Shown: in pieces, positions 1 to 64,000 of the stretch | How the letters are laid out: every line of letters begins with the position of its first letter | Numbering within the stretch: position 1 is the stretch's first letter | The notes under the pieces: model-generated | Database searches by the model: none | Told to the model about the DNA's origin: nothing | The model's input: the letters and a program-made list of their open reading frames with translations, nothing else | Program-made: the position numbers and the translations under genes | IMG/VR virus record: IMGVR_UViG_3300027901_000001 | Reading direction: 5' to 3' (one strand) | Source: a virus | Length of the DNA: 64,000 nt

Positions 1-58
1 CTGAGCAACGTTTCCGTTGATTTCCTTGGCCTCCTGGAGGCTCATTCTGGATCGTTCT

Positions 59-838
59 TCAGGCATACAGGCCCTTTTCCAGGTTGAACTTCTTGATGAC
101 CGCCCGCGCCTCCTGGTAAGTCTTCTCCGCGTTGAATATCCCACAGCCCCAACAGAAGCCCTCCCGGTCTAACAATTGCGGATGGCCGCCACAATCCTCA
201 TACTCTAGGATGAGCAGGATGGCCTCCGATTGATTGAGCAGCTCATACCAGCCATCTGCGGCCCGTAGAGGCACCTCGTCGGCGTCCCTGGGCTCACAGG
301 CACCACAGACCCCATCCTGGCGTCGGCCGCGCCACAAACGCCCCCTATAGGACCCCGGCAGCAGGTTGAAGTGCCGCTTACAGAACGGCAGTTCAGGATG
401 GCAGTCGACTGCCTCACACCCCCTGGCATGGCAACGGTGAACTGGCCACGCCTGCGGAGCTTCGGCCTTCGCGGCCCTCCTCTCCGTTTTCAGCGGCGTC
501 CCCGTTCTCCTGTACTGCCTCATCAAGCGAGCATGAGCGGCCTCAACCTTTGCCAAGGAGGTCCCCTCTATCTCGATCAAATTCGCCGCCAGCCACTTCC
601 TTATCCTTCCCCCTATAACGGCACTCCAGGCGTTATGATGATGGGGCTCTCCTACAACAGACTGAATAGCGGTTCGGATATCCTCCCCCGTAAAAACTTC
701 TCCTTCCGGGGTTTCACTAAACCAACCATCTATCTCAGCTTGCGCCGTATATTTCCACTCCCCGGCGTTCTCCGCGACACGCTCCATTCCCCTGTCGCGC
801 AGCTCTTCTCCGTTCGTCCGATCATCATCATCACACAT
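59..838 (-). CDS. Phage hypothetical protein; N-terminal helical domain fused to a Cys/His-rich putative Zn-binding domain
   Basis: 259-aa ORF; HHHNAW motif, then HRCHARGC...PFCKRH and CGGH...CWGCG. Confidence 0.7.
   Translation of the reverse strand: MCDDDDRTNGEELRDRGMERVAENAGEWKYTAQAEIDGWFSETPEGEVFTGEDIRTAIQSVVGEPHHHNAWSAVIGGRIRKWLAANLIEIEGTSLAKVEAAHARLMRQYRRTGTPLKTERRAAKAEAPQAWPVHRCHARGCEAVDCHPELPFCKRHFNLLPGSYRGRLWRGRRQDGVCGACEPRDADEVPLRAADGWYELLNQSEAILLILEYEDCGGHPQLLDREGFCWGCGIFNAEKTYQEARAVIKKFNLEKGLYA
400..413. repeat. Dispersed palindrome GGCAGTCGACTGCC, copy 1
   Basis: Exact 14-bp palindrome inside CDS 59..838 (encodes AVDC). Confidence 0.95.
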
Positions 839-850
839 AACAGCGGTGGC

Positions 851-1612
851 TCACTTATCCCAGCCGCGCAGCTTGGCCTCGCCATCATCTGGGTCCTCCG
901 GCTCAAGAGACTCGGCATCTTTTTCTGGCTCGCCTGCGGGCTCGGGGACATCATCTGCGGGCTGCGGAGCTTCTTCGGTCACAAGCGTTCCTATCACGTT
1001 CCCGTCCGCATCCTTCACGAAATGCCACCATCCCTCAACACCCATCCTGCTCCGCGCCTTTGTTTCCCTTTCGACTATCTCAGCCTCTTCTTTGGACAAA
1101 AACACGACCGGCTTGCCATCGTGCCTACCGGCCGCAAAAGGAACCTCTATCCTGAAATAGCGTTTCTCCGGCCTCATTCCTTCCTCAGAATGCGTGGCCA
1201 TCACGCGCCGTTGAAAATCGAGATACCTGGATAACAGCCGCTCCTCCCGCAACGTCGGGTCAAACCATCTGCGATACCGGTTCGGCAAAGGAACTCCACG
1301 CAAAGGGGGCTCGACCCGACGCAGAAATCGTTTCACCCCCCATATCAAATCCTCCACGTACGCTTCTTGCGCCCGCTTCTTCAGCCTGAAAAACATCCGC
1401 GCCCGGCGCTCCCAGAACCAGTGAAACAAATGCTTTTTCAGGATGGAAATAATCTGCTGCGTGTCGACTCCCGCATCCCCTTCCTGCTGAAGGGAATCCA
1501 GTAGCTCCGTGAATCTCTCGCTGGCTTCTCGCCTCGTATCCGACGAAAAAGGGGACTCCATTAGTTTTTGGAGTATGCCGATCAAATCGTCCAAACGTTC
1601 TCTTGAATCCAC
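851..1612 (-). CDS. Hypothetical protein with acidic tail
   Basis: 253-aa ORF tiling between neighbours. Confidence 0.7.
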   Translation of the reverse strand: MDSRERLDDLIGILQKLMESPFSSDTRREASERFTELLDSLQQEGDAGVDTQQIISILKKHLFHWFWERRARMFFRLKKRAQEAYVEDLIWGVKRFLRRVEPPLRGVPLPNRYRRWFDPTLREERLLSRYLDFQRRVMATHSEEGMRPEKRYFRIEVPFAAGRHDGKPVVFLSKEEAEIVERETKARSRMGVEGWWHFVKDADGNVIGTLVTEEAPQPADDVPEPAGEPEKDAESLEPEDPDDGEAKLRGWDK

Positions 1613-1623
1613 GTTTCCTTCTC

Positions 1624-1905
1624 CTAGTGATAATCCTCGTCCTCTCCCATGTGCAGCACCGGGTCATGCTCACCGTCAATCTCTTCCGGCAGCTCCCCCT
1701 CCACGCGCCTAAGAAGGCCGTCCACGTCTCTCAAATCGGCATTCCTTCTGAACGGCACGCCCGCCCTGTCGCCATCATCAGGCTGGAGTGGATCGAAATG
1801 AAGCGATGGCTCACGCGGTGCCAGCACCACGTCCTTTGTCCATTTCCATATCAGATACCGCTTCAGCCAGTAAAACGGCGACAGCCAGCGCAAAACCGTC
1901 ATCAG
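1624..1905 (-). CDS. Hypothetical protein (start MTVLRW)
   Basis: 3' part of ORF 1624..2244; ATG overlaps the stop of 1902..2393. Confidence 0.55.
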   Translation of the reverse strand: MMTVLRWLSPFYWLKRYLIWKWTKDVVLAPREPSLHFDPLQPDDGDRAGVPFRRNADLRDVDGLLRRVEGELPEEIDGEHDPVLHMGEDEDYH

Positions 1906-2393
1906 TGCACCTGCTTCTCTTCCGGCGCGGGCACCACGCCGTGCTCCTTGGGCGGCACGCGGGCGAACTTGATCAGCCTGCCCAGCGCCAGGGGCTCGCC
2001 GCAGTTCGGGCACGGATCGCCAACCTTGCTCTTGCCGCGCTGCTCCTCGGTGGGCTCGCACTCCTCGGCCAAGCACACCACGTCGAAGTGCCCGCACACG
2101 CGGCCCCAGCCGTCCGGGTAGCGCCCGGCCAGGCCGTTGAGCAGCCCCATGACCCGGACGCCCCACTTGCGCTCGCCCTGCTGGTACTCCTCCGGCAGCT
2201 CGCGCACCTGCACGGACGGGTGATCGGCCAGCGCCTTGTTGCACGGAACGTGCGTCCCGAACACCAGCTCCACGGTCGCATCGTAGTCCAGCGCCAGCAT
2301 CTCGTTGAGCAGCCCTACCATCCGATCGGCCAGGACCTCCTCCAGCATCTCATGGGCCGCCGCAATACTCTTTTTGGTAACGGTCATTTGCAC
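1902..2393 (-). CDS. Hypothetical protein with C-terminal Cys cluster
   Basis: 163-aa ORF; C..C, CPNCG. Confidence 0.7.
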   Translation of the reverse strand: MQMTVTKKSIAAAHEMLEEVLADRMVGLLNEMLALDYDATVELVFGTHVPCNKALADHPSVQVRELPEEYQQGERKWGVRVMGLLNGLAGRYPDGWGRVCGHFDVVCLAEECEPTEEQRGKSKVGDPCPNCGEPLALGRLIKFARVPPKEHGVVPAPEEKQVH

Positions 2394-2617
2394 GCCTTCT
2401 TGAGGTCTTTTAGAGCCGCCGCGATGTCCTCCAGCGCCTCAGCCTGTTTTTGCTGGGCTTTCACCATCTGCTGCCGCTGCTGACACTCGCTGAATTCCGT
2501 AGCCTTCCCGCGATTCTCGACCACCGCCACCACCACACACATCACGATAAACGTCACCAGCCAGCCCAGAATCATAGGGGGGAGGAAACGCACCCACTCT
2601 TTTAGAAAATCTCCCAT
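2384..2617 (-). CDS. Small membrane protein with coiled-coil tail
   Basis: Hydrophobic stretch MILGWLVTFIVMCVVVAVV. Confidence 0.65.
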   Translation of the reverse strand: MGDFLKEWVRFLPPMILGWLVTFIVMCVVVAVVENRGKATEFSECQQRQQMVKAQQKQAEALEDIAAALKDLKKACK

Positions 2618-3109
2618 TTAACCCTCCTGGCCTTCCGGCTGAGGCTCGGACTCGGCCTCTTCCTTTGGCGGTGGAAACGGCCGAATCTCATCGACCATTT
2701 CCAGCAGCTCGGTCTCTTGGAACAGCACACCGTCCGAAGCGTAGATGTTGGCCATCGCGTCCAGACGAAACGGCAACCGCATGGGCTTCCCGATCCGCAG
2801 GGTGAAGACACGGGACTTTTGCTCCACCTTGGGCGCGAACAGCACCACCTCGACCGTCCGGGCGTTCTGGAGCAAGTCGAACAGCATCGGCTGTTCTATC
2901 CGCTGCCCGGTCCACACCTCCAGGCCAAGCGGTGTAAACCGCATCCCGCAGTGCTCCGCGCCGACCTCTAGCGACTGGAAACCACGTTCACCCAGGTCCA
3001 GCGGCGGCCCATCCTTGGTGTAGAGCTGCCAGAACCGAGCGTGAAACCGGAATCCGAATAAGAATTCGTGTGGAACTGGTACCGCCATTTTCTCCTTCTC
3101 CTTCTCCAA
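2618..3109 (-). CDS. Hypothetical protein
   Basis: 163-aa ORF abutting 2617. Confidence 0.65.
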   Translation of the reverse strand: MEKEKEKMAVPVPHEFLFGFRFHARFWQLYTKDGPPLDLGERGFQSLEVGAEHCGMRFTPLGLEVWTGQRIEQPMLFDLLQNARTVEVVLFAPKVEQKSRVFTLRIGKPMRLPFRLDAMANIYASDGVLFQETELLEMVDEIRPFPPPKEEAESEPQPEGQEG

Positions 3110-3131
3110 TGGGTCCGCGTACGCGGCCCGG

Positions 3132-3368
3132 TTATCCGCAACAGCCGGTCGCCGTGGGCTTCCCGGTCTGATTCCCCTTCAGGCGGCTCATGGCAATCGC
3201 TGGCTGCTCCTTTTTCCAGCACTTCGGACAGACGGCCACGGCATTCGCCTCGTTCTCTCTCCGGCGCGTCATCCAGTGCCATCCTTCCGGGAGGGTCGTG
3301 CGCGGTCGCTGACCCTCAACCTCTTCTGACCATTCGCAGAAATAACAGACGTGGACGTGCTTGTGCAT
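3132..3368 (-). CDS. Small Zn-ribbon protein
   Basis: CYFC and CPKC pairs. Confidence 0.6.
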   Translation of the reverse strand: MHKHVHVCYFCEWSEEVEGQRPRTTLPEGWHWMTRRRENEANAVAVCPKCWKKEQPAIAMSRLKGNQTGKPTATGCCG

Positions 3369-3537
3369 GGCTTTCCCTCAGCCTCCCACGACACTTTATC
3401 ACGAGGAGGTGGCGGTTCGATATGGGCCGTCCGGAGCCTGAAAAGGAGCTGATCCACTGACTTACTGCTGCCCCGCCACTGGCACACCACCTGGATAAGC
3501 TGCCGCCGGGCAGCCCGGATCACTTCCTTGTCACGCT

Positions 3538-4650
3538 CTATCGACATGGATACTCATCCCAAATTCGTCCGTCCAACTCGCGCCCGGCCGCCTTCTTGCC
3601 GGTACGCCTCATCCAATGCAATCCACCGCCATAGAACTCGTATTTCTTCCCGTTCGCCTTGATAAACGTGTTCTTCCCGTACGGCTGCGCCGTCGGCAAC
3701 GGCATGTCGACGGTCACGTTCTCGGCTACTTCTTCGACGCCGACATGCGGCTTCCACTCGCCCCATTGCTTGAAGAGAAATGGTATCCCGGCGTGCTGGC
3801 ACTGGTCCCGGAGCGTGCGTACCCAATTCAGACTCATCGGCCGCCCCTTATGCCCGGATTCGCCACCAACCACTACCCAGCCCAGCTTCGGCCCCAACTC
3901 CTCCGCCATCACGCCGCCGTGATCACGCGGTGCGTACTCGCCGTTCAAGTACTCGTCCGGTATCAGAATCGCCCCGAGCAGCGGCTCGAAGCTGACCCAG
4001 TGCACCGCCGCCGGAACCGTCAACAGCGTCTCCACGCGGTCCATCGTACTGTCGTCCTCGACGCTGACTCCGAGCCAGACGTGCGGCAGCGGCCACCCCT
4101 TCGAGAGGTACCCGAACCCCATTCGGTTGATCGCCTTGTTGATCCGATCGGAGTGCTTCCGCGAATAGCTGTCCACGATGCAGGCCGCATGATGGGCGAT
4201 AGACGGGACCTTGTGCCGTCCCTGCATATCGTTCTCGGCCCATTCAAACCATTCCTTCATGCGGTCCGGTCGTTTTGTCAGCACCTGAAAGATGTGCTGT
4301 CGGCAAACCGCCATTATCCCGAACACGGCCGCGATGAACTCGTAGGGCACGTCCGGATGGAACAGGTCGCTCATAGAATTCACGAACACCTTGCACGGCT
4401 TCTTCCACTCCATCGGCCGGTGCAGCATCCCGTGGATCGGCCGCGCCTCTCCAACCCACTTCGGACCGTCCGGCGTCATCCGGGTCAGCCCCTCGTACCT
4501 GCCGCCCGGCTTGTCGAACCTGTGCGCGAAGGCTGCGGCGTAACAGTTCTTGCAACCCGCGCTCACGTGCGCGCACCCTCTGACCGGGTTCCAGACTTTA
4601 CCCGGAGAGCCGTCCTCACCTCGCGTCCACTCAATTTTTGTCGTACTCAT
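3538..4650 (-). CDS. Phage Gp37/Gp68 family (DUF5131) radical-SAM-like protein
   Basis: TKIEWT, WNPVRGCAHVSAGCKNCYA, FVNSMSDLFH, FQVLTKRP, WLGVSVE, VSFEPLLG, WVVVGGESG, FLFKQWGEW. Confidence 0.92.
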   Translation of the reverse strand: MSTTKIEWTRGEDGSPGKVWNPVRGCAHVSAGCKNCYAAAFAHRFDKPGGRYEGLTRMTPDGPKWVGEARPIHGMLHRPMEWKKPCKVFVNSMSDLFHPDVPYEFIAAVFGIMAVCRQHIFQVLTKRPDRMKEWFEWAENDMQGRHKVPSIAHHAACIVDSYSRKHSDRINKAINRMGFGYLSKGWPLPHVWLGVSVEDDSTMDRVETLLTVPAAVHWVSFEPLLGAILIPDEYLNGEYAPRDHGGVMAEELGPKLGWVVVGGESGHKGRPMSLNWVRTLRDQCQHAGIPFLFKQWGEWKPHVGVEEVAENVTVDMPLPTAQPYGKNTFIKANGKKYEFYGGGLHWMRRTGKKAAGRELDGRIWDEYPCR

Positions 4651-4662
4651 GCTACCCTTTCC

Positions 4663-5010
4663 CTAATAGTCCCTTCCACGCCTCCCGTTCCGGCGACCCC
4701 TATCGTTTCGGCCACCGCTATCCCATCCACCGCCCCGGCGCGGCCCGGTGCCCCGGCCTCGCTCCTCGCGCTCCCGCGCCTCGTTCACCCGGAGCGGGCG
4801 GCCATCCAGCTCGAAGCCGTCGAGCTTCTCCTGGGCGATGCGAGCTTCCTCAGTAGAGGACATGGTGACGAATCCGAAGCCCCTGGACCGACCAGTCTCG
4901 CGGTCCGTAACAATCTTGGCGTCGAGCACATCGCCATACTGCCTGAAGCAATCCGCAAGCGCGTCCTCGCTGGTGTCCCAGCTTATGTTACCCACGTACA
5001 ATTTCGCCAT
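4663..5010 (-). CDS. RNA recognition motif (RRM) RNA-binding protein with Gly/Arg-rich tail
   Basis: RNP2 KLYVGNISW, RNP1 RGFGFVTM, LDGRPLRVNEA, RGG-rich C-terminus. Confidence 0.95.
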   Translation of the reverse strand: MAKLYVGNISWDTSEDALADCFRQYGDVLDAKIVTDRETGRSRGFGFVTMSSTEEARIAQEKLDGFELDGRPLRVNEAREREERGRGTGPRRGGGWDSGGRNDRGRRNGRRGRDY

Positions 5011-5016
5011 TCTCGC

Positions 5017-5370
5017 TCAATTCCTTTCTGGTTCCGCCTCCTCAGAAAGCGGACTTTCGTTGTTCAATGGCTTTCTGCAAAAGCCACAGACCCATTTACC
5101 CCCGGCGCGCTCGGCCTTCCACTGTAGATGGCGCGAACACGTCGGCGGCTCTGACGGTAGCACCTTTTCTTCGGGAGGCTTCCGCCGAAACCAAAGTCTC
5201 TGCCACCAGGACAGTTGCTCGGACAGCTTCATCTTCCGCTGGAGGTCCAGGGCCACGCGCAGAGCGTCCTGCTCGGGCATCGGCCCCCTGGTGAAAACCC
5301 CAGTGGGCAGACTGGCCATGACGTAGAAGCCGCCCTTCCCGAACGTAACCTTGACCTGATACCGGCCCAT
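5017..5370 (-). CDS. Hypothetical protein (start MGRYQV) with C-terminal Zn finger
   Basis: ATG overlaps the upstream stop; CSRH...WVCGFC. Confidence 0.55.
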   Translation of the reverse strand: MGRYQVKVTFGKGGFYVMASLPTGVFTRGPMPEQDALRVALDLQRKMKLSEQLSWWQRLWFRRKPPEEKVLPSEPPTCSRHLQWKAERAGGKWVCGFCRKPLNNESPLSEEAEPERN

Positions 5371-5720
5371 CAGGGCTTCTCCACGATGAAAACGGCGGGC
5401 TGAATCTCCACCCTGGGAGGACTGGGCTTCTTCAAATGCTGCTTGTAGTTCCTGGCAGTAATGATCCCCCGCGTGTACCAGAACGCGAACGAGGCCGTAA
5501 ACTCCACCTGGTGCACAACATCCTCCAGCGTGAGCCCCAGCTCTTTCATGCCAACGGCATAATGCTCCATATACGCCCCAGCCTTCACCCACTCCTCAGC
5601 TTCCTCGACCGAAAACCCGGCCTCCTTCCACTTCCGGGCCACGTAGGGCACATCGTAGATGGTCTTGCCCTCCTCGAATGGAGGGTGCCGCCTGAGCATC
5701 TCCAGGTACTCGTCCGCCAT
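5370..5720 (-). CDS. Hypothetical protein
   Basis: 116-aa ORF, tiled. Confidence 0.65.
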   Translation of the reverse strand: MADEYLEMLRRHPPFEEGKTIYDVPYVARKWKEAGFSVEEAEEWVKAGAYMEHYAVGMKELGLTLEDVVHQVEFTASFAFWYTRGIITARNYKQHLKKPSPPRVEIQPAVFIVEKP

Positions 5721-6146
5721 CTACCGCCCCGACATGCGCTGGGCAACAATCTCATCGAAATGAACGGAGCCTGTCCCCTTACACTGCGGACACCGACCTG
5801 ACCCCTCGCAAGTAGGACACGGTGCCTTGGCCTGAGTGCGCCGCCGGAATATCTCCTCGCACTTCTCGTGCACCACGCCGTGTTTTACCACCAGCGCCTT
5901 CCCTTCCGGTACGGGTTTCCGACAAGACAAGCAGAGCATAATACCGTCCTTGTCCCGGCCCTCAATCCCTTCAAGCTGACGCTCCAGGACCTTGATGCGC
6001 CGGTCCTGCTCGTTCACTCCTTTGGCCAGACCGTTGGCCCGGCTTTCCTCGTTCTCCGCCTTACAGCCAGGACACTCCTCCTCCGTCCCCCGCATCTTCA
6101 TCAAGGACCCTGGCTCCCAGGTCAGGCCGCATTCATCGCAGTGCAT
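5721..6146 (-). CDS. Multi-Zn-finger protein with DnaJ-type CxxCxGxG repeats at the C-terminus
   Basis: CDEC..CPGC, CLSC..HEKC, CPTCEGSGRCPQCKGTG. Confidence 0.7.
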   Translation of the reverse strand: MHCDECGLTWEPGSLMKMRGTEEECPGCKAENEESRANGLAKGVNEQDRRIKVLERQLEGIEGRDKDGIMLCLSCRKPVPEGKALVVKHGVVHEKCEEIFRRRTQAKAPCPTCEGSGRCPQCKGTGSVHFDEIVAQRMSGR

Positions 6147-6183
6147 ATCTCACGGTTGTTACATGGTGGAGAGCGTTTGTCAA
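6147..6183 (-). promoter_or_regulatory. Sigma70-like promoter P1
   Basis: Minus strand TTGACAAACGCTCTCCACCATGTAACAA; -35 at 6178-6183 overlaps the stop of 6180..6521; weak -10. Confidence 0.45.
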
Positions 6184-6521
6184 CGCCTCGCCCTGGTTGC
6201 CGTCAACTCGGCCCGGAGGCCCCGAATATGGATGCCCCGCTGGAGCCGATCGGCCTCGGTCTCCAGGGGGTCGACCGGGCTGTTGGGGTCCGGCAGCACC
6301 AGCACCTCCAGCACCAGGTCGATCTGGCGCGCCGTCAGGGTCGTGACGCCGTTACGCAGGTACGCCTGGCAGGCGTCGGCCTTCTCCAGGAAGGTGCCCC
6401 GGTCGTCCATGTGGATCCGGGTGGCCGCCGCGATGGCATCGTTGGAGCCCAGCTCCAGCAGCCAGCGGGCGTACTCCGCCGGGCTCATCTTCGAGATACG
6501 GCGTCGCCAGGGGTCGGTCAT
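6180..6521 (-). CDS. Hypothetical protein
   Basis: 113-aa ORF. Confidence 0.65.
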   Translation of the reverse strand: MTDPWRRRISKMSPAEYARWLLELGSNDAIAAATRIHMDDRGTFLEKADACQAYLRNGVTTLTARQIDLVLEVLVLPDPNSPVDPLETEADRLQRGIHIRGLRAELTATRARR

Positions 6522-6524
6522 CGC

Positions 6525-6842
6525 TCACCGACCTGAAGACCGCTGCGGCGAATAAACCAGAGACCAATCCGATACCACAGCCAGCCGAACGGCGTCGGGG
6601 AGATGGACTCCACCACGATCAACCGGACCTGCACCGTCAACGGAAGCGTCTAATGACCGCCCATTTTTATCAGTCCACTTCAAATACAATCGCTTGTCAC
6701 AGATATGATAAAGAAGCCGTCCCATCTCAAGATAATCACGTGTCATCCGGTCTCGCAGGACGACAACCCTCGCTCGGACCTCCTCTTCCGAACTAAGGTC
6801 TATCGCCGTAATCGGTTCAAGTACCACGCCACTGATGCTCAT
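6525..6842 (-). pseudogene. Probable chimeric or truncated gene
   Basis: Composition and coding frame switch near 6650; a GC3-rich frame without an RBS (6518..6640) underlies the 3' half. Confidence 0.4.
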
Positions 6843-6903
6843 CGTCTTTTCCTCCTCTACTTTTTCACTTCTTCTTAGGCTGCCCGCGCTACTTTTACCG
6901 CCA

Positions 6904-7458
6904 TTACTCCCTTGATACTGTCACCGCCCCTCCTCTTTCTATCTCGCCCCACGCCGCATCTGCTTCACGAGCACTGCAACTAAAGTGATCCTGAAATCTC
7001 TTCTGCGCTTCCTTGGTTTCTATTCGTATCCATTCTGTCATTTCTTCTGCTAATTTATTTCTTTTATCCCGTCTATCCTTCATTTTTCTCCAAAAATCCC
7101 AGTCTTCCAAAGGGAAAGAGCCTCCGTCGCCTCTCCATCTTGCCAGCGCCTCTTTCCCTTTTTTTGACAAATCAATCGTCTTTACCCCATAGCCAACACC
7201 AGGCCCGTCGCAAGTAAAACCCATTAAATCAATTCTACGCATATAACTGCGAACGCCGTGGTACGGACTCGGCCTTCTGTCAGTAATGGAATACAACGTG
7301 TCGTCCAGGGTGGTTGTTTTGCCTTCAAAATTCACTAGATATCTGTATTTGTCCCACATACAGATAGCAAATTCCGTATAAGTTATATCTCCCTCGAAAA
7401 GCCCTAGAATTGTTAACGCCCTGGCAATATTAGAGGTAATCACCATGTCATCTGTCAT
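6904..7458 (-). CDS. Low-GC hypothetical protein (start MTDDMV)
   Basis: ATG overlaps the upstream stop; visibly AT-richer. Confidence 0.65.
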   Translation of the reverse strand: MTDDMVITSNIARALTILGLFEGDITYTEFAICMWDKYRYLVNFEGKTTTLDDTLYSITDRRPSPYHGVRSYMRRIDLMGFTCDGPGVGYGVKTIDLSKKGKEALARWRGDGGSFPLEDWDFWRKMKDRRDKRNKLAEEMTEWIRIETKEAQKRFQDHFSCSAREADAAWGEIERGGAVTVSRE

Positions 7459-7949
7459 CACCGCCTCCTTTTCCAGCGCTTCTTCCGCTTCCTCTTGGGC
7501 CGCCCACGCCACTCCTTCCAGAACGCGGTTCCCGGCCCGTGGGTCCGGACCTTCTCGACCACCTGCTTGCACTGCTCGATGTTCATCTCGAACATATGCG
7601 CCTCATCGGCAGTCAGCTCCATGACCTCCATCAGCCAACCGTAGGCCCCGGTCCGGCTGCAATGCCCCTCCTGCCAGATAGGGTCGAATGCGCCGTGCGC
7701 CTGGTTCCGCCAACCCTGTAATTCCCGCGTGCGCGGACGCCCGCGTGGGGAACCATTCTCGTTGGCCGGGAGAACGCCGTTGCAGTCCGGAAACCGGGAA
7801 CAGCCGTAGAACCAGCGCCCGAGCTGGACGGACCAGCGCAGCTCCAGGACGCCGTCACAGCCTGGCTCGGCACACCGGAGGCCCTCCACACTACCCGTCG
7901 GCTTCGGCGGCTCCTTGGGCTGCTCAGCGCCTGCAAACAGCATCGGCAT
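7458..7949 (-). CDS. Topoisomerase-type C4 Zn finger plus DUF3268-like domain
   Basis: CAEPGC...GRWFYGCSRFPDC, then LQGWRNQAHGAFDPIWQ...AYGWL...AHMFEMNIEQC. Confidence 0.75.
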   Translation of the reverse strand: MPMLFAGAEQPKEPPKPTGSVEGLRCAEPGCDGVLELRWSVQLGRWFYGCSRFPDCNGVLPANENGSPRGRPRTRELQGWRNQAHGAFDPIWQEGHCSRTGAYGWLMEVMELTADEAHMFEMNIEQCKQVVEKVRTHGPGTAFWKEWRGRPKRKRKKRWKRRR

Positions 7950-8161
7950 TACTGCCCCTTTTCTCCCGGACTCTCTTCACCCCTTTCCTTCAAACTCAGA
8001 AGAGAAACCTTCCTGGCCAACTTCTCCTTCAAACAGCAGGGATGGGCCACGATACGGAACCTATCCACGTCATCGGCCTTGAAAGCTACATGGCCATGCA
8101 CGGGACAATCGTAGAGATAGCACCGGACGCCATCTATCATTGCCTCGGGGTGCCCAAACAT
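7949..8161 (-). CDS. Small hypothetical protein
   Basis: 70 aa, CPVHGH. Confidence 0.55.
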   Translation of the reverse strand: MFGHPEAMIDGVRCYLYDCPVHGHVAFKADDVDRFRIVAHPCCLKEKLARKVSLLSLKERGEESPGEKGQ

Positions 8162-8164
8162 TCC

Positions 8165-8725
8165 CTACCCCCGAACGAGCTGCCGGGCCATCTTGAACAC
8201 ATCGCTGTCCAGGCAGGCCACCACCGTCGCCGCCGCGTCGAATCCGTGCTCCCACTGGCCCGCCGGACACTTCTCCTTGAACTTGTCGAACTGGCCCGGA
8301 TACCGGGCCTCCATAGTATCCTGAACCATTTTCTTGGTCACCGTGGCCTTGCCGCACAGCTTCTTCTTGATGGCCTGGGGCGACGCCTCCGTGAGAGGGG
8401 TGCCATGCAAGGCCAGGAGCGTGATCCAAACACCGTCGGCAATACCGATCTTGTGCGCGGAGCTGGAGTTGCGCGGCAGACTGGTGGACTCGGCCGCCCC
8501 CGCCACGGGCCTGAAGAGATCGAAAACCCCAGCCAGCTCCCCGTAAATCTCCTGGCCGCGCCGGTGGTTGTCGGACGCCGCCAGCACAACCTTCTTCTTG
8601 GCGTCCTTCTTGGTCTCGATGACCCCGACTTTAACCACGCGCTCGCCCACGGCTGTCAGCTCGAAAACCGCGTATCCAAATTTCGCAAACCCCCGGTCAG
8701 CTCCTATGACAAAAACGCCGCTCAT
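8165..8725 (-). CDS. ruvC: RuvC-like Holliday junction resolvase
   Basis: VIGADRGFAKFGYAV, AES, SPQAIKK..CGKATVTKKMV, EHGFDAAA. Confidence 0.82.
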   Translation of the reverse strand: MSGVFVIGADRGFAKFGYAVFELTAVGERVVKVGVIETKKDAKKKVVLAASDNHRRGQEIYGELAGVFDLFRPVAGAAESTSLPRNSSSAHKIGIADGVWITLLALHGTPLTEASPQAIKKKLCGKATVTKKMVQDTMEARYPGQFDKFKEKCPAGQWEHGFDAAATVVACLDSDVFKMARQLVRG

Positions 8726-9411
8726 TTCTTGCCTCCGCAGCGGTGCACATCGAGCCCGCTGACCTTGCTGTGGACTTTGTAGTCCGCCAACCTATAAAGC
8801 TCCGTGTAGTGATGGTTCAGCGTTACAAAGCCGCCCTCCAGCAGCTCCGCCTTATAGACCTTCGCCCCACATTTCGGGCAGACCTGCTCCAGATTCAACA
8901 TCCGTATCGCGTATTCAACGTGGTGCTCTTCCAGGCCACGCTCCATCCGAGTCCGAACCTGACGCAGGTTGACGCGGATGTTATGCAGCTCATCATCATC
9001 CAGAACCACATAGATAAACTCCGGCCCGCGCCCGGCCTGCTCACGTTCGACCAGCCACCGCGCAATCTCATCGCCAGTCTTGGACCACCTGTCGTTTCCC
9101 TTCTGGAAAGGCTCGGGGGTGTAGTCGATCACCTCTCCCTTGAAACCGCGCTTCTCCAGTAACGCCTGCATCTCCTCGATGGTAAACCGCTTGCGCCAGG
9201 TTGAAGAAATCACCACCTTCGCCTCGGTCTCCTCAACGATGCGATTCAGCAGCGCCACCTTCTCGGGATCGATTTGGTGCGGCCCGTACCACTCGCTGGC
9301 TGGGATAACAAGGGGGGACTCCTTAAGCTGCGCCGTGCGCTCCTGCTTCTTGGCGGCCACGTAATCCTGGTAGTTCAGCACGCCGTCGATATCGAGGAAG
9401 ATGATTTTCAC
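8722..9411 (-). CDS. HAD-family phosphatase (Swiss Army Knife RNA-repair-like HAD)
   Basis: KIIFLDIDGVLN, VVISSTWR, EIARWL, YVVLDDD; GTG start overlaps the upstream stop. Confidence 0.88.
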   Translation of the reverse strand: MKIIFLDIDGVLNYQDYVAAKKQERTAQLKESPLVIPASEWYGPHQIDPEKVALLNRIVEETEAKVVISSTWRKRFTIEEMQALLEKRGFKGEVIDYTPEPFQKGNDRWSKTGDEIARWLVEREQAGRGPEFIYVVLDDDELHNIRVNLRQVRTRMERGLEEHHVEYAIRMLNLEQVCPKCGAKVYKAELLEGGFVTLNHHYTELYRLADYKVHSKVSGLDVHRCGGKK

Positions 9412-9590
9412 TTCCACAGCTCCTTCCACCAGTGAATCAACGCAAGGTAAAGAGCCAAAAAAGCAGCACCCTTCGTAGTAAGCTCGCCGGTTTCGGTTAT
9501 CCAAAAAATGTATCCCATGACCGCGAACATCCCGATCCTCATCCCCCACGTCAGCGAGGCGTTGACCTTCTTCAGGGTCGCGTCCTTCAT
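9408..9590 (-). CDS. Small two-TM membrane protein
   Basis: Two hydrophobic segments in 60 aa. Confidence 0.6.
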   Translation of the reverse strand: MKDATLKKVNASLTWGMRIGMFAVMGYIFWITETGELTTKGAAFLALYLALIHWWKELWK

Positions 9591-10174
9591 ATCTGCCTCA
9601 CCAGCTCCTCGACCTCTGCCCAGGACACCGGCCGGTAGTGCCAGGCGTCAACGCCGATGTTGATCATGTTCTCATGGCGACGCTTACTGCCGTGGATGTG
9701 GCCGTGCAGCAGCACTTCACCCTTTATCCGCTGAGGGTGCAGAGCCTTGTACCTCTCTATCTGCTCGGGCGTCAGCTCCTTGTTCCGGCCGTGCCGATCG
9801 GCATCACCTGTCCAGTAGGGATAATGGCTGACGCGCACCACTCGATCGCCCATCGACAAAACCAGCTCGCCGGTTATTACCATGAATCCCAGCTTGGCCA
9901 TGCCGGACACGGACTTGTCGTGGTTGCCCATCAGCAGGAACTTCCTGCCATTGAGCTGCCCCATGATCATCTTGCAGACCTCAGACGGCATCTTCAGAAA
10001 GGCGTCCCCGGCCCATAAGCAGGTATGCTCCGGCTTCACCTCCCTGTTGTAGCGGACGATGAGTTCGCGGTTCATACCCGCCACGTCCCCGAAAGGGCGC
10101 TGCTCGTACTCAATTATCTTGTCGTGCCCGAAGTGAGGATCGGCATAGAAGTGCGAAATTACGTGCTCATCCAT
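9587..10174 (-). CDS. Calcineurin-like metallophosphoesterase
   Basis: ADPHFGH, AGD, MGNHD, SHYP, LHGHIH, INIGVD. Confidence 0.92.
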   Translation of the reverse strand: MDEHVISHFYADPHFGHDKIIEYEQRPFGDVAGMNRELIVRYNREVKPEHTCLWAGDAFLKMPSEVCKMIMGQLNGRKFLLMGNHDKSVSGMAKLGFMVITGELVLSMGDRVVRVSHYPYWTGDADRHGRNKELTPEQIERYKALHPQRIKGEVLLHGHIHGSKRRHENMINIGVDAWHYRPVSWAEVEELVRQI

Positions 10175-10716
10175 TGATTTACCCTTTGATGGATTCTTTC
10201 AACCCACTTTGCAAACTCCAAGACGGACATCGTTGACTTGGCGCTGTTACAGGTAGTGCAACAGGCAACAACATTCCCCTCCTCGTACCCCTTGCTGTTG
10301 TCGATACGATCTATCCCGTTATACTTGAGATCGTATGGTCCTGGTCGAGAAGGAGGAGGGGTTCCGCAGAAATAACAGTCAGCCTGAATCAGCCTGAAAA
10401 ACTCCTCTTTCGACAGATTCCAGTCAACCCCCCGCATCTTGGCGTTGCGCCTGTAGTACCGAAAAACCCGAGAGTGTTTTGGGTAGTCCCGGAAACGCTC
10501 CCGTACCCGATGGGCCGCCAACTCTCGATGAAGGCAACCACAGCTCCGAACATCCCCATTACTCAAATTTAAGTAGGCCACCTCCTTGGTTTGTCCGCAG
10601 TCACATCTACATTTCCAAAACGTTCGACTGTTTCCGGCCCTTCCACGACGATTGGAGGCGCGTTCCAACGCCACCAAACGACCAAACCTCTTTCCCTGTA
10701 TATCCTTAGCCAGCAT
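10159..10716 (-). CDS. Free-standing HNH homing endonuclease
   Basis: GKRFGRLVAL..WKCRCDCG..SCGC; CYFCG..NGIDRIDNSKGYEEGNVVACCTTCNSAK. Confidence 0.88.
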   Translation of the reverse strand: MLAKDIQGKRFGRLVALERASNRRGRAGNSRTFWKCRCDCGQTKEVAYLNLSNGDVRSCGCLHRELAAHRVRERFRDYPKHSRVFRYYRRNAKMRGVDWNLSKEEFFRLIQADCYFCGTPPPSRPGPYDLKYNGIDRIDNSKGYEEGNVVACCTTCNSAKSTMSVLEFAKWVERIHQRVNQWMST

Positions 10717-10746
10717 GGCCCCTCGGGTCCGCATAGAAATAGTCGA

Positions 10747-11178
10747 TCATCGCTGCACCAATAAAATCGCTATGGGCAAAAGAAACACGACATGCAGAAT
10801 CTGGTCCACCGCGATGAACAGAATCGGGTTGACAGGATTAGCCAGCCACGCCTCCTTGAATCTCGGGTTGTTGGGCGGCGGCATCCGACGCAGATACTTC
10901 GCCCACCAGTAGACCGGCCAGTAGGAGTCGATGAAGTAGTGGGAAAACAGAATCCAAAGGAATCCGCCCATCCCCGCCTCCAGCGAGACCTCGGTAGACC
11001 AGACAAAAAAGCAGGGAATGAACCAGATGGAATAGCCGAAGGAATGCCACAGCCGCACCACCCTGTTGTGGTTCTTCTTCTGCGCCGTATCGTGCGTCTG
11101 AATCAGCCAGTCCGCAACGAAGTGGACAAGGCCCAGCAACGCCAGCGTCGCCCCCAAATTCACAAGCGTTTCATTCAT
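10747..11178 (-). CDS. DUF3307 family membrane protein
   Basis: HFVADWLIQT, SHYFIDS, DQILH. Confidence 0.85.
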   Translation of the reverse strand: MNETLVNLGATLALLGLVHFVADWLIQTHDTAQKKNHNRVVRLWHSFGYSIWFIPCFFVWSTEVSLEAGMGGFLWILFSHYFIDSYWPVYWWAKYLRRMPPPNNPRFKEAWLANPVNPILFIAVDQILHVVFLLPIAILLVQR

Positions 11179-11452
11179 CGGATTCCCTTTCCCGCACCCA
11201 AATAACCGGACACCGCGACCACGGAGGCTTACGTGGCGTGGGCATCTGAATAATTATCCTGACTTTCTTCCACAGCTCCGGCTCCTCCAGCTTCTTCACG
11301 GCTTCGCCTATCGTCATGCCCTTGATGGCCGCCTTGACCATATCCACCAGCTCGTAGTTGTCACAAAGCGAGTCCGGGCCGATGAGATAATCCGTAACAT
11401 CCATCAGGTCTTTTGGAATGCGATAGCCCACGCTATTCCTCTCGGCTGCCAA
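11171..11452 (-). CDS. Hypothetical protein (start uncertain)
   Basis: 93-aa ORF filling the gap. Confidence 0.5.
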   Translation of the reverse strand: MAAERNSVGYRIPKDLMDVTDYLIGPDSLCDNYELVDMVKAAIKGMTIGEAVKKLEEPELWKKVRIIIQMPTPRKPPWSRCPVIWVRERESDE

Positions 11453-12215
11453 AGCCCCACACCTTCTGCTTGGGGAAATCGGTCTTACGGCCCCGCAGCT
11501 TCTTCAGCTTGATGTGCCAGCACCAGGGATTCGTGTTCCAGGCGTAGCCCTCGTTGTAGTACGACCCATCCCAACCCGAGGCAAAGTGAGCACGGAACAG
11601 GTCGTCCTCAGTCCACTCTGGAAGGCGACGCCCCACGTAGGCAGTCGGGGGGTGCGCGCCGGTGAGCCGGATCATCGGCCTGAACCGGCCCTTCTCCCTC
11701 GCACCCATGACCCGGATACCGTCCAGCTTGATTTCCTCCAGGGTAATAGTCTGGAGCCGCCGTACCTCGATGACCTCGATCCGGAAGAGGATGCGCGAGG
11801 CCCAGCGCGGCATGTGGATGGACGGCCGCCAGGGACCGTTCACATACTCCACCTCTTGGTCCGCCCGGTATATTATCTCGTAGCCATCAGGACACTTCTT
11901 CGGAATTGGCTCCTTCCACAAATCCTCCCACTCCTCTCTAAGCCTGAGATTCCACGCCTCGCGCACGTACAGCCGGTCGCCAGGCACCCCGTGGGGACAG
12001 CGAACGACGCCTCCATCAAGGCAAGGGTAAGACGGCCCTCGGAACAAGCGGGCGGTCCCCGGCCCGTCCCGGCCTGGACACGCCACGTACTGGGTGTACG
12101 GGGGCGGCGGCTGCGGCCGGATCGGCCGCCACGTCGCCTTCTTGAGGCCCAGCAACGCGGCCCGCACCAGCTCGTCCCGAAGGAGAAGCTGGCGCTCTTT
12201 CACCTGATGTTTCAC
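11433..12215 (-). CDS. ASCH/PUA-like phage protein, paralogue 1
   Basis: KERQLLL..LLGLKKATWR, PGDRLYVREAW, WRPSIHMPRWASRI, RRLQTIT, NPWCW. Confidence 0.8.
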   Translation of the reverse strand: MKHQVKERQLLLRDELVRAALLGLKKATWRPIRPQPPPPYTQYVACPGRDGPGTARLFRGPSYPCLDGGVVRCPHGVPGDRLYVREAWNLRLREEWEDLWKEPIPKKCPDGYEIIYRADQEVEYVNGPWRPSIHMPRWASRILFRIEVIEVRRLQTITLEEIKLDGIRVMGAREKGRFRPMIRLTGAHPPTAYVGRRLPEWTEDDLFRAHFASGWDGSYYNEGYAWNTNPWCWHIKLKKLRGRKTDFPKQKVWGFGSREE

Positions 12216-12223
12216 GTGAAACG
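12208..12223. promoter_or_regulatory. parS-like site (15/16 to consensus)
   Basis: TGTTTCACGTGAAACG versus the bacterial parS consensus TGTTTCACGTGAAACA; lies at a gene junction. Confidence 0.8.
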
Positions 12224-12224
12224 T

Positions 12225-12626
12225 CTACTTGGAGCTGGCCGCTGCGTCGCTGATGAGCTTGGCCGCCTTGTCCCTCAGCGCGCCGTCCCGCGAGAGCTTC
12301 CCTTCCAAGATGACCGTTAGAGTGCCCTTATCACCGAGATTGAGCGACATTTCCTCATGCTGCCCATTCACCATCGCGACAGGGGGCTTCTGCTGCGGCT
12401 TCTTGGGAGGCATCGTCCGTGGACGCTCTCTGAAGCCCAGGCCCAGCTCCCCTAATCGCTTCTCGACACCAGCCTTGGAGCGGCCAGCATTGAACTTCTT
12501 GTTGAACAGCCGCCTGATAGCAGCAACACGGAGACCCTTGTTGTGCAGCTTTTTAAGGTGCTCATCTTCGGCTTTGCGCCATCCATAGCGGCGCTTTTTC
12601 TTGCCGTTCGTCTTCTTCGTCGCCAT
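12225..12626 (-). CDS. Basic DNA-binding-type protein (Myb/HTH-like N-terminus; start MATKK)
   Basis: WRKAEDEHLKKLHNKGLRVAAIRR...RSKAGVEKRL. Confidence 0.55.
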   Translation of the reverse strand: MATKKTNGKKKRRYGWRKAEDEHLKKLHNKGLRVAAIRRLFNKKFNAGRSKAGVEKRLGELGLGFRERPRTMPPKKPQQKPPVAMVNGQHEEMSLNLGDKGTLTVILEGKLSRDGALRDKAAKLISDAAASSK

Positions 12627-12646
12627 CTTTATCTCCTCTCTCCTAG

Positions 12647-12841
12647 TCAGAGACTGAAGATGTCCGGGTCCGCCTCCCTGAACTCTCGTTCCGGCCCACC
12701 ACAGCCCAGACAGTGGCGCACCGAAGAAGGATTGACGGCCCCGCATCGGGAACAGCTCCAGCCCAGTTCCCCTTCTTCTTCACCTTCTCCGTTCAAAAGG
12801 CGGTCGACTGCATCCGCCGCGTGATTGAAATCGTCGCTCAT
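12647..12841 (-). CDS. RanBP2-type Zn-finger protein (start MSDDF)
   Basis: WSCSRCGAVNPSSVRHCLGC matches W-x-C-x2-C-x3-N-x6-C-x2-C. Confidence 0.7.
   Translation of the reverse strand: MSDDFNHAADAVDRLLNGEGEEEGELGWSCSRCGAVNPSSVRHCLGCGGPEREFREADPDIFSL
12799..12812. repeat. Degenerate palindrome copy (2 mismatches)
   Basis: GGCGGTCGACTGCA, about 30 bp downstream of the P2 start. Confidence 0.5.
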
Positions 12842-12877
12842 CTCACCAAATCTAATACGATGACAAGCGATAGTCAA
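12842..12877 (-). promoter_or_regulatory. Sigma70-like promoter P2 (leaderless candidate)
   Basis: TTGACT-17-TAGATT-7 nt-ATG; -35 overlaps the upstream TGA. Confidence 0.65.
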
Positions 12878-13887
12878 GCCTCGCCGGGTATATCGAGCAC
12901 CAGCTTTTTCACCGGCACATCGCCTTTCCCCACCACCTGGTAATCCCGGATATGGCCAGCTTTGAGCGTCTGCACCAGATGGTTATCGTCGATAACGATC
13001 TTCCATACGTCCCGCGCCCGGCCACCGCCCAGCTCCCGGCTGATACCCACCGCCCGGTCCGGGTCGGTCGTCAAAAAGATATTGGTCGGCACCGTCCTGG
13101 CCCCCATGTACCGGCGGCGGTCCCTCACAGGGCGCGCCGTCCATAGGGTCAGTGGCCGCCCGCGCCGCTTGGTGGAACCTGGGCTCTTCAGCTCGCGCAC
13201 CAGGTCGAAATACTGGAGCTGCTCAACGGTGTCCTTGAAGAAATCCGGATCCCCGGCCTCCAGCACATCGTCTATTTCATCGACCTTGCCGTTCTTGGTG
13301 AACACGGTAAAGCCCGCGTCGCGCTTACCAACGGTCACGTAAAAAGATTCGGCAACGTCTTCTTTGGGCTCGCCGCTTGGCTTAATAACAACCGGAGGAT
13401 CCTGCCAAACGCGCATCCGGCGTGTGGCCGCCTGTATCTGAGCCAGCAGCTTCTGGGCATTCTTCTTGGTCCCATCAATGCGCTCTTTTGCCAGGCCGCT
13501 CAGCTCCTTTTTTATCTTCTCCGGCGTCTCCCCGCCCGCGACTTCCTCCCAACTCAGAATATCGCTCCGCAGCTTGAACAGCTCATCCCAGTTCTCCGGG
13601 GGTGCCTCCCCTTTAAGGGAAAGGTTGATGAGCGCCTTTAGTACCGCGTGGGCCGCATACACGTCACCCTTTTCCAGACGGTCGATGCTCTTGGACGGCC
13701 CCAAGTGTTTGCGCGCCCTGGCCGCCAACTTAGCCGGATCGTGTTTTGCGGCTCTCGCCTGCTCGATACGCCGAATAGAGCTGGCAATTAGGTCCTCTTC
13801 GTAATCCTTGGCCGCCTGCTCATACTTCTTCATGTCCACGGTGATGGACTCGACCAGCGCCGCGCTCAACTCCTCCGAGGGCCTCAT
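12874..13887 (-). CDS. Leader-bearing putative head-internal protein; C-terminal ADP-ribosyltransferase-like fold (tentative)
   Basis: N-terminus MRPSEELSAALVE; C-terminal LWTAR...IFLTTDPDRAV...VWKIVID...DYQV. Confidence 0.45.
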   Translation of the reverse strand: MRPSEELSAALVESITVDMKKYEQAAKDYEEDLIASSIRRIEQARAAKHDPAKLAARARKHLGPSKSIDRLEKGDVYAAHAVLKALINLSLKGEAPPENWDELFKLRSDILSWEEVAGGETPEKIKKELSGLAKERIDGTKKNAQKLLAQIQAATRRMRVWQDPPVVIKPSGEPKEDVAESFYVTVGKRDAGFTVFTKNGKVDEIDDVLEAGDPDFFKDTVEQLQYFDLVRELKSPGSTKRRGRPLTLWTARPVRDRRRYMGARTVPTNIFLTTDPDRAVGISRELGGGRARDVWKIVIDDNHLVQTLKAGHIRDYQVVGKGDVPVKKLVLDIPGEA

Positions 13888-13899
13888 GCCCCGAGAGTA

Positions 13900-14751
13900 T
13901 CACAGGGCATCGCGCATGGCCCGATATAGGTCGTCCGGTTCAATGGCCGATAAGCCCGACTGCTGGCCGTCGTTCAGCTCGATGACATACCACACATCCG
14001 GATCGGTCCCGCTGCGGGCCACGTCCACCACGAAGAACCGGACGTTCGGGGCCACGCACCTGATGACCTCCACCAGGAGGGCCTCCGGCACGAAATCCGG
14101 ACTCACCTCCACATCGATATCGTCGAGGTACTGGCTCCAGTAAAATCCCCCGGCGAGCACCTTCCCGTCGAGGATGAAAAACCGGTACTCCTCCGTCACA
14201 GGCGGCCCACCGGGGACCACCGGGTCACAGAGTTTCCGCAGCGGCATCCACTTCCGAATGTAGATGTTCTGCTCCCCTATCATGCCGTCGGCCGACAGGC
14301 GGTGATGCACCTTCAGCACCTCCTCCCAGTTGGCCGCGTGCATGTGGGTCCGCCAGAGCTGTTTCTTGGAGTTGGTCGCGCCCTTGAGCACAAATGGGCC
14401 GTCCTCTTTGTCCACCTCATCCAGCGAAAACCAAGTCGTCGGCGTAAACCGCTCCAGGTCCTGGTACCAGTTCTTCAGATCGGCGACGTAAACGTGCTGG
14501 CGGTGGCTGTTAATGAGCTGGCTGCCCAGCGCGAGCACATCCTGTTCCAGCTCGTAATTGCAGGGCAGCGCCGCATACCGGGGGATAATCAGGCTGCCCG
14601 CCGGGACCGCCGTGCGGCGCTCCACGATGGGAAAATACTTGGCCGCCGCCTGCTTCTCGTCCTCTTCGGCGAGCGACGCCCGGATGAAGACTACCGGCTC
14701 CATATCGGGAACTTGACCGGCCGCCGAAGCCACATCCACAGGCGCATCCAC
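13900..14751 (-). CDS. ATP-grasp domain protein (DUF4343/R2K-like)
   Basis: PFVLKG..NSKK, EYRFFILDGKV, FFVVDVA, WYVIELNDGQQSGL. Confidence 0.82.
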   Translation of the reverse strand: MDAPVDVASAAGQVPDMEPVVFIRASLAEEDEKQAAAKYFPIVERRTAVPAGSLIIPRYAALPCNYELEQDVLALGSQLINSHRQHVYVADLKNWYQDLERFTPTTWFSLDEVDKEDGPFVLKGATNSKKQLWRTHMHAANWEEVLKVHHRLSADGMIGEQNIYIRKWMPLRKLCDPVVPGGPPVTEEYRFFILDGKVLAGGFYWSQYLDDIDVEVSPDFVPEALLVEVIRCVAPNVRFFVVDVARSGTDPDVWYVIELNDGQQSGLSAIEPDDLYRAMRDAL

Positions 14752-14948
14752 CAGGTGTTACGGCGCTCCGCCGCCTTCTCCTCCAGCGAGAGTGTCCGCA
14801 GCCTGAACGTCAAGAGGGAAGGCCCAAATTCGTTCCCCTCAACATGGAATTCGGTAAGCCGATACTCCTCTCCCATGAATTGAAAACCCTGTCCCACCGG
14901 CCTGTCGACCAGCTTTATTTTCGTCCCACGACCAAATTGAAAATGCAC
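14691..14948 (-). CDS. Hypothetical protein
   Basis: 85 aa; RBS AGGAG upstream. Confidence 0.5.
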   Translation of the reverse strand: MHFQFGRGTKIKLVDRPVGQGFQFMGEEYRLTEFHVEGNEFGPSLLTFRLRTLSLEEKAAERRNTWWMRLWMWLRRPVKFPIWSR

Positions 14949-14957
14949 AACTCCTCC

Positions 14958-15203
14958 TTAGTGCTCGTCTATCTTCTGATACCGCACCCTGATGGTGCCC
15001 TCGATGGAACTCTCCCTACCAGTGGGAGACGGAGAGTTCCAAACCACTTCCGTCACCACGACTCTAGGGCCACCTGCTCTAACCATGACAGGCTCGACGG
15101 GCCTCTTGCCGTTGAGAGGGGGAAGGGGAAAGGCCAGCGATCGAAGAAAGTCCATCAAGTCAAAAGCCGGGTCCTCGACCAGTTTCCGGTAGTCGATAGC
15201 CAC
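14958..15203 (-). CDS. Hypothetical protein (GTG start, VAIDYRK)
   Basis: 3' part of ORF 14958..15410; GGAGG upstream. Confidence 0.5.
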   Translation of the reverse strand: MAIDYRKLVEDPAFDLMDFLRSLAFPLPPLNGKRPVEPVMVRAGGPRVVVTEVVWNSPSPTGRESSIEGTIRVRYQKIDEH

Positions 15204-15703
15204 TACACTCCCTCCGTCTTGATCGCCGACGCCGCCATGCCCAGTGCCACCAGCAAGTCCGGATGCCGCGCCTCCAGATACACCGGCTCCGCTTCCACTC
15301 GTACTACCCAGACGAAGGGAGGGTCTTCCGCCGCCTGAGCCGCAGCTATCCAGTTGCGTTCCGCCGAAACGGTCGCCAGGCCGCCCAGCGTCTCGTCCGC
15401 CTGGACGCAAAGGGCCTCCAGCTCGGTCCGTGCCCGGACGCGCTTCTGGCCTTCCCTGGTCTCCTCAGTCAGCTTGCCCAGGCCGCCGTCAGGAGGAGAC
15501 GGTAAGACGGTGCTCCCTTCCAACAATATCACAATCTCGCTCTGCCTCAGCGGACACCACTCCGGAACATCCTCCGGAAGCGGAAACACCAGCTCCTTGT
15601 TCGTCGCCCAACACACGCTCCGCTCGTCCTTCATTATCACAATTTTGTGATGGAACGGACACGGGGCCAGGCAGCTCTTTATCTTCTTGAATCTCGGTCT
15701 CAT
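15203..15703 (-). CDS. Hypothetical protein with N-terminal Cys cluster
   Basis: CLAPCPFH..C...WCPL. Confidence 0.6.
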   Translation of the reverse strand: MRPRFKKIKSCLAPCPFHHKIVIMKDERSVCWATNKELVFPLPEDVPEWCPLRQSEIVILLEGSTVLPSPPDGGLGKLTEETREGQKRVRARTELEALCVQADETLGGLATVSAERNWIAAAQAAEDPPFVWVVRVEAEPVYLEARHPDLLVALGMAASAIKTEGV

Positions 15704-15711
15704 CTTTCCCT

Positions 15712-16281
15712 CTAGGCAGTCGACTGCCCTTTGAAAATCTCCAGCGGCGTCTTGTACGGCCGCATCAGTGGATGGAAGGGATCACCCTCCTTGGTAATGC
15801 CCAGGCACTCCGGCTCGCGATTCTGAAACTGAACGAGCGCCAGCACATCCCGCTTGCGCCTGGCAGCCCGGCGACGCCCGGCCCCGCCCCAGGCCACCAC
15901 CACCTTGCCAACGTTCTCCTGCTTCAGCACCTCCATGATGTACCGATCGTTGGTCGGCCCGATGGGTCTAACGTCGCGGCCCCAGAGGTCGCCCGGCTTG
16001 GTAGTGCGGAAGGCATACAGGTTCACCACCTCGATGCCACCGTACTCCCAGAGCGCCGCGAAGCCCATACACTTGCGGATGGTTGGGTCGTCCTCGGTGG
16101 CGTCGGCCGTGCTCGGGTTGAGCATAATCCATAACACGCGCTTGTCCTGGTGAGCTGGCGGAAAATGCCTGAGCGGAAACAATGAACGGCCTTCCCGAAT
16201 GCCGAACTCGCGCCACAGCCGGTAACGGTACTTGCCGTCATCGCTGATCACCGCGCCCGCATCTGCGACTATTGGCTTCAC
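15712..16281 (-). CDS. DUF1643 family protein
   Basis: SDDGKYRYRLWR, IMLNPSTAD..DDPTIRKC, VNLYAFR, VVAWG, HPL. Confidence 0.92.
   Translation of the reverse strand: MKPIVADAGAVISDDGKYRYRLWREFGIREGRSLFPLRHFPPAHQDKRVLWIMLNPSTADATEDDPTIRKCMGFAALWEYGGIEVVNLYAFRTTKPGDLWGRDVRPIGPTNDRYIMEVLKQENVGKVVVAWGGAGRRRAARRKRDVLALVQFQNREPECLGITKEGDPFHPLMRPYKTPLEIFKGQSTA
15715..15728. repeat. Dispersed palindrome copy 2
   Basis: Exact; last codons of DUF1643 (GQSTA*). Confidence 0.95.
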
Positions 16282-16859
16282 TTACCCCTCTTCTTTCTGA
16301 CAAAAGGAGAAGTCGTGTGCCTGGACCAGCATGTCCTCGCGTCGTGCCCCCTTCTCCCACAAAGAGAACACCGTCTAAGAGATACATTGCAGGTACGAGC
16401 ATTGTGTCCCCGCCCTCCACAACGAGAACAACGAACCCTGTGAGGACAATGGTTGCTGTGATGCCCCGCTTCATCACAGTGCATACAGTGATCTTTTTCC
16501 TTCTTTCCATATATTCTTCTGAGAGGAATTCCTTTTTTCTTCTTTTCTAACCGGTACGTCTCTCCTTCCTCACTCGGACAAGTATTTTTTTTGTGCCCCG
16601 TCTCTCCACAAAACGAGCATCTCTGCAATCCATCGCCACGCTTAGGGCGGGGGGGTCTTCCAAGGGATAGAATGCTTCCAAATTCAGTTGGCTTCCACTT
16701 CCTTTTTCTTTTCTTTTTGAGGGCAACCCCCTCCAATCTATCAATCGCATGTAAAAGCCTTTTCTCTGGTTTGGATAGCCCTTTTTTTTTACTTCTTGCC
16801 TCCTTTGCCCATCCCTTGGCCTGAAAAATCACATAATTTTCTGCCGCCACTTCGCTCAT
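16278..16859 (-). CDS. Protein with four CCHC zinc knuckles
   Basis: CSFCGETGHKKNTC, CMHCDEAGHHSNHC, CSRCGGRGHNARTC, CSLCGRRGHDARTC. Confidence 0.88.
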   Translation of the reverse strand: MSEVAAENYVIFQAKGWAKEARSKKKGLSKPEKRLLHAIDRLEGVALKKKRKRKWKPTEFGSILSLGRPPRPKRGDGLQRCSFCGETGHKKNTCPSEEGETYRLEKKKKGIPLRRIYGKKEKDHCMHCDEAGHHSNHCPHRVRCSRCGGRGHNARTCNVSLRRCSLCGRRGHDARTCWSRHTTSPFVRKKRGK

Positions 16860-16866
16860 GGCTGAC

Positions 16867-17112
16867 TCACTGCCGCCCTGCCTTCACCACACTGACCACC
16901 TGAACATCGGGTTTGGTCCTGCTGATGAGAAAACCATCACCAAACCTCTGACCCAGCAGCCTATCGACCACCGCGCAGTTTAGAAGCCGCTCCAGCCGTC
17001 GCTGCTCTTCAGTCCCGAACAGCTCCTCCACGGACTTAGCCTCCAGCTCCTGCAACCGATCGTGCTGAGCCTCCACGTCCAGCTCCAGACTCACCTTGCA
17101 CTTCACCTGCAT
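16867..17112 (-). CDS. Hypothetical protein
   Basis: 81 aa, tiled. Confidence 0.55.
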   Translation of the reverse strand: MQVKCKVSLELDVEAQHDRLQELEAKSVEELFGTEEQRRLERLLNCAVVDRLLGQRFGDGFLISRTKPDVQVVSVVKAGRQ

Positions 17113-17227
17113 CGCCTTCTCCTCCGGTTTTTTTCTTCAGCCCACGAATGTAGCGAGCGGCGGCCTGCCAGCCCTCCCCGGTCTTGGCCATCCGCGCCTT
17201 TACGAGCTTCTTGAAGTTGCTCGGCAT
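17036..17227 (-). CDS. Small basic helical protein
   Basis: FKKLVKARMAKTGEGWQAAAR. Confidence 0.6.
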   Translation of the reverse strand: MPSNFKKLVKARMAKTGEGWQAAARYIRGLKKKTGGEGDAGEVQGESGAGRGGSARSVAGAGG

Positions 17228-17230
17228 TTT

Positions 17231-17740
17231 CTACTTCTTATTTTTTTTGGGAGGAGGGAGCTTGCCGATTTGCCTGATGTAGCTGTCTCCAAGAGTACGG
17301 CTGGCCTTATCGAGCTGGCGCACTCGTTCCCGGAGAGCCGGATCCTTAATCTTGTCCAGGTCGATGAGACGCCGAATCTTATCAAACCCTTTTCTGGAGC
17401 CAACGATCCGGCGCACCTTAGCCTCCAGGGCCACGGCTGCGAGATCGTCCTGACTAAAAGTGGCCCGATAACCCACCGTCCGGAGAGGAACGAGGGCCTG
17501 CCCATACTTCAAGTTCAGAACATCCCCAACCCGCTGCATCTTTTTTGCAAAGAGTTTTACAAGCTCGGACTCTTCGCGGGGCAACCTCGACAGGATATGA
17601 GCTGCCCGCACGATGTAGCGAAGTGAGACGTACCTTCCAGGATACTTCTTCGCGCACCAGTGGAGAAAGTCCGCTGCCCTCTCCGTCTCGCTCATTTTTT
17701 TAGGATTAGAATATCCGTTGAATTCATCCTTCACTGGCAT
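17231..17740 (-). CDS. Hypothetical basic protein
   Basis: 169-aa ORF. Confidence 0.7.
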   Translation of the reverse strand: MPVKDEFNGYSNPKKMSETERAADFLHWCAKKYPGRYVSLRYIVRAAHILSRLPREESELVKLFAKKMQRVGDVLNLKYGQALVPLRTVGYRATFSQDDLAAVALEAKVRRIVGSRKGFDKIRRLIDLDKIKDPALRERVRQLDKASRTLGDSYIRQIGKLPPPKKNKK

Positions 17741-18671
17741 AATCGGCTCCTTTCTCCTTCCACTGCTGCCTAGCGGCCAGAGAACGATCCTCCAACCGCC
17801 TCACCTTCAGATACGCTAACAAAACCACACGCGCCTTGTTCACGCGGTCAAACTCTTCTTTTGCAGCCTCCGTAGGATTCCTATCCGGATGCAGCTCCGC
17901 CGCCCGCTTATTAGCTTTCCTCACCACAAACCTCTCGTCCGGAGGCTTTTTGAATACAAACCTTATCCCCAAAACTTCACAGGCCCACCTGGCATCGGCA
18001 ACGGTAATCGCCAACGCCTCTTCCATGTCCGCCCGCCGCTTTCCCTCTCGAATCCCATTAATAAGATCACTGATACAAAAACCAAGACCAACCTTGAATC
18101 GCCGGACAACCTCGTCCTTCACACTCCCATTGATGGCGTAGCCCTCACAAATTCTTTCCACAAAACCTTCAGCATTTTCCATCACCTGCGCCTTGAATAA
18201 ACGTGCGTCCGCGTCACCCTTTTTTTCTTCCTTCGCGTCTTTTTTTGTCTCCTCTGGCGCTTCTACGACTTCTTCTGGACCCGTTTCTCCCCGTAAACAT
18301 TGACTAACAACAAGTTCTAACGCCTTGGCAGTAGAAATCTTTTCTTTCCGAGAAAGTGCCAATATCTTTTTCCGTAACGAAATTGCCTTTCTAAGCGTAA
18401 CGGTCCCCTCATCGACCAGTCTAAACAGAACCTCCCCCCACCCACCTGTATTCAACAATATAGACCTACTTTGATAATGCGAAACCTTCCCCCCGAGAGT
18501 TTTACAAAGCCAGTCCCTTTTATAGATCCGCTTTCCATTTTCTTTTCCGCCCAGCATCGACCATAGGCCGTACATCTTGCCCTCAGCCTTGGCCAATTCG
18601 CGCTGGGACATTGACCCTTGCCCCTGCTTATAGCTATCAATCAGCTTAGCCAACTTTTCCTGTGCCGTCAT
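17724..18671 (-). CDS. Protein with C-terminal J-domain (DnaJ-like)
   Basis: RKANKRAAELHPDRNPTEAAKEEFDRVNKARVVL with the HPD motif. Confidence 0.75.
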   Translation of the reverse strand: MTAQEKLAKLIDSYKQGQGSMSQRELAKAEGKMYGLWSMLGGKENGKRIYKRDWLCKTLGGKVSHYQSRSILLNTGGWGEVLFRLVDEGTVTLRKAISLRKKILALSRKEKISTAKALELVVSQCLRGETGPEEVVEAPEETKKDAKEEKKGDADARLFKAQVMENAEGFVERICEGYAINGSVKDEVVRRFKVGLGFCISDLINGIREGKRRADMEEALAITVADARWACEVLGIRFVFKKPPDERFVVRKANKRAAELHPDRNPTEAAKEEFDRVNKARVVLLAYLKVRRLEDRSLAARQQWKEKGADYASEG

Positions 18672-19662
18672 CTCCGCCCTCTACTTCCGTGTACCCAGCC
18701 GCCTGCAAAAGCCGGTTAACCACCTTCCCACCAGATCCCTTCGACTCAGCCCCTTCTTCTCCATCCACTACTATGCTGCTCAACTTCTCCAGCCTGCCCA
18801 TCCCATCATTCATCAACTCCATATTCGCCTTCAGCTCCCGGATCAGCGGCCCCAGCGCAATGACCTTTAACAGCTTTTTCACAAGCCCCCCAACAAACAG
18901 AAGCTCGCCCCCCAGCTTTCTCATAAGGGACCGTGACTCTTCATCAAGAGTTATGTCCTGCTCCCGCTCCAGCTTTAACTCGTTTAATCCTTCCTCTATT
19001 TTTTGCAGCCGCCTACCGTAATCATCCTTGATCGTGCTCCAACGACCGTCCTCCTTCTCAAAACGAAGGTTCAACCGTTCCTTCAGCAAATCCATCCCTA
19101 AACAAAGTTCATTTTGTGTCTCCAACATCATACGCGCCCACTCATAATCCGGCGCTAAAGAACCGGTTGGGCCACCTTCATCCTCATCCTCGTATCTCTT
19201 CTCCTTCTCTCTTTCTTCCTCTCTTTTTTCTACCGAATCCTCCGACTTAACAATTGTTGAAGCCTCCTCCATAACGAACTGAAGAATATCGTCTGGCATC
19301 CGTGTTCCCTTGCTATTGGGAAATAAAAACCAAAGAAGCTCGTTTCCTCCATTAATGTCTTCTTGGTTAATAATTTTCTTCACATAGTCCAGCCACTGAA
19401 TGCCATAAAAAAGCTGGCCGTCTATGGTCGTAGTATAGAGAACACCATGCTCCACCATCCGGTGCAGATATTCTTTTTGCCAACGACTGTTTTTGAAGAG
19501 CCTGGTAACGACAACCCGGTCCACCGGCTCGGGCGGCTCAACGAATAATTCGCTCCTGGTTAAAATACCTCCCTCTCCTTCTTCAAAAAGCCGGATGAGT
19601 CCGTGCAAAGCGAATTTAGCTCGGGCGTCCTCTACGCTCTCCTTGCTGACCTTCGCCACCAC
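18646..19662 (-). CDS. Hypothetical protein with acidic linker and coiled coil
   Basis: 338 aa; GGAGG RBS directly after the palindrome. Confidence 0.7.
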   Translation of the reverse strand: MVAKVSKESVEDARAKFALHGLIRLFEEGEGGILTRSELFVEPPEPVDRVVVTRLFKNSRWQKEYLHRMVEHGVLYTTTIDGQLFYGIQWLDYVKKIINQEDINGGNELLWFLFPNSKGTRMPDDILQFVMEEASTIVKSEDSVEKREEEREKEKRYEDEDEGGPTGSLAPDYEWARMMLETQNELCLGMDLLKERLNLRFEKEDGRWSTIKDDYGRRLQKIEEGLNELKLEREQDITLDEESRSLMRKLGGELLFVGGLVKKLLKVIALGPLIRELKANMELMNDGMGRLEKLSSIVVDGEEGAESKGSGGKVVNRLLQAAGYTEVEGGDDGTGKVG

Positions 19663-19670
19663 CGTCCTCC

Positions 19671-19684
19671 GGCAGTCGACTGCC
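19671..19684. repeat. Dispersed palindrome copy 3 (intergenic)
   Basis: Exact; adjacent to the RBS of 18646..19662. Confidence 0.95.
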
Positions 19685-19714
19685 TACATGATAACTTTAG
19701 TGACCACCAACGCC

Positions 19715-19748
19715 TCCCAGTATTTATATTATGGTCACCGTTTGTCAA
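19715..19748 (-). promoter_or_regulatory. Sigma70-like promoter P3
   Basis: TTGACAAACGGTGACCATAATATAAATA; GTGACCA/TGGTCAC inverted repeat spans it. Confidence 0.55.
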
Positions 19749-19941
19749 GTGGGAGTGTTCGCTTTTGTATCGAGACGTAAGTGTCCGATAACATTAATCT
19801 AGGTGAACAACCAGGTCACGCTCATAAGAAAATTGAGGCTACCAACCCACATAGATTTGTAATAGTCAACGCATAAAAACTATGGAGCTACTGAAAAAAA
19901 ATCTTGACGCTCCACTGTTTTTGGTCCATAAAGTTGTCACG

Positions 19942-20178
19942 ATGTCAAAAAAGGTCAAGGCAATCCGAACAGTCCATGTAAACCCAGAGATTCCTACCCA
20001 GGGGCGTCCGAAGCTCTGGGCCTTCGGGTACCGCGATTTCGCCCAACTGTTTGGAATTACTGAGGAAGAAGTCTACTACATGGCCCGGCAAGGATTCGAT
20101 TTCGGCGATCTCAATGCAATCTGCACCAAGTGGTGGGATTGCAAAAAGGCCCGGCTCGTCCGGGACGGCAACTGGTAA
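19942..20178 (+). CDS. Small helix-turn-helix DNA-binding protein (start MSKKVK)
   Basis: YRDFAQLFGITEEEVYYMARQG; preceded by TTGACG...TAAAGT-7 nt-ATG. Confidence 0.6.
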   Translation: MSKKVKAIRTVHVNPEIPTQGRPKLWAFGYRDFAQLFGITEEEVYYMARQGFDFGDLNAICTKWWDCKKARLVRDGNW

Positions 20179-20197
20179 TCAACAAGGAGAAGGTGAC

Positions 20198-21337
20198 ATG
20201 CAAGTAGCATCACACGATGGTTCAGTGTCGTTTGTCGATGGTGACTTCCGCCTCGACGTGAAGTTCCACCGGACAATCCGGTTGCCGGAGGACGGCCGCA
20301 CGCACGCGCTCCCGCCCTCGCTCGGCACCTTTCCCGTCCGCCTGGTGGATGACTTCAAGGACAAGGTTCCGGCCGACTGGATAGAGCACGGCGGAATCTT
20401 TCTGCCCATGCACCAGCGCGAGGCCCTGTGGCTGAGCTTTCACGGCTCGGTAGGGGCCATCAAGGTCGCGGCCGGGAAAATCAATGCGGTCAGCGGCAAG
20501 CCCTGGGACCCGGCTCTGAAGGCCGGAGGCAAGCGGGAAGGAGACGAACAGGACTACATGGTCGGCCCAAGCCCACAGCCCTGGCTCGACGGTTTTAACT
20601 CCGGTGACGGCGTTATCAAGCAGTTCGTGGGCATGGCACTCGGCCAAGGCTACACGGTCGAGGGGCAGGTCACTGGGGAGGAAAAGTTCGGCGGTATCCA
20701 GCTCCTGGTGGTGCCCCCGAAGGACGAACACAGAAAGCGCGTCAATCCACCCCGACCACGCGGCGGCCTGATCGCCTCCGGGTTACACCCCAACCACCTG
20801 GCGGAAGAAAAGACCAGCGGCGGCGTTATTACGCCGGACAGCAGCGAGGTCTACTTCTCATCCGCCATCGACCCCAGCATGGCGCGTTCCGTCAGCCGCC
20901 GGGAACTCTGTTCCTCCAGCGTGCGCCGCCGGGCTTCCACCAAGGGCGCGCAGATCGGCCTGGCCGCCGGGGGCTCCATGAAGCAGAAAATCTACCCCGA
21001 TCCTTTCGGCCTGGAGGTCTGGGACCAGGCCAAGTCCGGCCGCCTGTACGTGCACATCATCAACGCAGAAATGTACCAGGAAATCACCGGCATCTACCCG
21101 CCGGAGATGCCCCAAGACGCCCAGAGTTACGACGGCGCGTGGTTCGACCTGAACGACGGCCAAATGGGCGACGTGGCGGCCTCCGAGACCCTCAGCGGGG
21201 TCAAGACCGTGGCCGAGAAGGACAAGGAGCACGGCTTCGAGGGCCAGCAGGACGACTCGAAAGTAGACGAGAGCGGCAAGGTGCACACCTACGATATGCC
21301 TGCCGGATCATTACCGGTCCGCAACGGGAAGTGGTAA
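20198..21337 (+). CDS. Conserved protein of unknown function
   Basis: RBS GGAG/AAGG before MQVASH; RTIRLPEDG..LPPSLGTFP, FLPMHQREALWLSF, QPWLDG, RQF-like QFVGMALGQGYTVEGQVTGEE. Confidence 0.8.
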   Translation: MQVASHDGSVSFVDGDFRLDVKFHRTIRLPEDGRTHALPPSLGTFPVRLVDDFKDKVPADWIEHGGIFLPMHQREALWLSFHGSVGAIKVAAGKINAVSGKPWDPALKAGGKREGDEQDYMVGPSPQPWLDGFNSGDGVIKQFVGMALGQGYTVEGQVTGEEKFGGIQLLVVPPKDEHRKRVNPPRPRGGLIASGLHPNHLAEEKTSGGVITPDSSEVYFSSAIDPSMARSVSRRELCSSSVRRRASTKGAQIGLAAGGSMKQKIYPDPFGLEVWDQAKSGRLYVHIINAEMYQEITGIYPPEMPQDAQSYDGAWFDLNDGQMGDVAASETLSGVKTVAEKDKEHGFEGQQDDSKVDESGKVHTYDMPAGSLPVRNGKW

Positions 21338-21435
21338 ACTCGGCTCTGATGCCACGTTCAGGGTGGCGGTAGCCATAGATAAGACGCTCCACAGAAGGGT
21401 AGACGGTACTGAACGAGGAAGTAGTAGGCCACAAT

Positions 21436-21472
21436 AACCCGGCCTCGCCTGGACAGGGGCCGGGTTTTTTTA
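21436..21472 (+). terminator. Rho-independent terminator
   Basis: AACCCGGCCTC-loop-GGGGCCGGGTT followed by a T-run, at the convergence of + and - genes. Confidence 0.85.
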
Positions 21473-21991
21473 TGCCGCCGAACTCTCCCAGACGGTGACC
21501 TCGCCAAATTCGTCCCGACGCTTCGTCCGCTTGGGCCTGTGGTCGAATATCAGGTCGGAAGACACGCGCTTCGCGCCCTTGGCCGTCTGTACCTCGCAAT
21601 AGTAGTGGCCGCCGTGGTAGGTCCGCTCCACCCGCGAAATCGTCCCCTGGATGGGCTTCTGGTCGACCTGGCCAACGAGAGCCCAGACCTTCTCACCCTC
21701 CTTTGGAATACGGCGCTGGTCGAAGAAGCTGCCCTTGTTTCTGGCCTCCTCCAGCCCCTCCCGAATCCTCTTCTTCATAATGCCTTCGGCGTGATCGAAG
21801 GTGGCGCGACGCCCCAGGTTAAACTCCATACCGCGCCAATCCAGATAGAAATTCTTACCGCGCTTGAATATCACGGCCTTGTTACCACCGAACACTCCCG
21901 CATAGCGCGCCCCCTGGGAATAGTGCGTCGATCCTTCTACTTTCTTCCAGGACTCATGGAGAGCCCCGACAAGCTGAGAGGAGAAGGACAT
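21470..21991 (-). CDS. Leader-bearing two-domain protein; second domain SH3-like
   Basis: MSFSSQLVGALHE; linker GLEEAR; PKEGEKVWALV..GTISRV..CEVQT. Confidence 0.7.
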   Translation of the reverse strand: MSFSSQLVGALHESWKKVEGSTHYSQGARYAGVFGGNKAVIFKRGKNFYLDWRGMEFNLGRRATFDHAEGIMKKRIREGLEEARNKGSFFDQRRIPKEGEKVWALVGQVDQKPIQGTISRVERTYHGGHYYCEVQTAKGAKRVSSDLIFDHRPKRTKRRDEFGEVTVWESSAA

Positions 21992-21995
21992 CTCC

Positions 21996-23228
21996 TTAGC
22001 TCTCGCCCCTCGACCGCGCTATCTCCGCCTTGGCCGCCGATAGCTTCTTCGGCTTGAAGTACATATCGCGCTCGATCGCCTGCACGCCCTTGTACTTCGC
22101 GCCCTCCATCTCCTTCAGTGAGGAGTAGCCCAGCTCCCAGCCGTGGCCGGTGTTGGCCGCGCCGAACATGGTGTCGTCCCCGTCAAACTCGGTGATCAGC
22201 CAGTAGCCCATAGCCATGTACGGGCTGAAGAGCTTGAGATAGACCATCGGATCCTTTTCCTTCTCCTGGGAGTAAAGTGGCGGCAGCTTTTTCCGAACGG
22301 ACCCGATGACGAGCTTCTGCTTGCGCTCAGTTAATTCGGTATGATTTGCGTCACTCGCGTCATTCAGCTCGGTCCGTAGCTCCGCGATGCGCTTCTCCCG
22401 GATCTCCGGAAACGGCGAGCTGGTGGCGTCCAGCCGGTCGATCTCGGCCTGGATACCCTCTTGCTTCTTCGCCTTCTTGCCCTTGAACATGGACGCCTTG
22501 ATGCGAAGCCACTTGCGCTCCCGCGCCTCGACCCTGAAGCGGTGAATGGGAGGACCGCCGCCGTAGCTGATGGAGAACTTCTCTCCCTTGCCGCCGCCTC
22601 CGGCCGCCGCCTTCTTCGAGCCACCGCCCTTCACCTTCACGATGTCCAGCGGAGACACGCCGACCGTGCCGGTGTCGTCCCACTTCACATAGACCAGGCC
22701 GCCGCCCGGCCCCGACATATAGTGCATCTTGCCGCGAGGCCCGGCGATCGTTGTGACGGTGCCCTCACCGCCCTTGTCGGGCAACCTCCTCCGGTGATCG
22801 GCGGAGTACAACATGAAGCTGGCCGGGTTGGGCTGGAACTTCACCCTGGTGCCGGGACGCGGCACGCCCTTGCGGCCCTCGGCCAGTTCGAGCTGCTCTT
22901 CCTGGTACGAAGGATAGGCGACCATGTTCTTCGCCACCTTGTCTTTGATCAGCGCCCTCCACTCCTTGCGCCCGAGAGCCCCGTGCGACGGATGACGGGT
23001 TGCCTTCTTCAGAGCAGCAATCATCGCCTCGCGTGACGGGAAGGTCTTGACCTCGTACCCGGCGAAAGCTCCACCCGGCGCTCCGCGAATTGCCATCTGC
23101 TTGGCCTTGGGGTTTTTCTTCAGGTCCATCATCTGGGCTATGGAGATGATCTGGGTACCCCGCGCCTCCTCCAACCGCATCTCGCGGTCGATGTCCGGGG
23201 CTCCGTAATAATCGAATCGTCCGTACAT
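21996..23228 (-). CDS. Multidomain protein with SH3-like and C-terminal DUF2958 domains
   Basis: LPPLYSQE..DPMVYLKLFSP..WLITE..FG..GWELGYSSLKEM; linkers RLEEAR and LELAEGR. Confidence 0.8.
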   Translation of the reverse strand: MYGRFDYYGAPDIDREMRLEEARGTQIISIAQMMDLKKNPKAKQMAIRGAPGGAFAGYEVKTFPSREAMIAALKKATRHPSHGALGRKEWRALIKDKVAKNMVAYPSYQEEQLELAEGRKGVPRPGTRVKFQPNPASFMLYSADHRRRLPDKGGEGTVTTIAGPRGKMHYMSGPGGGLVYVKWDDTGTVGVSPLDIVKVKGGGSKKAAAGGGGKGEKFSISYGGGPPIHRFRVEARERKWLRIKASMFKGKKAKKQEGIQAEIDRLDATSSPFPEIREKRIAELRTELNDASDANHTELTERKQKLVIGSVRKKLPPLYSQEKEKDPMVYLKLFSPYMAMGYWLITEFDGDDTMFGAANTGHGWELGYSSLKEMEGAKYKGVQAIERDMYFKPKKLSAAKAEIARSRGES

Positions 23229-23240
23229 GGGACCTCCGTC

Positions 23241-23777
23241 CTAGTAAAACCTGAAGTCCGTACTCCGCAAAAGCCCGTGAAGTGCCGTCAGCGCATTCAC
23301 AGCCATAGAAGCATTCATGTTGGCGCTGTAGTAGGTGTCGCTGGCATCCTGTTTCCCGCCCGACTGTGGGAGAGGACCGCCCTTTTTACTGAACCGATCC
23401 ATCTGCGTGACGGCGTCCTTGAACTCATCGTAGTGTCGCTTCGACTTGTCCGGCAGCTTCTCTGGATCAATAAGACTGGCCATCTGGCGTACAGACTTTC
23501 TCACCTGTTCAGCGGCCCGGTGCTTCTTGTCCGCAAACTCCTTGGCCTTGGGCAACAGCTCCCTTTCAACCGCTGCGGGATCGCCTGCCCCGTGGTGAGC
23601 GCGTCTCAAACGCCCCGTTTCCGACTCTGCCCCCCCCATATTCCGGAGTTCCCCATAAGCCTTCATCGCCCGCTTGTTGGTCCGCTTCATGGCCCTTTCA
23701 TCGAAACCGTAAGGACCTACAGTCCCGGCCCCCGAACCCTCGGAAAGCGCCTCGCTGAGCTGTTCTGAAACCGACAT
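23241..23777 (-). CDS. Leader-bearing helical protein (start MSVSEQL)
   Basis: MSVSEQLSEALSEG; AGGAG RBS. Confidence 0.7.
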   Translation of the reverse strand: MSVSEQLSEALSEGSGAGTVGPYGFDERAMKRTNKRAMKAYGELRNMGGAESETGRLRRAHHGAGDPAAVERELLPKAKEFADKKHRAAEQVRKSVRQMASLIDPEKLPDKSKRHYDEFKDAVTQMDRFSKKGGPLPQSGGKQDASDTYYSANMNASMAVNALTALHGLLRSTDFRFY

Positions 23778-23785
23778 GGTCGCTC

Positions 23786-24748
23786 CTATGATTTCCCCTT
23801 CATCATGTTGTCGACGTACCACTGGGTGTAGTAGTCCGGCACCAGCTTCAGCCCGGTCTGGTCGATGACGTGATCCCGGCTCACCTGGTCAGGCATCTCG
23901 CGCTCCACCCACCACTTCAGATCGTCCTTCTTGTGGAAGGTCCACTTGGTCTTGGAGCCGCCCTTGCGCGGGTCGCCGATGGACACCACCCATCCGGAGC
24001 CCGCCTTGGCAATAAACCACATATGGGGCGCGGGCTTCTTCTTGACGGTGGACAGCTTCCCCGTATCTCCCCTGGCCTCCGAGAGCACCCGGTAGGCCCA
24101 AGTCGCCCCGGACTTCTTGCGCTCGATCTTCCCGTCGTCCTCCAGCTCGTCCAGCCCCCAGTGGATGTACTTGTAGTCACCGCCGGGGACAGCCGCCGGA
24201 TATCGCTTCTTGACCGCATTCAGAATCGCATCCCGCTTCTTCCATTTACCGCCGGAAAGCGCGTCCCGGATGGCCTGGAGCAGGTTGGTCTTGCCAACGG
24301 GCACGTCCTTCAGGCTGGCCTCGAACAGGTCGTCCAGGTCTCTACACCCAGAAAGCATTACCTCCCAATCCAGGCTCTCCATCACACCTTTGAACCGGGC
24401 CATGACCTTCGGCGGAACGTCCTTTTCCTGAATGCGCTTCCACTCCACGCCCAGCGTCGGATGGTACACGCTGTCCTTCTTCGGCTTACTGGGCTTCCTC
24501 CCCACGTGCGCGTCCACGCGGTAGCCCGTGGCGTTGCCGTTCTTCAACGTTCCGGTGCGGTAAAAATAAGCCTCATCTCCCAAGCCCAACCCTATCTTGT
24601 AAAACTCTCCGGCCCCAGCCGTCGGATCCTTGCCCGCCTCCCGTCCTGCTCGTTGCAGCGCCGCGTATCCACCACCGTAGGTCGCCGCTGGGTAACGCCG
24701 CCGGGCTTCGGTGGTCACGGCCTCCTGGAGCTGCTTGGATAGTGACAT
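23786..24748 (-). CDS. Leader-bearing three-domain protein with central winged-helix-like domain
   Basis: MSLSKQLQEAVTTEA; linkers DLDDLFEA and VLSEAR. Confidence 0.72.
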   Translation of the reverse strand: MSLSKQLQEAVTTEARRRYPAATYGGGYAALQRAGREAGKDPTAGAGEFYKIGLGLGDEAYFYRTGTLKNGNATGYRVDAHVGRKPSKPKKDSVYHPTLGVEWKRIQEKDVPPKVMARFKGVMESLDWEVMLSGCRDLDDLFEASLKDVPVGKTNLLQAIRDALSGGKWKKRDAILNAVKKRYPAAVPGGDYKYIHWGLDELEDDGKIERKKSGATWAYRVLSEARGDTGKLSTVKKKPAPHMWFIAKAGSGWVVSIGDPRKGGSKTKWTFHKKDDLKWWVEREMPDQVSRDHVIDQTGLKLVPDYYTQWYVDNMMKGKS

Positions 24749-24758
24749 GGTTCGCCTC

Positions 24759-24983
24759 CTAGTCCGCGAAACCGGCCCGCTTCCACTTCTCGGCCAGCCC
24801 GGCCAACGCCTTCCAGCCGTGCTCGGCCGTCACCTTCTTCTGGTCTGCCTTCAGGTGCTCCGAGCCCTTGCCGGAAAACTCGGCTATCCACTTGTCGTCC
24901 GATATCCGGCGAAGGGTGATGTTGTAGCTCACGGCCTCTTCGAGCTGCGCAGCGGCCTCCTGGAGCTGTTCGGACAAACCCAT
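24759..24983 (-). CDS. Leader-bearing small protein
   Basis: MGLSEQLQEAAAQLEEA. Confidence 0.7.
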   Translation of the reverse strand: MGLSEQLQEAAAQLEEAVSYNITLRRISDDKWIAEFSGKGSEHLKADQKKVTAEHGWKALAGLAEKWKRAGFAD

Positions 24984-25016
24984 GCTCCGAGCCTACCGCA
25001 CCGGCCCGCGCCGGGT

Positions 25017-26240
25017 CTACTTTTCCGGTGCGGCAGCCGGAACGGAGGGAACCGCCTTGAGCGTAAAAACGAGACCTATAAACTTCTCGTTCTTGCGCGC
25101 TCGGACCAGCCTATCCACCTCTACCTTCGCCGCCTCGAACATCTTGCTCACACCGACACGAATTCGATCCAGGCTCACCTCTTCCAGATTCATATCTGGA
25201 TATGCCGAAGGCGGAATAAGAATATGGCCGCCGTCGTACCTTCCGGCCACAATCTTCCCAATCAAATCCGGTGTGAAACGCGGTAATTCCTCCAAATCCA
25301 CCATCGGCACATCCGACTGCCTATCAAACGGCTTTTGGCTGACCTCCCCAGCCTCCGGGCTGTAGACGCCAACCGTTTCCTGGGGCTCCTGGACACTGGA
25401 ATCAGCCTGTTTGGACGGGCTCTCCTCTTCAACCTGAGCCTCGAAAATCTCCGCGCACTGAACACATGGTATGCAACTGTCAGGCAGCTCCTCACCGACG
25501 GAGAAAATCGCACCTTCCGCACCACATAACGAGGTTACGCCATCCCTGGTTTGGTGCACGGTGACGCCCGCGAACGCCTGCTCCACGGCCGCGTCGTTCT
25601 CCGCCGGGCCGGGCTTAGGATCGACCACATCATCAACGGTCACCTCCGTCGCCGTGTCCTGTTGGGCAGTCGACTGCCCCTTGCGCACCTTCAAAGCAAT
25701 CAAACGGCTTTTGAGCCGCTGTTCCTCTGCCAGGGCCTCCTCATCGGAAAGCTGCTCGACGGGCTTTACAACCGGATTCTCGGCCAGCCGCTGAGCTATT
25801 TGCTGCTCGGCCAGCATTTCGACCTGGCGCTGGGCGATGAACTCGTCCCGCGCCTGCTGGCACGCGGGCTTGTCGCAGTACCAGGCCATCTTGCCGCCGC
25901 CCGCATCAACGCCCTTCCAGCCCGCCTGGTCGCCCCGGCCGATCACCTTCAGGTGGCAGCCCTCGCACTCCCGAATCTCATCTGGAACCTTATGTCTCGG
26001 ATACAAGTCGTCCGGTACTATTGCCATCTCCTTCTCCTTTCGCTCCTCCCTCAAAACGGCCCAGCGCTTGGTGCTGACCCGCCGGAATTCCACCCTTACT
26101 ATACTCCCGTCCTTGACCACTTCGGCTATCCAAATGTCACCGGTACCGATCGGCGGTAGCATTTTCTTGATGGCCCCGCCGCCATCGTACCGGCTCCGCA
26201 AAAATCCTCGCGCCCAGTTCCACTCAATGGACTCGCCCAC
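25017..26240 (-). CDS. Hypothetical protein with Zn fingers and acidic region (possible internal start at 26027)
   Basis: CEGC...YCDKPAC, C...CVQC. Confidence 0.65.
   Translation of the reverse strand: MGESIEWNWARGFLRSRYDGGGAIKKMLPPIGTGDIWIAEVVKDGSIVRVEFRRVSTKRWAVLREERKEKEMAIVPDDLYPRHKVPDEIRECEGCHLKVIGRGDQAGWKGVDAGGGKMAWYCDKPACQQARDEFIAQRQVEMLAEQQIAQRLAENPVVKPVEQLSDEEALAEEQRLKSRLIALKVRKGQSTAQQDTATEVTVDDVVDPKPGPAENDAAVEQAFAGVTVHQTRDGVTSLCGAEGAIFSVGEELPDSCIPCVQCAEIFEAQVEEESPSKQADSSVQEPQETVGVYSPEAGEVSQKPFDRQSDVPMVDLEELPRFTPDLIGKIVAGRYDGGHILIPPSAYPDMNLEEVSLDRIRVGVSKMFEAAKVEVDRLVRARKNEKFIGLVFTLKAVPSVPAAAPEK
25664..25679. repeat. Dispersed palindrome copy 4 (extends to 16 bp)
   Basis: GGGCAGTCGACTGCCC. 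Confidence 0.95.
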
Positions 26241-27522
26241 TAGAGCATCGTAGCAGCCGCGTAACCCCAGGCGTATCCAAGAATCATTCCGATCGCCAGC
26301 GCCAGCGCCACCACGGTGGCCCCGAACTGGAGAGCCTCGCCATCGTCGATGTCAGTATCGCGGTCGTAGATTTCATCCGCGCACTTCTCGCAGAGGATGT
26401 CCCCCTTCGGGTCCGTGCAGTAGCAGCAATCAGCCATGAAGCGCCTCTCTTCCTTCTCTGGTCAGGCTATACATCCACACCCCGTCCTTGGGCCTGGCCA
26501 AGACAAATCCCCTCCGACACAGCTTGTTCAGGTAGGAGCCGCCCTGCCGGATAATCCCCGCGCCGGTCGTAGATCCCTTGGGGCCACATTTGGAATGCCG
26601 CCTCCAGGAGGGACTATCAGGCCACATCTTATGAGCAAACCATCCAGCCATCATCGGGCCGTCGGCCCTCTCCAGAATCTCCAGCGCCCGGCGCTGGGCC
26701 GTGGTGAGCTTCACAGTCACCGCCCCCTCCTAGCGCTCACCCGGTGCGGTATCGGTACCGAAGTAATCGCAGTCTCCCGAATCTCGCGGTCAGGCGGCGG
26801 CTGCGGCTTCTGCGGCGGTGGCGGTCTTGGCCGCTCGTCTATCTGGTAGTCCTGGTTTACGCCGCCCTTTTTGACCTTACCCTCCCGCAACCTGCTCTTG
26901 ATGATCGTCTGCTCCAGTTGATGCTGACAACCGGTACACGTCACCTGGGCCTGATCTGTGGTCCCGTGCGCGGAAAGCGCGCCACATAACGGCCGCGTAT
27001 GCTTCCCCGCCGCGTCCATAAAGTGCATCGGCGAGCGCACGGCATGGGATTCCAGCCAGCGTACCAGCCCCTGCATCTTGGAATCGGCGACGTAGAACTC
27101 GTCCCAATTGTTGACCGTTATTGTCCCCATTCACCCGTCTCCAGTATGCGCTTCACCGCCCCCATCCAACATAAGTCCTTCTTCGGACGATACAAGAAGC
27201 ACTCCGGACATCCTCCCAAACCGTGCTCCAGGAGGTGTTGATAGCAGGCGTCCCGCAGCTCCTTGATCATCTCGACCATCAGGAAATAGACAATCTCTTT
27301 GTTCCCGGCGACCTGGCCATAAGCTCCAAGGTGTCGAAGCGCGTCGACCGTCATCCATAAATCCGACACTTCGACAAAATTGACAAAGTGCTCGTCCGCC
27401 TCCTCTTCTTCCGCTAGGAATTTGGTGTAGCTGCTGATGACATCAATCACCTGCTTGCGACGCTTCAGCGGCAAAAAGGCCCATCGAGAGCACGGGTCAT
27501 TGGCTTTGAATCGGGCGGTCAT
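26240..27522 (-). CDS. Run of four small hypothetical genes (26240..26437 TM, 26430..26720 wHTH-like, 26717..27130, 27118..27522)
   Basis: Overlapping start-stop tiling. Confidence 0.6.
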
Positions 27523-27976
27523 ATCGATCCTTCAGCTCCTGCAACAGACGCTCGACCTCTTTCCGGGTTTCGGCGTGCAGATGCATCTTGTCCTTGTTCT
27601 TCTCGTACCAACCCCACACGTCAATCTTCCCGGTGATGGCCCGACCCGCGCCTACCCAGTCAGCCACCATCTCCAGCATCTCATCATGCGGCATCTCCAG
27701 GGCGTCTACGGTGCCGTTGTCACGTCTTAGGAGCCAAAATTGCCAATGGTGCGGATTGCGATGTTGATGGAAAAGCCACGCCCGGTCGAACGCTTTTTTC
27801 ACCTCCTCCGTCGCCTTTGGACCGAAAAAGTTGTCCCGGTAAGGTGCCCATTCGTCTTTCTTGAACTTGCTGTTGTCGTGCACCAGGCCGCGCCGGATGA
27901 TGCCCAGCCGAACGCACTGAACGAACACGAACCACTTGTGCCGAAGCACGTACCAGAGGTATCGCAGGTTCCTCAT
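27497..27976 (-). CDS. DUF5662 family HD-like protein (start MRNLRY)
   Basis: HKWFV..HDNSKF..HQHRNPHHWQFW..EMVADW. Confidence 0.82.
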   Translation of the reverse strand: MRNLRYLWYVLRHKWFVFVQCVRLGIIRRGLVHDNSKFKKDEWAPYRDNFFGPKATEEVKKAFDRAWLFHQHRNPHHWQFWLLRRDNGTVDALEMPHDEMLEMVADWVGAGRAITGKIDVWGWYEKNKDKMHLHAETRKEVERLLQELKDRYDRPIQSQ

Positions 27977-28890
27977 TTCACCATCTCCGCGTACCAATCC
28001 GTCCGAACCTCGATCCGGAATTCTCCTTTCCCCTTCGTCCCTTTAACCTCCACCACGTCGCCGTCCTCCAGGCCCCACTCCTCAGCAAAACACGAAGCCG
28101 CGTCCACCGGATCGAGAGCCTCCGTGACCCTCCACCGCTTGGTGCCCTTCTTCCGGCAAGAGTAGGTCTTGATCTCAGCCACGGGACTTCTCCTCCCGAC
28201 GCGCCACGATCATCGTGTCCGGCAGCTTGATCTTCAGCGCCTTCAAACGCTTCCGCAAATCTTCTCTCGGTCCCGCCGCCGCCCAGCCGTAGGTTTCCTG
28301 CACCCACTGTTCGGCCTCCGCGATGAGCTGCAACCGCGTCGCCGTCTCCACCTGGAGGTCACGCGCTCCGCGCCTCCCTTCGACCTCTGCCAGCCTGAGC
28401 GTTGTCTTCGCCAGCATCTCGTCCAGCCACGCCGCGCACTGCGGACAGTGGCACGGATGGCCCTTCTTCCACGTATCGGTGCCGCACAGATTCCCTGTTA
28501 CCTCGCACCACCTGTACCCGTTTTCGCTCACGACTTTTCTTCCTTGGCCACTACCCCGATGTCCTCCAGTTTCTTCAGCAGCTTTTCCATCTTACCGATC
28601 GCGCACGTCTCCTTGTGCGCGGTGCCCTTGCAGAGGTCGCACTTCCGCACCCCGGCAATCTCGTAGGACGCCTGGGCCACGATATCGCGGACGACCTTGA
28701 CGACCATCGCCGACGCCTGCTTCCCCAGCTCCTCCTCCGACATCTTGGGAAAGTAATAGGTCCACGTATGGCCGTCCATGCACACCATGTCGTAGTAGAC
28801 CCCATGCCAGCCCCAGATGATTCTGGATTGCTCGACGCTACAGAACGGACACGGCCCGAACTGGTCAGTAGGGGCGTTCTGGCCGGTCAT
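27973..28890 (-). CDS. Three small hypothetical genes (27973..28182, 28175..28531, 28528..28890)
   Basis: Tiled ORFs, two with Cys clusters. Confidence 0.6.
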
Positions 28891-28902
28891 AACGACTCCT
28901 TA

Positions 28903-28940
28903 TCTGGTCAAAGTAATACGGTCAGAAGGCTTTGTCAATC
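28903..28940 (-). promoter_or_regulatory. Sigma70-like promoter P4 (38-bp repeat copy A)
   Basis: TTGACA-17-TACTTT; 33/38 identical to 33809-33846. Confidence 0.75.
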
Positions 28941-29332
28941 CGGGGCCGCCGGGCTCTCTGCACCCGGTTTAGTCGATCAATTTCGGCCGCAATAAGAGCC
29001 CCGGCCTTCACCAGCAGGTCCAGGCGTTCCTCGTAGGTGTAGGTCGCCGGATCCGCCGGGTCACCGATCGGAACACCGGCTGGATGCGGATCCTCACGGT
29101 CCTCTCCGTAGAACCTTCGTTTGTCCCACTTCATTTCCCAGCTCTCCGGCCACGGGTCCTCAAAGGTAACCGTTGTCCCGCAAGCGATCTTGAAAAGCCT
29201 GACCGGCGTGGCGTAGCAGACGGCCGCCAGCGCCAACGAGCCGTCCGTGTGCTCGTCATCGTGTTCGGCGTCCCAGCCTTCCCCTTCAATCTGCCTTTTC
29301 CGCTCTCTTGCGATCAGCTCTGCCCCTGTCAT
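28922..29332 (-). CDS. Conserved phage hypothetical protein
   Basis: IARERKRQIEGEGWDAEHDDEH..LALAAVCYA..LVKAGALIAAEIDRL. Confidence 0.8.
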   Translation of the reverse strand: MTGAELIARERKRQIEGEGWDAEHDDEHTDGSLALAAVCYATPVRLFKIACGTTVTFEDPWPESWEMKWDKRRFYGEDREDPHPAGVPIGDPADPATYTYEERLDLLVKAGALIAAEIDRLNRVQRARRPRIDKAF

Positions 29333-30755
29333 CGCCGCCTCCATTCTCCTTCACTAGATTCTTCATAGAGGGCAGTATTTCAGCCCATTCCGCAAGTGCT
29401 GTCGCCGCTTTTCGCGCTGAAACACCCAAACGCGCAAACGCCCGCATTCCCCGGTTCACCTGCACCTTGAATTTGAACCTCCGGAACCGCCTGTCCCAGT
29501 CGTCCATCAATCGCCCTTCTTCTTCAGCTCTCGGATCAGCCCACGCATGATCCTGATGGCATCTTGCAAAACAGTCGGAGGCACGGGCACGGTGGCCGTC
29601 TTGCGGCTCGCCCACTTCGTGCCCGTCAACCACCGAAGGAAATCCTCCGCCTGCTTTATCCAGTTGGGGTCCTCATCCTCCCAGGACTCCAGCTTCACAC
29701 GCCGGTCCAGGTCCGCCAGGTCCACGGTCACCGCACCCTCCGGATACAACGCAAACTCGTACAGCTCCTTGCCATCCGATATCAGCAAGAACGTGGCGCG
29801 CTTGCCGTCCACCAGGACACGCTCACCGAGCTGGAGCGCCTTCGCCACTTTCGAGGCCCTGTATGTCTGCGCCCACCCCATCAGCGGTTCATCGCAGCGA
29901 TGCCACGCACGATGTCGGACAGCTTGTACGGCCTGGTCAGCCGCAGCTCGCCCGGATTGCACACGCGCTCCAACTCCTCCACCCTGGCGCGCACGATGTC
30001 CAGGGCCTCCGCATCATTGCGACCCTCGCCCTTCACGGCCAGGTCGCCCTTGGTGAGCAGCCAGAAGGTGAAGCCCTGGTCGTCCAGCCGATAGTCGCTG
30101 TGCACGGCCACGGTCCAGCCCATGAACCGCAGATCGCTCGGATCGCCGCGCTGGGCCACGTCGATTTCAACGCGGTCCTTGTCCATCTGCGCACACATGG
30201 CGTTGGCAAACCAGCCGACCATCAGGTCCGGGTCGATCTGCTCCAGCGTCCAGCGGTTCTTCTTTTTGAGCCGCTCGAATTCCGCTGCCCAGACCGTAGC
30301 GTCGGTCGTTTCGAGCAGGTTCACGTCGTCTCCCGTGGCCGGTTCCGGCTCCGCGACCTCGCGCACCGCCACCTCCGGCTGGCACGGCGAGATATCGTTT
30401 TCGACCTCGATACCGGAGTGCCGGATGGCACGCTCCAGATCGGCAAATCCGACATCGCCGGTATCCTTATGGTGCAGGTGCTCCCACACCCTGATTACCT
30501 CTGACAGCTTCAGCTTCGTCATGGCCCCTCCTTCTGCGCCGCCGGTACATCGTGCTTGCCGCACACCCGGCAGATGTTGGTCTTGTCGCGGCCCATAATG
30601 TCTCTGAAATAGGTCTCCGGATGGTCGCACACCGCCTGAATCGCCTCCGTTAGCTTCTTGTTGTAGGCCAGCTTCAGGTCCAGCAGCCGCCGCTCCTCTC
30701 GCAAGGCCCGCATCTGGGCCTCAATCTCCTCCCTGGTGGTCGGCATCTCGGGCAT
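29286..30755 (-). CDS. Run of small hypothetical genes (within ORFs 29286..29633, 29507..29962, 29881..30522, 30519..30797)
   Basis: Tiled minus-strand ORFs; true starts internal. Confidence 0.5.
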
Positions 30756-31696
30756 CATCCACCCCCGGCCTGGTTCTTGTAGGGAAACGCCGGACACTCG
30801 TACTGCCCCTTTTCGGCAGTCCGAAGACGGCAGTCGTCTGCCGCCTCCAACGCCTGTTGGAGTCTGTTTTCGAGCTTTCCGTGGGCTACCGCTACTCTAT
30901 CGAAAGCCGTGTTTACCGTGAACAACTCGGCCCGCGCCTGCTCCAGCTCGATTTCGAGCCGCTCGACCTTCCTGTCCTTGGACCGTAGCTCGACCGCCTC
31001 GTCAAAGCTCCAGTCGGCGATCAGCTCGCGCAGTTCCTCCAGTTCCTCATGGGTGGTAGTGAGCTGGTCGCCTTCGACCCTTACGTGCTCGTGCCACCAG
31101 GCCCGGATGGCCTCCCGCTTGTCAAACTCGGCATGGTAGGCCCGCTCCATCTTGTCGCGTTCCTGCGTCACCGCATCCATCGTCTGCTGCGAATAACCGG
31201 TCCCAGCATCGTCCAGTTTCTTCAATCGCGCTAGAGCCTCTTCTCGTTCCAGCTCCGCCTGCCGCGCCAGGTCGTTCTGCTGGGCCAGCACCTTGGCGTT
31301 GGCGGCGAGATCCGCCCGCGCCTTTTCAAGATCACGCCTGGGCTTACAGTGAAGATGCCCATCATTATCGCAAATCGCATCCTTACAACGAGCGCACATC
31401 TCCGTATTGAAGGCCCGCGCTTCCTTGAACAGGCGCAGTATCCGCTCCAGCTCCCTTTCCAGAGGGTAGGGGGCGCTATCATCGTCCGGCCGCCGCCTAA
31501 AGCTCAACACCGACAGCGCCTTGTCGAGCTGCTCCGGCAGGCTCATCCAGACGCCCAGCGTCGCCATCATCCGGTAGACGGTGTTCTGCGGCAGCGGCCC
31601 TTGCAGCTCCGCCTTCAGCAGGTCCTCGACCTCCTCCGGGGTCATCGGCCCTCGCGGATCACCTATCATCACCACCTTCTTTCCCACCCAAAACAA
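30755..31696 (-). CDS. Coiled-coil hypothetical protein
   Basis: 313 aa, heptad-rich, CARC..C..H..C. Confidence 0.7.
   Translation of the reverse strand: MFWVGKKVVMIGDPRGPMTPEEVEDLLKAELQGPLPQNTVYRMMATLGVWMSLPEQLDKALSVLSFRRRPDDDSAPYPLERELERILRLFKEARAFNTEMCARCKDAICDNDGHLHCKPRRDLEKARADLAANAKVLAQQNDLARQAELEREEALARLKKLDDAGTGYSQQTMDAVTQERDKMERAYHAEFDKREAIRAWWHEHVRVEGDQLTTTHEELEELRELIADWSFDEAVELRSKDRKVERLEIELEQARAELFTVNTAFDRVAVAHGKLENRLQQALEAADDCRLRTAEKGQYECPAFPYKNQAGGG
30829..30842. repeat. Near-copy of the palindrome (1 mismatch)
   Basis: GGCAGTCGTCTGCC. Confidence 0.7.
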
Positions 31697-32968
31697 TCAA
31701 TATATTTTCGATCGCTTTCTCTATTTGACCATCTTTCAAAAAGCCCCTCGCTTCATCGACAAGCCTATTCCGCGCTTGCCTACGCTCTTCCCTTTTAGTT
31801 ATGTTTTTATGCTTTTCCTCCCTCCTTTCTCTATGTATCCGACGCTGCTTTTGCCTTATCACTCCCTTCAACAATTTACGTTTTTCGACCATAAAACCGA
31901 GAGCCATACTAGCTCTCCGTCTTAGATCCCCGTCCAAATTTATATTCTGAGCAGTCGCCTGCGTAATCGCAATAGCACTCCCAATCTCGTTACCAACAGC
32001 GGCTACCTCATCAAAATTCATCTTCTCAATTTGTTCTAAAAACTCCTCTACTTTGCAGTGCTGCCACCAACTTTTTTCTTTCTTCCCATCAGGGCCTATT
32101 CTAAAAGTCACAGCCCTTTGTTCGGGAACGAAAACCCTTCGACGAGGAACTTCCGCCTCACCATTTGGCTTTTGAGAATCACCCGTCACTCTATCAGCTC
32201 CAGATGAGAGTCCGCCTGGTGCAGCCTGGAGCCGCACTTCGTACAGAAAACCACGGCCGACCCCTGCTGCCAGTCCTCCCGGTCCACCTCTGCCTCGCCC
32301 TCAGCACAGCACTCGTCCGGCTCATACCGATCGACGCCCTGCCACTTCGCCGGACCGACGTACATGCCGCAATACCACTTGACCCGGACAGTCTCACACG
32401 GTCGCTCCACGATCCCATCCGGAGGATGATGCACCGGACACCTGTGGTTATCCCCAGCAATCGCACCGTCCGCCGTCATCAGACACATGCAACCAGAGGG
32501 CGGTTGTTGAAAACGCGGAGCATTACCCATTGGATTGTGCCTCCAGGTAGCACTCCCAGCAGCGCATCCGATACCGCGCATATTGGCCTCCCTTGCGCCG
32601 CACCTCATGGCCGCATTCAAGCGTAAAAATCACCGAATGAGTCCCCCTCGGATGATTCTTGGTGCGGTACCGCCGCCGCCGGATAATCTCCCTGAGCGGG
32701 CGCTTGTCTCCCTTGACACCGCTCATGCCTGGTCCTTCTTTTCCTGAAGGTCCTCTCCGCATTCCACGCAAAGAAGCGCATGGCGTTGGAACACCTGCTT
32801 CCCTTCCTCGTTGACACGCCGCCCAGCCCGCATCGTTTTGCCGCCTCTGGGGATGAACTCTTCACAGCCGTCGCAGATCAAATCCGTCCGCGCCTGACGC
32901 CATTGAATCGTAATGTCGGCAACGTGTTCTTTGAGCCACGCCAGGCTCACCTTTGCCTTTTCAACCAT
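31659..32968 (-). CDS. Run of hypothetical genes (31659..32237, 32186..32620, 32523..32771, 32723..32968), several with Zn ribbons
   Basis: Tiled ORFs; CxxC pairs. Confidence 0.55.
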
Positions 32969-32983
32969 CCGCCAATTCCTCGG

Positions 32984-33529
32984 TCATAGTGCTCCGAACG
33001 GCTTGGACTTCTCGAACACTTCCTGCTGGGTTTCCCTGTACCAATCGGGGTACTTCTTCAGCATCCGTTCGCAGAAGGCCATGTCCTCAGACCGATACTC
33101 TGTCCCGCGCTTGCTCTCGATCCGCAGCCGCAAACACCTCTCGGCATCCGGCAACGGGGGGCGCGGGTACGCCAGCAGCTTCCAGTGTGGAAACGGCCGC
33201 TCCTCGCTCCGGTCCCACCACCGATACCGGCACCCCTGGAAGCCCCGGATCCGCTGGTCGATGGTCACGGCCACCGCCCCGCCCCGACGCACCAGGACGT
33301 ACCCACGTATATGGGGATTCTGCCGGATGCAGACCAGCGGCGCGTACCCGATAAGGTGACCATCGTAGACCACGTACACCCGGTCGCCCGCGTCGAGATT
33401 CCTGGGCGGCCGACCGCCCATGTACCAGCCCCACTCGGTACCGGAGTAGGGCGCGCCTGCCGGGTCGCCTTCCGCGATCCAGGCCGCGAGCCCGAAACTC
33501 TTGGGTAGCGTGACTACGACATCAGCCAT
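32984..33529 (-). CDS. Hypothetical protein (PUA/ASCH-like N-terminus, tentative)
   Basis: AGDRVYVVYDGHLIGYAP..RGFQGCRY. Confidence 0.65.
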   Translation of the reverse strand: MADVVVTLPKSFGLAAWIAEGDPAGAPYSGTEWGWYMGGRPPRNLDAGDRVYVVYDGHLIGYAPLVCIRQNPHIRGYVLVRRGGAVAVTIDQRIRGFQGCRYRWWDRSEERPFPHWKLLAYPRPPLPDAERCLRLRIESKRGTEYRSEDMAFCERMLKKYPDWYRETQQEVFEKSKPFGAL

Positions 33530-33809
33530 CCGGCTCCCCCTCTCTACCTTCCAACCTCTTCAGTTCTTCCTTGTCGGCCGCCAACAACTTCTGGTGCGAC
33601 TCCTTCAGCTTCTTGTAGTGCTCCAGGCGCTCGGGGTCGCGCCAGATTTCCTCGATGGCGTTCGCCACCTGCGGGACCCGACCGAAGCCGTGCATCTCGC
33701 ACAACCCCAACAGTTCCCGGATCATCTTCTTGTCGTGCTCCTCCCCCCGACTTCCCGGCGGGTACAGAACCAGGGCGTCGTAGAGGTCGGTGATTCGCGG
33801 TCTCTCCAT
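33522..33809 (-). CDS. Hypothetical protein
   Basis: 95 aa, directly after P5. Confidence 0.65.
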   Translation of the reverse strand: MERPRITDLYDALVLYPPGSRGEEHDKKMIRELLGLCEMHGFGRVPQVANAIEEIWRDPERLEHYKKLKESHQKLLAADKEELKRLEGREGEPDG

Positions 33810-33846
33810 CTGGTCAAAGTAATATGGTCAGGAAAGTTTGTCAATC
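33809..33846 (-). promoter_or_regulatory. Sigma70-like promoter P5 (repeat copy B, leaderless candidate)
   Basis: TTGACA-17-TACTTT-6 nt-ATG. Confidence 0.75.
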
Positions 33847-34481
33847 AGCCTAAATTCGAGCACCCAAACCCAGAGATTCGACTCCCAGGGGAAGCCGCGC
33901 CGCTCGTTCAGCAGGTCCCAGGTCATCGCATAGGCCCCAACCACATCGCCCTCCACGGCCTTATCCGCAACGCCTTCCGCGATGGCGTCCGCCTCGGAGA
34001 TGGCCTGGAGCCGCTCAACCCGGATGCCGGTCAGCTCCAGCGTCATCCGGCTGGCCCACCGGGGCATGAAACGCGGAGATTTCCACGGGCCGCGATGCCC
34101 GCTCTTGAACCACGGCTCATTTATCGGCTGCCCGTTGTGCTCATGGCGACACATCAAATCGGCCTTGTAGTGCGCCCACCGAAACGGGTTTTTCTTGTCC
34201 CAGTCCGAATACCAGGTCTCGCGTACCCAGATGCGGTCGCCCGGCTGGTAAGGACAGAACTGCGCCATCGGCACCGTCACGTCCCGGATGCCATCGGCCC
34301 ACGAAGCCTTTAAGCGTCTCCAGGAGCCGTCCGGGAGCTTCTCCGTGATAAAGGGCCATTCCCAGGTCCGGCCCTCCACCAGGACCGGCTGAGCGCTTAT
34401 CACACGCCGGGTCTGGGTCTTGGCCCCGGACAGAAGACCGGGAATCGACTCCCCGGTGAAGATGAGACCGCGCTCCTTCAC
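33828..34481 (-). CDS. ASCH/PUA-like phage protein, paralogue 2
   Basis: KERGLIF..LLSGAKTQTRR, PGDRIWVRETW, WKSPRFMPRWASRMTLE, ERLQAISEADAIAEG, WVWVLEF. Confidence 0.85.
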   Translation of the reverse strand: MKERGLIFTGESIPGLLSGAKTQTRRVISAQPVLVEGRTWEWPFITEKLPDGSWRRLKASWADGIRDVTVPMAQFCPYQPGDRIWVRETWYSDWDKKNPFRWAHYKADLMCRHEHNGQPINEPWFKSGHRGPWKSPRFMPRWASRMTLELTGIRVERLQAISEADAIAEGVADKAVEGDVVGAYAMTWDLLNERRGFPWESNLWVWVLEFRLIDKLS

Positions 34482-35382
34482 CTGTCCCCTTCATCCTGCC
34501 GCTCAGCAGCCACCAGTTCATCGAGTTTGTCATCCCCTTGCAAGGCAGTCGACTGCCCCTGCTCGAAATCCACCTGGTCGGCCTCCAGGGCGAATGTCAG
34601 CTCCCGGACCCGGCCCTCCAGGACCTTGATATAGTCGGCGGCGATGTGGCCGTGGGGGTCCTCCGATACATCGTAATCGGCCTTCAGGTCGCGCAGCTCC
34701 TGGTCGGTAGGAAACGGCATCGCGCCCCGGACCGCCGCGTCCCATATCTTGACCGGTACGTGGAACGTGTAAAAGCGAGCACAGCCGGACCGATGCTCCG
34801 CCACTCGCAATAGCCCGGTATTGGGTTCCTCCAAAACAAAAATGACCTCGTATTGCCTGTCGCCGATTCTCAGCTTGTCACCCAACGTGGCCATTACTTC
34901 TCCAACTCTTTCAATATTCGTTCCTGGGCCTCCCGAACAGCCGTGGCCGCTTCCGTTTCCGTCAGCTTCAACGCTGCTATCTCCTTTACCGCGTCCAATG
35001 AACGAGAGACGTGTTTCTCCAGCGCCTTCTGAAAAGCCCCGGCCCTGAATGCCAGCTCGCGTACCCGGCCTTCCAGCGCCTGAACATACTTTTCCGAGTC
35101 TTCCCGTGCGAACGAGAGATTGTCGCTGGAATTCCAGGTGTGAGCCTCAAACTCGCCCTTCAGCTTCGCCAGCTTCTCAATCGAAATTTCGGCAGGAAAA
35201 GGAGCCGCTCCCTGGACCGCTGCGTCCCACAGCTCGACCGGTACCAGGAATTGATGGTCCTCGGGAGTCTTCACCGTGACGAACCGGTCCTCCCCGGTAT
35301 CGAAATCACCAAGGGAGACCACCTCGAACCGCCTGCCGTTGATCGTTACACTGTCCCCTCGTTTGACCATCGCCCACCTCAA
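34478..35382 (-). CDS. Two related hypothetical proteins (34478..34894, 34894..35382)
   Basis: Both contain PVxxWDAAVxGAxPFP and YxxxLEGRVRELxF. Confidence 0.7.
34544..34557. repeat. Dispersed palindrome copy 5
   Basis: Exact (GQSTA). Confidence 0.95.
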
Positions 35383-35609
35383 TCCGGCAACTTAGAGCCG
35401 TGTTCTTTCTGCCATCGCCACATTGCGCTAGCCAACAAGCGCGCCTCCCGTACCTTGTCAGGGTCCACGCCCTCTATCTCGGCATAAGCGGCCCACACCT
35501 GAACGGCCATCGGAGCCAGCTTGTCCCGCGCCCGCAGCACAAATACGGGCTCGTCATCGGCCACCTTGGACAGACAGCCGCCCTTCAGTTCCTCAGCTCT
35601 CGTACCCAT
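35379..35609 (-). CDS. Small conserved phage protein
   Basis: DDEPVFVLRARDKLAP. Confidence 0.75.
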   Translation of the reverse strand: MGTRAEELKGGCLSKVADDEPVFVLRARDKLAPMAVQVWAAYAEIEGVDPDKVREARLLASAMWRWQKEHGSKLPD

Positions 35610-36239
35610 AGTCCCTTTCCTGTCTCCTTTCCGCCTTCTCTATCTGCTTCTCCCAGCTCTTGACGGCCTCCTTCGCCACATCACTGCGGCCCGCGTGGTA
35701 GCCCATACGGTAGGCCAGGACCGGAATCGCAGCCCCAATTACAACCAGGGCCGCCGTGACCAAATAGGTGATCATGGGTTGTCCCTCATCCACTTCGTGG
35801 CCTTGATCGCGTTCTCGGCAGCGCGAAGATTGCGGCGCTCCCTGCGACGGGCGGTGTCGGCCTTCACCGCCTCCCCGTACTCGCGCAGCTCACGCTCTTC
35901 CGGCGTCTCGGCCAGCTCCTCGACGGCACGGCGCGCCTTACCGATCTCGTCCATCGCGTCCTCGACCCGATTGTAGGATTTCTCCAAATGGTTGTGGACG
36001 CCGTACAGGTAAATCTCCAGGCGGTGAAGCTCGTCCGGACTGCAAGGGGTCAGCTCCGGCTTCGGGCATGAGCACTCCCCAACCATCTCTTCAAGGGTGT
36101 CGGCGCGGGCATCGTACCGCTCCCTCTCGATCGTTCGGTCCATGTACCTCTGCGCCAAAACCCAGAAAGTGAAGGCTGCCCCCGCGCTGGTAACCGCAAC
36201 CACCATCCAAAAAACGAATTTTGGGAGCTTGTTGTTCAT
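35593..36239 (-). CDS. Two membrane-anchored proteins (35593..35775, 35772..36239)
   Basis: N-terminal TM segments followed by helical regions. Confidence 0.6.
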
Positions 36240-36318
36240 GGCCGCCTACTCCAACACGAGAACTCCGACTGTGCAGCAGACAAGCGTGAACACCATCGAA
36301 AAAACGACCTTTGCGTGC

Positions 36319-37089
36319 CTACTCATCGCCGTCGCCCTCTTTCGGCCCAGAGGCGTTACTTCCGGCGATACGCTCCAGGAAATTCTCCGAATCGGCCCTA
36401 TTCACCATACCCAACCGGTGTAACATTTTTTCTCCGTCGCCCTTGTTCAGAACCAGCTCGCCCGCCAGACCGCCTCGGTTCCATATTCTTACCTTGTCAT
36501 GCACCCCTTCGGTCCTGAGCCGAGCACTGGTAAAAACCGGATGGTCAACGCCCACGAACTCCTGCTCCACCGGCTCTATCCTGGCCCCCAGCGCCGCCAA
36601 CATCTTGTCGGCCTGCATCAAATATCCCACCTGCTGCACCCGAAGTAAGTCGGCAAATCCCACAAGCATCAGCGCCTTCCATCCGTTGATGGCCAGCTCT
36701 TCCCTGCGAAGGGCATCCAGCAACTTTTGCGTCCACGGATCGCTCTGATCACGAGCGTTCAGGGAAGACAGGTGATTCGCCGCCAATTTCTCCAGACCGG
36801 GCATCACGTCGTTCTTCATCTGGTAACTCCAGATGTCGTGGGCCACAGCCGCCAATGGTGCACGGAATCCTTCAAAGGCGGTCAGAACCAAGCCCACGAT
36901 ACGCTCCGCGCAATCAGGACAGACATAAACGCCGCCCTCATCCTCGCCTATATCCCGGTCTTTCGGGTTCGGCGCGATGTCAAGCACCACCGGGGAATGG
37001 GACTTACCGCAAAGGCTACAACGCCCGCTAGCCCATTGAACCCCCGGCGGTGGGCTTGCCGTTTTCGGTACCAGCATCACCTTCTTCAT
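36319..37089 (-). CDS. Hypothetical protein with ClpX-type-like Zn finger
   Basis: CSLCG...YVCPDC. Confidence 0.65.
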   Translation of the reverse strand: MKKVMLVPKTASPPPGVQWASGRCSLCGKSHSPVVLDIAPNPKDRDIGEDEGGVYVCPDCAERIVGLVLTAFEGFRAPLAAVAHDIWSYQMKNDVMPGLEKLAANHLSSLNARDQSDPWTQKLLDALRREELAINGWKALMLVGFADLLRVQQVGYLMQADKMLAALGARIEPVEQEFVGVDHPVFTSARLRTEGVHDKVRIWNRGGLAGELVLNKGDGEKMLHRLGMVNRADSENFLERIAGSNASGPKEGDGDE

Positions 37090-37255
37090 GCTCCTTCTCC
37101 TTCAAGAAATCGCCGCCTACTTTAGCGATAAAATCATGGACCGCCTGCCGAATGAGCACGGCCACAGGAATCCTGGTGCGCTTGCTCAACTCTCTGAGCT
37201 TTTCGACCTGCTCCGGCTCGAAATGGCAGGTGTATATCTTCTTCTTACGTCCCAT
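37028..37255 (-). CDS. Ribbon-helix-helix DNA-binding protein (start MGRKKK)
   Basis: IYTCHFEPEQVEKLRELSKRTRIPVAVLIRQAVHDFI. Confidence 0.8.
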   Translation of the reverse strand: MGRKKKIYTCHFEPEQVEKLRELSKRTRIPVAVLIRQAVHDFIAKVGGDFLKEKEHEEGDAGTENGKPTAGGSMG

Positions 37256-38777
37256 TCTCCGGGTCTCTCGCCTCCTCCATACCGCCGACAGCATCGGACA
37301 GGTCGTTCATGTACTTCGCAATCTCGGCCATGCGCCGGGGCAAATTCTCGGTGGAAGTAGATTCAAGGCTCTGGATAGCTTCCCACAAACTGGCTATCGC
37401 ATACTCGGCCGCCTCGGGATCGACCCGCGCCGCCAGCTCCTCGATGGTCGGCTTCTCTTCTGGCTCGCGCACCAGCCTCAGCGCGGTCAGCTTCTTGATG
37501 TCCGGGATGAGGTGCTCGGAATAGGTCAGCCGCCACTGTCCCGGCCCCATCTCCTCCAGATAGATGCGACCCATCCCTTCCGTGATCTTGTACTTGACCC
37601 CGGTGACTTTCCTCAACTCCAGAATAGGAAGCCCAGTGCCCTCCAGCTCGATTCCCTTCAGCATCCTTTACTCCTTCAACCGGACCAGAACCTCATGCTT
37701 TTTCAGCGGACAGTCCCTCAGCACCTCCTCCTTCGTCATATCCGTCATGTAGGTTGGGCAAACAGGACCGGGATATTCCCCGCCCGATCCCCACCCGAGA
37801 CAAATCCGCTCGCCCTCATCGAACCGAAAAAAAGGACAGTTGCAAAAGACAACATCCTCGTCATCTTCATCGTGATCCGACCCGCACTGGGCCTCCAGAA
37901 TCTTTGCCGTTCCGCTTCTCAGAACTCCCATTATCGACCTCCAAGGGTTGCGGTTTCCAGGGACGGCGTGAGCAGATCGCCGCCAACGCCGTACTCCGGA
38001 TTGTCCCACTTGAACAGCAAGGCACTCCCCTCACCCAGTACCCGAAACCCTGGCATGTGGTCACCATCCACGGTCACCATGTCCATCTGGTAGTACCGGT
38101 ACCAGAGGTTCCTGATGATCCGCTCCACGTCCTCGCACACCTGCTCGGTCAGCGGCTTACCACGGTACCGGCGCGTCTCCTGATCGATGAATTCGTCGAA
38201 CGCCTCCATCTTCTCCAGGTCGTCACGGAAAGCACGTCGCACCGCCAGCGGATAGGCCACGTTCTTGGGAACGATGCCTCGAAGGATAGCCCGTTTCAAA
38301 GCCTCCTTCAGCGGTTCGAGATTACCCACCAAGGGAAGGCCAGACGTGTAATCTCCCGGCCGGTCGCCATACCGAACGATCACTGTCTTCTCTCCCTTCG
38401 AGTCCCAGTGGACATAGAGATCCTCGCCTTTATATGTCCCCAAAAAATGGCATTTCAGGCAATTATCATGCCGATATTTCGGTTTCTCTTCAGGCATCGG
38501 CCGCGCCTTTCTTAAACAACTCGACCGCTCTCTCGACCCCTATACCCTCTTCATCCAGGTACCAATCACCACCCCACGCTCCGGCGTTTTTCCTCCTGCC
38601 CACCTCGAACTCCTCCCCCACTTCAGAGTCCTTAACTATCGGGCTCGGCAGGACCATCCGTACACACCGAAGGCGCAGCTTCGTCCACTTCTCGTCCGAA
38701 AGGTCCTCCACCACCTCCACAGCGATAATGCCACCCTCCTCATGGTAGAGACCCACCCTCTTTCCGTTGATGATCAC
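37245..38777 (-). CDS. Run of hypothetical genes (37245..37664, within 37668..38009, 37931..38497, 38490..38777)
   Basis: Tiled ORFs. Confidence 0.6.
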
Positions 38778-39000
38778 CTAACCCTCCTTTCAAAAATCCC
38801 CGCCGCTTCATAGCCTCCCGGCTCCACGGCGGGGGACACTCCTCATTCAACACTTCATCTCAAATAAACGAATCCGGCCTGTGCCGGTGTCCTTAAACCA
38901 TATTCGCCTCCATTATTTGAGGTTTGCACCGTTCTATTATCCGCATCGTGCACGTAACAAGGCTGCATCTCCGGGTCGTGATCCGGCTCCCAGCATAAAC
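38778..39000 (-). ncRNA. Candidate structured non-coding RNA or long leader
   Basis: About 220 nt without a substantial ORF behind promoter P6; several stems and a terminal CCCCGCCG/CGGCGGGG stem plus U-run. Confidence 0.3.
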
Positions 39001-39029
39001 CATCCTATACCTTGAAAAAAGATTGTCAA
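39001..39029 (-). promoter_or_regulatory. Sigma70-like promoter P6
   Basis: TTGACA-16-TAGGAT; -35 overlaps the stop of 39026..39328. Confidence 0.6.
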
Positions 39030-42000
39030 GAAGACCACCACCAGGCGATGCACGCCGCGCTAATGATTACCGCGACCCACTTGGCCACTATCGCCCGCTT
39101 CACTATCCGGTCAACCTTGAGCATCGCCTCGGTGAAGCCAATCTCATGGCCCGCCTCGAATGCCACGTCCGCTATCGGCTTGAGCGCGTAATCGACAATA
39201 GCATCATCATCGAGGTTAGTATTGCGCCGCAGCCAGCACATAACCCGGCGTTTTTCGAGCATCAATAGCCCAGCCTGGCGCTCATTCACTTCCTTCAGAT
39301 TCCACACCTCTGCCACTACTGATTTCACCGGTCTTTCCTTTCGCGCAAGCCCTCTCTACCTCTTCCTTCACCTTCTTCTCGATCACGGCAAGGACCGCTT
39401 CCTTATGCTTCTCACAAATGAAAACCGACGGCTCCCACATACTGTGCTCCATTAGCGCCCAGCCCGCATCGTTCACCCATTGGCACTGTTTCAAATCGAT
39501 CCTGGGAGTCGGACTGGTACCGGGAAAGGGCTCAACAGCGCCGCCCATCTCCACCTGAAATACCGCCGTGATCTGGATGGTCTCGGAGCACTCCTCCTCC
39601 AGCTCCAGGAACCGCTTGGCCTCGCAGTGCACCGTGATCTCAGACGAGTATCTCATCAGCTTTTCCCGTCTATCTTGGCGAGCCCGGCCTCCTTGTGCTT
39701 CGGACAAAAGAAGCAGGGCGCACCCCCCGGCCTCCTTTTGGTCATGGCCCAGTCGACACCAGCGGCGGTGGTGAGCACCAGGTTGGCGACCTTCGGCGGC
39801 GCGAAACCACCGACCAGGGCCGTGCTCCCACCGGTGCCCACCATCCCCACGTGGTGGAGCACGTCGGCCTTAGTGATCTCATCACACTTGACACCCAGGA
39901 CCTCCTGGGCTTCGCACTGCACCCTCACCTGCATCCAGTACTTCATCGGCGTTTCCCTGGTTTTTTCTTCTTGGAAGTCTTTTTGGACGCGGTACCGGGC
40001 TTCTCCGGCTTACCGTTCGTCGGTGACGGTTTTCGATCCGGGCGCTCCCGGTCCTTGCGTTTACCGCACTGCTTTTCCAACCGCTCCAGGATATCCACAC
40101 GGTTGCGCCGCCAGAACGCCGTGTTGTTCACCCAGAAGTAAATCTCCGGGTACCGATACCGGATGGCTTCACAGTTCTGGCACAGCGGCGGCTCACGCTC
40201 GATCCCCTCCCTTTCGAGCACCACCTTGCTGAACTTCTCGCTGGGCGGTAGAGGGTCGGTCCCGCGCCATATCGGTGCGCCACAGGCTGTACAAACCACT
40301 ATGCGGACCGCACACGCCCCCTTGACGCCCTGGGGCCGGGGAGCTTCCTTCAGCGCCCGCTGCTGAAGAGACATGATGAACCGCTGCTCCCGGTCCATCT
40401 CCACCACGTCGGCCCCACACTGCTCGCACATCGACCCTTCGGCATTCTCCTGATCCCTGACAATGTGCATCAGGTTTTTGGAACACACGAATCTCATAAC
40501 AAAGCCTCCCATATCTGGCTGAGTATGTAGCCCAGCGTCGCTGCCGTTAGTACCACGATGAGGTTCACCATCATCATCAGCCGGTTGAGTTTTTTCGCCA
40601 CGACACCGTGGACCGGACAATGTGGATCCTCCGTGTATACCTCCACCATGCCGTCAATCCCTACCACACGGCCGTCTACATCCGGATAGCGAACAGTGTG
40701 CCCGGACCGGACCAGCTTCAGGCAGGTACACCCCTGCTCCCTGGTCTTCTCCGGCATCAATGCAGCCCTCCATCTTCTTTCTGTCCCTCTGCTTCTTCGG
40801 TTGCGCCATCCAGGTCCAGGCCACTGTCGGCCAGCCGATTGGCCAGGGCGTGCGCTCGACCTGACAGGTCGTAGTAGATAAAGGGCGCGGCTTTCGCCAA
40901 CACGAAAGTCCCCTGAGCCACGTTGGGCTTCGTTGTTTTGCTGTCACGAGAGATGCAAATAATCATGCCGCCAAGGGCCTGGTCGGCCGTGATCTTGGCG
41001 AGCACATTCAGCATGTCAGCGATGATGGAAGCCGACCCTTCCGGGATACCTTTCTTGTCCACGGCCTCCGACATTTTTCTCAGCAAGTCGACTATGCGAA
41101 CGCTCTGATCATCCTTGACATATTTGGTTGGCATCTACCCTCCTCTTTGCCCTACAGCTTCACACCCGCATCGTCGAGAACGGTTTGAATCTCACGTTCG
41201 AGGTCGCCCCGAATCTCCGCCTTGATGTCGTGGTCGATCTCGTCCCACGTCTGCCGGAACCCTCTCCGGTCGAGCAGGTCTTTCAGGACCGCATCCCTTA
41301 TTCTCTGTGCCAATGTGCTCACGATTACCCCTTCCTAGCGCCGAAGATTCGGGCGCGAACATGAAGTTCTGATCGTCAAGTTCACCTGTTTTTTTCCTAC
41401 ATCTCCCTACTGGATAGGGGGCTTCGACCTCAACCCCAACGCCGCATCGGTCAACCGCGTCAGCTCCTCGAAATACTCTGTGATGTCGAACCACACCTCG
41501 GTTCCGTCATCGCACTGGAAAACATCGTACCTTTTGCCGTCCTTGAGCTGCATGGCGCGTGTTATGTGCCGCTTGCCCATCTGCTCCAGCTTCTCGTACA
41601 TCTGGCTGATATTTTCCTTTGTAAACGCCAGCGGATCCTGCTCGCCATAGATGACCTCGAACTGCACGACTACCTTTTCAGCCACGTTACCCTCCCAGAA
41701 TATGGTGGAGCGCCACCATGCCCCAGTAGCACACCGCGATCACCAGGACAGGGATGACCAGGACCAGGACTATCCGAGCCAGCTCTCCGGCCGTCAGCGG
41801 CGCGTCGGTTTTTGGGCTCTCGCTCATGGGTTTCCTTCTGCCTTCCTCATCTCCTCGATGTCGAGGTACTCCACGGCCTGCCCGCAGCAGATACAGGTAT
41901 CGGCCGCCATGAGCCTGAACCCGGCCTTTTCGTCGCGGCCCACCAGCAGCACGCCGTGGAAACAGAACGGGCACTCGGACCGGTAAGGGCTCTCCCCGGT

Positions 42001-42723
42001 CCGCTTTAGGTGCGCGTGGACCACCTGGATCGGCGGATTGTGGAGGTTGATGCCGGTCTCTTTTTCGAGGTCTCTCATGTGATCGTCCCGTCCCACTTCA
42101 GATATTTCAGTCCGCGCAAATCGACGCGCTTCGGCTTCCCTTTGAGAGACATCCCCCACGCCTCCAGATCACGGCCTTGTCCCAGGATCTCCCTTGCGCT
42201 GCCCTCCAAGCACCTCTTCAGGACGCTCATTTTGGTGGTCAAATCTCCGAAATCGACGGTGTAGCGCCTGATTACAACAATGGCCTGGTTGTCGCCCCGG
42301 ACTATACCCTTGGCCTTCGAGACCGCCTGATCGAAGCGGTAGAAGTACCACTTCGCGTCCTCATCACCGACGTACCGCTTGTCAATGAGACCGTACAGAG
42401 CACTCGGCATCGCCGCCTTCCTCCTCCGTCAGCTCCAGGTGGATGTCGATGGAGCCCCCCTTCTTCAGCAGCTCCCTGGGAACGGGGATGCTGACGGCCT
42501 CCTTCCCCTCGCGCCTCCTGTCCCGCTTCTCCAGCTCCCTCTCGGCACGACTGGCAACGAGATAGATGAGAAGCCACAACGATATCACCTCGACCGACGG
42601 CTGTTCGCCAAGCAACAGCCAGCCGATTCCGAGCATTAAAGCCGCCAAAACTGCCGTGAATATGGTCGCGCTTATCCAGCGCACAAAATCCTCCCCCATC
42701 TTCTCCTTCTTCGCCTTCTCCAT
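39026..42723 (-). CDS. Run of about 12 small hypothetical genes (e.g. 39026..39328, 39656..39946, 40494..40760, 40757..41134, 41407..41685, 42075..42410, 42382..42723); several TM or Zn-ribbon
   Basis: Tiled minus-strand ORFs with GC3 bias. Confidence 0.55.
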
Positions 42724-42751
42724 CTCCTTCTCCTTCAGAAACTAAAGCTGA

Positions 42752-43387
42752 TTACGCTTTTCTCTCACTCGCCTCTTTTCCAATGAATTCCCGCATCCTT
42801 TCTTCTCCGTCTAAAGCTCCGATCAACGCCCATCTCACGGCAACCGCCATAGGCAAAAGGTCTCCCATCACCCCAATTGCTTCTGCTATCCTCTGTGCCA
42901 CTCGCTGCGACCTTTCAAAATAGAAGTGGTTGTCCACCTGCCAAGCGCGCCCGATGATTTTCTGCACCTGCCTCGATTCACAAACAGAAGGACCCTCCAG
43001 CATAAAATACGTCCTACACATAACGGGCCTGCTCTGATAGGCCAAACACGACTTGTCTCTTTTTAAGAAAACACAAGGAATTCCGCACAACTCTTTCCAC
43101 GCATCTTCCCTAGCAGAAGCCCGGTTGCAGACCGCCATCTCACGAAAAGCGCGCCTTTCCACAACGCGACACCATCGCTCGAATTTCTCCGGATCTGTCT
43201 TCTGGTCTATCAAATCCAAGACAAGCAGTATGGCCTCCGGAATCGTTATCTCCAGAAACTGATGGCAGCACCACGCACACCCTTTTTTGCAAGGGATTTT
43301 ACTCAATTGATCCGATGGAAAAGAAGCCACCCACCCATCAGCTTCACGGCACACATCTTTCAGCGGTTGCAGCACTTCCTTCTCCAT
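42752..43387 (-). CDS. YkgJ family (CxxxCxxCC) cysteine-cluster protein
   Basis: CKKGCAWCC, PCVFL..CLAYQSRPVMCRTY. Confidence 0.85.
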   Translation of the reverse strand: MEKEVLQPLKDVCREADGWVASFPSDQLSKIPCKKGCAWCCHQFLEITIPEAILLVLDLIDQKTDPEKFERWCRVVERRAFREMAVCNRASAREDAWKELCGIPCVFLKRDKSCLAYQSRPVMCRTYFMLEGPSVCESRQVQKIIGRAWQVDNHFYFERSQRVAQRIAEAIGVMGDLLPMAVAVRWALIGALDGEERMREFIGKEASERKA

Positions 43388-43433
43388 CTCCTTCTCCTTG
43401 GTGAAAATTTGGTCCGCACCGCTAGCTTGCTAG

Positions 43434-43802
43434 CTACACCTCCTGGTTTTTCATTTTCGCCATCGACAGCTCATCTTCAGCCGCCTTGATGATCTGGAAC
43501 ACATGGCCCGGCAGCGGCTTCTCCACCAGGCTGACCTCGATAACCCGAAAATCCATCTCCATCTTCCACAGGCCCCTGCTCTTGGGTTCCGACACCACCA
43601 CCGCCGTAACATCTGGCCCCGTCGCCCAGTCCATGCCAAGGCAGTCGACTGCCTTTTGGCGCGCCGCGCCCATGTCCCAGTACCGCTTCGGCCCAAACAG
43701 CCGCCGGGCTATCGCCTCCACGAACCACGGGGTTACGAGCCCGGCCGCCAGCAGCGGGGCCGACCTCCCTAAAAATTCACGCCTGGTCATCGGAGTAGGC
43801 AT
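43434..43802 (-). CDS. Small protein with twin-arginine signal-like N-terminus (copy 1)
   Basis: MTRREFLGRSAPLLAAGLV. Confidence 0.7.
   Translation of the reverse strand: MPTPMTRREFLGRSAPLLAAGLVTPWFVEAIARRLFGPKRYWDMGAARQKAVDCLGMDWATGPDVTAVVVSEPKSRGLWKMEMDFRVIEVSLVEKPLPGHVFQIIKAAEDELSMAKMKNQEV
43638..43655. repeat. Dispersed palindrome copy 6 (extends to 18 bp)
   Basis: AAGGCAGTCGACTGCCTT. Confidence 0.95.
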
Positions 43803-44079
43803 CGGAACCCTTCCCTCCTATCGTAATCGTCCCGAAAAAATCGGGATTGATCCGCTTCTCCGCATAGCGATTTCTCACCCCCTCGATGTACTCCACGGCG
43901 TGGGGCGGACATACGTGAATGTCGACGTACCGGACGCCTCCGGCCCCCATGTCCCAGTACTTCTTGGGCGGAAACAGCCGCCTCATCACGGCTTCGACGA
44001 ACCAGGGCGTCACCAATCCGGCCGCCACCATCGGTGCGCTGCGCCTCAGAAACTCACGTCGGGTCATCCCTTGGGTCAT
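43777..44079 (-). CDS. Small protein with twin-arginine signal-like N-terminus (copy 2)
   Basis: MTRREFLRRSAPMVAAGLV. Confidence 0.7.
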   Translation of the reverse strand: MTQGMTRREFLRRSAPMVAAGLVTPWFVEAVMRRLFPPKKYWDMGAGGVRYVDIHVCPPHAVEYIEGVRNRYAEKRINPDFFGTITIGGKGSDAYSDDQA

Positions 44080-44303
44080 AGGTCAGCGAACTCCCCTCTC
44101 CGAATCCGGTCTATCGTCTCCCGGCTCTCCAGCAGCTCATCGACATTGACGGTCATCGCCCCCGCCATCGCCGCGATCCCGTCGGACAGAACATCGTCCA
44201 CCTCATAGCCGTCCGTGATGAGCTTGATCATCCCAGTCACAAAGGGATCGTGGGTATTGGCCTCTATTTTCCGAAGCCGCTTCAGCGCCTCATCCTTGGT
44301 CAC
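44076..44303 (-). CDS. Hypothetical protein
   Basis: 75 aa, tiled. Confidence 0.6.
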   Translation of the reverse strand: MTKDEALKRLRKIEANTHDPFVTGMIKLITDGYEVDDVLSDGIAAMAGAMTVNVDELLESRETIDRIRRGEFADL

Positions 44304-44724
44304 GGTACCTCCCCTGCCACCCTGGAAAGCAAGCCGATCCTTTTTTTTCTCCTTCAGTCGCTACCTTCAGCAATTCCTCAACCCACACCCGGTCAATTTC
44401 CTTGGCGATTTCCTCCGTCATCGCTTCCAGCAGCTCGCGCTCGAAATCGTCGCCGCCGAAGTCACCGAACAGCCGCTTACATTCCTCGTAGGACTTCACC
44501 TGGACCACCTGGTCCGTAGGCCCAGCCTCACCGACAAGGGGCCGTAAATCAGGCTTCTCGGGCTCCCCAGGGGGTAATTTCTCCCAGGCCGCCCGGACAG
44601 CCGAAACCGGCAGAATGCCGCCCGCGACCAGCGCCACCACTCCCCGCAAAAAACTACGTCTTGTCACAGTTCCTGGCATGTTCCGTAACCACATCCTCTC
44701 AGTCCAAATCTCCGAACGGATCAA
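44290..44724 (-). CDS. Small protein with twin-arginine signal (copy 3; likely start MPGTV)
   Basis: VTRRSFLRGVVALVAGGILPVSAVRA. Confidence 0.7.
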   Translation of the reverse strand: MIRSEIWTERMWLRNMPGTVTRRSFLRGVVALVAGGILPVSAVRAAWEKLPPGEPEKPDLRPLVGEAGPTDQVVQVKSYEECKRLFGDFGGDDFERELLEAMTEEIAKEIDRVWVEELLKVATEGEKKGSACFPGWQGRYRDQG

Positions 44725-47127
44725 GGCCCAGATCGCGCATCACCTCTTGCGCCGCCAGCTCCTCATCCAACTCCCCCATCGCCATTTCTTCGTCGAGGCA
44801 GAGCTGCGCCGCGTCGCCCTTCGGAGAGGCTGTTTCCCTCCTCTCGAAGTCCTCCAGGGTGAGCACCTTTCGAGGCCGCCCTCTCCTACCTTTCTTCCTT
44901 ACCGCCACCTTCTGCTTCCTCCGTAGGGGGTATCGTACCATCCAGGGGAAGGGTTATCACCTTGGGATAGAAATACTTGAGATGCTCGGGGGCCACCTGG
45001 AAGGTACAATTCACGAGCCCCTGCTTCCTGGTGGGTTTGACCACCACATCCTTGAGCGTGACCTTTATACCGTCCGGCATCTCACACTCGATGTCCGGCA
45101 CCCGGATTCCCTTTGGCTGCCCAAGCAACCGCTCCAGGTACGTGTTGGGCACTCCAAATTCCTGCTCCCGTGGAAAAAGACGCTCAGATATGGCGTCTTT
45201 CATGCCGAGATTCCGTCCCATATCGAAAATCTTGCGAGGCATAAGACCCTCACTTCCGCAAAAACTTCCCGATCTCTCCGCTCATCTCCCGCGCCCGCGC
45301 CACATCACGATCATGGTACTCCTTCTGGATTGGCGTGCGCGTGTCAAGGCCCTCTGGCGTCGGGCAGGAACCCTCCCAGTCCGCTAATGCCGCCTTGAGA
45401 ATCTTCAAGTCATCCTTCGAGACGGCCAGCAGGTACTGTCCGGGCGCAACGATCATCGGTCGCACTCCTTTGGTACAAAACTGCCGGGCTGAAGCCGGAA
45501 CACAATGTACTCCAGCGGCTTCGGAAATCTGGTCTTGAGATTTAATTCCTTAATATCCGGCCCTGCCTTTCTGAGCATCTCCAGGATGAACCATTCGGTG
45601 GCCAGGGCGACACATCCTGGATCGTTATGCACGAACACCGCCTCGGTCTTGTGCTTGCCGTCCAGAGTTTCGGCTTGTATTTCGGCCCACCGTTTTTTTT
45701 CCAAATCAAAAGGACACAGCCTTCCAAGATCGGTGGCCTGGAACGGTTCGACCTGCCGACAGCCATGACAGCAACCCAACGTCACCCTCATCGACCACCT
45801 CCAGATGTTTCACGTGAAACATGGCCCAGCGCCACACTTGGCGGCTCAGTCCAATGCCACTCGTTCTCCCCGACCAGAACGCCTTCCGCCCAGGCCCCGC
45901 TCGCTGTAACAAACCGGCCGGTGATCGTTTCGTGCCCTGCCAGACGTATCTCACCGCCGGTCCTATTCCACTCTTTGCACCTTTCCTCGTACTTCTTCAG
46001 CGCCGCTTCGTATTCCTCATCGGTCATCTCCCGGACGTAGGTAGGGGTCTCGGCATCATCATCCCATTCCCAAATCTCCCGCGTGGGTCTTTCCGGCGGC
46101 GGACAACGATAATCGAGTGTTTCCCGATCCATCTCCACGCTCTCACACCTCACAAATGGTTCCCCGGTGACAGGATGAACGTCAGTTGGCCACTTATCCC
46201 CAAGCATCTCCCGCTGAGACATACGAGGAGGAGGTGGCGGCTTCGACGGCTCCGGCACCTTGACCACCGTTCCGTCCGGCCACCGGACCTTGTAGGCCCC
46301 GTCGTGGTCCTTGAACAGCTCGGGCTCGGCTGATTCTCTACTCTTTTTCGGCATTGACCCGCTCCGACTCCTCGCGCATCCGAACCAGAACGCGCCTCAT
46401 GGAAAAATAAAGGCTCTTCTCGGGCGCAAGGTGGCGCATGTACTGTTCGCCTTCCAACATCTTGCACAGCGTGTCCACCGTATCCCAGTTGGCCTGGACT
46501 TCTAAGGTTTTGATACCCGGCTCGTCCAGCTCAAACATATTCCGCCAGCCGTAGAGAAAACCGCCCTGCTGCGACGCCGCCTTGCACTTCCAGTCGTAGT
46601 GTGCCTGGGAGCACTCGATCATGTGGTCCAGTTCCGACCTCGTAATCTGAAGCCGGACCTCCACTTTGAACCTGAATCCCTTGATCTCAGGCATCCTTGA
46701 TCGCCTCCAGGAGGTCCTCCACAGGAAGGTCCGATGTAGGGATGTTCTCGGCCCGGCATTTACGCAGCACCCCGGCGACCGCCCAGCCCTTATCGGTGAG
46801 CTTGAGGATGGGGTACATCCCGGTCCCTTCCCAGAGAATGAGTCCCGCCTGCACCATATCCTCCACACAGTCCCAGTCATCGTGCTCGGTCAGCTCATCC
46901 CCACCGCGCAACCGAGTCGGATATCCCTTGTCATTACCAACAGTCGGCAGACGGTCCCTATCGATGTCGCCACGGAGCACACGCCCCGGCCAATGCCGCA
47001 TTCGGGCAGCAGAGGGAATGCCCTTGTGATCGGTACACACTGTCTCGATGTAGCTCAGCGTGGTCAGATGATCCTTGCCCCACAGCTCCGGGGGCACCGG
47101 CTTTCCGTTGTGTTTCCTGGTCGTCAT
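44699..47127 (-). CDS. Run of hypothetical genes (44886..45242, 45250..45465, 45453..45791, 45788..46354, 46338..46694, 46687..47127)
   Basis: Tiled ORFs. Confidence 0.6.
45805..45822. promoter_or_regulatory. parS site, perfect consensus
   Basis: A-TGTTTCACGTGAAACA-T, 16/16 to the widespread chromosomal parS consensus; encodes HVSRET in 45788..46354. Confidence 0.88.
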
Positions 47128-47747
47128 CGGTTCCTCTCCGCCTCCGCCCGGCACCAGGAGCCCTGCCAGTCGCAGCGCCGCCCGAACCGCCGGTGGAGCT
47201 TGTGCATATCCGGCAGGTTGTCCGCGCAGATGTCGTCCCAGATATCGTGCCACACGGCGTCCCACCGCTTGTTTTTGGGCGGCTGCCACTCCAGGGCGTT
47301 GGCGTGGATGATGGTGAGCCGGGTGTTGGCCTTCCGGGCGATCTCGGCCAGCCAAGGCTCGACCAACATGATCACCTCCCTGGCCAGTTCCACTACGGTC
47401 ACGTGCTCGACCTCCGGCTTCATCAGGCAGGCCCGCGCCATCACCCCGAGCCCCAGGCCGTTAAGGAGCACGTCGCCCCTGGCCACACGAATGGCTAGCC
47501 GATGATCCCTAATCTCAGACGGTGTGTCGGACATCACCACCGTGCGCCTGTAGATGCCACCCTTGCGTACCAGCCGCGTATAGGTGCCCGCCGGAACAGC
47601 ACGCCCGCGCTCGCTAAAGCTGATTACCGCCCGAACCTCGCTGAACTTCGCATCTTCCTCGAATACCTCGTATCGCTCGATGGCATAATTCCCGGCGGTG
47701 CCCTCCGGCACGTCCACCTTGTACCTGTCGAACCAGCTCTCACTCAC
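47124..47747 (-). CDS. Class I SAM-dependent methyltransferase (spermidine-synthase-like fold)
   Basis: GDVLLNGLGLG, VTVVE, IIHANA, WDAVWHDIW. Confidence 0.82.
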   Translation of the reverse strand: MSESWFDRYKVDVPEGTAGNYAIERYEVFEEDAKFSEVRAVISFSERGRAVPAGTYTRLVRKGGIYRRTVVMSDTPSEIRDHRLAIRVARGDVLLNGLGLGVMARACLMKPEVEHVTVVELAREVIMLVEPWLAEIARKANTRLTIIHANALEWQPPKNKRWDAVWHDIWDDICADNLPDMHKLHRRFGRRCDWQGSWCRAEAERNR

Positions 47748-48123
47748 GACTCCCCCCTTCCGGCAGCACCAGCCGCTTGTACGCCTCGCCGAAGTCGACC
47801 CGGCCCGCGACCATCCGGTTGAAAGCCAGCTCGATGTAGAGCTTCGGGTTGGCGTACTTGTTACCGCTGCGCTTGCCGATGAAATGCAGGCTCCGATTAC
47901 CGTGCTTGACCAGCGCGTCCTTCCAGTTCCCGATCGTCTCGTGGTAGCCGTCGATGACTACTGGCGGCACGTCCATGAACCGGAAGTGCAGCTCCTTCGA
48001 TTCGGCCCGACGGATGATGAGCCCGCAGTTGCGGGGCTCACCACGCATCAAATCCGGGACAGCCTTAGCGAGGTAAAACCTCACCTCCCGGATGCCCTGG
48101 CCCTTCTCTCCGATGAGCACCAT
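47740..48123 (-). CDS. DUF3037-like protein
   Basis: FYLAKAVPDLMRGEPRNCGLII resembles the DUF3037 N-terminal YxxxRxxPDxxRxExxNxG motif. Confidence 0.6.
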   Translation of the reverse strand: MVLIGEKGQGIREVRFYLAKAVPDLMRGEPRNCGLIIRRAESKELHFRFMDVPPVVIDGYHETIGNWKDALVKHGNRSLHFIGKRSGNKYANPKLYIELAFNRMVAGRVDFGEAYKRLVLPEGGSRE

Positions 48124-48158
48124 ATAACCTAAGTTATAGGTTGACGAGCGTTTGTCAA
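48124..48158 (-). promoter_or_regulatory. Sigma70-like promoter P7 (leaderless candidate)
   Basis: TTGACA-16-TAACTT-7 nt-ATG; contains the TTGAC-N8-GTCAA inverted repeat. Confidence 0.65.
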
Positions 48159-48161
48159 GCC

Positions 48162-48650
48162 TTATCGGATACCGAGTGACGGATCGCCGATCACTATCTT
48201 CGCGCCGGGCACTTTCGTACCCGCTTTCAACGCGGCCAGGATAGCCTTGCGGTCTGGCGGCGGCGGACTGGGCTCGGCCCGATACTCGCTGGAGATCAGT
48301 GTCTCATCGTCGATCTGCACCTTCTCCTTGCCCTTGATGATGTAGATGGTGAACAGCGCCGTTTTGATCTTCTGCTTGTCCGCCGCCGTCATGTTCTCGC
48401 GCATGTAGGTCTTCAGCCGGGTAATGTTGTTCTCCACCGACTGACGCCGCCCGGCCAGCCGCGCCTCCTCCTCCTTCAGCACGGCGATATCGCCCTGGAG
48501 GTTCCTGACCACTTTAGCGCAGCCCTCCAGCTTGGTGTCGATCGCGTCGCTGAGGGTGTCCAGTACCGCCTGGAATCCTTCGCCGGTCTCGCTGTCGGAC
48601 ACCTCCAGCAGGTTCCGGTAGCTGCCCACCATTTCGTACAATTTCGCCAT
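48162..48650 (-). CDS. Siphovirus Gp157 family protein
   Basis: KLYEM..Y..L, DTL..IDTKLE, EEARLAGRRQSVEN..RLKTYM, KIKTALFTI, PDRKAILAALKAG..VPGA. Confidence 0.92.
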   Translation of the reverse strand: MAKLYEMVGSYRNLLEVSDSETGEGFQAVLDTLSDAIDTKLEGCAKVVRNLQGDIAVLKEEEARLAGRRQSVENNITRLKTYMRENMTAADKQKIKTALFTIYIIKGKEKVQIDDETLISSEYRAEPSPPPPDRKAILAALKAGTKVPGAKIVIGDPSLGIR

Positions 48651-48666
48651 CTCCTTCTCCTCGGAG

Positions 48667-48978
48667 CTATTTCAGCCCCAGTTCGTTCTTTACCTTCACC
48701 CTGAGCACGGCGGCCCAGTCTCCTTCGGCCTTCTTCAGAAAGGCCAGAACCTCTGTCAGGAGCCGCTGCTGGCTCTTGATCGTCTCCGACTCAGTAACCC
48801 CCAGGTAGGTGAGCAGCTCCACGTCCAACGTCCGGCGCGCATCCTCGCGCCAGACATCGAACTCGGGACCCCTCTTCCGAGCCACCTGCCGATAGGTATC
48901 GACGGCCGTGATGACCCTTTCAAGAGCCGTCTTCCGTTCCGCCATCGGCACCCCCGGCACACAGCTTGCTACCGGCAT
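48667..48978 (-). CDS. Hypothetical protein
   Basis: 103-aa ORF. Confidence 0.55.
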   Translation of the reverse strand: MPVASCVPGVPMAERKTALERVITAVDTYRQVARKRGPEFDVWREDARRTLDVELLTYLGVTESETIKSQQRLLTEVLAFLKKAEGDWAAVLRVKVKNELGLK

Positions 48979-49457
48979 AGTGCCCTCCGGCGCATCTCGG
49001 GGTCAACTGGTCGGGTCAGGGCTTCCAGAGGCGTCAGACCCAGTTTCAGGCGCTTGTAGACGGTGCTACGACCGAGCCCGCGCCGCGCCGCGTGCTCCAA
49101 AAATGTGGCCACCATTCCATTCAGTTTCACCTGACCTCGCTCGCCCGCCCGCGCCCGCGTACGACATCGATCGCTGCAATACTGCCGTCCCGGAACCGCA
49201 GGTCGCCCGCACAAGCCGCACGGATGGGTACCTTGCCGTTCCAGTCGCCGGGTCACCGGACCGCCTTCCAAAACCTCCTGGAAAATCAAAATCTCGACAT
49301 CCAGCTCCGAGTCAGCCTCCAGACGCTCAATCGCCCGTCCACGGCATTCCGCACAGTAAATAGCCCCCGGCTCGGCCGTCTCGCCGCATCCCAAGATGGC
49401 ACATCGCACCGGCTGGAAATATCGGGCAGTCGACTGCCTCCGGCGCGCCCCTAGCAT
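48969..49457 (-). CDS. Zn-finger protein with C-terminal homing-endonuclease-type HTH
   Basis: CAILGC..YCAEC, CGLC..YCSDRC, LGRSTVYKRLKLGLTPLEALTRPV. Confidence 0.65.
   Translation of the reverse strand: MLGARRRQSTARYFQPVRCAILGCGETAEPGAIYCAECRGRAIERLEADSELDVEILIFQEVLEGGPVTRRLERQGTHPCGLCGRPAVPGRQYCSDRCRTRARAGERGQVKLNGMVATFLEHAARRGLGRSTVYKRLKLGLTPLEALTRPVDPEMRRRALCR
49425..49438. repeat. Dispersed palindrome copy 7
   Basis: Exact; about 20 bp downstream of the P8-driven ATG. Confidence 0.95.
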
Positions 49458-49491
49458 CCAGCTATCTTATACGATAGCCAGCGTTGGTCAA
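49458..49491 (-). promoter_or_regulatory. Sigma70-like promoter P8 (leaderless candidate)
   Basis: TTGACC-16-TAAGAT-6 nt-ATG; GCTATC/GATAGC inverted repeat; -35 overlaps the upstream TGA. Confidence 0.6.
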
Positions 49492-50138
49492 GAGGTGGCC
49501 GCGTCCACCAATTTCCAGACCACCCCGATCATCTGGAGCAACGGCATCGCCATCAGCTTCTTCTGGTTCTCGGGCTTCAGCGCATCGTACACCTGAACCA
49601 CGTGGCTCGCAGTCCACAGGTCCACCATCTTGCCCTGAATCTTGCGCGCCGTCTTTTCCTTCACGATCTGGCGCATCTGGTCAATGACAGGCTTTTTCGC
49701 CCTACCCTCGTCCAGCTCTTCGGCCGCCCCGGTGAACAGCACGTCCAAGTCGACATTATCAGATTCTTGAGTGCCTCCTCCGGCCATAACGGAATACCGA
49801 TTACCCCGTCGGGAAATATACACCCCGATTCCTTTTCCAACGCCTCGGGAAACATCTCGCCTGTCTTGCAAATCCGATGGCCAAGCAACAGCAGGAGCCA
49901 AACCGTTTGCCTTCAGCACTCGATTTACCACCTGTACCACCTTCTTAAAGCTATCAAATTCGCGCATTTCATACTTACCAACTGTACGCCCCAAAAATGT
50001 CTGTTTCGGCTCACCGCCCCCAAAACCTGCCTTGCCGAAAGCCTTGTTCAATTTGGCTGTTTCAGCGGACTCTCCTTTCTCCTCCAACCCTCTGGCCTCG
50101 GAGCCCACCGCTTCCTGTAATGCGTTTGCAAATCCCAT
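49488..50138 (-). CDS. Leader-bearing two-domain putative head-internal protein
   Basis: MGFANALQEAVGSEARGLEE; linker DLDVLFTGAAEELDEG; VDLWTA..VYDAL..ENQ module. Confidence 0.72.
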   Translation of the reverse strand: MGFANALQEAVGSEARGLEEKGESAETAKLNKAFGKAGFGGGEPKQTFLGRTVGKYEMREFDSFKKVVQVVNRVLKANGLAPAVAWPSDLQDRRDVSRGVGKGIGVYISRRGNRYSVMAGGGTQESDNVDLDVLFTGAAEELDEGRAKKPVIDQMRQIVKEKTARKIQGKMVDLWTASHVVQVYDALKPENQKKLMAMPLLQMIGVVWKLVDAATS

Positions 50139-50153
50139 CCGTCGCTCCTTATC

Positions 50154-50792
50154 TCAAGGCACTTCCGATGCCGCCTCGCTGAACAGAGCGTTCAAATCGA
50201 CATCCGACGAATCGCTCTCATGTCGCCGGGAACCCGCGAAAAATCTGGTAACGCTTCCCTCCAAGGCAGCCTTCAATTGGGTCGCCTGAGAACGATTGAG
50301 AACACCGAGTGTAACCAGCTTCTTCACGTCCCACTTCTTCCACGCATTTTCGATATCGCTGGCCTTGTCCAGCATATCGTGGGCCTGATCCCGCAAATTG
50401 CGGACAGCAGAATCAATCAGAGAGGCAAAATATGCCGTTGATCCTTTGCCCCGTCCTGCCTCCTCCAAGCTACGGTTTCCCTCCCGTTCCCCGTCAGAGT
50501 CTTCACGTTTTCCGCGAGCCTTTCCGCTAAATGGCGGAGCATCGATCGGCATAACAATCGAACCCGGATTTTCGCGGGCTAACTGCGCGGCAGCGCTGGA
50601 GGTTTTTGCATAAAGGTAGTCGATTCGGTCACGAAGTTTGACCTCGACTTTGAAACGATACCCCTTCTCCTTCATCTTTTCGGCCTCGCGCTTGAACTCG
50701 GCCGCTGTCGAAGGAGTCTTCCCTTTCCCGGCTTCCTCCAGTCCCCCGGCCTCGAAGCCCACCGCTTCTGCCAGTGCGTTTGCCAGTCCCAT
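50154..50792 (-). CDS. Leader-bearing two-domain putative head-internal protein
   Basis: MGLANALAEAVGFEAGGLEEA; linker SLEEA; DVDLNALFSEA. Confidence 0.72.
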   Translation of the reverse strand: MGLANALAEAVGFEAGGLEEAGKGKTPSTAAEFKREAEKMKEKGYRFKVEVKLRDRIDYLYAKTSSAAAQLARENPGSIVMPIDAPPFSGKARGKREDSDGEREGNRSLEEAGRGKGSTAYFASLIDSAVRNLRDQAHDMLDKASDIENAWKKWDVKKLVTLGVLNRSQATQLKAALEGSVTRFFAGSRRHESDSSDVDLNALFSEAASEVP

Positions 50793-50795
50793 CGG

Positions 50796-51914
50796 TTACT
50801 CCTTTGCGCCAACCCTCCGCGCCTTGGACATCACGCTATAAATCACCTGGAGCACCTCGTAGATGCCCATTCCCTCCATGCGCTCCTGGTTGTCATCGTT
50901 CAGGCCGTCGTACATCTCGACCGCCACGTTCGCCGAAAACGGGTCTACCAACACGCCGTTGATCAGCTTCGGCTCACTGCTATCCGCCACGGCCCGCAGT
51001 TTCTCAATGGTATCGTCGCCTTCGGCCTCATCGGTCATCAGCTTCAGGCGATCGGCCGTGATACTCTCGCCAGCGATGTTGGGCAGCGCTGGATCGTGGC
51101 CAACAATCTGGATGGACGTAGCCATCTCGTAGTCGCCCGGCATCTTGCCGGTAACGAATGAAAACTGGCCGCTATGCGGGCTGTACTTGAGCACCGAGGT
51201 CCCGACCAGCGAGGTATGGCCCGTAGGGTTGCTGAGATTGCTCCGTGGAGCCACGTCGTGAGTATCTTGGGGAGTGGTCGCCCCGGACGGCACGGGGCTC
51301 TGTGGTGTCGGATAGCCCCCCGCAGGTCCGAAATCTCCGTACACCTGCTGACGAATGGCCTCGGGCTGAACCACGGCAGAATCGCCGGATTTGCCGATAA
51401 CACGGAACACGGTACCTCCCAGGTCGACGGCCATCCCCGGTTCGATCTTGCCCATCGCCGGAACGAAATCGCCGTAGCTCTGGAGGTCGGTAGAGCCCCC
51501 GAACGGGTCGGCCTGCTCACCCAGACTCTCGGTTGTGGTCCATTTCCCGCCGTAACTCGGCATTTCGCTCCGGTACCGGCCGCGACGACACACGTTCTCA
51601 ACGTGCTGGATCGATCGGTCGATAACTTCCCGCAGCTCCCGCAAGGCTGACAGCGGCGCGCCCTCGAATACCTCGAACACCTGTTTGCGGTCCTCACCGG
51701 TCTTCTTGCCCGCCCTGGTTGCATCCTGGTTGGCAATTCCGAATGCCGTCGACAGCGCATCCAGCTTCTTCTGAAGCAAGGTGGTGAGGTTGGTATGGGT
51801 CTTGAGCAGCTCCAGCGCCTCATCGACGGGCTCCTGGAGCTGCTCCGTCATCTGCTGGCCCGAAGGTTTCTTGCCCTCGTCCAGGATCGAACGGATTTCA
51901 TCTGAAAAAGCCAT
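50796..51914 (-). CDS. Leader-bearing multidomain protein (start MAFSDE)
   Basis: GGAGGAG RBS; MAFSDEIRSILDEG; C-terminal VDPFSA..MYDGL..DNQ module. Confidence 0.72.
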   Translation of the reverse strand: MAFSDEIRSILDEGKKPSGQQMTEQLQEPVDEALELLKTHTNLTTLLQKKLDALSTAFGIANQDATRAGKKTGEDRKQVFEVFEGAPLSALRELREVIDRSIQHVENVCRRGRYRSEMPSYGGKWTTTESLGEQADPFGGSTDLQSYGDFVPAMGKIEPGMAVDLGGTVFRVIGKSGDSAVVQPEAIRQQVYGDFGPAGGYPTPQSPVPSGATTPQDTHDVAPRSNLSNPTGHTSLVGTSVLKYSPHSGQFSFVTGKMPGDYEMATSIQIVGHDPALPNIAGESITADRLKLMTDEAEGDDTIEKLRAVADSSEPKLINGVLVDPFSANVAVEMYDGLNDDNQERMEGMGIYEVLQVIYSVMSKARRVGAKE

Positions 51915-51931
51915 GACTCCTCCGTATGCTG

Positions 51932-54900
51932 TTAGGCGACCGCCTCCAGCCAGCCTTTGCCCTGAGAATACACCCCGTCGCCGATGATGGCGATATCTTC
52001 GTCCTCCCACATCTGCTCGAAATCGGGGTCCGAAGCCCACGGCAGCACGACGATATGCAAGCCATGTTCAACGCCCTCCTGCATCTTCATCAGCCGCCGG
52101 GTCACCTCATTCATGCGCCGCGTTACGCTGGCGATCATCTTGAAAAGCCCAACTGAAACCTGGTCCCGGAAGTCCAAATAGACCTGCACATAAGCCGACA
52201 ACCGATCCGTGAGCTTGTCGCCCGTGATGACCGACTTCTGGTTCAGCAGCTTCTCACCCTCCCGGATAGCGACCGACCCCAGCTCCGCGCTCTCCCGGAT
52301 CACGGAATTCATCCTGGCTGTAACCTGGAGCACCTCGCGCACCAGATTCGTAGCGGTGATCTCCCTGGTAGGCACAGACGGCCCCTTACGCTTCCCGGCG
52401 CGCCGGGTTGAGATTCTGGCCATCTTGGCCAGCCGCGTCATGGCGTTGCGGCCCTCTGCGAACGGCCCGTACAGCTTCTTGGTCTCCGCCTCGAAAGACC
52501 GAGCAGCGTTGCCCAGGGGCGACCGCTGCATGGCGCGCTCGACCCCCGCCGTCCGCCGGATCCGCTCGGTCTCCTGGGCCGCGTGCGCCAGCTCTTCGGC
52601 CACCTCCTCCAGGTGGTAGACGGACCGGACGAACTTCCTGGTCTGGTCCACCGATCGCTCCAGCTCGCGCCGCAACTCCTGGTTGTCACTCCGCAGCTCA
52701 CCCACGGCCGCAGTGGCCGGAGCACGCTCGGACAGCTCTCCCTCGGTGACGCCGTACCTCTTCAGCAGGTCGCCGATCTTCTTCCCGGTGGACTTCCTCT
52801 GGGACAGATCCAGAACCGTGCGCGCCCGGCCCTGGTAGTTGCTGATATCGACATCCCTGGCCAGGGCTGCCTCGCCCAGTCCCAGCAGCAGCGCCGCGAC
52901 CACGGCCGCCTTCCCGGCCTTACTGAGCACGCCCTCGTCCAGCCCCTCCAGCTCCTCCAGCACGGCCTCCAGATCGGCATCGGTGCAGGACAGCACCGAC
53001 AAGTCGAACCAGTCCTCCTCGATCGGCCCTTCCATCAAAGCCAGGTGCAGATCGTTGGCCATCGACGCCGCGAGCTTCATCCCCTTGCTGTCGTGCTGTT
53101 TCAGGAACTTGACGATGTGCTTGCCCACCGCGTCGACGGACCCCTTCATGGGCTTGAAGCCGATGTCCTTCTGGTTGCTGTAGTGGACGGTGACCTTCAC
53201 GTCGCCATCGGCGTCGCCGTCCTTCTTGAAGGGCGCGACCTTGAACTTCACCTGCTTCGGACAGTTGACGATCTCGCCGGTCTTGGAACCCTTCGGCACG
53301 TCCGAGTACTCGATGATGACCTGCGGCGTGATGTACTGCGGCCCGAACCGGCAGAAAAAGTGCTTTTTCTTGAGCTGGGGCAGCCCCTTGGTCACCGTCT
53401 GGCACAGCTCCAGGGCGTCGCTCCAGCGGGCCTCGATCAGCTCGATGCCCTCCGTCTTCTTGGGAGGCTCTAGTTTACCGGTATAGAAGTCGGCGTCCCA
53501 TCCATCGGTGTAGAGTTTCTTCAGCTTCTCGGCCTTCGTTTTACTCATAATGTAACCGCGTTCGCGGTTCGTCCACTTACCCTTGAGAGCATCCGCGAGT
53601 CGAGCTGCCCGCGTCTTGTAACCGGTAGCAGAAGGGGCTCTCACGAGCATCTTATTCTTGGCATACCTAGCGGGAGAAATCTGGGGAGGTGCCTCTTCAG
53701 CTCTCTCCCAGAACAACTCGGCCAACTCAATACCTTCGGCCAGCTTGTAGGACGCCGTGCGGCTCACCCGCTTGCGGCCGGGCGCGGCCTGCACCAGCTC
53801 CAGCGTGCCCTTCTTGACGAGCTTCTTGAAGAAGCCGGTCACTACCTGGGGGCTGAGCCCGAACGCATACCCCAGGTCCAGCACGGATATCGTGCGGCCC
53901 GGCTTCTCCTTCATAAACGCTACCAGCTCGGCCTCGGTCGGCAGCTTTCCCTTCTCCGCCTCGTCCAGCTCGGCCGCTTCTACGGCCAACACGAAGTCCC
54001 CATATCCGTGCTTGACTACCTTGCCGGACCTGTCGGCGTAACCGATATGCGTGAGCTTCCCATCCCGTCGCAGCTTGTGAATGAATTGCTGGGCCACGTG
54101 CCTGAAATGGTCCTCATCGGCCCCTCTTCCGAACGTAGGCTTGAACTTCTTGTAGTACTGATCCCTGACCACCATATAGATGGCGTGCTTGAGATCCCCT
54201 TCCGTCCACTGCTTCTTCTTTTTGACCACCCTCGTAATAGGAGCAATGGAGAAGTCCTTGATGGTCGGCTCGACAGGAGCATCATCTCCCGTCTGACGCC
54301 CTTCTTCTAGCTCGACCTCCTCACGCACCAGCTCGGACCGGCCCTTCTTCTCCATGTTCTTAATCAGCTCCTTGACGAGCTTGCCTTCCTTGTTGTCGTA
54401 CACCTGGTGCGACCGACCGCTCTGGCCCTTGAACTTCTTGCCGCGCATCCGATCAAACTCGATGCTCTTGCCGTTGCCTTCCAGAGAAAACTCGCCGAAG
54501 CCCATGTGCTTGAGCTTCATGCCCGGCATGGCATCGCCGATCGAATTCAGGAAGGCGGTGTCGGCGTGGTAACTCTTGCCGTCGTAGTAGTGCTTGCCCT
54601 TCTCGGTGAGCAGCTCCTCCTCGATGGCCTCCTCGAACAGATTGTCCAGGCCCATGAGGTCCTCTTCCTTCTTCCGGGGCTTCAGCTTCGCCGCGTACAG
54701 CTTCTCCAGCACGGGCATCACTTTCTCCCGGAAGTACCGACCGGGATTGGCCCGCGCCCGCTTCATCTCGTCACGCGGAATCCCGGCCCCGCGAAAGGCC
54801 ACCTTCGCCACCTTCAGAACCTTCTTGGCCCAGGTCCGGGTCATCTGGAATCGGCGCATCAGATCGGACTCGCTGACGTTGCCTTCCTTGCTGGACACGA

Positions 54901-55474
54901 AATCGGAGATGGCGATGATGTCGGCCGGGAGCGAGATGGACTCTTCCAGCTCAGCCTCAAACAGATCGTTGAGGTCCTCCGACTCGAAATAGACGGGCTT
55001 GTGCTGCAACCCCTTCCTCTTGAACCGAGGATCGTGCTCGATGTTGAGCGGCGCAACGGCATGGGGCTCGTCCCTGTCGCTCCACAAAACCTTCGGCCAC
55101 ATCTTGCCGCCCCCCATCTTCACGAAGCCTACTACCTTCCCGTTGATCGGACCTCCGGCCTGCATCCCGATGTTCCGCAGAAACTTCCCGGTGTACCGAA
55201 CAATATCCCCTTTCTTGAACTCCTTACCGGACCGGCTGCCTTCCTCCAGCGCCCCCGCGAGCTGCCCGGCCAAGCCTTCCTTCTGGTACTTTTTCTTCAG
55301 CTCGGGCTCCTTGTCGTTCGTGGTGCTACCGGTCGACTTGTAGTGCGGCTTCGCACCCTTTTTATACATGTCCCAGGCCAGAGCAAAAGCCTTCTCGGTT
55401 GGCATGTGCCTCTTCATGGCCTTCACGGTCCCGGACCAGCCGGGCGGCGCTTTTTCGGTCAACGGTATGGTCAT
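51932..55474 (-). CDS. About 1180-aa multidomain (polyvalent-like) protein with repeated acidic L-x-E linkers (start MTIPLTE)
   Basis: ChaB-like N-terminus (KAFALAWDMYKKG), SH3-like, two wHTH-like modules, hydrophobic segment, coiled coil. Confidence 0.8.
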   Translation of the reverse strand: MTIPLTEKAPPGWSGTVKAMKRHMPTEKAFALAWDMYKKGAKPHYKSTGSTTNDKEPELKKKYQKEGLAGQLAGALEEGSRSGKEFKKGDIVRYTGKFLRNIGMQAGGPINGKVVGFVKMGGGKMWPKVLWSDRDEPHAVAPLNIEHDPRFKRKGLQHKPVYFESEDLNDLFEAELEESISLPADIIAISDFVSSKEGNVSESDLMRRFQMTRTWAKKVLKVAKVAFRGAGIPRDEMKRARANPGRYFREKVMPVLEKLYAAKLKPRKKEEDLMGLDNLFEEAIEEELLTEKGKHYYDGKSYHADTAFLNSIGDAMPGMKLKHMGFGEFSLEGNGKSIEFDRMRGKKFKGQSGRSHQVYDNKEGKLVKELIKNMEKKGRSELVREEVELEEGRQTGDDAPVEPTIKDFSIAPITRVVKKKKQWTEGDLKHAIYMVVRDQYYKKFKPTFGRGADEDHFRHVAQQFIHKLRRDGKLTHIGYADRSGKVVKHGYGDFVLAVEAAELDEAEKGKLPTEAELVAFMKEKPGRTISVLDLGYAFGLSPQVVTGFFKKLVKKGTLELVQAAPGRKRVSRTASYKLAEGIELAELFWERAEEAPPQISPARYAKNKMLVRAPSATGYKTRAARLADALKGKWTNRERGYIMSKTKAEKLKKLYTDGWDADFYTGKLEPPKKTEGIELIEARWSDALELCQTVTKGLPQLKKKHFFCRFGPQYITPQVIIEYSDVPKGSKTGEIVNCPKQVKFKVAPFKKDGDADGDVKVTVHYSNQKDIGFKPMKGSVDAVGKHIVKFLKQHDSKGMKLAASMANDLHLALMEGPIEEDWFDLSVLSCTDADLEAVLEELEGLDEGVLSKAGKAAVVAALLLGLGEAALARDVDISNYQGRARTVLDLSQRKSTGKKIGDLLKRYGVTEGELSERAPATAAVGELRSDNQELRRELERSVDQTRKFVRSVYHLEEVAEELAHAAQETERIRRTAGVERAMQRSPLGNAARSFEAETKKLYGPFAEGRNAMTRLAKMARISTRRAGKRKGPSVPTREITATNLVREVLQVTARMNSVIRESAELGSVAIREGEKLLNQKSVITGDKLTDRLSAYVQVYLDFRDQVSVGLFKMIASVTRRMNEVTRRLMKMQEGVEHGLHIVVLPWASDPDFEQMWEDEDIAIIGDGVYSQGKGWLEAVA

Positions 55475-55980
55475 TGTTTCACCTGTTCGACGGCTTCCAC
55501 GATGGCTACCGTGATCACCGCGCCAAAAATCAAACCCGCCCCCAGACCGATCTGGCCAGAGTGCTTCTCCCACCAGGACCGGACGGCTTCCTTCTTCCAG
55601 TGTTTGATCTCCCCGTCCGCCGCCTCCAGATGCCGATCGTAGATTTCGCGCTCACGCCCCCACGTCTTTAGATCGATGACGTAGAGCTGGCGCAGCTCGT
55701 TGTAGGCCACCACGTACTTCCCGGCCAAGACCGCCTTCTCGACCGACATGCAGACGCCGGGATTCTTGACCAGCTCCGGCTCCTCCTCCCCCTCCTTTTC
55801 AAGGAGGTAGCCCGCACACGGAACAGTCCAGTCAGCCGCCGGGGGAATGGGCTCAACGTTCGGTCGCTCCGGCAGATCGGCGGCCACCAACGGCGAGGGA
55901 AGCGTCCGCGTCGGCTGCGCCGCCTTCGTCGAGGCACAACCCTGAAAAACCAACAAAAAAATGACGAGGGCAAACCGCAA
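55471..55980 (-). CDS. Lipoprotein with C-terminal TM helix (u-spanin-like architecture)
   Basis: GGAGG RBS then TTG; MRFALVIFLLVFQG-C; C-terminal IGLGAGLIFGAVITVAIV. Confidence 0.6.
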   Translation of the reverse strand: MRFALVIFLLVFQGCASTKAAQPTRTLPSPLVAADLPERPNVEPIPPAADWTVPCAGYLLEKEGEEEPELVKNPGVCMSVEKAVLAGKYVVAYNELRQLYVIDLKTWGREREIYDRHLEAADGEIKHWKKEAVRSWWEKHSGQIGLGAGLIFGAVITVAIVEAVEQVKQ

Positions 55981-56002
55981 GGCCCACCTCCAGAAAGGCA
56001 GG

Positions 56003-56049
56003 CCCGCCAGGGGCAGAAGAAGAAGGCGTAGAATCAGACCCCTGGCGGG
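56003..56049. other. Intergenic inverted repeat (11-bp stem, 25-nt loop)
   Basis: CCCGCCAGGGG at 56003-56013 and CCCCTGGCGGG at 56039-56049. Confidence 0.75.
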
Positions 56050-56062
56050 TTGAACCTTACGG

Positions 56063-56323
56063 TTACAGCTCGTTGGCCTCGTCAAGGATGTTGGTGTCGT
56101 TCGCGTCGACCGCGATGGACATGGTGATCTTGCCCTCCTGCTCCAACAGGTTCAGGCGCTTGAAGGCCGGATCACCCTTGGGCACATCGCCCTCCATCAG
56201 GTCTGCCATCGATACGCCACCGACAAAGGTGTCGGCCGCACCACCGTTAGGGTCCAGAGTGCGGTTGATCGGGAAACCGATAGGCAGCGGTGTCGCGAGC
56301 TGGTTCTGAACAGTGAGAATCAT
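56063..56323 (-). CDS. Small putative virion protein
   Basis: 86 aa; GGAGG RBS. Confidence 0.65.
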   Translation of the reverse strand: MILTVQNQLATPLPIGFPINRTLDPNGGAADTFVGGVSMADLMEGDVPKGDPAFKRLNLLEQEGKITMSIAVDANDTNILDEANEL

Positions 56324-56412
56324 CGTTTCCTCCGTAGGGAACTATTCCGGGGACGTGCCCCGAGTGCACCCTCTGAAACTATCACAGAGGAGTCAGGGCA
56401 AGAAATTTTCGG

Positions 56413-56781
56413 TCACTTCTCCGCGAGCTTTTTCCCGTAGTTGGCCAGAACGTCCTTCACCGTACCAACCACGGAGGCGTACCCGATCATCGCGCCGATG
56501 CCCGCGCCTACATAGAAAATTACCGACCCCATCATCCCCTCGGTCGTCAGGGCCTCCGTTACCGGCATTCCGGGAATCAGCCCGATGAGCGCGCCCATCA
56601 CCAGCGAGTGGTTCTTGCAGGTAACCCGATATACGCCCTTCCAGCCCTTGAAACCCTCCTTGGGCCATTTGTCTTTCGGTCCCAGGATGAGCTTCTTACC
56701 AGTCTCGTGAACTGAACCAATTACGAGCAAGGCCACCCAAAAAGCCGGGTGAGTAAAATACGCAACTAGACCATCGAGCAT
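56413..56781 (-). CDS. Holin-like multi-TM membrane protein (start MLDGLV)
   Basis: Three hydrophobic segments, basic C-terminus, near the lipoprotein gene. Confidence 0.5.
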   Translation of the reverse strand: MLDGLVAYFTHPAFWVALLVIGSVHETGKKLILGPKDKWPKEGFKGWKGVYRVTCKNHSLVMGALIGLIPGMPVTEALTTEGMMGSVIFYVGAGIGAMIGYASVVGTVKDVLANYGKKLAEK

Positions 56782-56794
56782 GGCTTCACTCCTT

Positions 56795-57046
56795 TCACTT
56801 TTCCGGATCAAACTGCCCCCACTCCTGCGGGGGATAGATGTAAAACCGCTGTCCAAGAATCTCCTTCTTCTTGGCGGCCAGCCTCTTTTTGGCCTCCTCT
56901 TCAGTCGGAAAATTCCCCACCAGATACAGCTCCTCACCCGGATCGTTATGTTCATCGACGCCGACCACGTTGTAGCCCTTGCCCGGCATCGGGGTCAGGC
57001 GCTTCTGAGCCTTGAGTGCCTGGAGCGGATCGGCCATCCCCCACAT
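56795..57046 (-). CDS. Small hypothetical protein
   Basis: YNVVGVDEHNDPGEELYLVGNF. Confidence 0.65.
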   Translation of the reverse strand: MWGMADPLQALKAQKRLTPMPGKGYNVVGVDEHNDPGEELYLVGNFPTEEEAKKRLAAKKKEILGQRFYIYPPQEWGQFDPEK

Positions 57047-57050
57047 CCTA

Positions 57051-59087
57051 TCAAGTTATGCACCCGAAGTAACGACTCACCACTCTCGGACAAGGGGGCG
57101 CAGCACCCACTTCTTCCCCCTTATCCTGGGAATAAAAGTAGTCCGACACCCTAGCAGCGTAATCGATAATCCTGTTTTTGTGCCTCTCCAGAGCCCGAAC
57201 CTGCTCCCGAGTATAGGGCTTGTACTGATCGTGGGACCAATCGGCCGCCATATCCTGGCGGCGCGTGCGGATTTGGAGTTCCTTCACCTCACCGTCCTTG
57301 TCCACGATGTCCAGGTGGATGCTCCGATACTTCACCGCGCCCTGGGGATTACGCACCTTGTCATCAATGTTCTTGATCCTTATACCGTATCGCGCCCCCT
57401 TCCCTTTGATACTCTCAATAATATCATACACTTCTCCGATGGAACCGGCGATGATCCTGGTTCCGGTCACATCTCCCAGGGCACTCGCTGCCTTGTATTT
57501 GACGTTCTTTGCATCTGGCGGGGCGATCTTACCCAACATGCTATCGAGGTCCTTCAGCCGACCCGTTACCTTGTACCGGGGACCCGCCAGTCTTCCCAGG
57601 TCCCTCATAAATCCCTGCTGCCGCTTGGCGTGCTTGGCCCTCATCTCCTTCGCAGCCCGGATATGGTCACCAACGCCCAACGGCGCAATCAATCCCTGCT
57701 GCACATACCGCGCCATCCTCCGAATGGTACTAGCCAGCTCCTTCCTCTTCTTTGCCTGGGCCTCAGCATCTTCCACAACATCTTGAGCAAAGGTTCCCTT
57801 CACCTTCCGCCATTTACTCGGATCGGCGATTTTAACATGCACCCCCGTCTTGCGTTTACGCCGGGTGCCAATATCGTACTTGATTTCCTGCAAAATCCTG
57901 TCCAGCGGCGACAGCTCCCGTGACGCTCGAATACCCTTGGCCTCCGGCCATCTGGCCGCCAGCTTGCCCACGGTCACCTGGAGCCGAGCGGCCACATCCG
58001 AATCCAGGCGCTGCCCCAACAATTGCCCCGCGAAGGCCCGAGAAAAGCCCTCCTGCCCCTTTCCATTCCCCCAGGTCTCCCTGTCCCCCTTACCGAACTC
58101 CTGAAGCCACAGGCGTTCTGCGAGCGCCCTGAGCACGTTTTCGATGTTGGCCGAACCGGACCGCTGGGCATCGAAAATGAACAGGTCCGCCGTCGGGTCA
58201 TACTGAACAAAAGCAGTGCCTTTTACCTTGGCCGGATTCAGCTCCACCAGGCCGCCCGCCGCCGTCAACAGCCCCACACCGGTGAGCACCTTCGAGGCCC
58301 CCTCCAGCGCTCGCGTTACGTCCCGGACCTCGGAGCTGGTGTATCCCCACGTGTTCACGACCTCAAATCCAGCAGCCTTGAAAAATGGGTCTGCTTTACC
58401 CAAACCCTTAGCTGCCACCTTCCGAGCATCCCGAAGACCCCCGGCCAGCGCCCGCAACGCGGCCGACGCCTTCCTCGCCCCGGTGGGAGAGGTCCAAACA
58501 TTATGGGCAAGCCGCTTCAAAGTGGACCGGAGCTTACTCACCTCCGGCCGCTCACCCTCCAGGGCATCGGCGACGGGCTCTGCAAGCGCAGCCATCTGTT
58601 TGAGCTTCCAGGAAGCAGCCCCGGTAACCGACACCGCCACGGCCGTCTGCTCGATCTCCTTGGCGATAGCCTTGAGATAGGAGTCAGTCAGCGGGTCACT
58701 GCTGATCTTCGGAACGGCCTCTGTCAGATGCTCTTTCACCGTCACCGATCGTACCACCACCTGCGGGCCGGTCGGAGCATTTGTCGCCCTGGGCGGATCG
58801 TACCTCTTGAGCACCTTCACCGGCCACGCCCACAGCTCCCGGTCCTTTGGCCACCACTGCTGGCGCTGCTCATCGCTGATACGGTGCTCGCCCCGGCGAC
58901 GCTCAAACTGCTTAACGGTGAGCTTTTCCTGCTTGCCCAGCCGGACTGTACCGTACGCCTTCCGGCTACTGAGCAGCACGAACTCCTTGCCCGCGACATC
59001 AAAAGGCTTACTTTTGACGATGAGCTTCTTTTCGCCGTCGCGCACCATCTCCGCCATCGCGGTCGGCGAAAGGATGAGCCCCTCCAC
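57051..59087 (-). CDS. Multidomain protein: ASCH-like N-terminus, central domain, C-terminal RelA/SpoT (small alarmone synthetase-type) nucleotidyltransferase
   Basis: GRLKDLDSMLGK, GDVTGTRI, KYRSIH, ELQIRT, WSHDQYK. Confidence 0.88.
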   Translation of the reverse strand: MEGLILSPTAMAEMVRDGEKKLIVKSKPFDVAGKEFVLLSSRKAYGTVRLGKQEKLTVKQFERRRGEHRISDEQRQQWWPKDRELWAWPVKVLKRYDPPRATNAPTGPQVVVRSVTVKEHLTEAVPKISSDPLTDSYLKAIAKEIEQTAVAVSVTGAASWKLKQMAALAEPVADALEGERPEVSKLRSTLKRLAHNVWTSPTGARKASAALRALAGGLRDARKVAAKGLGKADPFFKAAGFEVVNTWGYTSSEVRDVTRALEGASKVLTGVGLLTAAGGLVELNPAKVKGTAFVQYDPTADLFIFDAQRSGSANIENVLRALAERLWLQEFGKGDRETWGNGKGQEGFSRAFAGQLLGQRLDSDVAARLQVTVGKLAARWPEAKGIRASRELSPLDRILQEIKYDIGTRRKRKTGVHVKIADPSKWRKVKGTFAQDVVEDAEAQAKKRKELASTIRRMARYVQQGLIAPLGVGDHIRAAKEMRAKHAKRQQGFMRDLGRLAGPRYKVTGRLKDLDSMLGKIAPPDAKNVKYKAASALGDVTGTRIIAGSIGEVYDIIESIKGKGARYGIRIKNIDDKVRNPQGAVKYRSIHLDIVDKDGEVKELQIRTRRQDMAADWSHDQYKPYTREQVRALERHKNRIIDYAARVSDYFYSQDKGEEVGAAPPCPRVVSRYFGCIT

Positions 59088-59090
59088 GCC

Positions 59091-59417
59091 TCACCTCAGA
59101 TTGGCGGCAAGAAAGGCAGCGATATCCCGGCGCGCCCCTTTCGGATCAGTCTCCCCCTTTTTTTCGATGGACTCGATCACCTTCTTCTGCGCATCCGCTG
59201 TGGCCCGCACCTTGGCCTTCTCGATCTCTCCTTCCAGATGCACACGCTCGATCTTGTCCCGCGCCCGCTCTGTAAAGGTCGGCGGCTTCAGCGGTCCCTC
59301 CGTAGGCTCCGGACCCCCTTTCGGCCCCAGCAGCTTCCACAGGATGGTAATGGCGAACCCGACACCGAGCGCGAACGCCCACCACCAGCGCCGAATAAAC
59401 CGCTTGACCTTTTTCAT
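59091..59417 (-). CDS. N-terminally anchored membrane protein with helical domain (i-spanin-like, tentative)
   Basis: KKVKRFIRR then WWWAFALGVGFAITILW. Confidence 0.55.
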   Translation of the reverse strand: MKKVKRFIRRWWWAFALGVGFAITILWKLLGPKGGPEPTEGPLKPPTFTERARDKIERVHLEGEIEKAKVRATADAQKKVIESIEKKGETDPKGARRDIAAFLAANLR

Positions 59418-59594
59418 CTAGCCCTCGGTTAGATATTGGCGGCGGTCCGGCGTGGGCATGTCATCGGTCAGCATCTTGCGGCCCTGCTGGTCCTTGATCT
59501 CCGTGTGACCGCAGTTCTGACAAGTGATCTTCACCCTGCCCTCATCCAGGCCCTCGGTGAGGACCTTCTCAGAACCACATCGTGAACACTTCAT
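59418..59594 (-). CDS. 58-aa Zn-ribbon protein absent from the ORF track
   Basis: MKCSRCG..VLTEGLDEG..CQNCG..MLTD..YLTEG*; GGAG RBS; stop abuts the next ATG. Confidence 0.7.
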   Translation of the reverse strand: MKCSRCGSEKVLTEGLDEGRVKITCQNCGHTEIKDQQGRKMLTDDMPTPDRRQYLTEG

Positions 59595-59604
59595 CTCCTT
59601 CTCC

Positions 59605-60186
59605 TTATTTACTGAAAACGCGGTATTTTTTCCAAATGGTCTCCATAAATGAATTCGCCGCTTTGTCGACCGCCCTAAGAAACGCCGCCTTGTCCTTGCG
59701 CTCCATGTGTTCCGACTTCACGGCCTGGTCCAAATCGTCAATGAATTTCCGTATCAACCTCGATGACGCATCGTAGAACGGCGGCCTTTCCTCCTTCAAT
59801 TCTTGCTCCTCCTGTACCGGCGGCGTGTACCCGTGGTCCTTCTTGCCGGTCTGGGGCTTCGTGGTGTCCCTCTGGCCAGGCAGTCGACTGCCTGCCTCCT
59901 TGGCCAACCGCACCAGGTCGGCGTCGGGCACCTCGGTAATCGCACTAGCCACGGCCCGGCCGCGAGCATCGAAATAGACAATCCCCTGAGAACCGTTGGC
60001 CATCCTGAACCGATGCCGGTCCGGAATGCACTTCCGGAGCACGAAGCTCTCCAGCTTCCGGCGCTGCTCGGGATCGGACAACAGCGGCCATCCGCTCACG
60101 TTGTAATCGGGGTCGAACTCGGGGTGATCGACCTCGCCATCCAGCTTCTGCTGCTCGGTAAGATGGGAAAAAATATGCTCCAGCAT
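59605..60186 (-). CDS. Hypothetical protein
   Basis: 193 aa; ATG overlaps the upstream stop. Confidence 0.7.
   Translation of the reverse strand: MLEHIFSHLTEQQKLDGEVDHPEFDPDYNVSGWPLLSDPEQRRKLESFVLRKCIPDRHRFRMANGSQGIVYFDARGRAVASAITEVPDADLVRLAKEAGSRLPGQRDTTKPQTGKKDHGYTPPVQEEQELKEERPPFYDASSRLIRKFIDDLDQAVKSEHMERKDKAAFLRAVDKAANSFMETIWKKYRVFSK
59877..59894. repeat. Dispersed palindrome copy 8 (extends to 18 bp)
   Basis: CAGGCAGTCGACTGCCTG (encodes GSRLP). Confidence 0.95.
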
Positions 60187-61217
60187 CAGGACCTCTCTTT
60201 CGGCTGCTGTACCACTTTACCACCGCCGATCCGCTCCCGGCCACCTTTCCCACGCTTGCGGCTCCGGATGACTGGACCGTCCACGTAGTTCTCGAACCGA
60301 GCCGGATCCGCCGGAGGCACGAACTGGGAAGCCGACGGGCTCGTACCGACGCCATGCGCAGAGCCGACAGGTACTCCCGTGTACGCCAAGCCAGGAGGAT
60401 AAGCGGGCGGCGTCTTGGGCGGCAAGACAATCTCGAATAGCGAATTAAACCGGCCACGCTCGCTGGCTTCCGACTTTCTGGCACCGTGTGGCATCGGAAT
60501 ACGGCCCTTGCAGAACTGGGCCAGAACAGCGTTGAGATTCCGCGTGGTGTGATCCGCCTCGAAAGACGACTTGGACCAGCCCACCTCCTCAGCGGCCTTA
60601 GCAACCCGCCGGAGCTTCGTGACCCACTGCAACCAAGCACGCCGCGCCCCGATCTCTCGCCGTTGAGGCTCAGGAACCCCCACCGCCCTTTCCAGCAGGT
60701 CATCCAACCGGAGGCAGCCACCTAGACATTCGGGCTCCGCAGCTTCATGGGTCTCCCAGGGAGGCTCACACTCTCCCTTCTTCATAATGGGCTTGCCATG
60801 CACCCCGCCACGCTGTTTCCCGTCAAACAGAATGTAGCACTCTTTCCCCGCTGGCTTCAGCTTCGCCATCCTAGCGCGAGCAGCCTTCTCATCGTCAAAT
60901 CCTTCCCCCAAAGGAATATCCTTCCCGGCCCAGGTCGTTCGGTGAATGATCTGGTATCGCTTCACCCCGGTTTTCACTCCGGGCGGCCGAAGGTACACCC
61001 GTCTCTCGCCCAACTCTGTCTCCTCAGCTTTCTTCTTGCCTGCCGCTATCACCTGCTGGGGCGTCATGCGCTCCTTGGATGTCACCCCGCACGCCCGCTT
61101 GAGCGTGCTCATGGCTATGGCGAAATGCTGGGTTCCCTTGGCCGTCTTGCCCCGGTAATACTCCCGCCGGATGTTCGCCTCAAAAGCATCCATCGAGCAT
61201 CTGCGGTCCAGCGGCAT
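60186..61217 (-). CDS. Multidomain hypothetical protein
   Basis: 343 aa; linkers ELGE and RLDDLLE. Confidence 0.7.
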   Translation of the reverse strand: MPLDRRCSMDAFEANIRREYYRGKTAKGTQHFAIAMSTLKRACGVTSKERMTPQQVIAAGKKKAEETELGERRVYLRPPGVKTGVKRYQIIHRTTWAGKDIPLGEGFDDEKAARARMAKLKPAGKECYILFDGKQRGGVHGKPIMKKGECEPPWETHEAAEPECLGGCLRLDDLLERAVGVPEPQRREIGARRAWLQWVTKLRRVAKAAEEVGWSKSSFEADHTTRNLNAVLAQFCKGRIPMPHGARKSEASERGRFNSLFEIVLPPKTPPAYPPGLAYTGVPVGSAHGVGTSPSASQFVPPADPARFENYVDGPVIRSRKRGKGGRERIGGGKVVQQPKERS

Positions 61218-61220
61218 AGC

Positions 61221-61472
61221 CTATCCTTGCTCTCGACGACCCTCAGCAACCAGGAAGAGGTAGTCGACTGCCTCTTTGCAGCCGTGCTCTTCGAGATATC
61301 CCCTTAAGGCTTTGTCCAGAATCCGGCCAGGGGTCAAGTTTTCGGCCTTGGCCTGGAGAAGTAGGGTCTCCCACATGGCCCGTGTGATCACCAGGACCAT
61401 CGCATCCCCGGCGTGCCTGATTATCTCCGATACGGCCTCATCTTCCTGGGAAAGCGCAATCGCTTTTGCCAT
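61221..61472 (-). CDS. Small protein, possibly ribbon-helix-helix-like
   Basis: VLVITRAMWETLLLQAKAENLTPGRILDKALRGYL. Confidence 0.6.
   Translation of the reverse strand: MAKAIALSQEDEAVSEIIRHAGDAMVLVITRAMWETLLLQAKAENLTPGRILDKALRGYLEEHGCKEAVDYLFLVAEGRREQG
61255..61276. repeat. Near-copy of the palindrome (1 mismatch, extends to 22 bp)
   Basis: AAGAGG-TAGTCGACTG-CCTCTT. Confidence 0.8.
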
Positions 61473-61474
61473 AC

Positions 61475-62317
61475 CTACAGCCCAAGCGGTCCAGCTATGG
61501 CACCGCCGATATCCTCCAGGATGCCGCCGTCCTCAGAATCCCCAGAAACCGCCAATGGATTCACAACTTCGCCCGCCAGCGTCATATCCGCACGATTGTG
61601 AAAGGCCACTTTACCCTCACTCTGCACCGTCTCAGCAAATTCCAGGGATATCTCCACGATACGCGGCCGACCGCTGGGGAACCACGCCTCGTAGGTGACA
61701 TCGCAGGTGGTCATCACACACACGATGTCGTGCTCGTCGATCTTGTGCCCCAGGTTCGTGCCGGGCAGCACCAGGATGCACTTCGGAGGCTCGAACACCC
61801 GCAGATCGTCCTGGATGTAGTACGGGTAGGTGAAATATCGCAGCCAATGAATCGCCGCCTCGATAGGCACATTCCTCATCGGATCCGCTTCCGGACCGCC
61901 CAGGCCAACAAAGCTGGCTGCCGATTCGACCGCGCTCACCACGGCTCCAATAGCCCCACCGATGCCCCCGGCCTTCTCCCTCGGGGGAGGCTCATGGTCG
62001 CGAGTAAAAACGGCCGTAAAGCTCAGCCGCCGCTCGCCGCCGTGGGTCCACTGATAGATGGGATGCGAGCCACCGGGAATGTTGCGGGGATTCCATTCCG
62101 ACGGGCGGCTATCGGTCAAGGACTCCGGCCAGTACTGAAACGCTATTCCGGCATCCTTGGCAGGCTCGGCCCCGACCGACAAACCGCTACCCTGTCCTAC
62201 CCACGGAGGCACCTCATCCTCAGCCAGATCAATGGCTTTCAGATAAGCCTGAGCCAGCTTCGGGTGATGCGTGCTCCCCGTAAGCTGAGTAATTATTCCT
62301 GTAGGCAGCGCGGGCAT
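61475..62317 (-). CDS. Contractile-tail baseplate / tube-initiator protein (CIS tube-like)
   Basis: FQYWPESLTD..IPGGSHPIYQWTHGGERRLSF..PPKCIL..CVMTTCDVTYE..GRPRIVEISLEFAE. Confidence 0.8.
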   Translation of the reverse strand: MPALPTGIITQLTGSTHHPKLAQAYLKAIDLAEDEVPPWVGQGSGLSVGAEPAKDAGIAFQYWPESLTDSRPSEWNPRNIPGGSHPIYQWTHGGERRLSFTAVFTRDHEPPPREKAGGIGGAIGAVVSAVESAASFVGLGGPEADPMRNVPIEAAIHWLRYFTYPYYIQDDLRVFEPPKCILVLPGTNLGHKIDEHDIVCVMTTCDVTYEAWFPSGRPRIVEISLEFAETVQSEGKVAFHNRADMTLAGEVVNPLAVSGDSEDGGILEDIGGAIAGPLGL

Positions 62318-62335
62318 ACTTCCATTCCTGCTTTA

Positions 62336-62548
62336 CTACGGCGGATCCTCTAGTGCCACGGTGAGATCGACAGGCGTTGGTATAATAACTTTTCCCACAA
62401 TCTTCCCGACCTGTTTATCGGTAGAAAGATTAAAACCGATAACCTTACCGGCGGTGATATCGGTCGCCAGATTACCAACCCATGCCCCTAACACCGCAGC
62501 ATCGGCAAAGGAAACCTCTATGTCTTCTATTTTTGTAGGCGGTGCCAT
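62336..62548 (-). CDS. Small hypothetical protein
   Basis: 70 aa; AGGAGAGG RBS. Confidence 0.65.
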   Translation of the reverse strand: MAPPTKIEDIEVSFADAAVLGAWVGNLATDITAGKVIGFNLSTDKQVGKIVGKVIIPTPVDLTVALEDPP

Positions 62549-62565
62549 TTTACCTCTCCTTCAAA

Positions 62566-64000
62566 TTAATCCAACGGCCCATTGAAAGCGGTAAGCGTTT
62601 GAATCCCGAAAACAACAAACTGAAAATAAATTACTTCTGTAGTCAAATCCTTATTACCGGTACTCCAATGATAACACGAGATGCGAAAGGTGTCGGTATC
62701 GTAAGCGTATCCTGAAAAATAATATCCCGGACTATCAGACGTAATTATGATGATCATGTCATCTTCGTCTGTAAAACTCTGTCTCAAATTGATATCTAGA
62801 TCGGGAGATTGTTTGACGGGATCCCCGTTAATATTGAAACCCTCTATCAAAGAAGGAGAAGCCCCGCTGTAACACTTTCCCCATGCCTTTGGAGCGTTTT
62901 TCGCTTTCAAAACGTTCCTCGGCACCGTGATATTTTTAGCAGGATTCTGGTCCGCACTAATTCCTCGGAAATCAACACCTGAACTCAACACTATCGCTTG
63001 CCCGTCAGCTCCTCCAGTTGGATTATCAAAAAGGCCACCTCCTTTGTCGCCTCTACCATATACGCCGTATCCCTGATCGGAACCCGGACCATCAAGACCA
63101 ACAACCCCGACGTTTCTATAGGAAGGCGATTCGGGACCACGTTCACCAGCCTGACCAAATACCCCAATACCACCCTCCCCCGCTCCATTTTCGGCATCAC
63201 CACCAAAGGCTTTTAATGCGGTATGCCCATCACCGTCGCTTAGTGCATCTCCCCCATAAATAATAACAGCGGGATCAAGGTAATACCCTGAATCCGTATT
63301 TTCACCATAAAATACTCCGGCAAGGCCATCGGTTCCTGCCACACACGCTACACCAGCACCTTGCGCCGAATCCAATTTTAGTGCCCCTAGTGCCTCTTCG
63401 GACGCGCCCTTGCCCCAAAACACACCGCCAACATCCTTAACCGTGGGTATATCACCACCATACTCACCCTTACCGAATACCCCCGCAGAGGCTTCGCCGC
63501 TGCCTTCTGCCATCCCATACATTCCAAACGCGGCATATCCTTCATCTGGATCAAGCGCTGCGGACAGCACTCCCATAACATGCTCACCTACCCCCGTTCC
63601 GTCTGCCACAGCATATATACCCCCTAACTTGCCCTCCGCCGCTATAGCAGGAGCGGTAAGGGACGGGGTTTCGCTGTAAATACCAGGGGCATCGGCAGCC
63701 ACGGCATGAATAGCAACATTGTCTTCCGATTCTACGAATATCCCTCTCCCCGATCCGGTCGCTACAATAGTTAGGGCATCAGTATCCGCTGGAGGCGTGA
63801 TGTCCATCGCCCCTTTGAAAAATGTATTAGCTTCAATGGTCCAATCAAACAGATCCACGTCATTGACAGGATCAGCCGTGATCTTTGCAGATATGGCACT
63901 GCCATCCGCCGGGCTGGTGTTAATTAATCTGATGGTCGAATCGGCCCATGTCGCCTCATCGTCCGGTAAGATAGCAGGGAAAAGCGCCAGAGCACTTCCT
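62566..64000 (-). CDS. Tail-fibre-like Gly-rich repeat protein, partial (frame open to the window edge)
   Basis: Repeated GxYG/GVFG motifs; C-terminal KAWG..SLIEGFNI; lower GC. Confidence 0.65.
   Translation of the reverse strand, partial: GSALALFPAILPDDEATWADSTIRLINTSPADGSAISAKITADPVNDVDLFDWTIEANTFFKGAMDITPPADTDALTIVATGSGRGIFVESEDNVAIHAVAADAPGIYSETPSLTAPAIAAEGKLGGIYAVADGTGVGEHVMGVLSAALDPDEGYAAFGMYGMAEGSGEASAGVFGKGEYGGDIPTVKDVGGVFWGKGASEEALGALKLDSAQGAGVACVAGTDGLAGVFYGENTDSGYYLDPAVIIYGGDALSDGDGHTALKAFGGDAENGAGEGGIGVFGQAGERGPESPSYRNVGVVGLDGPGSDQGYGVYGRGDKGGGLFDNPTGGADGQAIVLSSGVDFRGISADQNPAKNITVPRNVLKAKNAPKAWGKCYSGASPSLIEGFNINGDPVKQSPDLDINLRQSFTDEDDMIIIITSDSPGYYFSGYAYDTDTFRISCYHWSTGNKDLTTEVIYFQFVVFGIQTLTAFNGPLD

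Follow-up and report, generated by a model that had tools for sequence, protein, structure and literature searches.

What does a 14-bp palindrome do that recurs, exactly or nearly so, along the chromosome of a phage? The question was raised by a first-pass annotation of the window, the 64,000-nucleotide stretch analysed here (G000:C1:32098-96097, minus strand), which belongs to an uncultured, T4-like phage from marine sediment (G000) with a genome of 191,623 bp (IMG/VR record) and a 94-bp terminal repeat; by its structural genes it is a T4-type myovirus. Over the whole genome, the 14-mer GGCAGTCGACTGCC occurs in 20 exact copies, with a further four that carry one mismatch and two that carry two mismatches. 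All 11 copies that the annotation had reported in the window are present where it placed them, against 0.40 matches expected at up to two mismatches, and 100 shuffles never gave as many as 11. With the copies masked during training, Markov models of order 1-5 put the expectation at 0.0005-0.0015 exact copies per genome (about 0.001), and the earlier estimate of 6e-4 copies per 64 kb was therefore of the right order of magnitude. Other contigs found by searching IMG/VR hold at most one copy each. The 14-mer is a perfect palindrome and so has no orientation; the strands given for the window copies below are those of the ORFs and promoter-like sites, unless stated.

400..413: exact copy within a 259-aa Cys-rich ORF (59..838, minus strand), frame E-A-V-D-C-H
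12799..12812: two-mismatch copy, GGCGGTCGACTGCA on the plus strand, intergenic, 37 nt downstream of the promoter-like TTGACT-N17-TAGATT (minus strand)
15715..15728: exact copy forming the final codons G-Q-S-T-A of a 189-aa ORF (15712..16281, minus strand), directly adjoined by the TAG stop
19671..19684: exact copy in the leader of a 338-aa ORF (18646..19662, minus strand), followed directly by GGAGG and the start codon, with a promoter-like site and TATAAATA upstream
25665..25678: exact copy within a 407-aa ORF (25017..26240, minus strand)
30829..30842: one-mismatch copy GGCAGTCGTCTGCC, centre ACGA/TCGT, within a 313-aa ORF (30755..31696, minus strand)
34544..34557: exact copy within a 138-aa ORF (34478..34894, minus strand)
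43640..43653: exact copy within a 122-aa ORF (43434..43802, minus strand)
49425..49438: exact copy at the 5' end of a 162-aa ORF (48969..49457, minus strand), 26 nt downstream of the promoter-like TTGACC-N17-TAAGAT
59879..59892: exact copy within a 193-aa ORF (59605..60186, minus strand), frame G-S-R-L-P
61259..61272: one-mismatch copy GGTAGTCGACTGCC within an 83-aa ORF (61221..61472, minus strand), frame E-A-V-D-Y-L

The edges of the site are sharp at 14 bp. Extensions to palindromes of 16-22 bp had been described for several copies and carry no signal: extension past 14 bp is at chance level, and 14 of 20 copies have none at all. The sole signal in the flanks is an A at position -1, present at 22 of 40 half-sites and carried per half-site rather than in pairs. 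Two-fold symmetry and sharp edges fit the dimeric reader that the annotation had suggested, and we likewise infer a protein dimer as the reader. The exact copies are also more evenly spaced than random (CV 0.52, P=0.0012), at about one per 9 kb, and the same holds at up to one mismatch (CV 0.49, P=0.0001). Such even spacing would suit a chromosome-wide role in cis, in organisation, replication/recombination or packaging, rather than the regulation of particular genes.

Selection acts on the DNA and not on the protein, as had been argued from the window: copies are read in all three frames (AVDC, xQSTA and GSRLP), every frame requires rare codons (AGT, CGA, ACT and GCA, at 10%, 7%, 11% and 9% of their synonymous sets), and the residues encoded at copies differ from those of orthologues in three relatives (G002, G003 and G005), replacing ones that the orthologues conserve. 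About half of the copies lie deep within genes. An intergenic leader copy had been noted as the single case of its kind; the copy is there, but the genome has more non-coding ones, with five or six filling the gap that separates a stop codon from the Shine-Dalgarno sequence after it and one forming the 18-nt spacer between two tRNA-Thr genes.

The first-pass annotation had allowed for the copies not being conserved in related phages; orthologous places do keep them. In relatives with about 70% DNA identity or 55-80% protein identity, the exact 14-mer is found at the place of genome position 19906 (L010 and G008), at that of 184521 despite an unrelated upstream gene (L020), at those of 147610 and 162450 (L262), and again at that of 162450 (L263). 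The one-mismatch variant at window position 61259 recurs identically at the same place in G008, a near relative in which the copy at 59879 shows four mismatches and is not kept; sites thus turn over.

Elsewhere the palindrome is re-spelled. G001 matches six of the sites in position with GGCA...TGCC variants; at the codons of the window copy at 400 it carries GGCAGACGATTGCC, and the motif is absent at the equivalent place in G002 and G003. GTCGAC is missing from G001 (0 versus 52 expected) and from L261 (0 versus 7 expected), and every copy in these two is altered at its centre, because GTCGAC has been purged through restriction avoidance. The G001 variants keep the outer GGCA/TGCC and the central CG while positions 5, 6, 9 and 10 vary and pairing is not kept, a pattern that fits half-site reading better than a stem. 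The sister phage G004 has 11 copies of GGCAAT-TG/CA-ATTGCC, again evenly spaced (CV 0.43, P=0.006); the sister phage G005 has five of TGGCCC-NN-GGGCCA, against 0.01 expected; and L266 has two of GGCAAT-N3-ATTGCC. All three spellings seem to share a 6+2+6 plan with the 14-mer. By tblastx projection, GGCAATTGATTGCC in G004 lies within 4 bp of the window copy at 61259 (G000 34826), in the frame A-I-N-C against A-V-D-Y in G000. The relatives G002 and G003 are complete and have no such lattice of sites, so it is dispensable in the family.

Since copies are kept inside genes, and at the same places in relatives whether in the same or another spelling, they are most likely docking sites for a putative two-fold-symmetric protein, and not the centromere or promoter-operator network that had been proposed. 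We consider it probable that they are recognition sites for a putative dimeric, probably phage-encoded protein that binds or cuts DNA. In the mechanism we envisage, a family-wide lattice would consist of recognition sites on double-stranded DNA, the 14-mer being one of their spellings, and a two-fold-symmetric protein would read arms of 6-7 bp one helical turn apart. Because sister phages differ in spelling, the gene for this protein most likely lies in the phage genome. Selection would maintain about one site per 8-9 kb across the whole chromosome, and sites would be placed where they are tolerated, at gene junctions, in leaders, in the tRNA spacer, and inside genes at a cost in codons or residues.

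The best candidate for the reader is the lineage-restricted P0125 family. P0125 has 276 aa and, in a predicted model (pLDDT 89), a PD-(D/E)XK nuclease fold that has a long helix at its C-terminus; its gene starts 24 nt past a conserved copy (genome 147610) both in G000 and in L262. The best fold match of the model is the uncharacterised protein 3dnx (E 1.7e-7), followed by weaker matches to restriction endonucleases and Holliday-junction resolvases, and the residues E23, D38 and E56-x-K58 are invariant in the family, which numbers only 34 homologues in 5.8 billion proteins. Members are present in G000, G004, L261, L262 and L266, and a profile search found none in the complete, lattice-free genomes G002 and G003. 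The gene is missing from its syntenic place in G001, and around the distant homologues in L264 and L265 no lattice is detectable within +/-10 kb. The phyletic match between family and lattice comprises four genomes only, and about 17 genes have a similar pattern.

Might the copies work instead as hairpins in RNA or single-stranded DNA, with a 5-bp stem and a UCGA loop, marking points of processing or stability or insulating ribosome-binding sites? The copies that sit exactly between stop codon and Shine-Dalgarno sequence, and the one that fills the tRNA-Thr spacer, also suit a signal at the RNA level. G001 retains GGCA-N7-TGCC at the junction orthologous to genome 97336, still has a palindrome at 162450 after a 3-nt insertion, and has an unrelated hairpin at the 172917 junction; the phage, moreover, encodes RRM and KH proteins. 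In G004 the change from G:C to A:T at positions 5/10 is symmetric, which is the compensatory change expected of a stem and speaks against a reading of the duplex. However, the hairpin has little stability (-6.4 kcal/mol for RNA, -3.4 for DNA), and in most G001 variants the stem drops to 4 bp (-3.5 to -4.5 kcal/mol), G-U pairs showing no strand preference. The loop is itself palindromic and is invariant in 20 of 20 exact copies, stem extension does not exceed chance, mid-gene copies cost codons and residues, it is not obvious what even spacing over the whole genome would mean for RNA, and no Rfam family matches in the window. On balance, hairpins are an unlikely explanation.

We also think it quite improbable that the copies recruit or titrate a DNA-binding protein of the host, with the sister spellings reflecting different hosts. 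One Bacteriovoracales MAG (G006, 2.3 Mb) holds the exact 14-mer 85 times, as the apex of a MITE-like foldback, which could point to a host-encoded reader. The phage has five host-type parS sites and encodes no ParB, so that it plausibly uses host DNA-binding proteins, and restriction-avoidance profiles vary among its relatives, which implies different hosts. Against this, nothing past 14 bp is common to phage and MITE, 80 other genomes of the order have no copy, and the G006 sample (44-51% GC, versus 58% in the phage) does not share the phage's hexamer avoidance. The spelling is identical in phages that differ in avoidance and in GC (G000 58%, L262 56%, L263 50%, G008 51%), and by a rough estimate a chance match to one MITE family among 185,579 species has a probability of a few per cent.

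It is very unlikely that the copies form a network of promoter-proximal operators, or 'stoperators', for a global transcription repressor. Three copies that had been tied to promoters (12799, 19671 and 49425) indeed follow TTGAC-N17-TAxxAT-like sites at a distance of 26-40 nt, and those at junctions are placed much like mycobacteriophage L5 stoperators, near gene boundaries. The promoter link is not general, however: a copy lies within 80 nt at only two or three of about 26 TTGAC-N16-18-TAxxxT sites, leaving most promoter-like sites copy-free, and copies are mostly far from such sites, around half being mid-gene. Stoperators are asymmetric and have an orientation, unlike the symmetric 14-mer, and the proteins scanned included none of a repressor-like family. 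The HTH at 19942-20178, which had been put forward as a candidate reader, matches no family, and the 3.4-kb contig that holds its homologue has no copy.

A partition centromere, or a KorB-like silencing network with ParB/KorB-family clamps loading at the copies, appears highly improbable as well. Exact dispersed palindromes resemble RK2 OB operators and parS arrays (PMC11790492), and there are two weak ParB_N-like matches, one in a 116-aa protein common only to G000 and G001 and one at the N-terminus of a 410-aa MT-A70 methyltransferase. Both fall under the Pfam cut-off; the 116-aa protein has no space for a DNA-binding domain and has DGNST in place of the ParB GERR, while the ParB_N-MT-A70 family, with more than 4,500 members, is 45-69% identical across many phages and thus too uniform to read lineage-specific spellings. 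ParABS is absent from the phage: HTH_ParB (PF17762) had no match at E<=1 in six frames and the ParA-type ATPase AAA_31 (PF13614) had none, with controls matched in 14 of 14 genomes in both cases. A search for tyrosine integrases, whose positive controls worked, found none, and the T4-type genome shows no sign of lysogeny. Its five canonical parS sites (TGTTTCACGTGAAACA) are a motif separate from the 14-mer, whose sequence shows no relation to parS or NBS.

Also rejected were a nick site for an HUH (Rep_1) protein (a Rep_1-like gene is encoded by the phage and contains one copy; the site centre varies in G001, flanks are not conserved, and G002 has a Rep homologue without the lattice), a MITE/REP insertion (flanks are not conserved, orthologues can be aligned with the coding copies codon by codon, and when the G006 element was compared with the phage by blastn-short, the matches were confined to the 14-mer plus at most six adjoining bases, 14-20 bp in total), and an intrinsic terminator or RNA family (a -6.4 kcal/mol stem with no conserved flank and no Rfam match in the window).

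How, then, do the putative docking sites compare with known systems? Chromosomal ParB-parS and Noc-NBS arrays rely on 14-16-bp palindromes, present in several copies and read by DNA-organising dimers; the phage palindrome is multi-copy and of similar length, and the phage encodes no ParB or Noc. L5 stoperators are asymmetric and transcription-oriented and belong to the immunity repressor of a temperate phage, while N15 centromere sites belong to the Sop partition system of a plasmid prophage; in each case one phage protein is involved, and some copies lie at gene boundaries and some in genes. The 14-mer resembles them as one short site with many copies dispersed over a phage genome, at boundaries and in genes, but here no repressor among the proteins scanned, no partition genes and no tyrosine integrase were found. 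With REP/MITE elements it has in common that the same 14-mer is the apex of the Bacteriovoracales foldback, whereas the phage copies arise in place by point changes in aligned codons and not by insertion. RK2 also has short near-identical palindromes dispersed over a replicon, its OB sites, which are read by dimeric KorB acting at a distance (PMC11790492); KorB, however, is a CTPase of the ParB family that has an HTH and is accompanied by a ParA partner (IncC) and by KorA; the phage yielded none of these, and OB sites are tied to promoters, which the phage copies are not.

Among published cases the nearest is a 17-bp dyad repeat that occurs in Cluster O mycobacteriophages, TGTTCGG-NNN-CCGAACA, for which a dimeric binding protein was proposed (Cresawn et al. 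2015, PMC4351075). It has no sequence similarity to the 14-mer, and its 7-bp arms flank a variable 3-bp spacer at about one site per 2 kb of a 70-kb siphovirus (PMC4351075), compared with a contiguous 14-mer at about one per 9 kb of a 192-kb T4-type phage. Even spacing, re-spelling in sister phages and erosion by restriction avoidance are seen here and were not reported for Cluster O. In both, the inverted arms are invariant and the copies, dozens in Cluster O and far above chance here, are dispersed between and inside genes, mostly away from promoters, at positions largely common to related phages, with occasional loss, in Cluster O by single changes (PMC4351075).

Throughout the 191,623-bp phage genome studied here (G000; coordinates below are those of this genome unless the window is named), the palindrome GGCAGT-CG-ACTGCC occurs as 20 exact copies, four copies with one mismatch and two with two mismatches, as against 0.0005-0.0015 exact copies expected under Markov models of order 1-5. 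These include all eleven copies that the first-pass annotation had reported in the window. The steep fall from 20 exact copies to four and then two indicates that all 14 positions matter. Extension past 14 bp was found at chance frequency, so the palindromes of 16-22 bp described earlier are not a property of the element, and the sole preference in the flanks is for an A at position -1 (22 of 40 half-sites). On a circular map the copies are more evenly spaced than in random placement: the CV of the gaps is 0.52 for exact copies (P = 0.0012) and 0.49 when copies with up to one mismatch are included (P = 0.0001), as compared with about 0.94 for random sites. We found no mention of the 14-mer in the papers that were searched, and a generic search on dispersed palindromes yielded nothing useful.

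The genome that carries this lattice is an IMG/VR virus record of 58% GC with a 94-bp terminal repeat, and is estimated to be complete; the window corresponds to genome 32098-96097 on the minus strand. T4-type genes encode the portal (Portal_T4, E 1e-53) and the major capsid protein (Gp23, E 5e-60), and further products are tail sheath, tube and baseplate proteins, UvrD-like and DnaB-like helicases, a primase and a RecA/UvsX-like protein; there are two tRNA clusters, and one strand holds about 234 of the 256 crude gene calls. No cultured phage has a capsid protein more than 34% identical to that of G000, and searches of GenBank phages gave no DNA match to the genome and no protein match to its 1,213-aa protein or its Rep-like protein. 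The sole run with the full sequence is a marine sediment metagenome; the entries listed for the sequence are all Logan contigs from marine sediment metagenomes, with no RNA run among them. The following features of the genome were also observed.

Window 57051-59087 (minus strand), window 17724-18671 (minus strand) and elsewhere in G000: accessory genes unusual for a phage, encoding a 678-aa protein with a RelA_SpoT domain, a J-domain protein, RRM_1 and KH-domain RNA-binding proteins, peptide deformylase, Cpn10, AdoMet decarboxylase, patatin and a polymerase X thumb.
Genome 137997-140000 (L041:17500-20000): dense tRNA cluster, 14 tRNAs in 1.8 kb.
Genome 164790-165380 (L043:4790-5380): 196-aa protein, adjoining a ResIII helicase gene on its upstream side.

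Read by eye, the 196-aa protein, which had no family match, appears to carry a PD-(D/E)XK-like motif behind a homing-endonuclease-associated repeat. Inteins are present in the orthologous ResIII helicase of the related contig L262 and in the DnaB gene of contig L266. Atlas look-ups identified a 217-aa G000 protein as a class I SAM methyltransferase and were uninformative for the 140-aa protein upstream of site 97336.

Conservation in related phages had been proposed as a check on the motif, and copies were indeed found at orthologous places. A scan of 2.9 million IMG/VR contigs recovered the exact 14-mer in 30 contigs, with one copy each, and three of these are relatives of G000 at about 70% DNA identity whose copy lies at a place orthologous to a G000 copy. 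Two more relatives, L262 and L263, were reached via a neighbouring gene.

L010 and L012 (the latter being genome G008): copy orthologous to genome 19906.
L020: copy orthologous to genome 184521, with an unrelated upstream gene and the arrangement stop codon, motif, Shine-Dalgarno retained.
L262: two exact copies, one where G000 has 147610 and one, inside the Cpn10 gene, where it has 162450.
L263: one exact copy at the place of 162450 and one at a junction that has no copy in G000.

In G008, the one-mismatch variant at 34826 is retained with the identical mismatch, and the copy at 36206 is absent. Taken together, the copies in these relatives indicate that the sites are conserved, with some turnover.

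Of the large relatives, G001 comes closest by capsid (84%; its remaining proteins are about 50% identical), and there are no exact copies in it. Its genome contains 13 GGCA-N6-TGCC sites as compared with two expected, ten of which have a central CG, and six such sites, or spacer variants of them, are orthologous to the G000 copies at 95685, 97336, 126948, 147610, 153784 and 162450. The hexamer GTCGAC is absent both from G001 (52 expected) and from the related contig L261 (7 expected), which carries GGCAATCGACTGCC. The simplest reading of these counts is a SalI-type restriction pressure on the two lineages, which would have broken the GTCGAC hexamer while otherwise preserving the site as far as possible. 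What the sites preserve under this loss points to the outer GGCA/TGCC and the central CG as the most important positions. Purging of six-base palindromes is extreme in G000 as well: 20 of 48 testable hexamers have an observed/expected ratio below 0.1, and 14 hexamers, each with 27-136 expected occurrences, are wholly absent (for example CAGCTG 0/108, GCCGGC 0/136, GAGCTC 0/101 and CGCGCG 0/100). Such losses make the retention of a 14-bp palindrome more pointed. The sets of hexamers purged differ among relatives, with GTCGAC at 0/52 in G001 and 1/69 in G005.

Other members of the family carry dyads of a different spelling.

G004 (148 kb, capsid 67%): GGCAAT-TG/CA-ATTGCC, often within TGGGCAAT..ATTGCCCA; 11 copies.
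G005 (fragment): TGGCCC-NN-GGGCCA; five copies as compared with 0.01 expected.
L266 (contig): GGCAAT-N3-ATTGCC; two copies, 7.5 kb apart.

The gaps in the G004 lattice range from 5.6 to 22 kb (CV 0.43, P = 0.006). One of its copies is projected by tblastx to within 4 bp of the G000 site at 34826, where, in our own reading of the sequence, G004 encodes A-I-N-C and G000 A-V-D-Y. The complete genomes G002 and G003 contain neither copies nor an enriched dyad. With sister sites in some relatives and none in these two, the lattice is a trait of part of the phage family, with a lineage-specific spelling and a common 6+2+6 plan. A second dyad, CAAAG-N3-CTTTG, mostly as CAAAGTTTCTTTG, is enriched in G004 (stretches L253-L260; 12 copies, 0.2 expected) beside its GGCAAT-TG-ATTGCC lattice.

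About half of the G000 copies are intragenic, and, as had been noted before, they use all three reading frames (AVDC, xQSTA and GSRLP). Every frame forces at least one rare codon (AGT, CGA, ACT and GCA have shares of 10%, 7%, 11% and 9% of their synonymous sets), and the residues encoded at copies are unlike those of orthologues in motif-free phages, as in GQSTA versus GHAVA and GHWMA. One copy exactly occupies the 18 nt that separate tRNA-Thr(tgt) from tRNA-Thr(ggt), and in five to six cases a copy fills the gap between a stop codon and a Shine-Dalgarno sequence.

Genome 97336, 103545, 147610, 184521 and 172917, and in part 76414: copies at stop/Shine-Dalgarno junctions.

The suggested link to promoters stood only in part: three copies do lie 26-40 nt downstream of TTGAC-N17-TAxxAT-like sites, but a copy is found within 80 nt of only 2-3 of about 26 such sites. 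Copy placement looks opportunistic, and the constraint appears to be one site per stretch of chromosome, not particular genes.

We consider it fairly likely that the 14-mer is recognised by a protein at the level of DNA, whether the reader is encoded by the phage or by its host. A role as an RNA or single-stranded DNA hairpin seems unlikely. The stem would be weak (-6.4 kcal/mol as RNA, -3.4 as DNA), its extension is not above chance, most G001 variants leave only four pairs, and G-U pairs occur without strand bias. The symmetric change at positions 5/10 in G004 is compatible both with a compensated stem and with a co-evolving dimer; and although the junction copies would suit RNA too, many others lie deep in genes, at a cost. 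In addition, the four 'loop' bases do not vary across the 20 exact copies and can pair with themselves, and chromosome-wide even spacing has no obvious RNA meaning.

The proposal of a phage centromere did not hold up, since six-frame profile searches, with positive controls in 14 genomes, revealed no ParB HTH, no ParA-type ATPase and no tyrosine integrase in G000. The look-up for a ParB-type gene gave two ParB_N-like matches, both below the Pfam threshold: a 116-aa protein (genome 148863-149213) with no room for a DNA-binding domain, and the head of a 410-aa MT-A70 methyltransferase (genome 155116-156348) whose family numbers over 4,500 proteins, 45-69% identical. G000 has five canonical parS sites with the core GTTTCACGTGAAAC, three of which have the full 16-mer TGTTTCACGTGAAACA.

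Genome 50278 and 83876 (window 45807-45820 and 12209-12222, respectively): parS.
Genome 126799, 140582 and 165446: parS.

The parS just before the ResIII helicase gene is also kept in L262 and L263, and G002 and G003 have one 1-mismatch parS 16-mer each; in G002, the genes around its site are for an HD-domain protein and for unknown proteins, and ParB is not among them. Judging by these sites, the phage probably recruits a host ParB; if anything here is ParB-related, it is the parS sites and not the 14-mer.

Turning to possible readers of the 14-mer, about 17 genes occur in lattice-bearing genomes but not in the complete, lattice-free G002 and G003. The most interesting of these is P0125; a Rep_1/HUH-like gene was considered separately.

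Genome 147634-148464: P0125, 276 aa, candidate nuclease-fold gene.
Genome 126214-127437 (L041:6214-7437), outside the window: Rep_1/HUH-like gene, 407 aa, with HVHLHL and KYASK motifs, below the Pfam cut-off.

In G000 and L262 alike, P0125 starts 24 nt past the conserved copy (147610). A search of 5.8 billion proteins yielded only 34 homologues, and the predicted catalytic residues E23, D38 and E56-x-K58 are invariant in the family. The predicted structure (pLDDT 89) has a PD-(D/E)XK nuclease domain with very long helices after it; its best fold match is the uncharacterised 3dnx, and PaqCI, BamHI, MunI and Hjc match more weakly. The family profile matches G004 (E 4e-88) and neither G002 nor G003. 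G001 lacks P0125 at the syntenic place, the gene is not beside a copy in either G004 or L261, and the 10-kb surroundings of two distant homologues showed no detectable lattice. As a candidate reader, P0125 is a lead, not a finding. We rate as quite unlikely the specific scheme in which the lattice is the target set of this lineage-restricted predicted nuclease, with the phage nicking or cutting itself at even, selected sites. Such nicks or cuts could seed recombination-dependent replication or, alternatively, provide loading points for the replication and late-transcription machinery, and the spelling of the sites would co-evolve with the nuclease under the constraint of host restriction systems.

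Other candidate readers are a 147-aa helical protein (genome 169868-170311) common to G000, G001 and G004, and the ParB_N-MT-A70 protein common to G000, G004 and L261-L263. The Rep_1/HUH-like gene of this T4-type phage encloses one 14-mer copy and one parS, and is also conserved in two relatives, G001 (44%) and G002 (35%), in which a UvrD/PcrA-like helicase gene is close by; GenBank phages yielded no homologue. Its product is an unlikely reader because the centre of the site varies in G001, the flanks are unconserved and G002 has the gene without a lattice. We also set aside the small HTH-like ORF P0001, which has no Pfam, PHROG or NCBIfam match and two homologues, the one readable contig being without a copy. 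Searches for related loci found none for a 407-aa protein of the window, the ParB_N-MT-A70 protein or the ParB_N-like protein; a 528-aa protein query gave one distant related contig, without the 14-mer.

A scan of 185,579 species genomes gave mostly single matches to the 14-mer among those listed. In the Bacteriovoracales MAG G006 there are 85 exact copies, each sitting at the apex of a MITE-like foldback of 110-190 bp; there were none in 80 other genomes of its order. The foldback (for example in L232, L237 and L240) starts with GTAACTGCTCACC and ends with GAGCAGTTAC, often lies at contig ends, and occurs in two forms, of which one contains an internal segment of 53 nt and the other does not. 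Identity between the phage and this element extends past the 14-mer by no more than six adjoining bases, at single copies. The analysis did not favour G006 as the host: the link consists of the shared 14-mer alone, and composition and hexamer avoidance give no support. No Rep homologue was found in G006. The coincidence may reflect chance or a shared reader.

The lattice lends itself to testing, as the family keeps the same places under a changed spelling (GGCAGT-CG-ACTGCC, GGCAAT-TG-ATTGCC, TGGCCC-NN-GGGCCA), two complete lattice-free relatives provide natural 'knock-outs', the conflict with restriction-site avoidance exposes the most important positions (outer GGCA/TGCC, central CG), and the phyletic pattern yields a short list of candidate readers. 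Were the reader and its role found, large lytic phages would be seen to have a chromosome-wide cis-acting system that is missing from current T4-type models. The closest published description is that of the 17-bp dyad repeat of Cluster O mycobacteriophages, which has invariant arms and 34 copies in Corndog, lies between and inside genes at positions common to relatives, mostly without a promoter link, and for which the authors proposed a dimeric binding protein (PMC4351075). Dispersed dyad repeats have been noted once in the literature and left unexplained there. The KorB-OB system of RK2 works comparably (PMC11790492), although its defining proteins are absent from G000. New here, relative to known repeats, are the re-spelling across the family, the natural occurrence of relatives without a lattice, the conflict with restriction avoidance and the nuclease-fold candidate.

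What the first reader, a model, noticed from the sequence alone, without database searches (positions are those of the whole stretch)
12874..55474. Shared N-terminal leader ending in L-x-E on at least 8 unrelated proteins: putative capsid-targeting and protease-processed cargo system
Seen N-termini: MRPSEELSAALVE|S (13887), MSFSSQLVGALHE|S (21991), MSVSEQLSEALSE|G (23777), MSLSKQLQEAVTTE|A (24748), MGLSEQLQEAAAQLEE|A (24983), MGFANALQEAVGSEARGLEE (50138), MGLANALAEAVGFEAGGLEE|A (50792), MAFSDEIRSILDE|G (51914). An internal copy, GLAGQLAGALEE|G, occurs in the 1180-aa protein. The downstream domains are unrelated. Established: T4 internal proteins carry a ~10-aa capsid-targeting sequence removed by the gp21 protease at (I/L)-x-E, and phiKZ gp175 cleaves head proteins after x-x-E. 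Inference: this is a distinct targeting peptide that loads a diverse set of proteins into the head for injection, with the genes scattered in at least three loci among early-type genes.
Basis: partly seen in the sequence, partly recalled or inferred. Interest (0 to 1): 0.82.

Follow-up and report, generated by a model that had tools for sequence, protein, structure and literature searches.

The report
Shared capsid-address leader on phage proteins
About 25 otherwise unrelated proteins of an uncultured 192-kb T4-like phage begin with the same 13-residue peptide ending in a T4-protease-type cut site, most likely an address tag that loads them into the phage head, so the phage's packaged (and possibly injected) protein set could be read from its sequence.

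Summary
All eight N-termini and the internal copy are present. Genome-wide, about 25 proteins carry M-x-(L/I/F)-(S/A)-x-Q-L-x-E-A-(L/V)-x-E, cleanly separated from 12,350 other start sites. Selection acts on the peptide, not the DNA, and the mature parts are unrelated ORFans.

The capsid-targeting interpretation is supported, but only indirectly:
- The phage has a T4-type head module with one gp21-family (Peptidase_S77) protease fused to a scaffold-like domain.
- 23 of 25 leaders carry (L/I/V/M)-x-E ending at residue 9 or 13, and the two positions compensate (p=0.005).
- Three cargo domains recur in other contexts, each starting just after an L-x-E.
- One cargo domain also exists without a leader.
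- A relative (G004) has a different leader with the same architecture.
- Cargo is basic in G000 and G004, as in T4 internal proteins.

This is a large, sequence-distinct version of the known T4 capsid-targeting-sequence system. Cleavage, packaging and injection are untested, and expression timing is unknown. Other first readers of this scan flagged the same leader in overlapping windows of this genome.

The parts
12874..13887 (-). Leader-bearing gene (337 aa, genome g82211). Leader MRPSEELSAALVE at 13849-13887, predicted site LVE13|S. This is a weaker match to the consensus.
21470..21991 (-). Leader-bearing gene (173 aa, g74107). Leader MSFSSQLVGALHE, site LHE13|S. Mature part has pI 10.0 and is an ORFan.
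21996..23228 (-). 410-aa protein with a C-terminal DUF2958 domain. It carries the second N-terminal module, MYGRFDYYGAPDIDREMRLEE|A. This module recurs on g183913 and on about 15 metagenomic proteins and also ends in (M/L)-x-E.
23241..23777 (-). Leader-bearing gene (178 aa, g72321). Leader MSVSEQLSEALSE has both LSE9|A and LSE13|G. Mature pI 9.8.
23786..24748 (-). Leader-bearing gene (320 aa, g71350). Layout: leader MSLSKQLQEAVTTE|A, then domain 1 (ARRRYPAATYGG...), then junction VLSE|ARGDTG, then domain 2 (LSTVKKKPAPHMW...). Both domains recur elsewhere behind other N-terminal modules or with no leader.
24759..24983 (-). Leader-bearing gene (74 aa, g71115). Leader MGLSEQLQEAAAQLEE|A.
30755..31546 (-). 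Doubtful member (263 aa from an internal ATG of a 296-aa ORF), MSLPEQLDKALSV. It has no Shine-Dalgarno sequence, no L-x-E at residue 9 or 13, and an acidic mature part.
49488..50138 (-). Leader-bearing gene (216 aa, g45960). Leader MGFANALQEAVGSEARGLEE with sites LQE9|A and LEE20|K.
50154..50792 (-). Leader-bearing gene (212 aa, g45306). Leader MGLANALAEAVGFEAGGLEE with sites LAE9|A and LEE20|A.
50796..51914 (-). Leader-bearing gene (372 aa, g44184). Leader MAFSDEIRSILDE|G is the weakest seed (score 10). Its C-terminal 64 aa are related to g45960.
51932..55474 (-). 1180-aa ORFan with an internal leader copy, EGLAGQLAGALEE|G, at residues 66-78 (window 55241-55279), behind a 65-aa N-terminal segment. 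A segment (residues 267-386) is shared with the ~1000-aa proteins of G001 and G002; the G001 one starts with a leader.

Best explanation
The 13-residue acidic, amphipathic N-terminal peptide M-x-(L/I/F)-(S/A)-x-Q-L-x-E-A-(L/V)-x-E is most likely a capsid-targeting propeptide of the T4 CTS type.

Inferred mechanism:
1. During prohead assembly, the hydrophobic face of the helix (positions 3, 7, 10/11) docks the protein onto the scaffolding core. Here that core appears to be the ~370-residue charged, coiled-coil-like C-terminal extension of the gp21-family protease, plus neighbouring core proteins.
2. After the shell closes, the Peptidase_S77 protease cuts after Glu in (L/I/V/M)-x-E. It removes the leader at E9 and/or E13, or a few residues later. 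It also cuts L-x-E|A junctions between domains of multi-domain cargo, trims the capsid protein at an invariant L-x-E, and chops up the site-rich scaffold.
3. The released, mostly basic ORFan proteins stay in the head with the DNA and are probably delivered into the host at infection.

Shown here: the family exists, selection is on the peptide, the tag is modular, an S77 protease is present, the site pattern holds, and a different leader occurs in a relative.

Inferred: scaffold binding, cleavage, packaging and injection.
For: 1. Family and significance: 25 of 12,350 start sites with a clean score gap. 26 of the 34 best six-frame hits are exactly N-terminal. The family is recovered with no prior motif.
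2. Selection on the peptide: Leu7 uses six codons, Ser4 uses both TCN and AGY, Ala10 uses four codons, and upstream DNA is not conserved.
3. Unrelated cargo, with no Pfam or PHROG hits.
4. T4-type head module: Portal_T4, Gp23 capsid protein, and a single Peptidase_S77 protease with ELDHP His and GVSSRG Ser aligned to T4 gp21 structure 5JBL.
5. Site logic: 23 of 25 leaders have (L/I/V/M)-x-E ending at residue 9 or 13. Eight of ten lacking L7-x-E9 have the 11-13 site, against three of fifteen with it (Fisher p=0.005).
6. Homology boundaries fall at the predicted cut in three independent domains:
   - TTE|ARRRY against LQE|ARRRY behind a 130-aa module.
   - (L)xE|(A/T)xGDTG before the LSKVKKK domain in 10 of 10 in-clade homologues against 1 of 18 distant ones.
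   - LTE|A against LLE|A for the g150523 domain.
7. Modularity: the LSKVKKK domain occurs with the leader, with another leader, with no leader at the extreme N-terminus (12 proteins), or inside large proteins.
8. Clade conservation with cargo turnover: G001 and G002 have about 10-13 leaders each, but only 6 of 25 G000 cargoes have homologues there.
9. G004 (capsid 49% identical) has a different 12-member leader, M-x-h-h-E-x-I-D-x-L-L-E. It has the same hydrophobic register (3, 7, 11) and the same terminal h-x-E, and its scaffold part cannot be aligned to G000's.
10. Capsid protein has an invariant L-x-E 13 residues before its conserved block in five genomes. The scaffold-like region has 4.8 sites per 100 aa against a proteome median of 1.7.
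11. Cargo is basic: median pI 9.8 against 6.7 (p=6e-4) in G000 and 9.4 against 5.2 (p=4e-5) in G004. T4 IPII and IPIII have pI 9.6-9.7.
12. Precedent: the T4 CTS is 10-20 aa, with residues 4 and 7 for targeting and 8 and 10 for processing; T-even internal proteins share only the CTS (PMC9026906, PMC3012670, PMC5694885).
Against: - There is no direct evidence of cleavage, virion association or injection. The phage is uncultured.
- Orthologues of the two conserved structural-module members (g6539, g187201) in G001 and G002 keep the leader core but lack a Glu site at residue 9 or 13. So some leaders may be uncleaved or may do something else.
- The site compensation is not significant in G001 and G002 (p=0.4).
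- The basic-cargo trend is absent in G001 and G002.
- G005 has the protease but no detectable leader family.
- Expression timing is unknown: there is no T4-type late promoter, and most members lie among non-structural genes.
- The leader has no sequence similarity to the T4 CTS.
- The AlphaFold model of a leader protein was too poor to show the leader's conformation.
Confidence: 0.7

Rival explanations
1. The leader is an uncleaved N-terminal amphipathic helix. It binds a common partner unrelated to the capsid, such as a phage or host chaperone, a membrane surface or another compartment. The L-x-E pattern is then a by-product of an acidic helix.
For: The leaders are significantly amphipathic. 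Orthologues of g6539 and g187201 keep the core without a Glu site. Most members lie outside the structural module. Basic cargo is not universal.
Against: This reading does not explain four results: cargo homology starts exactly after the E in three independent domains; positions 9 and 13 compensate; internal L-x-E|A junctions precede shuffled domains; and the same site is invariant in the capsid propeptide. No partner candidate was found.
Confidence: 0.12
2. The leader is only a protease-removable pro-sequence. It might keep the cargo inactive or mark it for timed processing by the S77 protease. Targeting into the head is then done by other parts of the proteins, or does not occur.
For: The L-x-E logic and the boundary evidence concern cleavage, not targeting. 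In T4, the processing and targeting determinants are separable (PMC9026906).
Against: Positions 3, 4, 6, 7 and 10 are conserved well beyond what a three-residue site needs. gp21-family proteases act inside proheads (established for T4; PMC5694885), so substrates have to be inside. Unrelated cargoes share nothing else that could target them.
Confidence: 0.1
3. The leader is an N-terminal degradation or turnover tag (degron) read by a host or phage protease, limiting the lifetime of a set of accessory proteins.
For: The tag sits at the N-terminus of many non-structural ORFans. Expression timing is unknown.
Against: Internal copies are followed by conserved domains. Members lie inside the head module directly after the capsid gene. 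No known degron class resembles the motif (my own knowledge). The match to the resident S77 site is a simpler explanation.
Confidence: 0.04
4. The leader is a double-glycine (bacteriocin-type) or other secretion leader that directs export from the infected cell.
For: It superficially resembles the LSxxELxxIxGG consensus (my own knowledge). Four of 25 leaders have Gly-Gly nearby.
Against: The complete genome has no Peptidase_C39. Gly-Gly is absent in 21 of 25 leaders. The leaders have no hydrophobic core or basic n-region, with net charge -1.4, so they are not Sec or Tat signals. Cargo of up to 377 aa (1180 aa with the internal copy) is atypical for such leaders.
Confidence: 0.02
5. The conservation is at the nucleic-acid level: a translation-initiation enhancer, a regulatory RNA element or a mobile recombination cassette like the promoter-stem-loop cassettes of T4-type phages.
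For: Mobile regulatory cassettes shuffle genes in T4-type genomes (PMC2839356, listed).
Against: Synonymous codons vary freely at the conserved residues, and Ser uses both codon families. Upstream DNA is not conserved. Functional-looking copies occur internally and in homologues of very different nucleotide sequence.
Confidence: 0.02

Closest known systems
T4 capsid targeting sequence (CTS) on internal proteins IPI, IPII, IPIII and Alt, removed by the gp21 prohead protease (Mullaney and Black 1996, as reviewed in PMC9026906, PMC3012670 and PMC5694885)
   Same: - A short N-terminal peptide shared by otherwise unrelated, mostly basic proteins.
- The peptide ends in (L/I)-x-E followed by a small residue.
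- The genome has a homologous Peptidase_S77 protease, a gp20 portal and a gp23 capsid protein.
- The distance between the conserved core and the cut varies: 10 or 19 residues in T4, 9 to 20 here.
- Cargo turns over quickly between relatives.
   Different: - The leader sequence is unrelated (MKTYQEFIAE against MSLSEQLQEALxE).
- About 25 cargoes (8-9% of genes) against a handful in T4.
- Internal copies and L-x-E|A junctions between domains suggest polyprotein-like cargo.
- A second, 19-residue leader class is present in the same genome.
- The protease is fused to a scaffold-like domain, whereas T4 has separate gp21 and gp22.
- No experimental proof exists here.
Propeptides of head and ejection proteins of giant phages phiKZ, 201phi2-1 and SPN3US, cut by gp175/gp245 after (S/A/G)-x-E or A-x-E (PMC5694885, PMC9026906)
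   Same: Many (8-19) head proteins are processed after Glu by a gp21-related protease. The propeptides are thought to target proteins into the prohead, and propeptide regions contain several sites.
   Different: Those propeptides are mostly longer than 100 residues and belong to paralogous families. They are not one short consensus peptide on unrelated proteins, and the P3 preference differs (small residue against Leu/Ile/Val). This phage has a conventional T4-like head module and a genome under 200 kb.
CTS-like internal proteins in hypervariable loci of T-even phages (reviewed in PMC9026906 section 3.1 and PMC3012670)
   Same: Diverse, fast-evolving, often anti-restriction proteins that share only the targeting peptide.
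   Different: Those phages are close T4 relatives that use the T4 CTS itself. Here a distant, uncultured marine-sediment clade has its own peptide, and a sister lineage (G004) has yet another.
Encapsulin cargo-loading peptides (my own knowledge)
   Same: A short peptide tag directs diverse cargo into a capsid-like shell.
   Different: Encapsulin tags are usually C-terminal, are not cleaved, and serve a non-viral compartment. No encapsulin is involved here.

Membership tests
T4-type CTS / gp21-processed internal head proteins | The genome encodes a gp21-family (Peptidase_S77) prohead protease with catalytic residues intact. | tested here: met
   PF03420 scores 62-66 bits; there is a single copy. 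His in ELDHP and Ser in GVSSRG align with T4 gp21 (5JBL).
T4-type CTS / gp21-processed internal head proteins | T4-type head module (gp20-like portal and gp23-like major capsid protein with a cleavable N-terminal propeptide). | tested here: met
   Portal_T4 at 183 bits and Gp23 at 204 bits. An invariant L-x-E precedes the conserved mature block in five genomes. Cleavage itself is not shown.
T4-type CTS / gp21-processed internal head proteins | A short (10-20 aa) N-terminal peptide shared by otherwise unrelated proteins. | tested here: met
   About 25 members, with mature parts unrelated by BLASTP.
T4-type CTS / gp21-processed internal head proteins | The leader ends in a (L/I)-x-E cleavage motif. 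| tested here: met
   23 of 25 leaders have the site ending at residue 9 or 13, and the two positions compensate (p=0.005). The pattern is less clear in G001 and G002.
T4-type CTS / gp21-processed internal head proteins | The leader is proteolytically removed in the prohead. | not testable with these tools
   Support is indirect only: cargo homology starts right after the Glu in three domains.
T4-type CTS / gp21-processed internal head proteins | The leader is necessary and sufficient for incorporation into the head. | not testable with these tools
   This needs a packaging assay. The phage is uncultured.
T4-type CTS / gp21-processed internal head proteins | Sequence similarity of the leader to the T4 CTS (MKT[YF]xEF...). 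| tested here: not met
   The T4 ipI, ipII and ipIII N-termini read from NC_000866 share only a hydrophobic pattern and the terminal h-x-E. So this is an analogous, and possibly homologous, system with a different peptide.
T4-type CTS / gp21-processed internal head proteins | The mature cargo is basic and associates with DNA. | tested here: inconclusive
   Median pI is 9.8 against 6.7 in G000 and 9.4 against 5.2 in G004. There is no difference in G001 or G002.
Double-glycine leader / PCAT secretion substrates | Gly-Gly at the cleavage site and a C39 peptidase transporter. | tested here: not met
   Gly-Gly is near the leader in only 4 of 25. PF03412 finds nothing in the complete genome, while the control genomes score.
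Sec/Tat signal peptides | A basic n-region followed by a hydrophobic core (and a twin-arginine motif for Tat). | tested here: not met
   Net charge is -1.4, large hydrophobic residues occur only at positions 3, 7 and 11, and there is no h-region.
Giant-phage (phiKZ/SPN3US-type) long propeptides | Propeptides of about 100 residues or more on paralogous inner-body or ejection proteins, cut at (S/A/G)-x-E. | tested here: not met
   Leaders here are 9-20 residues with Leu/Ile/Val at P3, and the cargo is not paralogous. The MYGRF-type module with ~130 aa before the cut in P0003 and P0006 is a partial parallel.

The most novel reading that the evidence does not exclude
This uncultured clade may have turned the T4 capsid-targeting principle into a general, programmable loading system.
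- It would use at least two leader classes per genome and lineage-specific leader 'dialects' that co-evolve with the fused protease-scaffold.
- It would load 25 or more rapidly exchanged proteins, about 9% of the gene content. These include multi-domain polyproteins that the head protease cuts into separate effectors at L-x-E|A junctions.
- The head would then act as an effector-delivery organelle on the scale of a secretion system.
- The leader alone would identify the injected proteome, probably a large reservoir of unknown anti-defence proteins, in metagenomic phages.
Probability: 0.35. Interest if true: 0.8.

Novelty: new variant of a known kind. Interest (0 to 1): 0.62.

Why it matters
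- If the leader is a capsid address tag, it gives a sequence-only way to list the proteins that an uncultured phage packs into its head and probably injects. That set is normally found only by virion proteomics, and in T4 it includes anti-restriction proteins.
- About two dozen ORFans in this genome, and more in its relatives, would become candidate early-acting effectors or anti-defence proteins.
- The lineage-specific leader versions, paired with divergent protease-scaffold fusions, offer a natural experiment on how targeting peptides co-evolve with scaffolds.
- Short cleavable tags of this kind are also useful for loading foreign proteins into phage heads, as has been done with the T4 CTS.

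Tried and rejected
- **Nucleotide similarity:** both leader clusters found nothing in the phage collection.
- **Cargo annotation:** Pfam and PHROGs were empty for the leader proteins, apart from UvrD, one weak sub-threshold Pfam hit (g72321, Erythro_esteras, 16 bits against a 26-bit cut-off) and two unknown-function PHROGs. The ESM Atlas gave no usable hits for the 1180-aa and 377-aa proteins.
- **Structure:** the AlphaFold2 model of g71350 with a 7-sequence alignment had mean pLDDT 47, with only residues ~240-300 confident. The fold search gave nothing above background (best Z 4.4). The cargo's function and the leader's conformation remain unknown.
- **Singleton:** g183103 has no homologue among 5.8 billion proteins.
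- **Short-HMM search of relatives:** it found only some of the leaders because of a coarse pre-filter. I replaced it with full-genome PSSM scans.
- **Expression timing:** TATAAATA occurs once in the genome, and sigma-70 and terminator scans around both window clusters were at shuffle level.
- **Tests that did not replicate:** the pI contrast and the site-compensation test were not significant in G001 and G002. No leader family was found in G005.
- **Readings rejected:** DNA-level repeat, double-glycine or Sec/Tat secretion leaders, and paralogy of the cargo.
Full report
**Setting**

The window is the reverse strand of positions 32098-96097 of a single 191,623-bp virus record. The record has direct terminal repeats and is rated 100% complete. 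My crude codon-model gene caller finds about 296 genes, 267 of them on one strand. No nucleotide match exists in the phage collection. The capsid protein is at most 34% identical to any deposited phage. Earlier notes of this scan call it an uncultured marine-sediment T4-like phage.

**Observation**

The internal copy EGLAGQLAGALEE lies at residues 66-78 of the 1180-aa protein.

- A position weight matrix trained only on those eight, applied to every ATG/GTG/TTG of the genome in all frames, found 14 more gene starts. After iteration, 25 of 12,350 sites score at least 10, 23 score at least 20, and the next best scores 6.5.
- A scan not anchored on the start codon covered 299,644 six-frame windows. 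It put 26 of its 34 best hits exactly at an N-terminus. It added two members with a leader one residue shorter or longer (genome 97927 and 151939). It also found internal copies in the 1180-aa protein and in g128347.
- Clustering all N-termini by BLOSUM score, with no prior motif, recovers the family as the largest cluster.
- The consensus is M-x-(L/I/F)-(S/A)-x-Q-L-x-E-A-(L/V)-x-E, with L7 and A10 nearly invariant.

Two hits are doubtful:
- Window 30755-31546 starts at an internal ATG without a ribosome-binding site and has no cut site.
- A UvrD helicase on the other strand has orthologues that lack the motif.

**Peptide or DNA?**

Leu7 is encoded by six different codons, Ala10 by four, and Ser4 by both the TCN and AGY families. 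The 30 nt upstream share only a Shine-Dalgarno sequence. The constraint is therefore on the peptide.

After the leader is removed, the 25 proteins have no BLASTP similarity to each other. The single exception is a weak 64-residue C-terminal match. Apart from the helicase, they have no significant Pfam or named-function PHROG match: one weak sub-threshold Pfam hit and two unknown-function PHROGs.

**The protease**

The head module lies at genome 173.7-187.5 kb, outside the window. It encodes:
- a Portal_T4 portal;
- a Gp23-family capsid protein;
- one Peptidase_S77 (T4 gp21 family) protease of 544 residues.

The protease aligns with the T4 gp21 structure 5JBL and keeps the His of ELDHP and the Ser of GVSSRG. 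Its last ~370 residues are a highly charged region with 4.8 (L/I/V)-x-E sites per 100 residues. The proteome median is 1.7, and composition-matched shuffles give 3.15 +/- 0.76. The adjacent core-position gene g178732 has 4.2 per 100 and ranks 7th of 218, while the capsid and portal proteins have 1.0 and 1.45. This is the pattern expected if the scaffold is degraded and the shell proteins are trimmed once, as in T4 (PMC5694885).

The capsid protein has an invariant L-x-E (QLQE60|D in G000) 13 residues before its conserved IFPVLRRVFPNLIA block in five genomes. The same block lies 29 residues into mature T4 gp23*.

**Site logic in the leader**

- The conserved core L7-x-E9|A10 is itself an (L/I)-x-E site in 15 of 25 leaders.
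- Of the ten that lack it, eight have (L/V)11-x-E13. Of the fifteen that have it, three also do (Fisher p = 0.005).
- Overall, 23 of 25 have a site ending at residue 9 or 13.

A requirement for at least one protease site explains this compensation. A purely structural helix does not.

**Homology boundaries**

Three cargo domains recur in different architectures, and each starts right after a predicted cut.

1. **Domain 1 of g71350.** It follows the 14-residue leader as TTE|ARRRYPAATYGG. In metagenomic proteins P0003 and P0006 it follows a ~130-residue N-terminal module as LELQE|ARRRYPAATYGG.
2. **The C-terminal domain of g71350 (LSxVKKKxAPHMW...).** In all ten in-clade homologues where sequence precedes it, it is preceded by (L)-x-E|(A/T)-x-G-D-T-G. 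That Glu belongs either to an internal linker or to the N-terminal leader itself. Only 1 of 18 distant homologues has such a site, and control windows have one 18% of the time.
3. **The g150523 domain.** It follows LTE18|A in the small protein and LLE130|A inside the 991-residue leader-bearing protein of relative G001.

**Modularity**

An exhaustive HMMER search found the LSKVKKK domain in four contexts:
- behind the type-A leader (about a dozen proteins);
- behind a different acidic amphipathic N-terminus;
- with no leader, starting 3-12 residues after the Met (12 proteins);
- inside large proteins.

The leader is therefore an add-on.

A second N-terminal module, M-(Y/F)-x-(R/K)-F-(E/D)-(F/Y)-Y-G-A-P-D-I-x-x-E-(M/L)-x-E, heads window gene 21996-23228 and g183913. 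It recurs on about 15 different metagenomic proteins and also ends in (M/L)-x-E at about residue 19.

**Relatives**

Thirty-one IMG/VR loci encode capsid proteins 41-88% identical.

- **G001 and G002 (77% capsid identity, complete genomes).** They carry about 10-13 type-A leaders each. Only 6 of the 25 G000 cargoes have any homologue there, so cargo turns over quickly.
- **G004 (49%).** It has a different family of 12 N-termini, M-x-h-h-E-x-I-D-x-L-L-E, with a clean score gap. It shares the hydrophobic register 3/7/11, the net negative charge and the terminal h-x-E. Its protease aligns with G000's only over the catalytic 227 residues, whereas G001 and G002 align over the full length. This is consistent with the leader co-evolving with the scaffold.
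- **G005 (41%, 38% GC).** It shows no family.

**Cargo properties**

Mature cargo is basic in G000 (median pI 9.76 against 6.71, p = 6e-4) and in G004 (9.44 against 5.24, p = 4e-5). It is not basic in G001 or G002. T4 IPII and IPIII, read from NC_000866, have mature pI 9.6-9.7.

**Comparison with the known system**

- In T4, IPII and IPIII start MKTYQEFIAE|A and IPI starts MKTFKEFTSTTTPVSTITE|A.
- The CTS is necessary and sufficient for head incorporation. Residues 4 and 7 are needed for targeting and 8 and 10 for processing (PMC9026906).
- T-even internal proteins are diverse anti-restriction proteins that share only the CTS (PMC3012670).
- Giant phages use longer propeptides cut after Glu (PMC5694885).

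The present system matches this principle and has the homologous protease. It differs in five ways:
- the peptide sequence;
- the scale (about 25 cargoes, 8-9% of genes);
- internal copies and inter-domain junctions;
- two leader classes in one genome;
- a fused protease-scaffold.

My literature searches found no description of such a family in a distant T4-like clade.

**Rivals**

- **DNA-level element:** excluded by codon variation.
- **Secretion leaders:** do not fit. There is no C39 peptidase, Gly-Gly occurs in only 4 of 25, and the leaders are acidic with no hydrophobic core.
- **Uncleaved interaction helix, cleavage-only pro-sequence, or degron:** these remain possible for some or all members. 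The structural-module members g6539 and g187201 lose the Glu sites in relatives.

**Limits**

Nothing here shows cleavage, packaging or injection. Expression timing could not be inferred.

**Verdict**

This is a new, expanded variant of the T4 capsid-targeting system rather than a new kind of system.

Noticed in passing
window 21996-23228 (-); L001:11914-12504 (+): A second shared N-terminal module, M(Y/H)GRF(D/E)(Y/F)YGAPDIDREMRLEE, heads two DUF2958-containing proteins in this genome. It also heads about 15 different metagenomic proteins (MFERFDFYGAPDIERELVE, MLEKFEFYGAPDIEQEMTE and others) and always ends in (M/L)-x-E at about residue 19.
   Followed up: partly
window 43434-43802, 43777-44079 and 44290-44667 (all -): Three neighbouring small genes begin with twin-arginine-like signal peptides (M..TRREFL(G/R)RSAP..AAGLVTPWFVEA; MTRRSFLRGVVALVAGG). 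This suggests Tat-exported phage proteins.
   Followed up: no
L006:5736-7817 (-), genome 141736-143817: A UvrD-type helicase on the minority strand has a ~17-residue N-terminal extension that resembles the leader (MSIGNILSEAKGE). Its orthologues in G001 and G002 have only a weak version, so this is probably a chance or degenerate match.
   Followed up: partly
G004 (IMG/VR relative; loci L059-L068), e.g. 12964(+), 12622(-), 7742(-), 182330(-): About ten ORF starts on both strands read MH(A/G/S)VHI(L/V)(K/L). This looks like a dispersed DNA repeat rather than a protein family.
   Followed up: no
genome 148898 (-), L006 about 12860-12898: A leader-like sequence, SVAEQLHEAVSS, sits at the very C-terminus of a minus-strand ORF. 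An earlier first-reader note flagged it too. Its meaning is unknown.
   Followed up: no
window 49395-49487 (genome 46611-46703) and 19663-19881 (genome 76217-76435); also L004:16454-16909 (genome 112453-112908), L001:918-988 (genome 172917-172987), L001:12505-12548 (genome 184504-184547): The 14-bp palindrome GGCAGTCGACTGCC recurs in intergenic regions, including directly after the main leader cluster. Several intergenic regions also carry TTGACAAAC-type sigma-70-like promoters.
   Followed up: no
window 18000-20000 and 62000-64000: These are low-GC islands (0.48 and 0.51, against ~0.60 for the genome). The first lies at a divergent-transcription point that contains the genome's only TATAAATA.
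   Followed up: no
L001:7789-9423 (+), genome 179788-181422: The prohead protease is fused to a ~370-residue charged, coiled-coil-like region, unlike the separate gp21 and gp22 of T4. Its own N-terminus contains SLEE16|D, a possible autoprocessing site.
   Followed up: partly
window 57051-59087 (-): A 678-aa protein next to the 1180-aa gene was described by an earlier agent as a RelA/SpoT-type toxin-like head cargo. It has no type-A leader.
   Followed up: no

Follow-up and report, generated by a model that had tools for sequence, protein, structure and literature searches.

Chromosomal-type parS sites dispersed along the genome of an uncultured T4-like phage are most likely read by host ParB

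The window, a 64,000-nucleotide stretch of the IMG/VR record IMGVR_UViG_3300027901_000001, carries a perfect 16-bp chromosomal-type parS site, TGTTTCACGTGAAACA, at positions 45806-45821 (genome 50277-50292; no strand assigned), which matches the chromosomal-type consensus TGTTNCACGTGAAACA at 16 of 16 positions. Addition of the flanking A and T yields a perfect 18-bp palindrome at 45805-45822, exactly as the original prediction had it. Its identification there as the conserved bacterial chromosomal parS also holds, since the 16-mer is identical to the consensus used across the ParB literature, where the string serves as such in 27 papers, and is preferred by 17 ParBs of diverse bacteria (bioRxiv 10.1101/724823). 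The site had further been placed inside the 3' end of a coding sequence. This is correct insofar as it falls within the final 11 codons of minus-strand gene g058 (45788-46354, hypothetical, 188 aa), where it is translated HVSRET and is contained in a 12-residue C-terminal tail, GHVSRETSGGGR. However, the only two detectable homologues of g058, P0122 (54% identity) and P0123 (45%), both stop before this parS-coded tail. Because the tail is thus a C-terminal extension missing in both, the site lies in effect at a gene junction, with 14 nt between its end and the ATG of the next gene, g059 (45453-45791, minus strand, hypothetical, 112 aa). Neither g058 nor the directly downstream g059 belongs to a Pfam or PHROG family.

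A scan of the whole phage genome, which had been proposed along with the original prediction, recovered five dispersed parS copies, each with an intact 14-bp core; three are perfect and two match at 15 of 16 positions. They are spread over ~115 kb, four at gene junctions and one within a Rep-like gene, and for four of the five a gene starts 0-73 nt downstream. The second copy in the window (12208..12223, genome 83875-83890, no strand assigned) is a 15/16 match in which the outermost base alone differs. It begins ~1-2 nt past the stop codon of g127 (12225..12626, minus strand), a hypothetical gene of 133 aa without a Pfam or PHROG family, and it shares bases with the first GTG that could serve as start of the downstream g128 (11433..12215, minus strand), whose 260-aa product belongs to phrog_874, a family of unknown function (E value of 8e-40). 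Around the sites, Pfam and PHROG scans returned nothing informative for g056-g061, g127, g221, g256, and g257. A 14/16 match, TGTTTCCCGTCAAACA, is found within a 343-aa gene (window 60814..60829, no strand assigned) and could represent a sixth parS, weak or decayed, or a chance occurrence; by our own arithmetic from pattern space, ~0.05 matches of this type (at most 2 mismatches) are expected genome-wide.

Chance is no explanation for the parS copies. In 191,623 bp, zero-order or third-order Markov models predict ~2e-5 perfect sites and 4e-4 sites with the 14-bp core, whereas the genome has 3 and 5, respectively, and shuffles of the window give 0.15 expected matches at up to 3 mismatches versus 3 observed. 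Besides a 20-copy GGCAGTCGACTGCC family, parS is the only recurring palindrome of 12 to 16 bp in the genome.

This genome, which is complete at 191,623 bp (~192 kb), belongs to an uncultured T4-like phage from marine sediment. It encodes a T4-like myovirus gene set, including the gp20 portal, the gp23 capsid protein, a gp21-type protease, sheath, and baseplate proteins, and the closest capsid protein of any cultured phage is at most 34% identical. Among genes for a temperate lifestyle, no tyrosine integrase was found in the genome, and the architecture is T4-like, so that the phage looks strictly lytic from its gene content. The suggestion that the parS site serves an extrachromosomal prophage is consequently not supported, given the T4-like myovirus structural genes and the lack of integrase and partition genes. 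Among sequencing runs, the stretch is present in one marine-sediment sample; a second marine-sediment run contains a small share of it, in which the parS region is uncovered. No RNA run is listed as containing the stretch, and searches of IMG/VR for related loci with the helicase alone, with g058, and with the g058 alignment returned no relatives.

We searched the phage genome for a protein that could read these sites. For canonical ParB, the HTH_ParB profile (PF17762) gave no match even at an E value of 10, the best TIGR00180 score was 16.9 bits (cut-off, 58.45) on a 107-aa Srx-like ORF, and PF02195 remained under the cut-off on two ORFs. For ParA, AAA_31 had no match in the genome and CbiA a single weak one, g251. 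The latter was rejected as a ParA, being a DnaC/IstB-like AAA+ loader that adjoins a DnaB-like helicase. A J-domain protein (window 17724-18671) was likewise set aside as a reader, with no ParB similarity by Pfam, by BLASTP against real ParB, or by phmmer against the PDB. Hence, the replicon carries neither a cognate canonical ParB with N-domain, HTH_ParB, and dimerization domain nor a P1/N15-type cassette of ParA ATPase and ParB adaptor. Because the phage lacks a canonical ParB and ParA, the most likely reader of the sites, judging from its gene content, is the ParB of the host.

The check for phage parA and parB genes was not entirely negative, as it brought up a divergent ParB-fold module fused to a methyltransferase. 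This protein, g245 (genome 155116-156348), is a ParB-HTH-MT-A70 methyltransferase fusion and the sole ParB-fold protein of the phage with a DNA-binding domain; its module could be a private reader, which counts against a role for host ParB. In that case, it could be an NTP-gated clamp that loads at parS and adds methyl groups to the phage DNA. The N-terminal 233 aa are predicted by AlphaFold (pLDDT, 93.7) to adopt the two-domain architecture of ParB, Spo0J, Noc, and KorB, comprising a ParB N-domain and an HTH fold, and Foldseek ranks Spo0J, ParB, Noc, and KorB highest for the model, over 190-230 columns. An alignment of the family profile with Caulobacter ParB extends through the DNA-binding domain, and the profile also matches PDB chains of ParB and Noc. 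Moreover, ParB-fold-methyltransferase fusions are typical of phages (PMC12704722), and two proviruses with the module share one parS-like word (14/16), located 0.5-0.9 kb ahead of the gene. However, the residues by which Caulobacter ParB contacts parS, G170, K171, S172, R173, and N178 (10.1101/724823), are not those of g245, which reads S-V-S-G at 170-173 and K at 178 in an alignment with Spo0J (1vz0) that is weak and indicative only, i.e., V, G, and K in place of K171, R173, and N178. In addition, no parS at up to 1 mismatch occurs in the 1.65 Mb of 30 viral records that likewise encode the module. Those records include the closest g245 homologue, 46% identical, whose complete 68.8-kb genome has no parS at up to 2 mismatches; its recognition helix, SGRTVQKAQKVI, is nearly identical to that of g245, SGRSISKAEKVI. 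The 20-copy GGCAGTCGACTGCC palindrome is also a likelier private site than parS, and we consider it very unlikely that g245, the most plausible phage candidate, reads the latter. In relative G003, which lacks parS, the g245 orthologue retains the methyltransferase and the N-terminal module differs. Several methyltransferases are encoded by the phage, and modification of its DNA could keep ParB off parS.

Comparison with relatives indicates how the sites are kept. The copy upstream of the SF2 helicase gene lies between a -10-like box (TAAAAT/TAGAAT), a covarying hairpin, and the ATG, which it abuts. The same layout is found in L102, a relative with a 72% identical helicase, where a perfect parS is located 3 nt before the helicase ATG. 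Between the two leaders, the flanks diverge and the upstream hairpin has compensatory substitutions, and the 16-mer is unchanged. Two further relatives of ~190 kb (helicase identity, 49%) have one 15/16 parS each, at a shared junction, whereas ~0.007 such matches would be expected in the 647 kb scanned. In the Rep-like gene, parS is missing from 16 of 16 homologues. Where homologues read VAKRV or VGKRA, this phage reads VSRET, and the replacement of four consecutive residues suggests that a parS was written into existing coding sequence. Since this copy is absent from all 16 homologues, sites have been gained as well as kept. The parS sequence is under selection, given its five copies and the retention of one of them at the same place in a relative.

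The same leader bears on whether the palindrome is meant for ParB in the first place. As RNA, the 16-mer could fold into a hairpin of 6 bp, and in front of the helicase gene it is preceded by a strong hairpin; palindromes and nicking or homing-type enzymes are abundant in the genome. The element might serve as a hairpin or terminator in RNA, be recognized by an unrelated enzyme of the phage, or stem from DNA acquired from the host. We regard all of this as extremely unlikely. An RNA structure would allow compensatory changes, as the neighboring hairpin does, but the 16-mer is letter-perfect, and a private 16-bp palindrome would equal parS in ~1 of 65,536 cases. Nor do the copies resemble captured host fragments, as they are isolated 16-mers in phage-specific sequence, one of them in the middle of a protein alignment that extends to either side of it.

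The position of the sites also invites a regulatory reading, in which ParB clamps, of the host or the phage, loaded at parS would block or silence the adjacent genes (helicase, Rep-like, g059, and g128) until titration by phage copies relieves them, a copy-number timer comparable to KorB-CTP on RK2. That four of the five sites lie so close to a gene start, and that the order of -10-like box, hairpin, parS, and ATG is conserved in L102, would fit such control. However, gene junctions are also where a 16-bp insertion is tolerated, one copy lies deep within a gene, a search around the two window copies revealed neither a sigma-70-type promoter nor a terminator, and the downstream genes have no common function; we hold gene control to be quite improbable. 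A specific form of it would make host ParB a copy-number sensor, with clamps at parS copies that directly adjoin gene starts repressing those genes on the first incoming genome and releasing them once replicated DNA titrates ParB. The arrangement of promoter, hairpin, parS, and ATG at the SF2 helicase gene would be its clearest case, and this proposal, too, is quite improbable. If true, the lytic phage would gain a replication-coupled timer made from a host segregation protein.

The MAGs into which related phages are binned provide a hint about the cell in which the sites would operate. A first scan of genome contigs for a host gave no match. A second one yielded only distant relatives, assigned to MAGs from several phyla, with the highest helicase identity (45%) in a Phycisphaerae MAG. 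The Phycisphaerae MAG that contains a binned 183-kb relative encodes a canonical ParB (179 bits), with the identical 16-mer 105 bp upstream of parB as its single perfect parS site. The bins of distant relatives, with helicase identities of 45% and 30%, are the sole basis for a weak hint of a host in the Planctomycetota. The host is probably Gram-negative and not spore-forming.

A single perfect site in the MAG of this candidate clade is relevant to the possibility that the phage sites are a sink, whereby replicating genomes with five sites each would soak up host ParB and strip it from the host origin, disturbing segregation, SMC loading, or division-site control. Multiple dispersed sites of high affinity, multiplied by many genome copies, would outnumber those of the host, the phage looks strictly lytic, and the site counts and the lack of phage ParB and ParA that favor host ParB as the reader apply here equally. 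On the other hand, one or two sites would already suffice to outnumber those of the host after replication, which leaves the dispersed layout unexplained, and nothing separates a sink from piggy-back inheritance. Furthermore, no parS is found in a 148-kb relative or in the 183-kb MAG contig, and this patchy presence in the clade suggests a dispensable function; it weighs against the use of host ParB for inheritance as well. Disturbance of the host as the purpose of the sites is, in our view, unlikely.

We lean, with moderate confidence, toward the view that host ParB-CTP loads onto the DNA of the phage, which would let it be inherited piggy-back or positioned, or would titrate ParB. From the sequences we infer host ParB binding, its spreading, and a benefit to the phage. 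After injection, the chromosomal ParB of the host would bind the five parS sites. There it would form a closed CTP clamp and spread on adjacent phage DNA, and the DNA so coated would join the partition complex of the host. In a stalled infection, e.g., in slow-growing or starved sediment cells, the non-integrating genome might in this way take its position from the host origin and be passed on along with it. This inheritance benefit is speculative, because to our knowledge no T4-like phage persists as an episome. Recruitment of SMC along with host ParB, and titration of ParB, both raised in the original prediction, would be further possible consequences.

If host ParB is indeed the reader, the use of host segregation machinery by lytic phages would not be peculiar to phi29 and sporulation but would extend to large T4-like phages whose hosts are environmental and probably Gram-negative. 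Since perfect parS occurs in at least 119 IMG/VR stretches, such exploitation of host ParB may be widespread. It would bear on the persistence of virulent phages in slowly dividing cells (pseudolysogeny) and on ParB as a target or tool during infection. It would also help host prediction, as an orphan parS points to a host that has ParB. Selection on such sites could be studied through the copy apparently written into coding sequence.

Among known systems, the sites on this phage would represent a variation of the phi29/Spo0J principle. Virulent phi29 relies on five parS sites and the Spo0J of its host (Meijer et al. 2005, as summarized in PMC2731898). Like phi29 and Nf, the present phage appears virulent, has no canonical ParB or ParA of its own, and carries several host-chromosome parS sites along its genome (five in phi29, five here), with host ParB as the presumed reader. 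Whereas the present phage is a 192-kb T4-like myovirus of marine sediment, phi29 infects a spore former and is a protein-primed podovirus of 19 kb, for which the benefit lies in entrapment in the spore together with Spo0A control. The 16-bp sequence is identical to that of chromosomal ParABS, with parS near oriC, ParB/Spo0J-CTP, ParA, and SMC loading; here, in contrast, it resides on a phage replicon without cognate parB or parA, and the sites extend over ~115 kb instead of clustering at an origin. P1 ParAB-parS and N15 SopAB, the latter with four dispersed centromere sites, rely on their own ParA/ParB, a lysogeny module, and private site sequences. Dispersed centromere copies on a phage genome are thus shared with N15, whereas the partition proteins, lysogeny module, and private sites of P1 and N15 are all absent from this phage. 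KorB of plasmid RK2 is a ParB-family CTP clamp and long-range repressor (PDB 8qa8/8qa9 title), which acts at its own site, OB. Its multiple dispersed palindromic sites, some of which coincide with promoters or with the starts of genes, recall those found here, although KorB is plasmid-encoded with a site sequence of its own and a regulatory role of parS in this phage is hypothetical.

The original prediction of a perfect host-type parS within an 18-bp palindrome at window positions 45805-45822 is borne out by the sequence with 0 mismatches: the 16-bp parS TGTTTCACGTGAAACA occupies positions 45806-45821, and the 18-bp palindrome is perfect once the flanking A and T are counted. Its identification as the conserved bacterial chromosomal parS consensus holds as well, the identical string being the consensus chromosomal parS of the ParB literature, including papers on CTP-dependent spreading and on ParB/Noc specificity. 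The site had been placed inside the 3' end of a hypothetical coding sequence, and it is indeed held by the final 11 codons of the open reading frame g058 (45788-46354, minus strand), in whose frame it is translated as H-V-S-R-E-T. However, this C-terminal tail is missing from both detectable homologues (54% and 45% identity), which end earlier, so that the site (genome position 50277) is effectively a gene junction; 14 nt separate the end of parS from the ATG of the next gene.

The window corresponds to bases 32098-96097, reverse strand, of a 191,623-bp IMG/VR virus record with a 94-bp direct terminal repeat and a completeness rating of 100%. G+C content is 58%, and 258 of the 287 gene calls, which are rough, fall on one strand. 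The phage is a T4-like myovirus, encoding a gp20-type portal, a gp23-type major capsid protein, a gp21-type prohead protease, a tail sheath and a baseplate wedge, with a capsid protein at most 34% identical to that of the nearest cultured phage. A search of the genome for a tyrosine integrase found none. Just one sequencing run, a metagenome from marine sediment and probably the source, contains the full stretch. The window also encodes, at 57051-59087 on the minus strand, a 678-aa protein whose residues 509-623 match a RelA/SpoT alarmone-synthetase domain (Pfam E 6e-13).

Scanning the whole genome, as proposed with the original prediction, revealed five parS copies with an intact 14-bp core. 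Besides the copy in the tail of g058, perfect sites are found at genome position 126798, inside the weak Rep_1/HUH-like gene g209, and at 165445, where parS directly adjoins the start codon (ATG) of an SF2/ResIII helicase. The two remaining copies match at 15/16 positions, each with its mismatch at the outermost base only: one, at 83875 (window 12208), starts 2 nt past the g127 stop codon, overlapping the earliest possible start of the downstream gene g128 (phrog_874), and the other, at 140581, lies just past an apparent tRNA 3' end (T-loop-like motif), 73 nt before g221. A 14/16 match is present at 35269 (window 60814). No sigma-70-type promoter or terminator consensus was found beside the two window copies. 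Under composition models, the expected numbers are about 2e-5 for perfect copies and 4e-4 for the 14-bp core.

Only two families of recurring 12- to 16-bp palindromes exist in the genome, parS with 5 copies and GGCAGTCGACTGCC with 20 (21 for its 12-bp core). Since a private 16-bp palindrome would coincide with parS with a chance of about 1 in 65,536, the five copies are treated, on sequence grounds, as true parS sites. Copies of GGCAGTCGACTGCC occur at window 43638-43651 (genome 52445) and 49424-49437 (genome 46660), at genome position 139908, which is 673 bp away from the 140581 parS, and at 126948, in g209 and 150 bp from the parS of that gene. Both palindrome types thus lie inside g209 (genome 126442-127437; L015:6442-7437 in a piece of the phage genome), whose Rep_1/HUH-like match, at 27 bits, is below the cut-off. 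Its product has conserved Cys clusters at both ends and 16 homologues, on large phage contigs.

The parS-adjacent helicase has many homologues, and one close relative was read at the DNA level, the 6.6-kb contig L102, in which gene order is the same, the helicase is 72% identical and a perfect parS stands 3 nt before its ATG. Upstream of the helicase, both phages carry a -10-like box (TAAAAT / TAGAAT) and, after it, a long hairpin (-48 and -46 kcal/mol; L017:15376-15460 in a piece of this phage's genome, and L102:3640-3730), whose arms differ by compensatory changes and whose loop contains a conserved C-run; parS and then the ATG come directly after. This region looks like a structured leader or attenuator. 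The parS 16-mer is identical in the two phages beside the diverging hairpin arms, and such sequence-level constraint next to structure-level constraint would be predicted for a protein-binding site. Many helicase homologues (P0002, P0007, P0020, P0022 and others) carry inserted intein or homing-endonuclease domains (PF14890, PF05203/PF05204, PF14528); the helicase of this phage is uninterrupted.

Among more distant relatives, two of about 190 kb with a 49% identical helicase, L103 (groundwater) and L105 (LNFM01000122.1), each carry a 15/16 parS directly 3' of an HD-domain gene, at a junction syntenic between them. At this locus (L103:652-1210; L105:1582-2136), the HD-domain gene resembles small alarmone hydrolases and is preceded by a DNA methyltransferase gene; in L103, parS is followed by a gene homologous (58% identity) to g056, and g056 is found here two genes upstream from the g058 parS. 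Scanning 647 kb of DNA from relatives gave 3 matches at ≤1 mismatch versus about 0.007 expected. A 148-kb relative (47% identity) has no parS at ≤2 mismatches, and no match at ≤1 mismatch was found in a 183-kb contig (45% identity) from the bin of a Phycisphaerae MAG. Within g209, parS encodes VSRET, at a place where 16/16 homologues, one of them at 70% identity, show V-[AG]-K-[RV]-[AV]; four consecutive residues have therefore been replaced so that the DNA spells parS. Because sites are retained at some places and newly made at others, the pattern suggests that what is selected is the presence of parS copies, rather than any single position.

A search for a phage parA/parB, also suggested originally, yielded no canonical ParB or ParA but did uncover a divergent ParB-family module. 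Across the phage genome, the HTH_ParB profile had no match even at E 10, TIGR00180 reached 16.9 bits (cut-off 58.45) on a 107-aa Srx-like ORF, ParB_N hit two ORFs, both below cut-off, and AAA_31 had no match. The one ParA candidate, from a single weak CbiA match, is a DnaC/IstB-like AAA+ protein adjoining a DnaB-like helicase, and the J-domain protein, considered as a ParB-like reader, shows no ParB similarity. The divergent module belongs to g245 (genome 155116-156348, outside the window; L017:5116-6348), in which a ParB N-domain and an HTH DNA-binding domain are fused to a C-terminal MT-A70 methyltransferase. Its first 233 residues fall into a very large family (24,075 representatives at E ≤1e-3), whose stand-alone members (about 260 aa) have no Pfam match. 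The family profile matches Noc, Spo0J and ParB chains, with Caulobacter ParB aligned through its DNA-binding domain, and the module's AlphaFold model (pLDDT 93.7) matches Spo0J, ParB, Noc and KorB over 190-230 columns. ParB fold-methyltransferase fusions are typical of phages and of unknown function (PMC12704722). In the parS-less relative G003, the g245 orthologue keeps the methyltransferase but carries a different N-terminal module.

That g245 itself reads parS appears improbable. Two proviruses do share one 14/16 parS-like word, TGTTTCACGTGAAGCG, located 0.5-0.9 kb upstream of a g245-type module gene (IMG/VR G040 31377-31392; G041 23888-23903), but the pair may be relatives and hence amount to a single observation. 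Three results point the other way: in the Spo0J alignment g245 has V, G and K in place of the DNA-contacting K171, R173 and N178 of canonical ParBs; 30 other viral records encoding the module (1.65 Mb) have no parS at ≤1 mismatch; and the closest module-bearing genome (complete, 68.8 kb; protein 46% identical, recognition helix nearly identical) has none at ≤2 mismatches. The 20-copy GGCAGTCGACTGCC is an obvious candidate for the DNA target of g245.

Having nucleated at parS, ParB forms a closed CTP clamp and spreads; its complexes recruit SMC and interact with ParA. Lin and Grossman reportedly found in 1998 that one parS is enough for Spo0J-dependent plasmid stabilization. Loading of host ParB on the phage sites is the most likely mechanism: beyond the existence of the sites and selection for them, we infer that host ParB would load through five entry sites scattered along about 115 kb of the genome's non-structural part, and we favor the reading that a stalled, non-integrated phage genome would thereby be positioned and inherited piggy-back in slow-growing sediment hosts. 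Alternatively, the sites may titrate ParB, or ParB may control the genes beside them; neither is mutually exclusive with piggy-back inheritance. As to the host, the only hint comes from two Planctomycetota MAGs whose bins include contigs of distant relatives (45% and 30% helicase identity). Large phages related to this clade are present in such bins as whole contigs, L249 (JAJDDX010000500.1, 183 kb) and L255 (JAJDET010000376.1, 157 kb), and their binning is either a host hint or contamination. One of the two MAGs, from Phycisphaerae, has a parB gene for a canonical ParB (179 bits), and its single perfect parS lies 105 bp upstream of that gene. The same word is thus the working centromere in a plausible host clade, which does not make Phycisphaerae the host.

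Orphan host-type parS sites in lytic phages are a principle already published for phi29 and Nf; virulent phi29 carries five parS and relies on Spo0J for entry of its DNA into the spore (PMC2731898). At least 119 IMG/VR stretches contain a perfect parS, and 22 larger records mostly have it in 1-3 clustered copies, occasionally in 4-6. What is new here is the type of phage (T4-like, 192 kb, from marine sediment), the genome-wide dispersal of the sites, the direct evidence that sites are both retained and created de novo, and the coexistence of parS with both a fusion of the ParB fold to a methyltransferase and another palindrome lattice.
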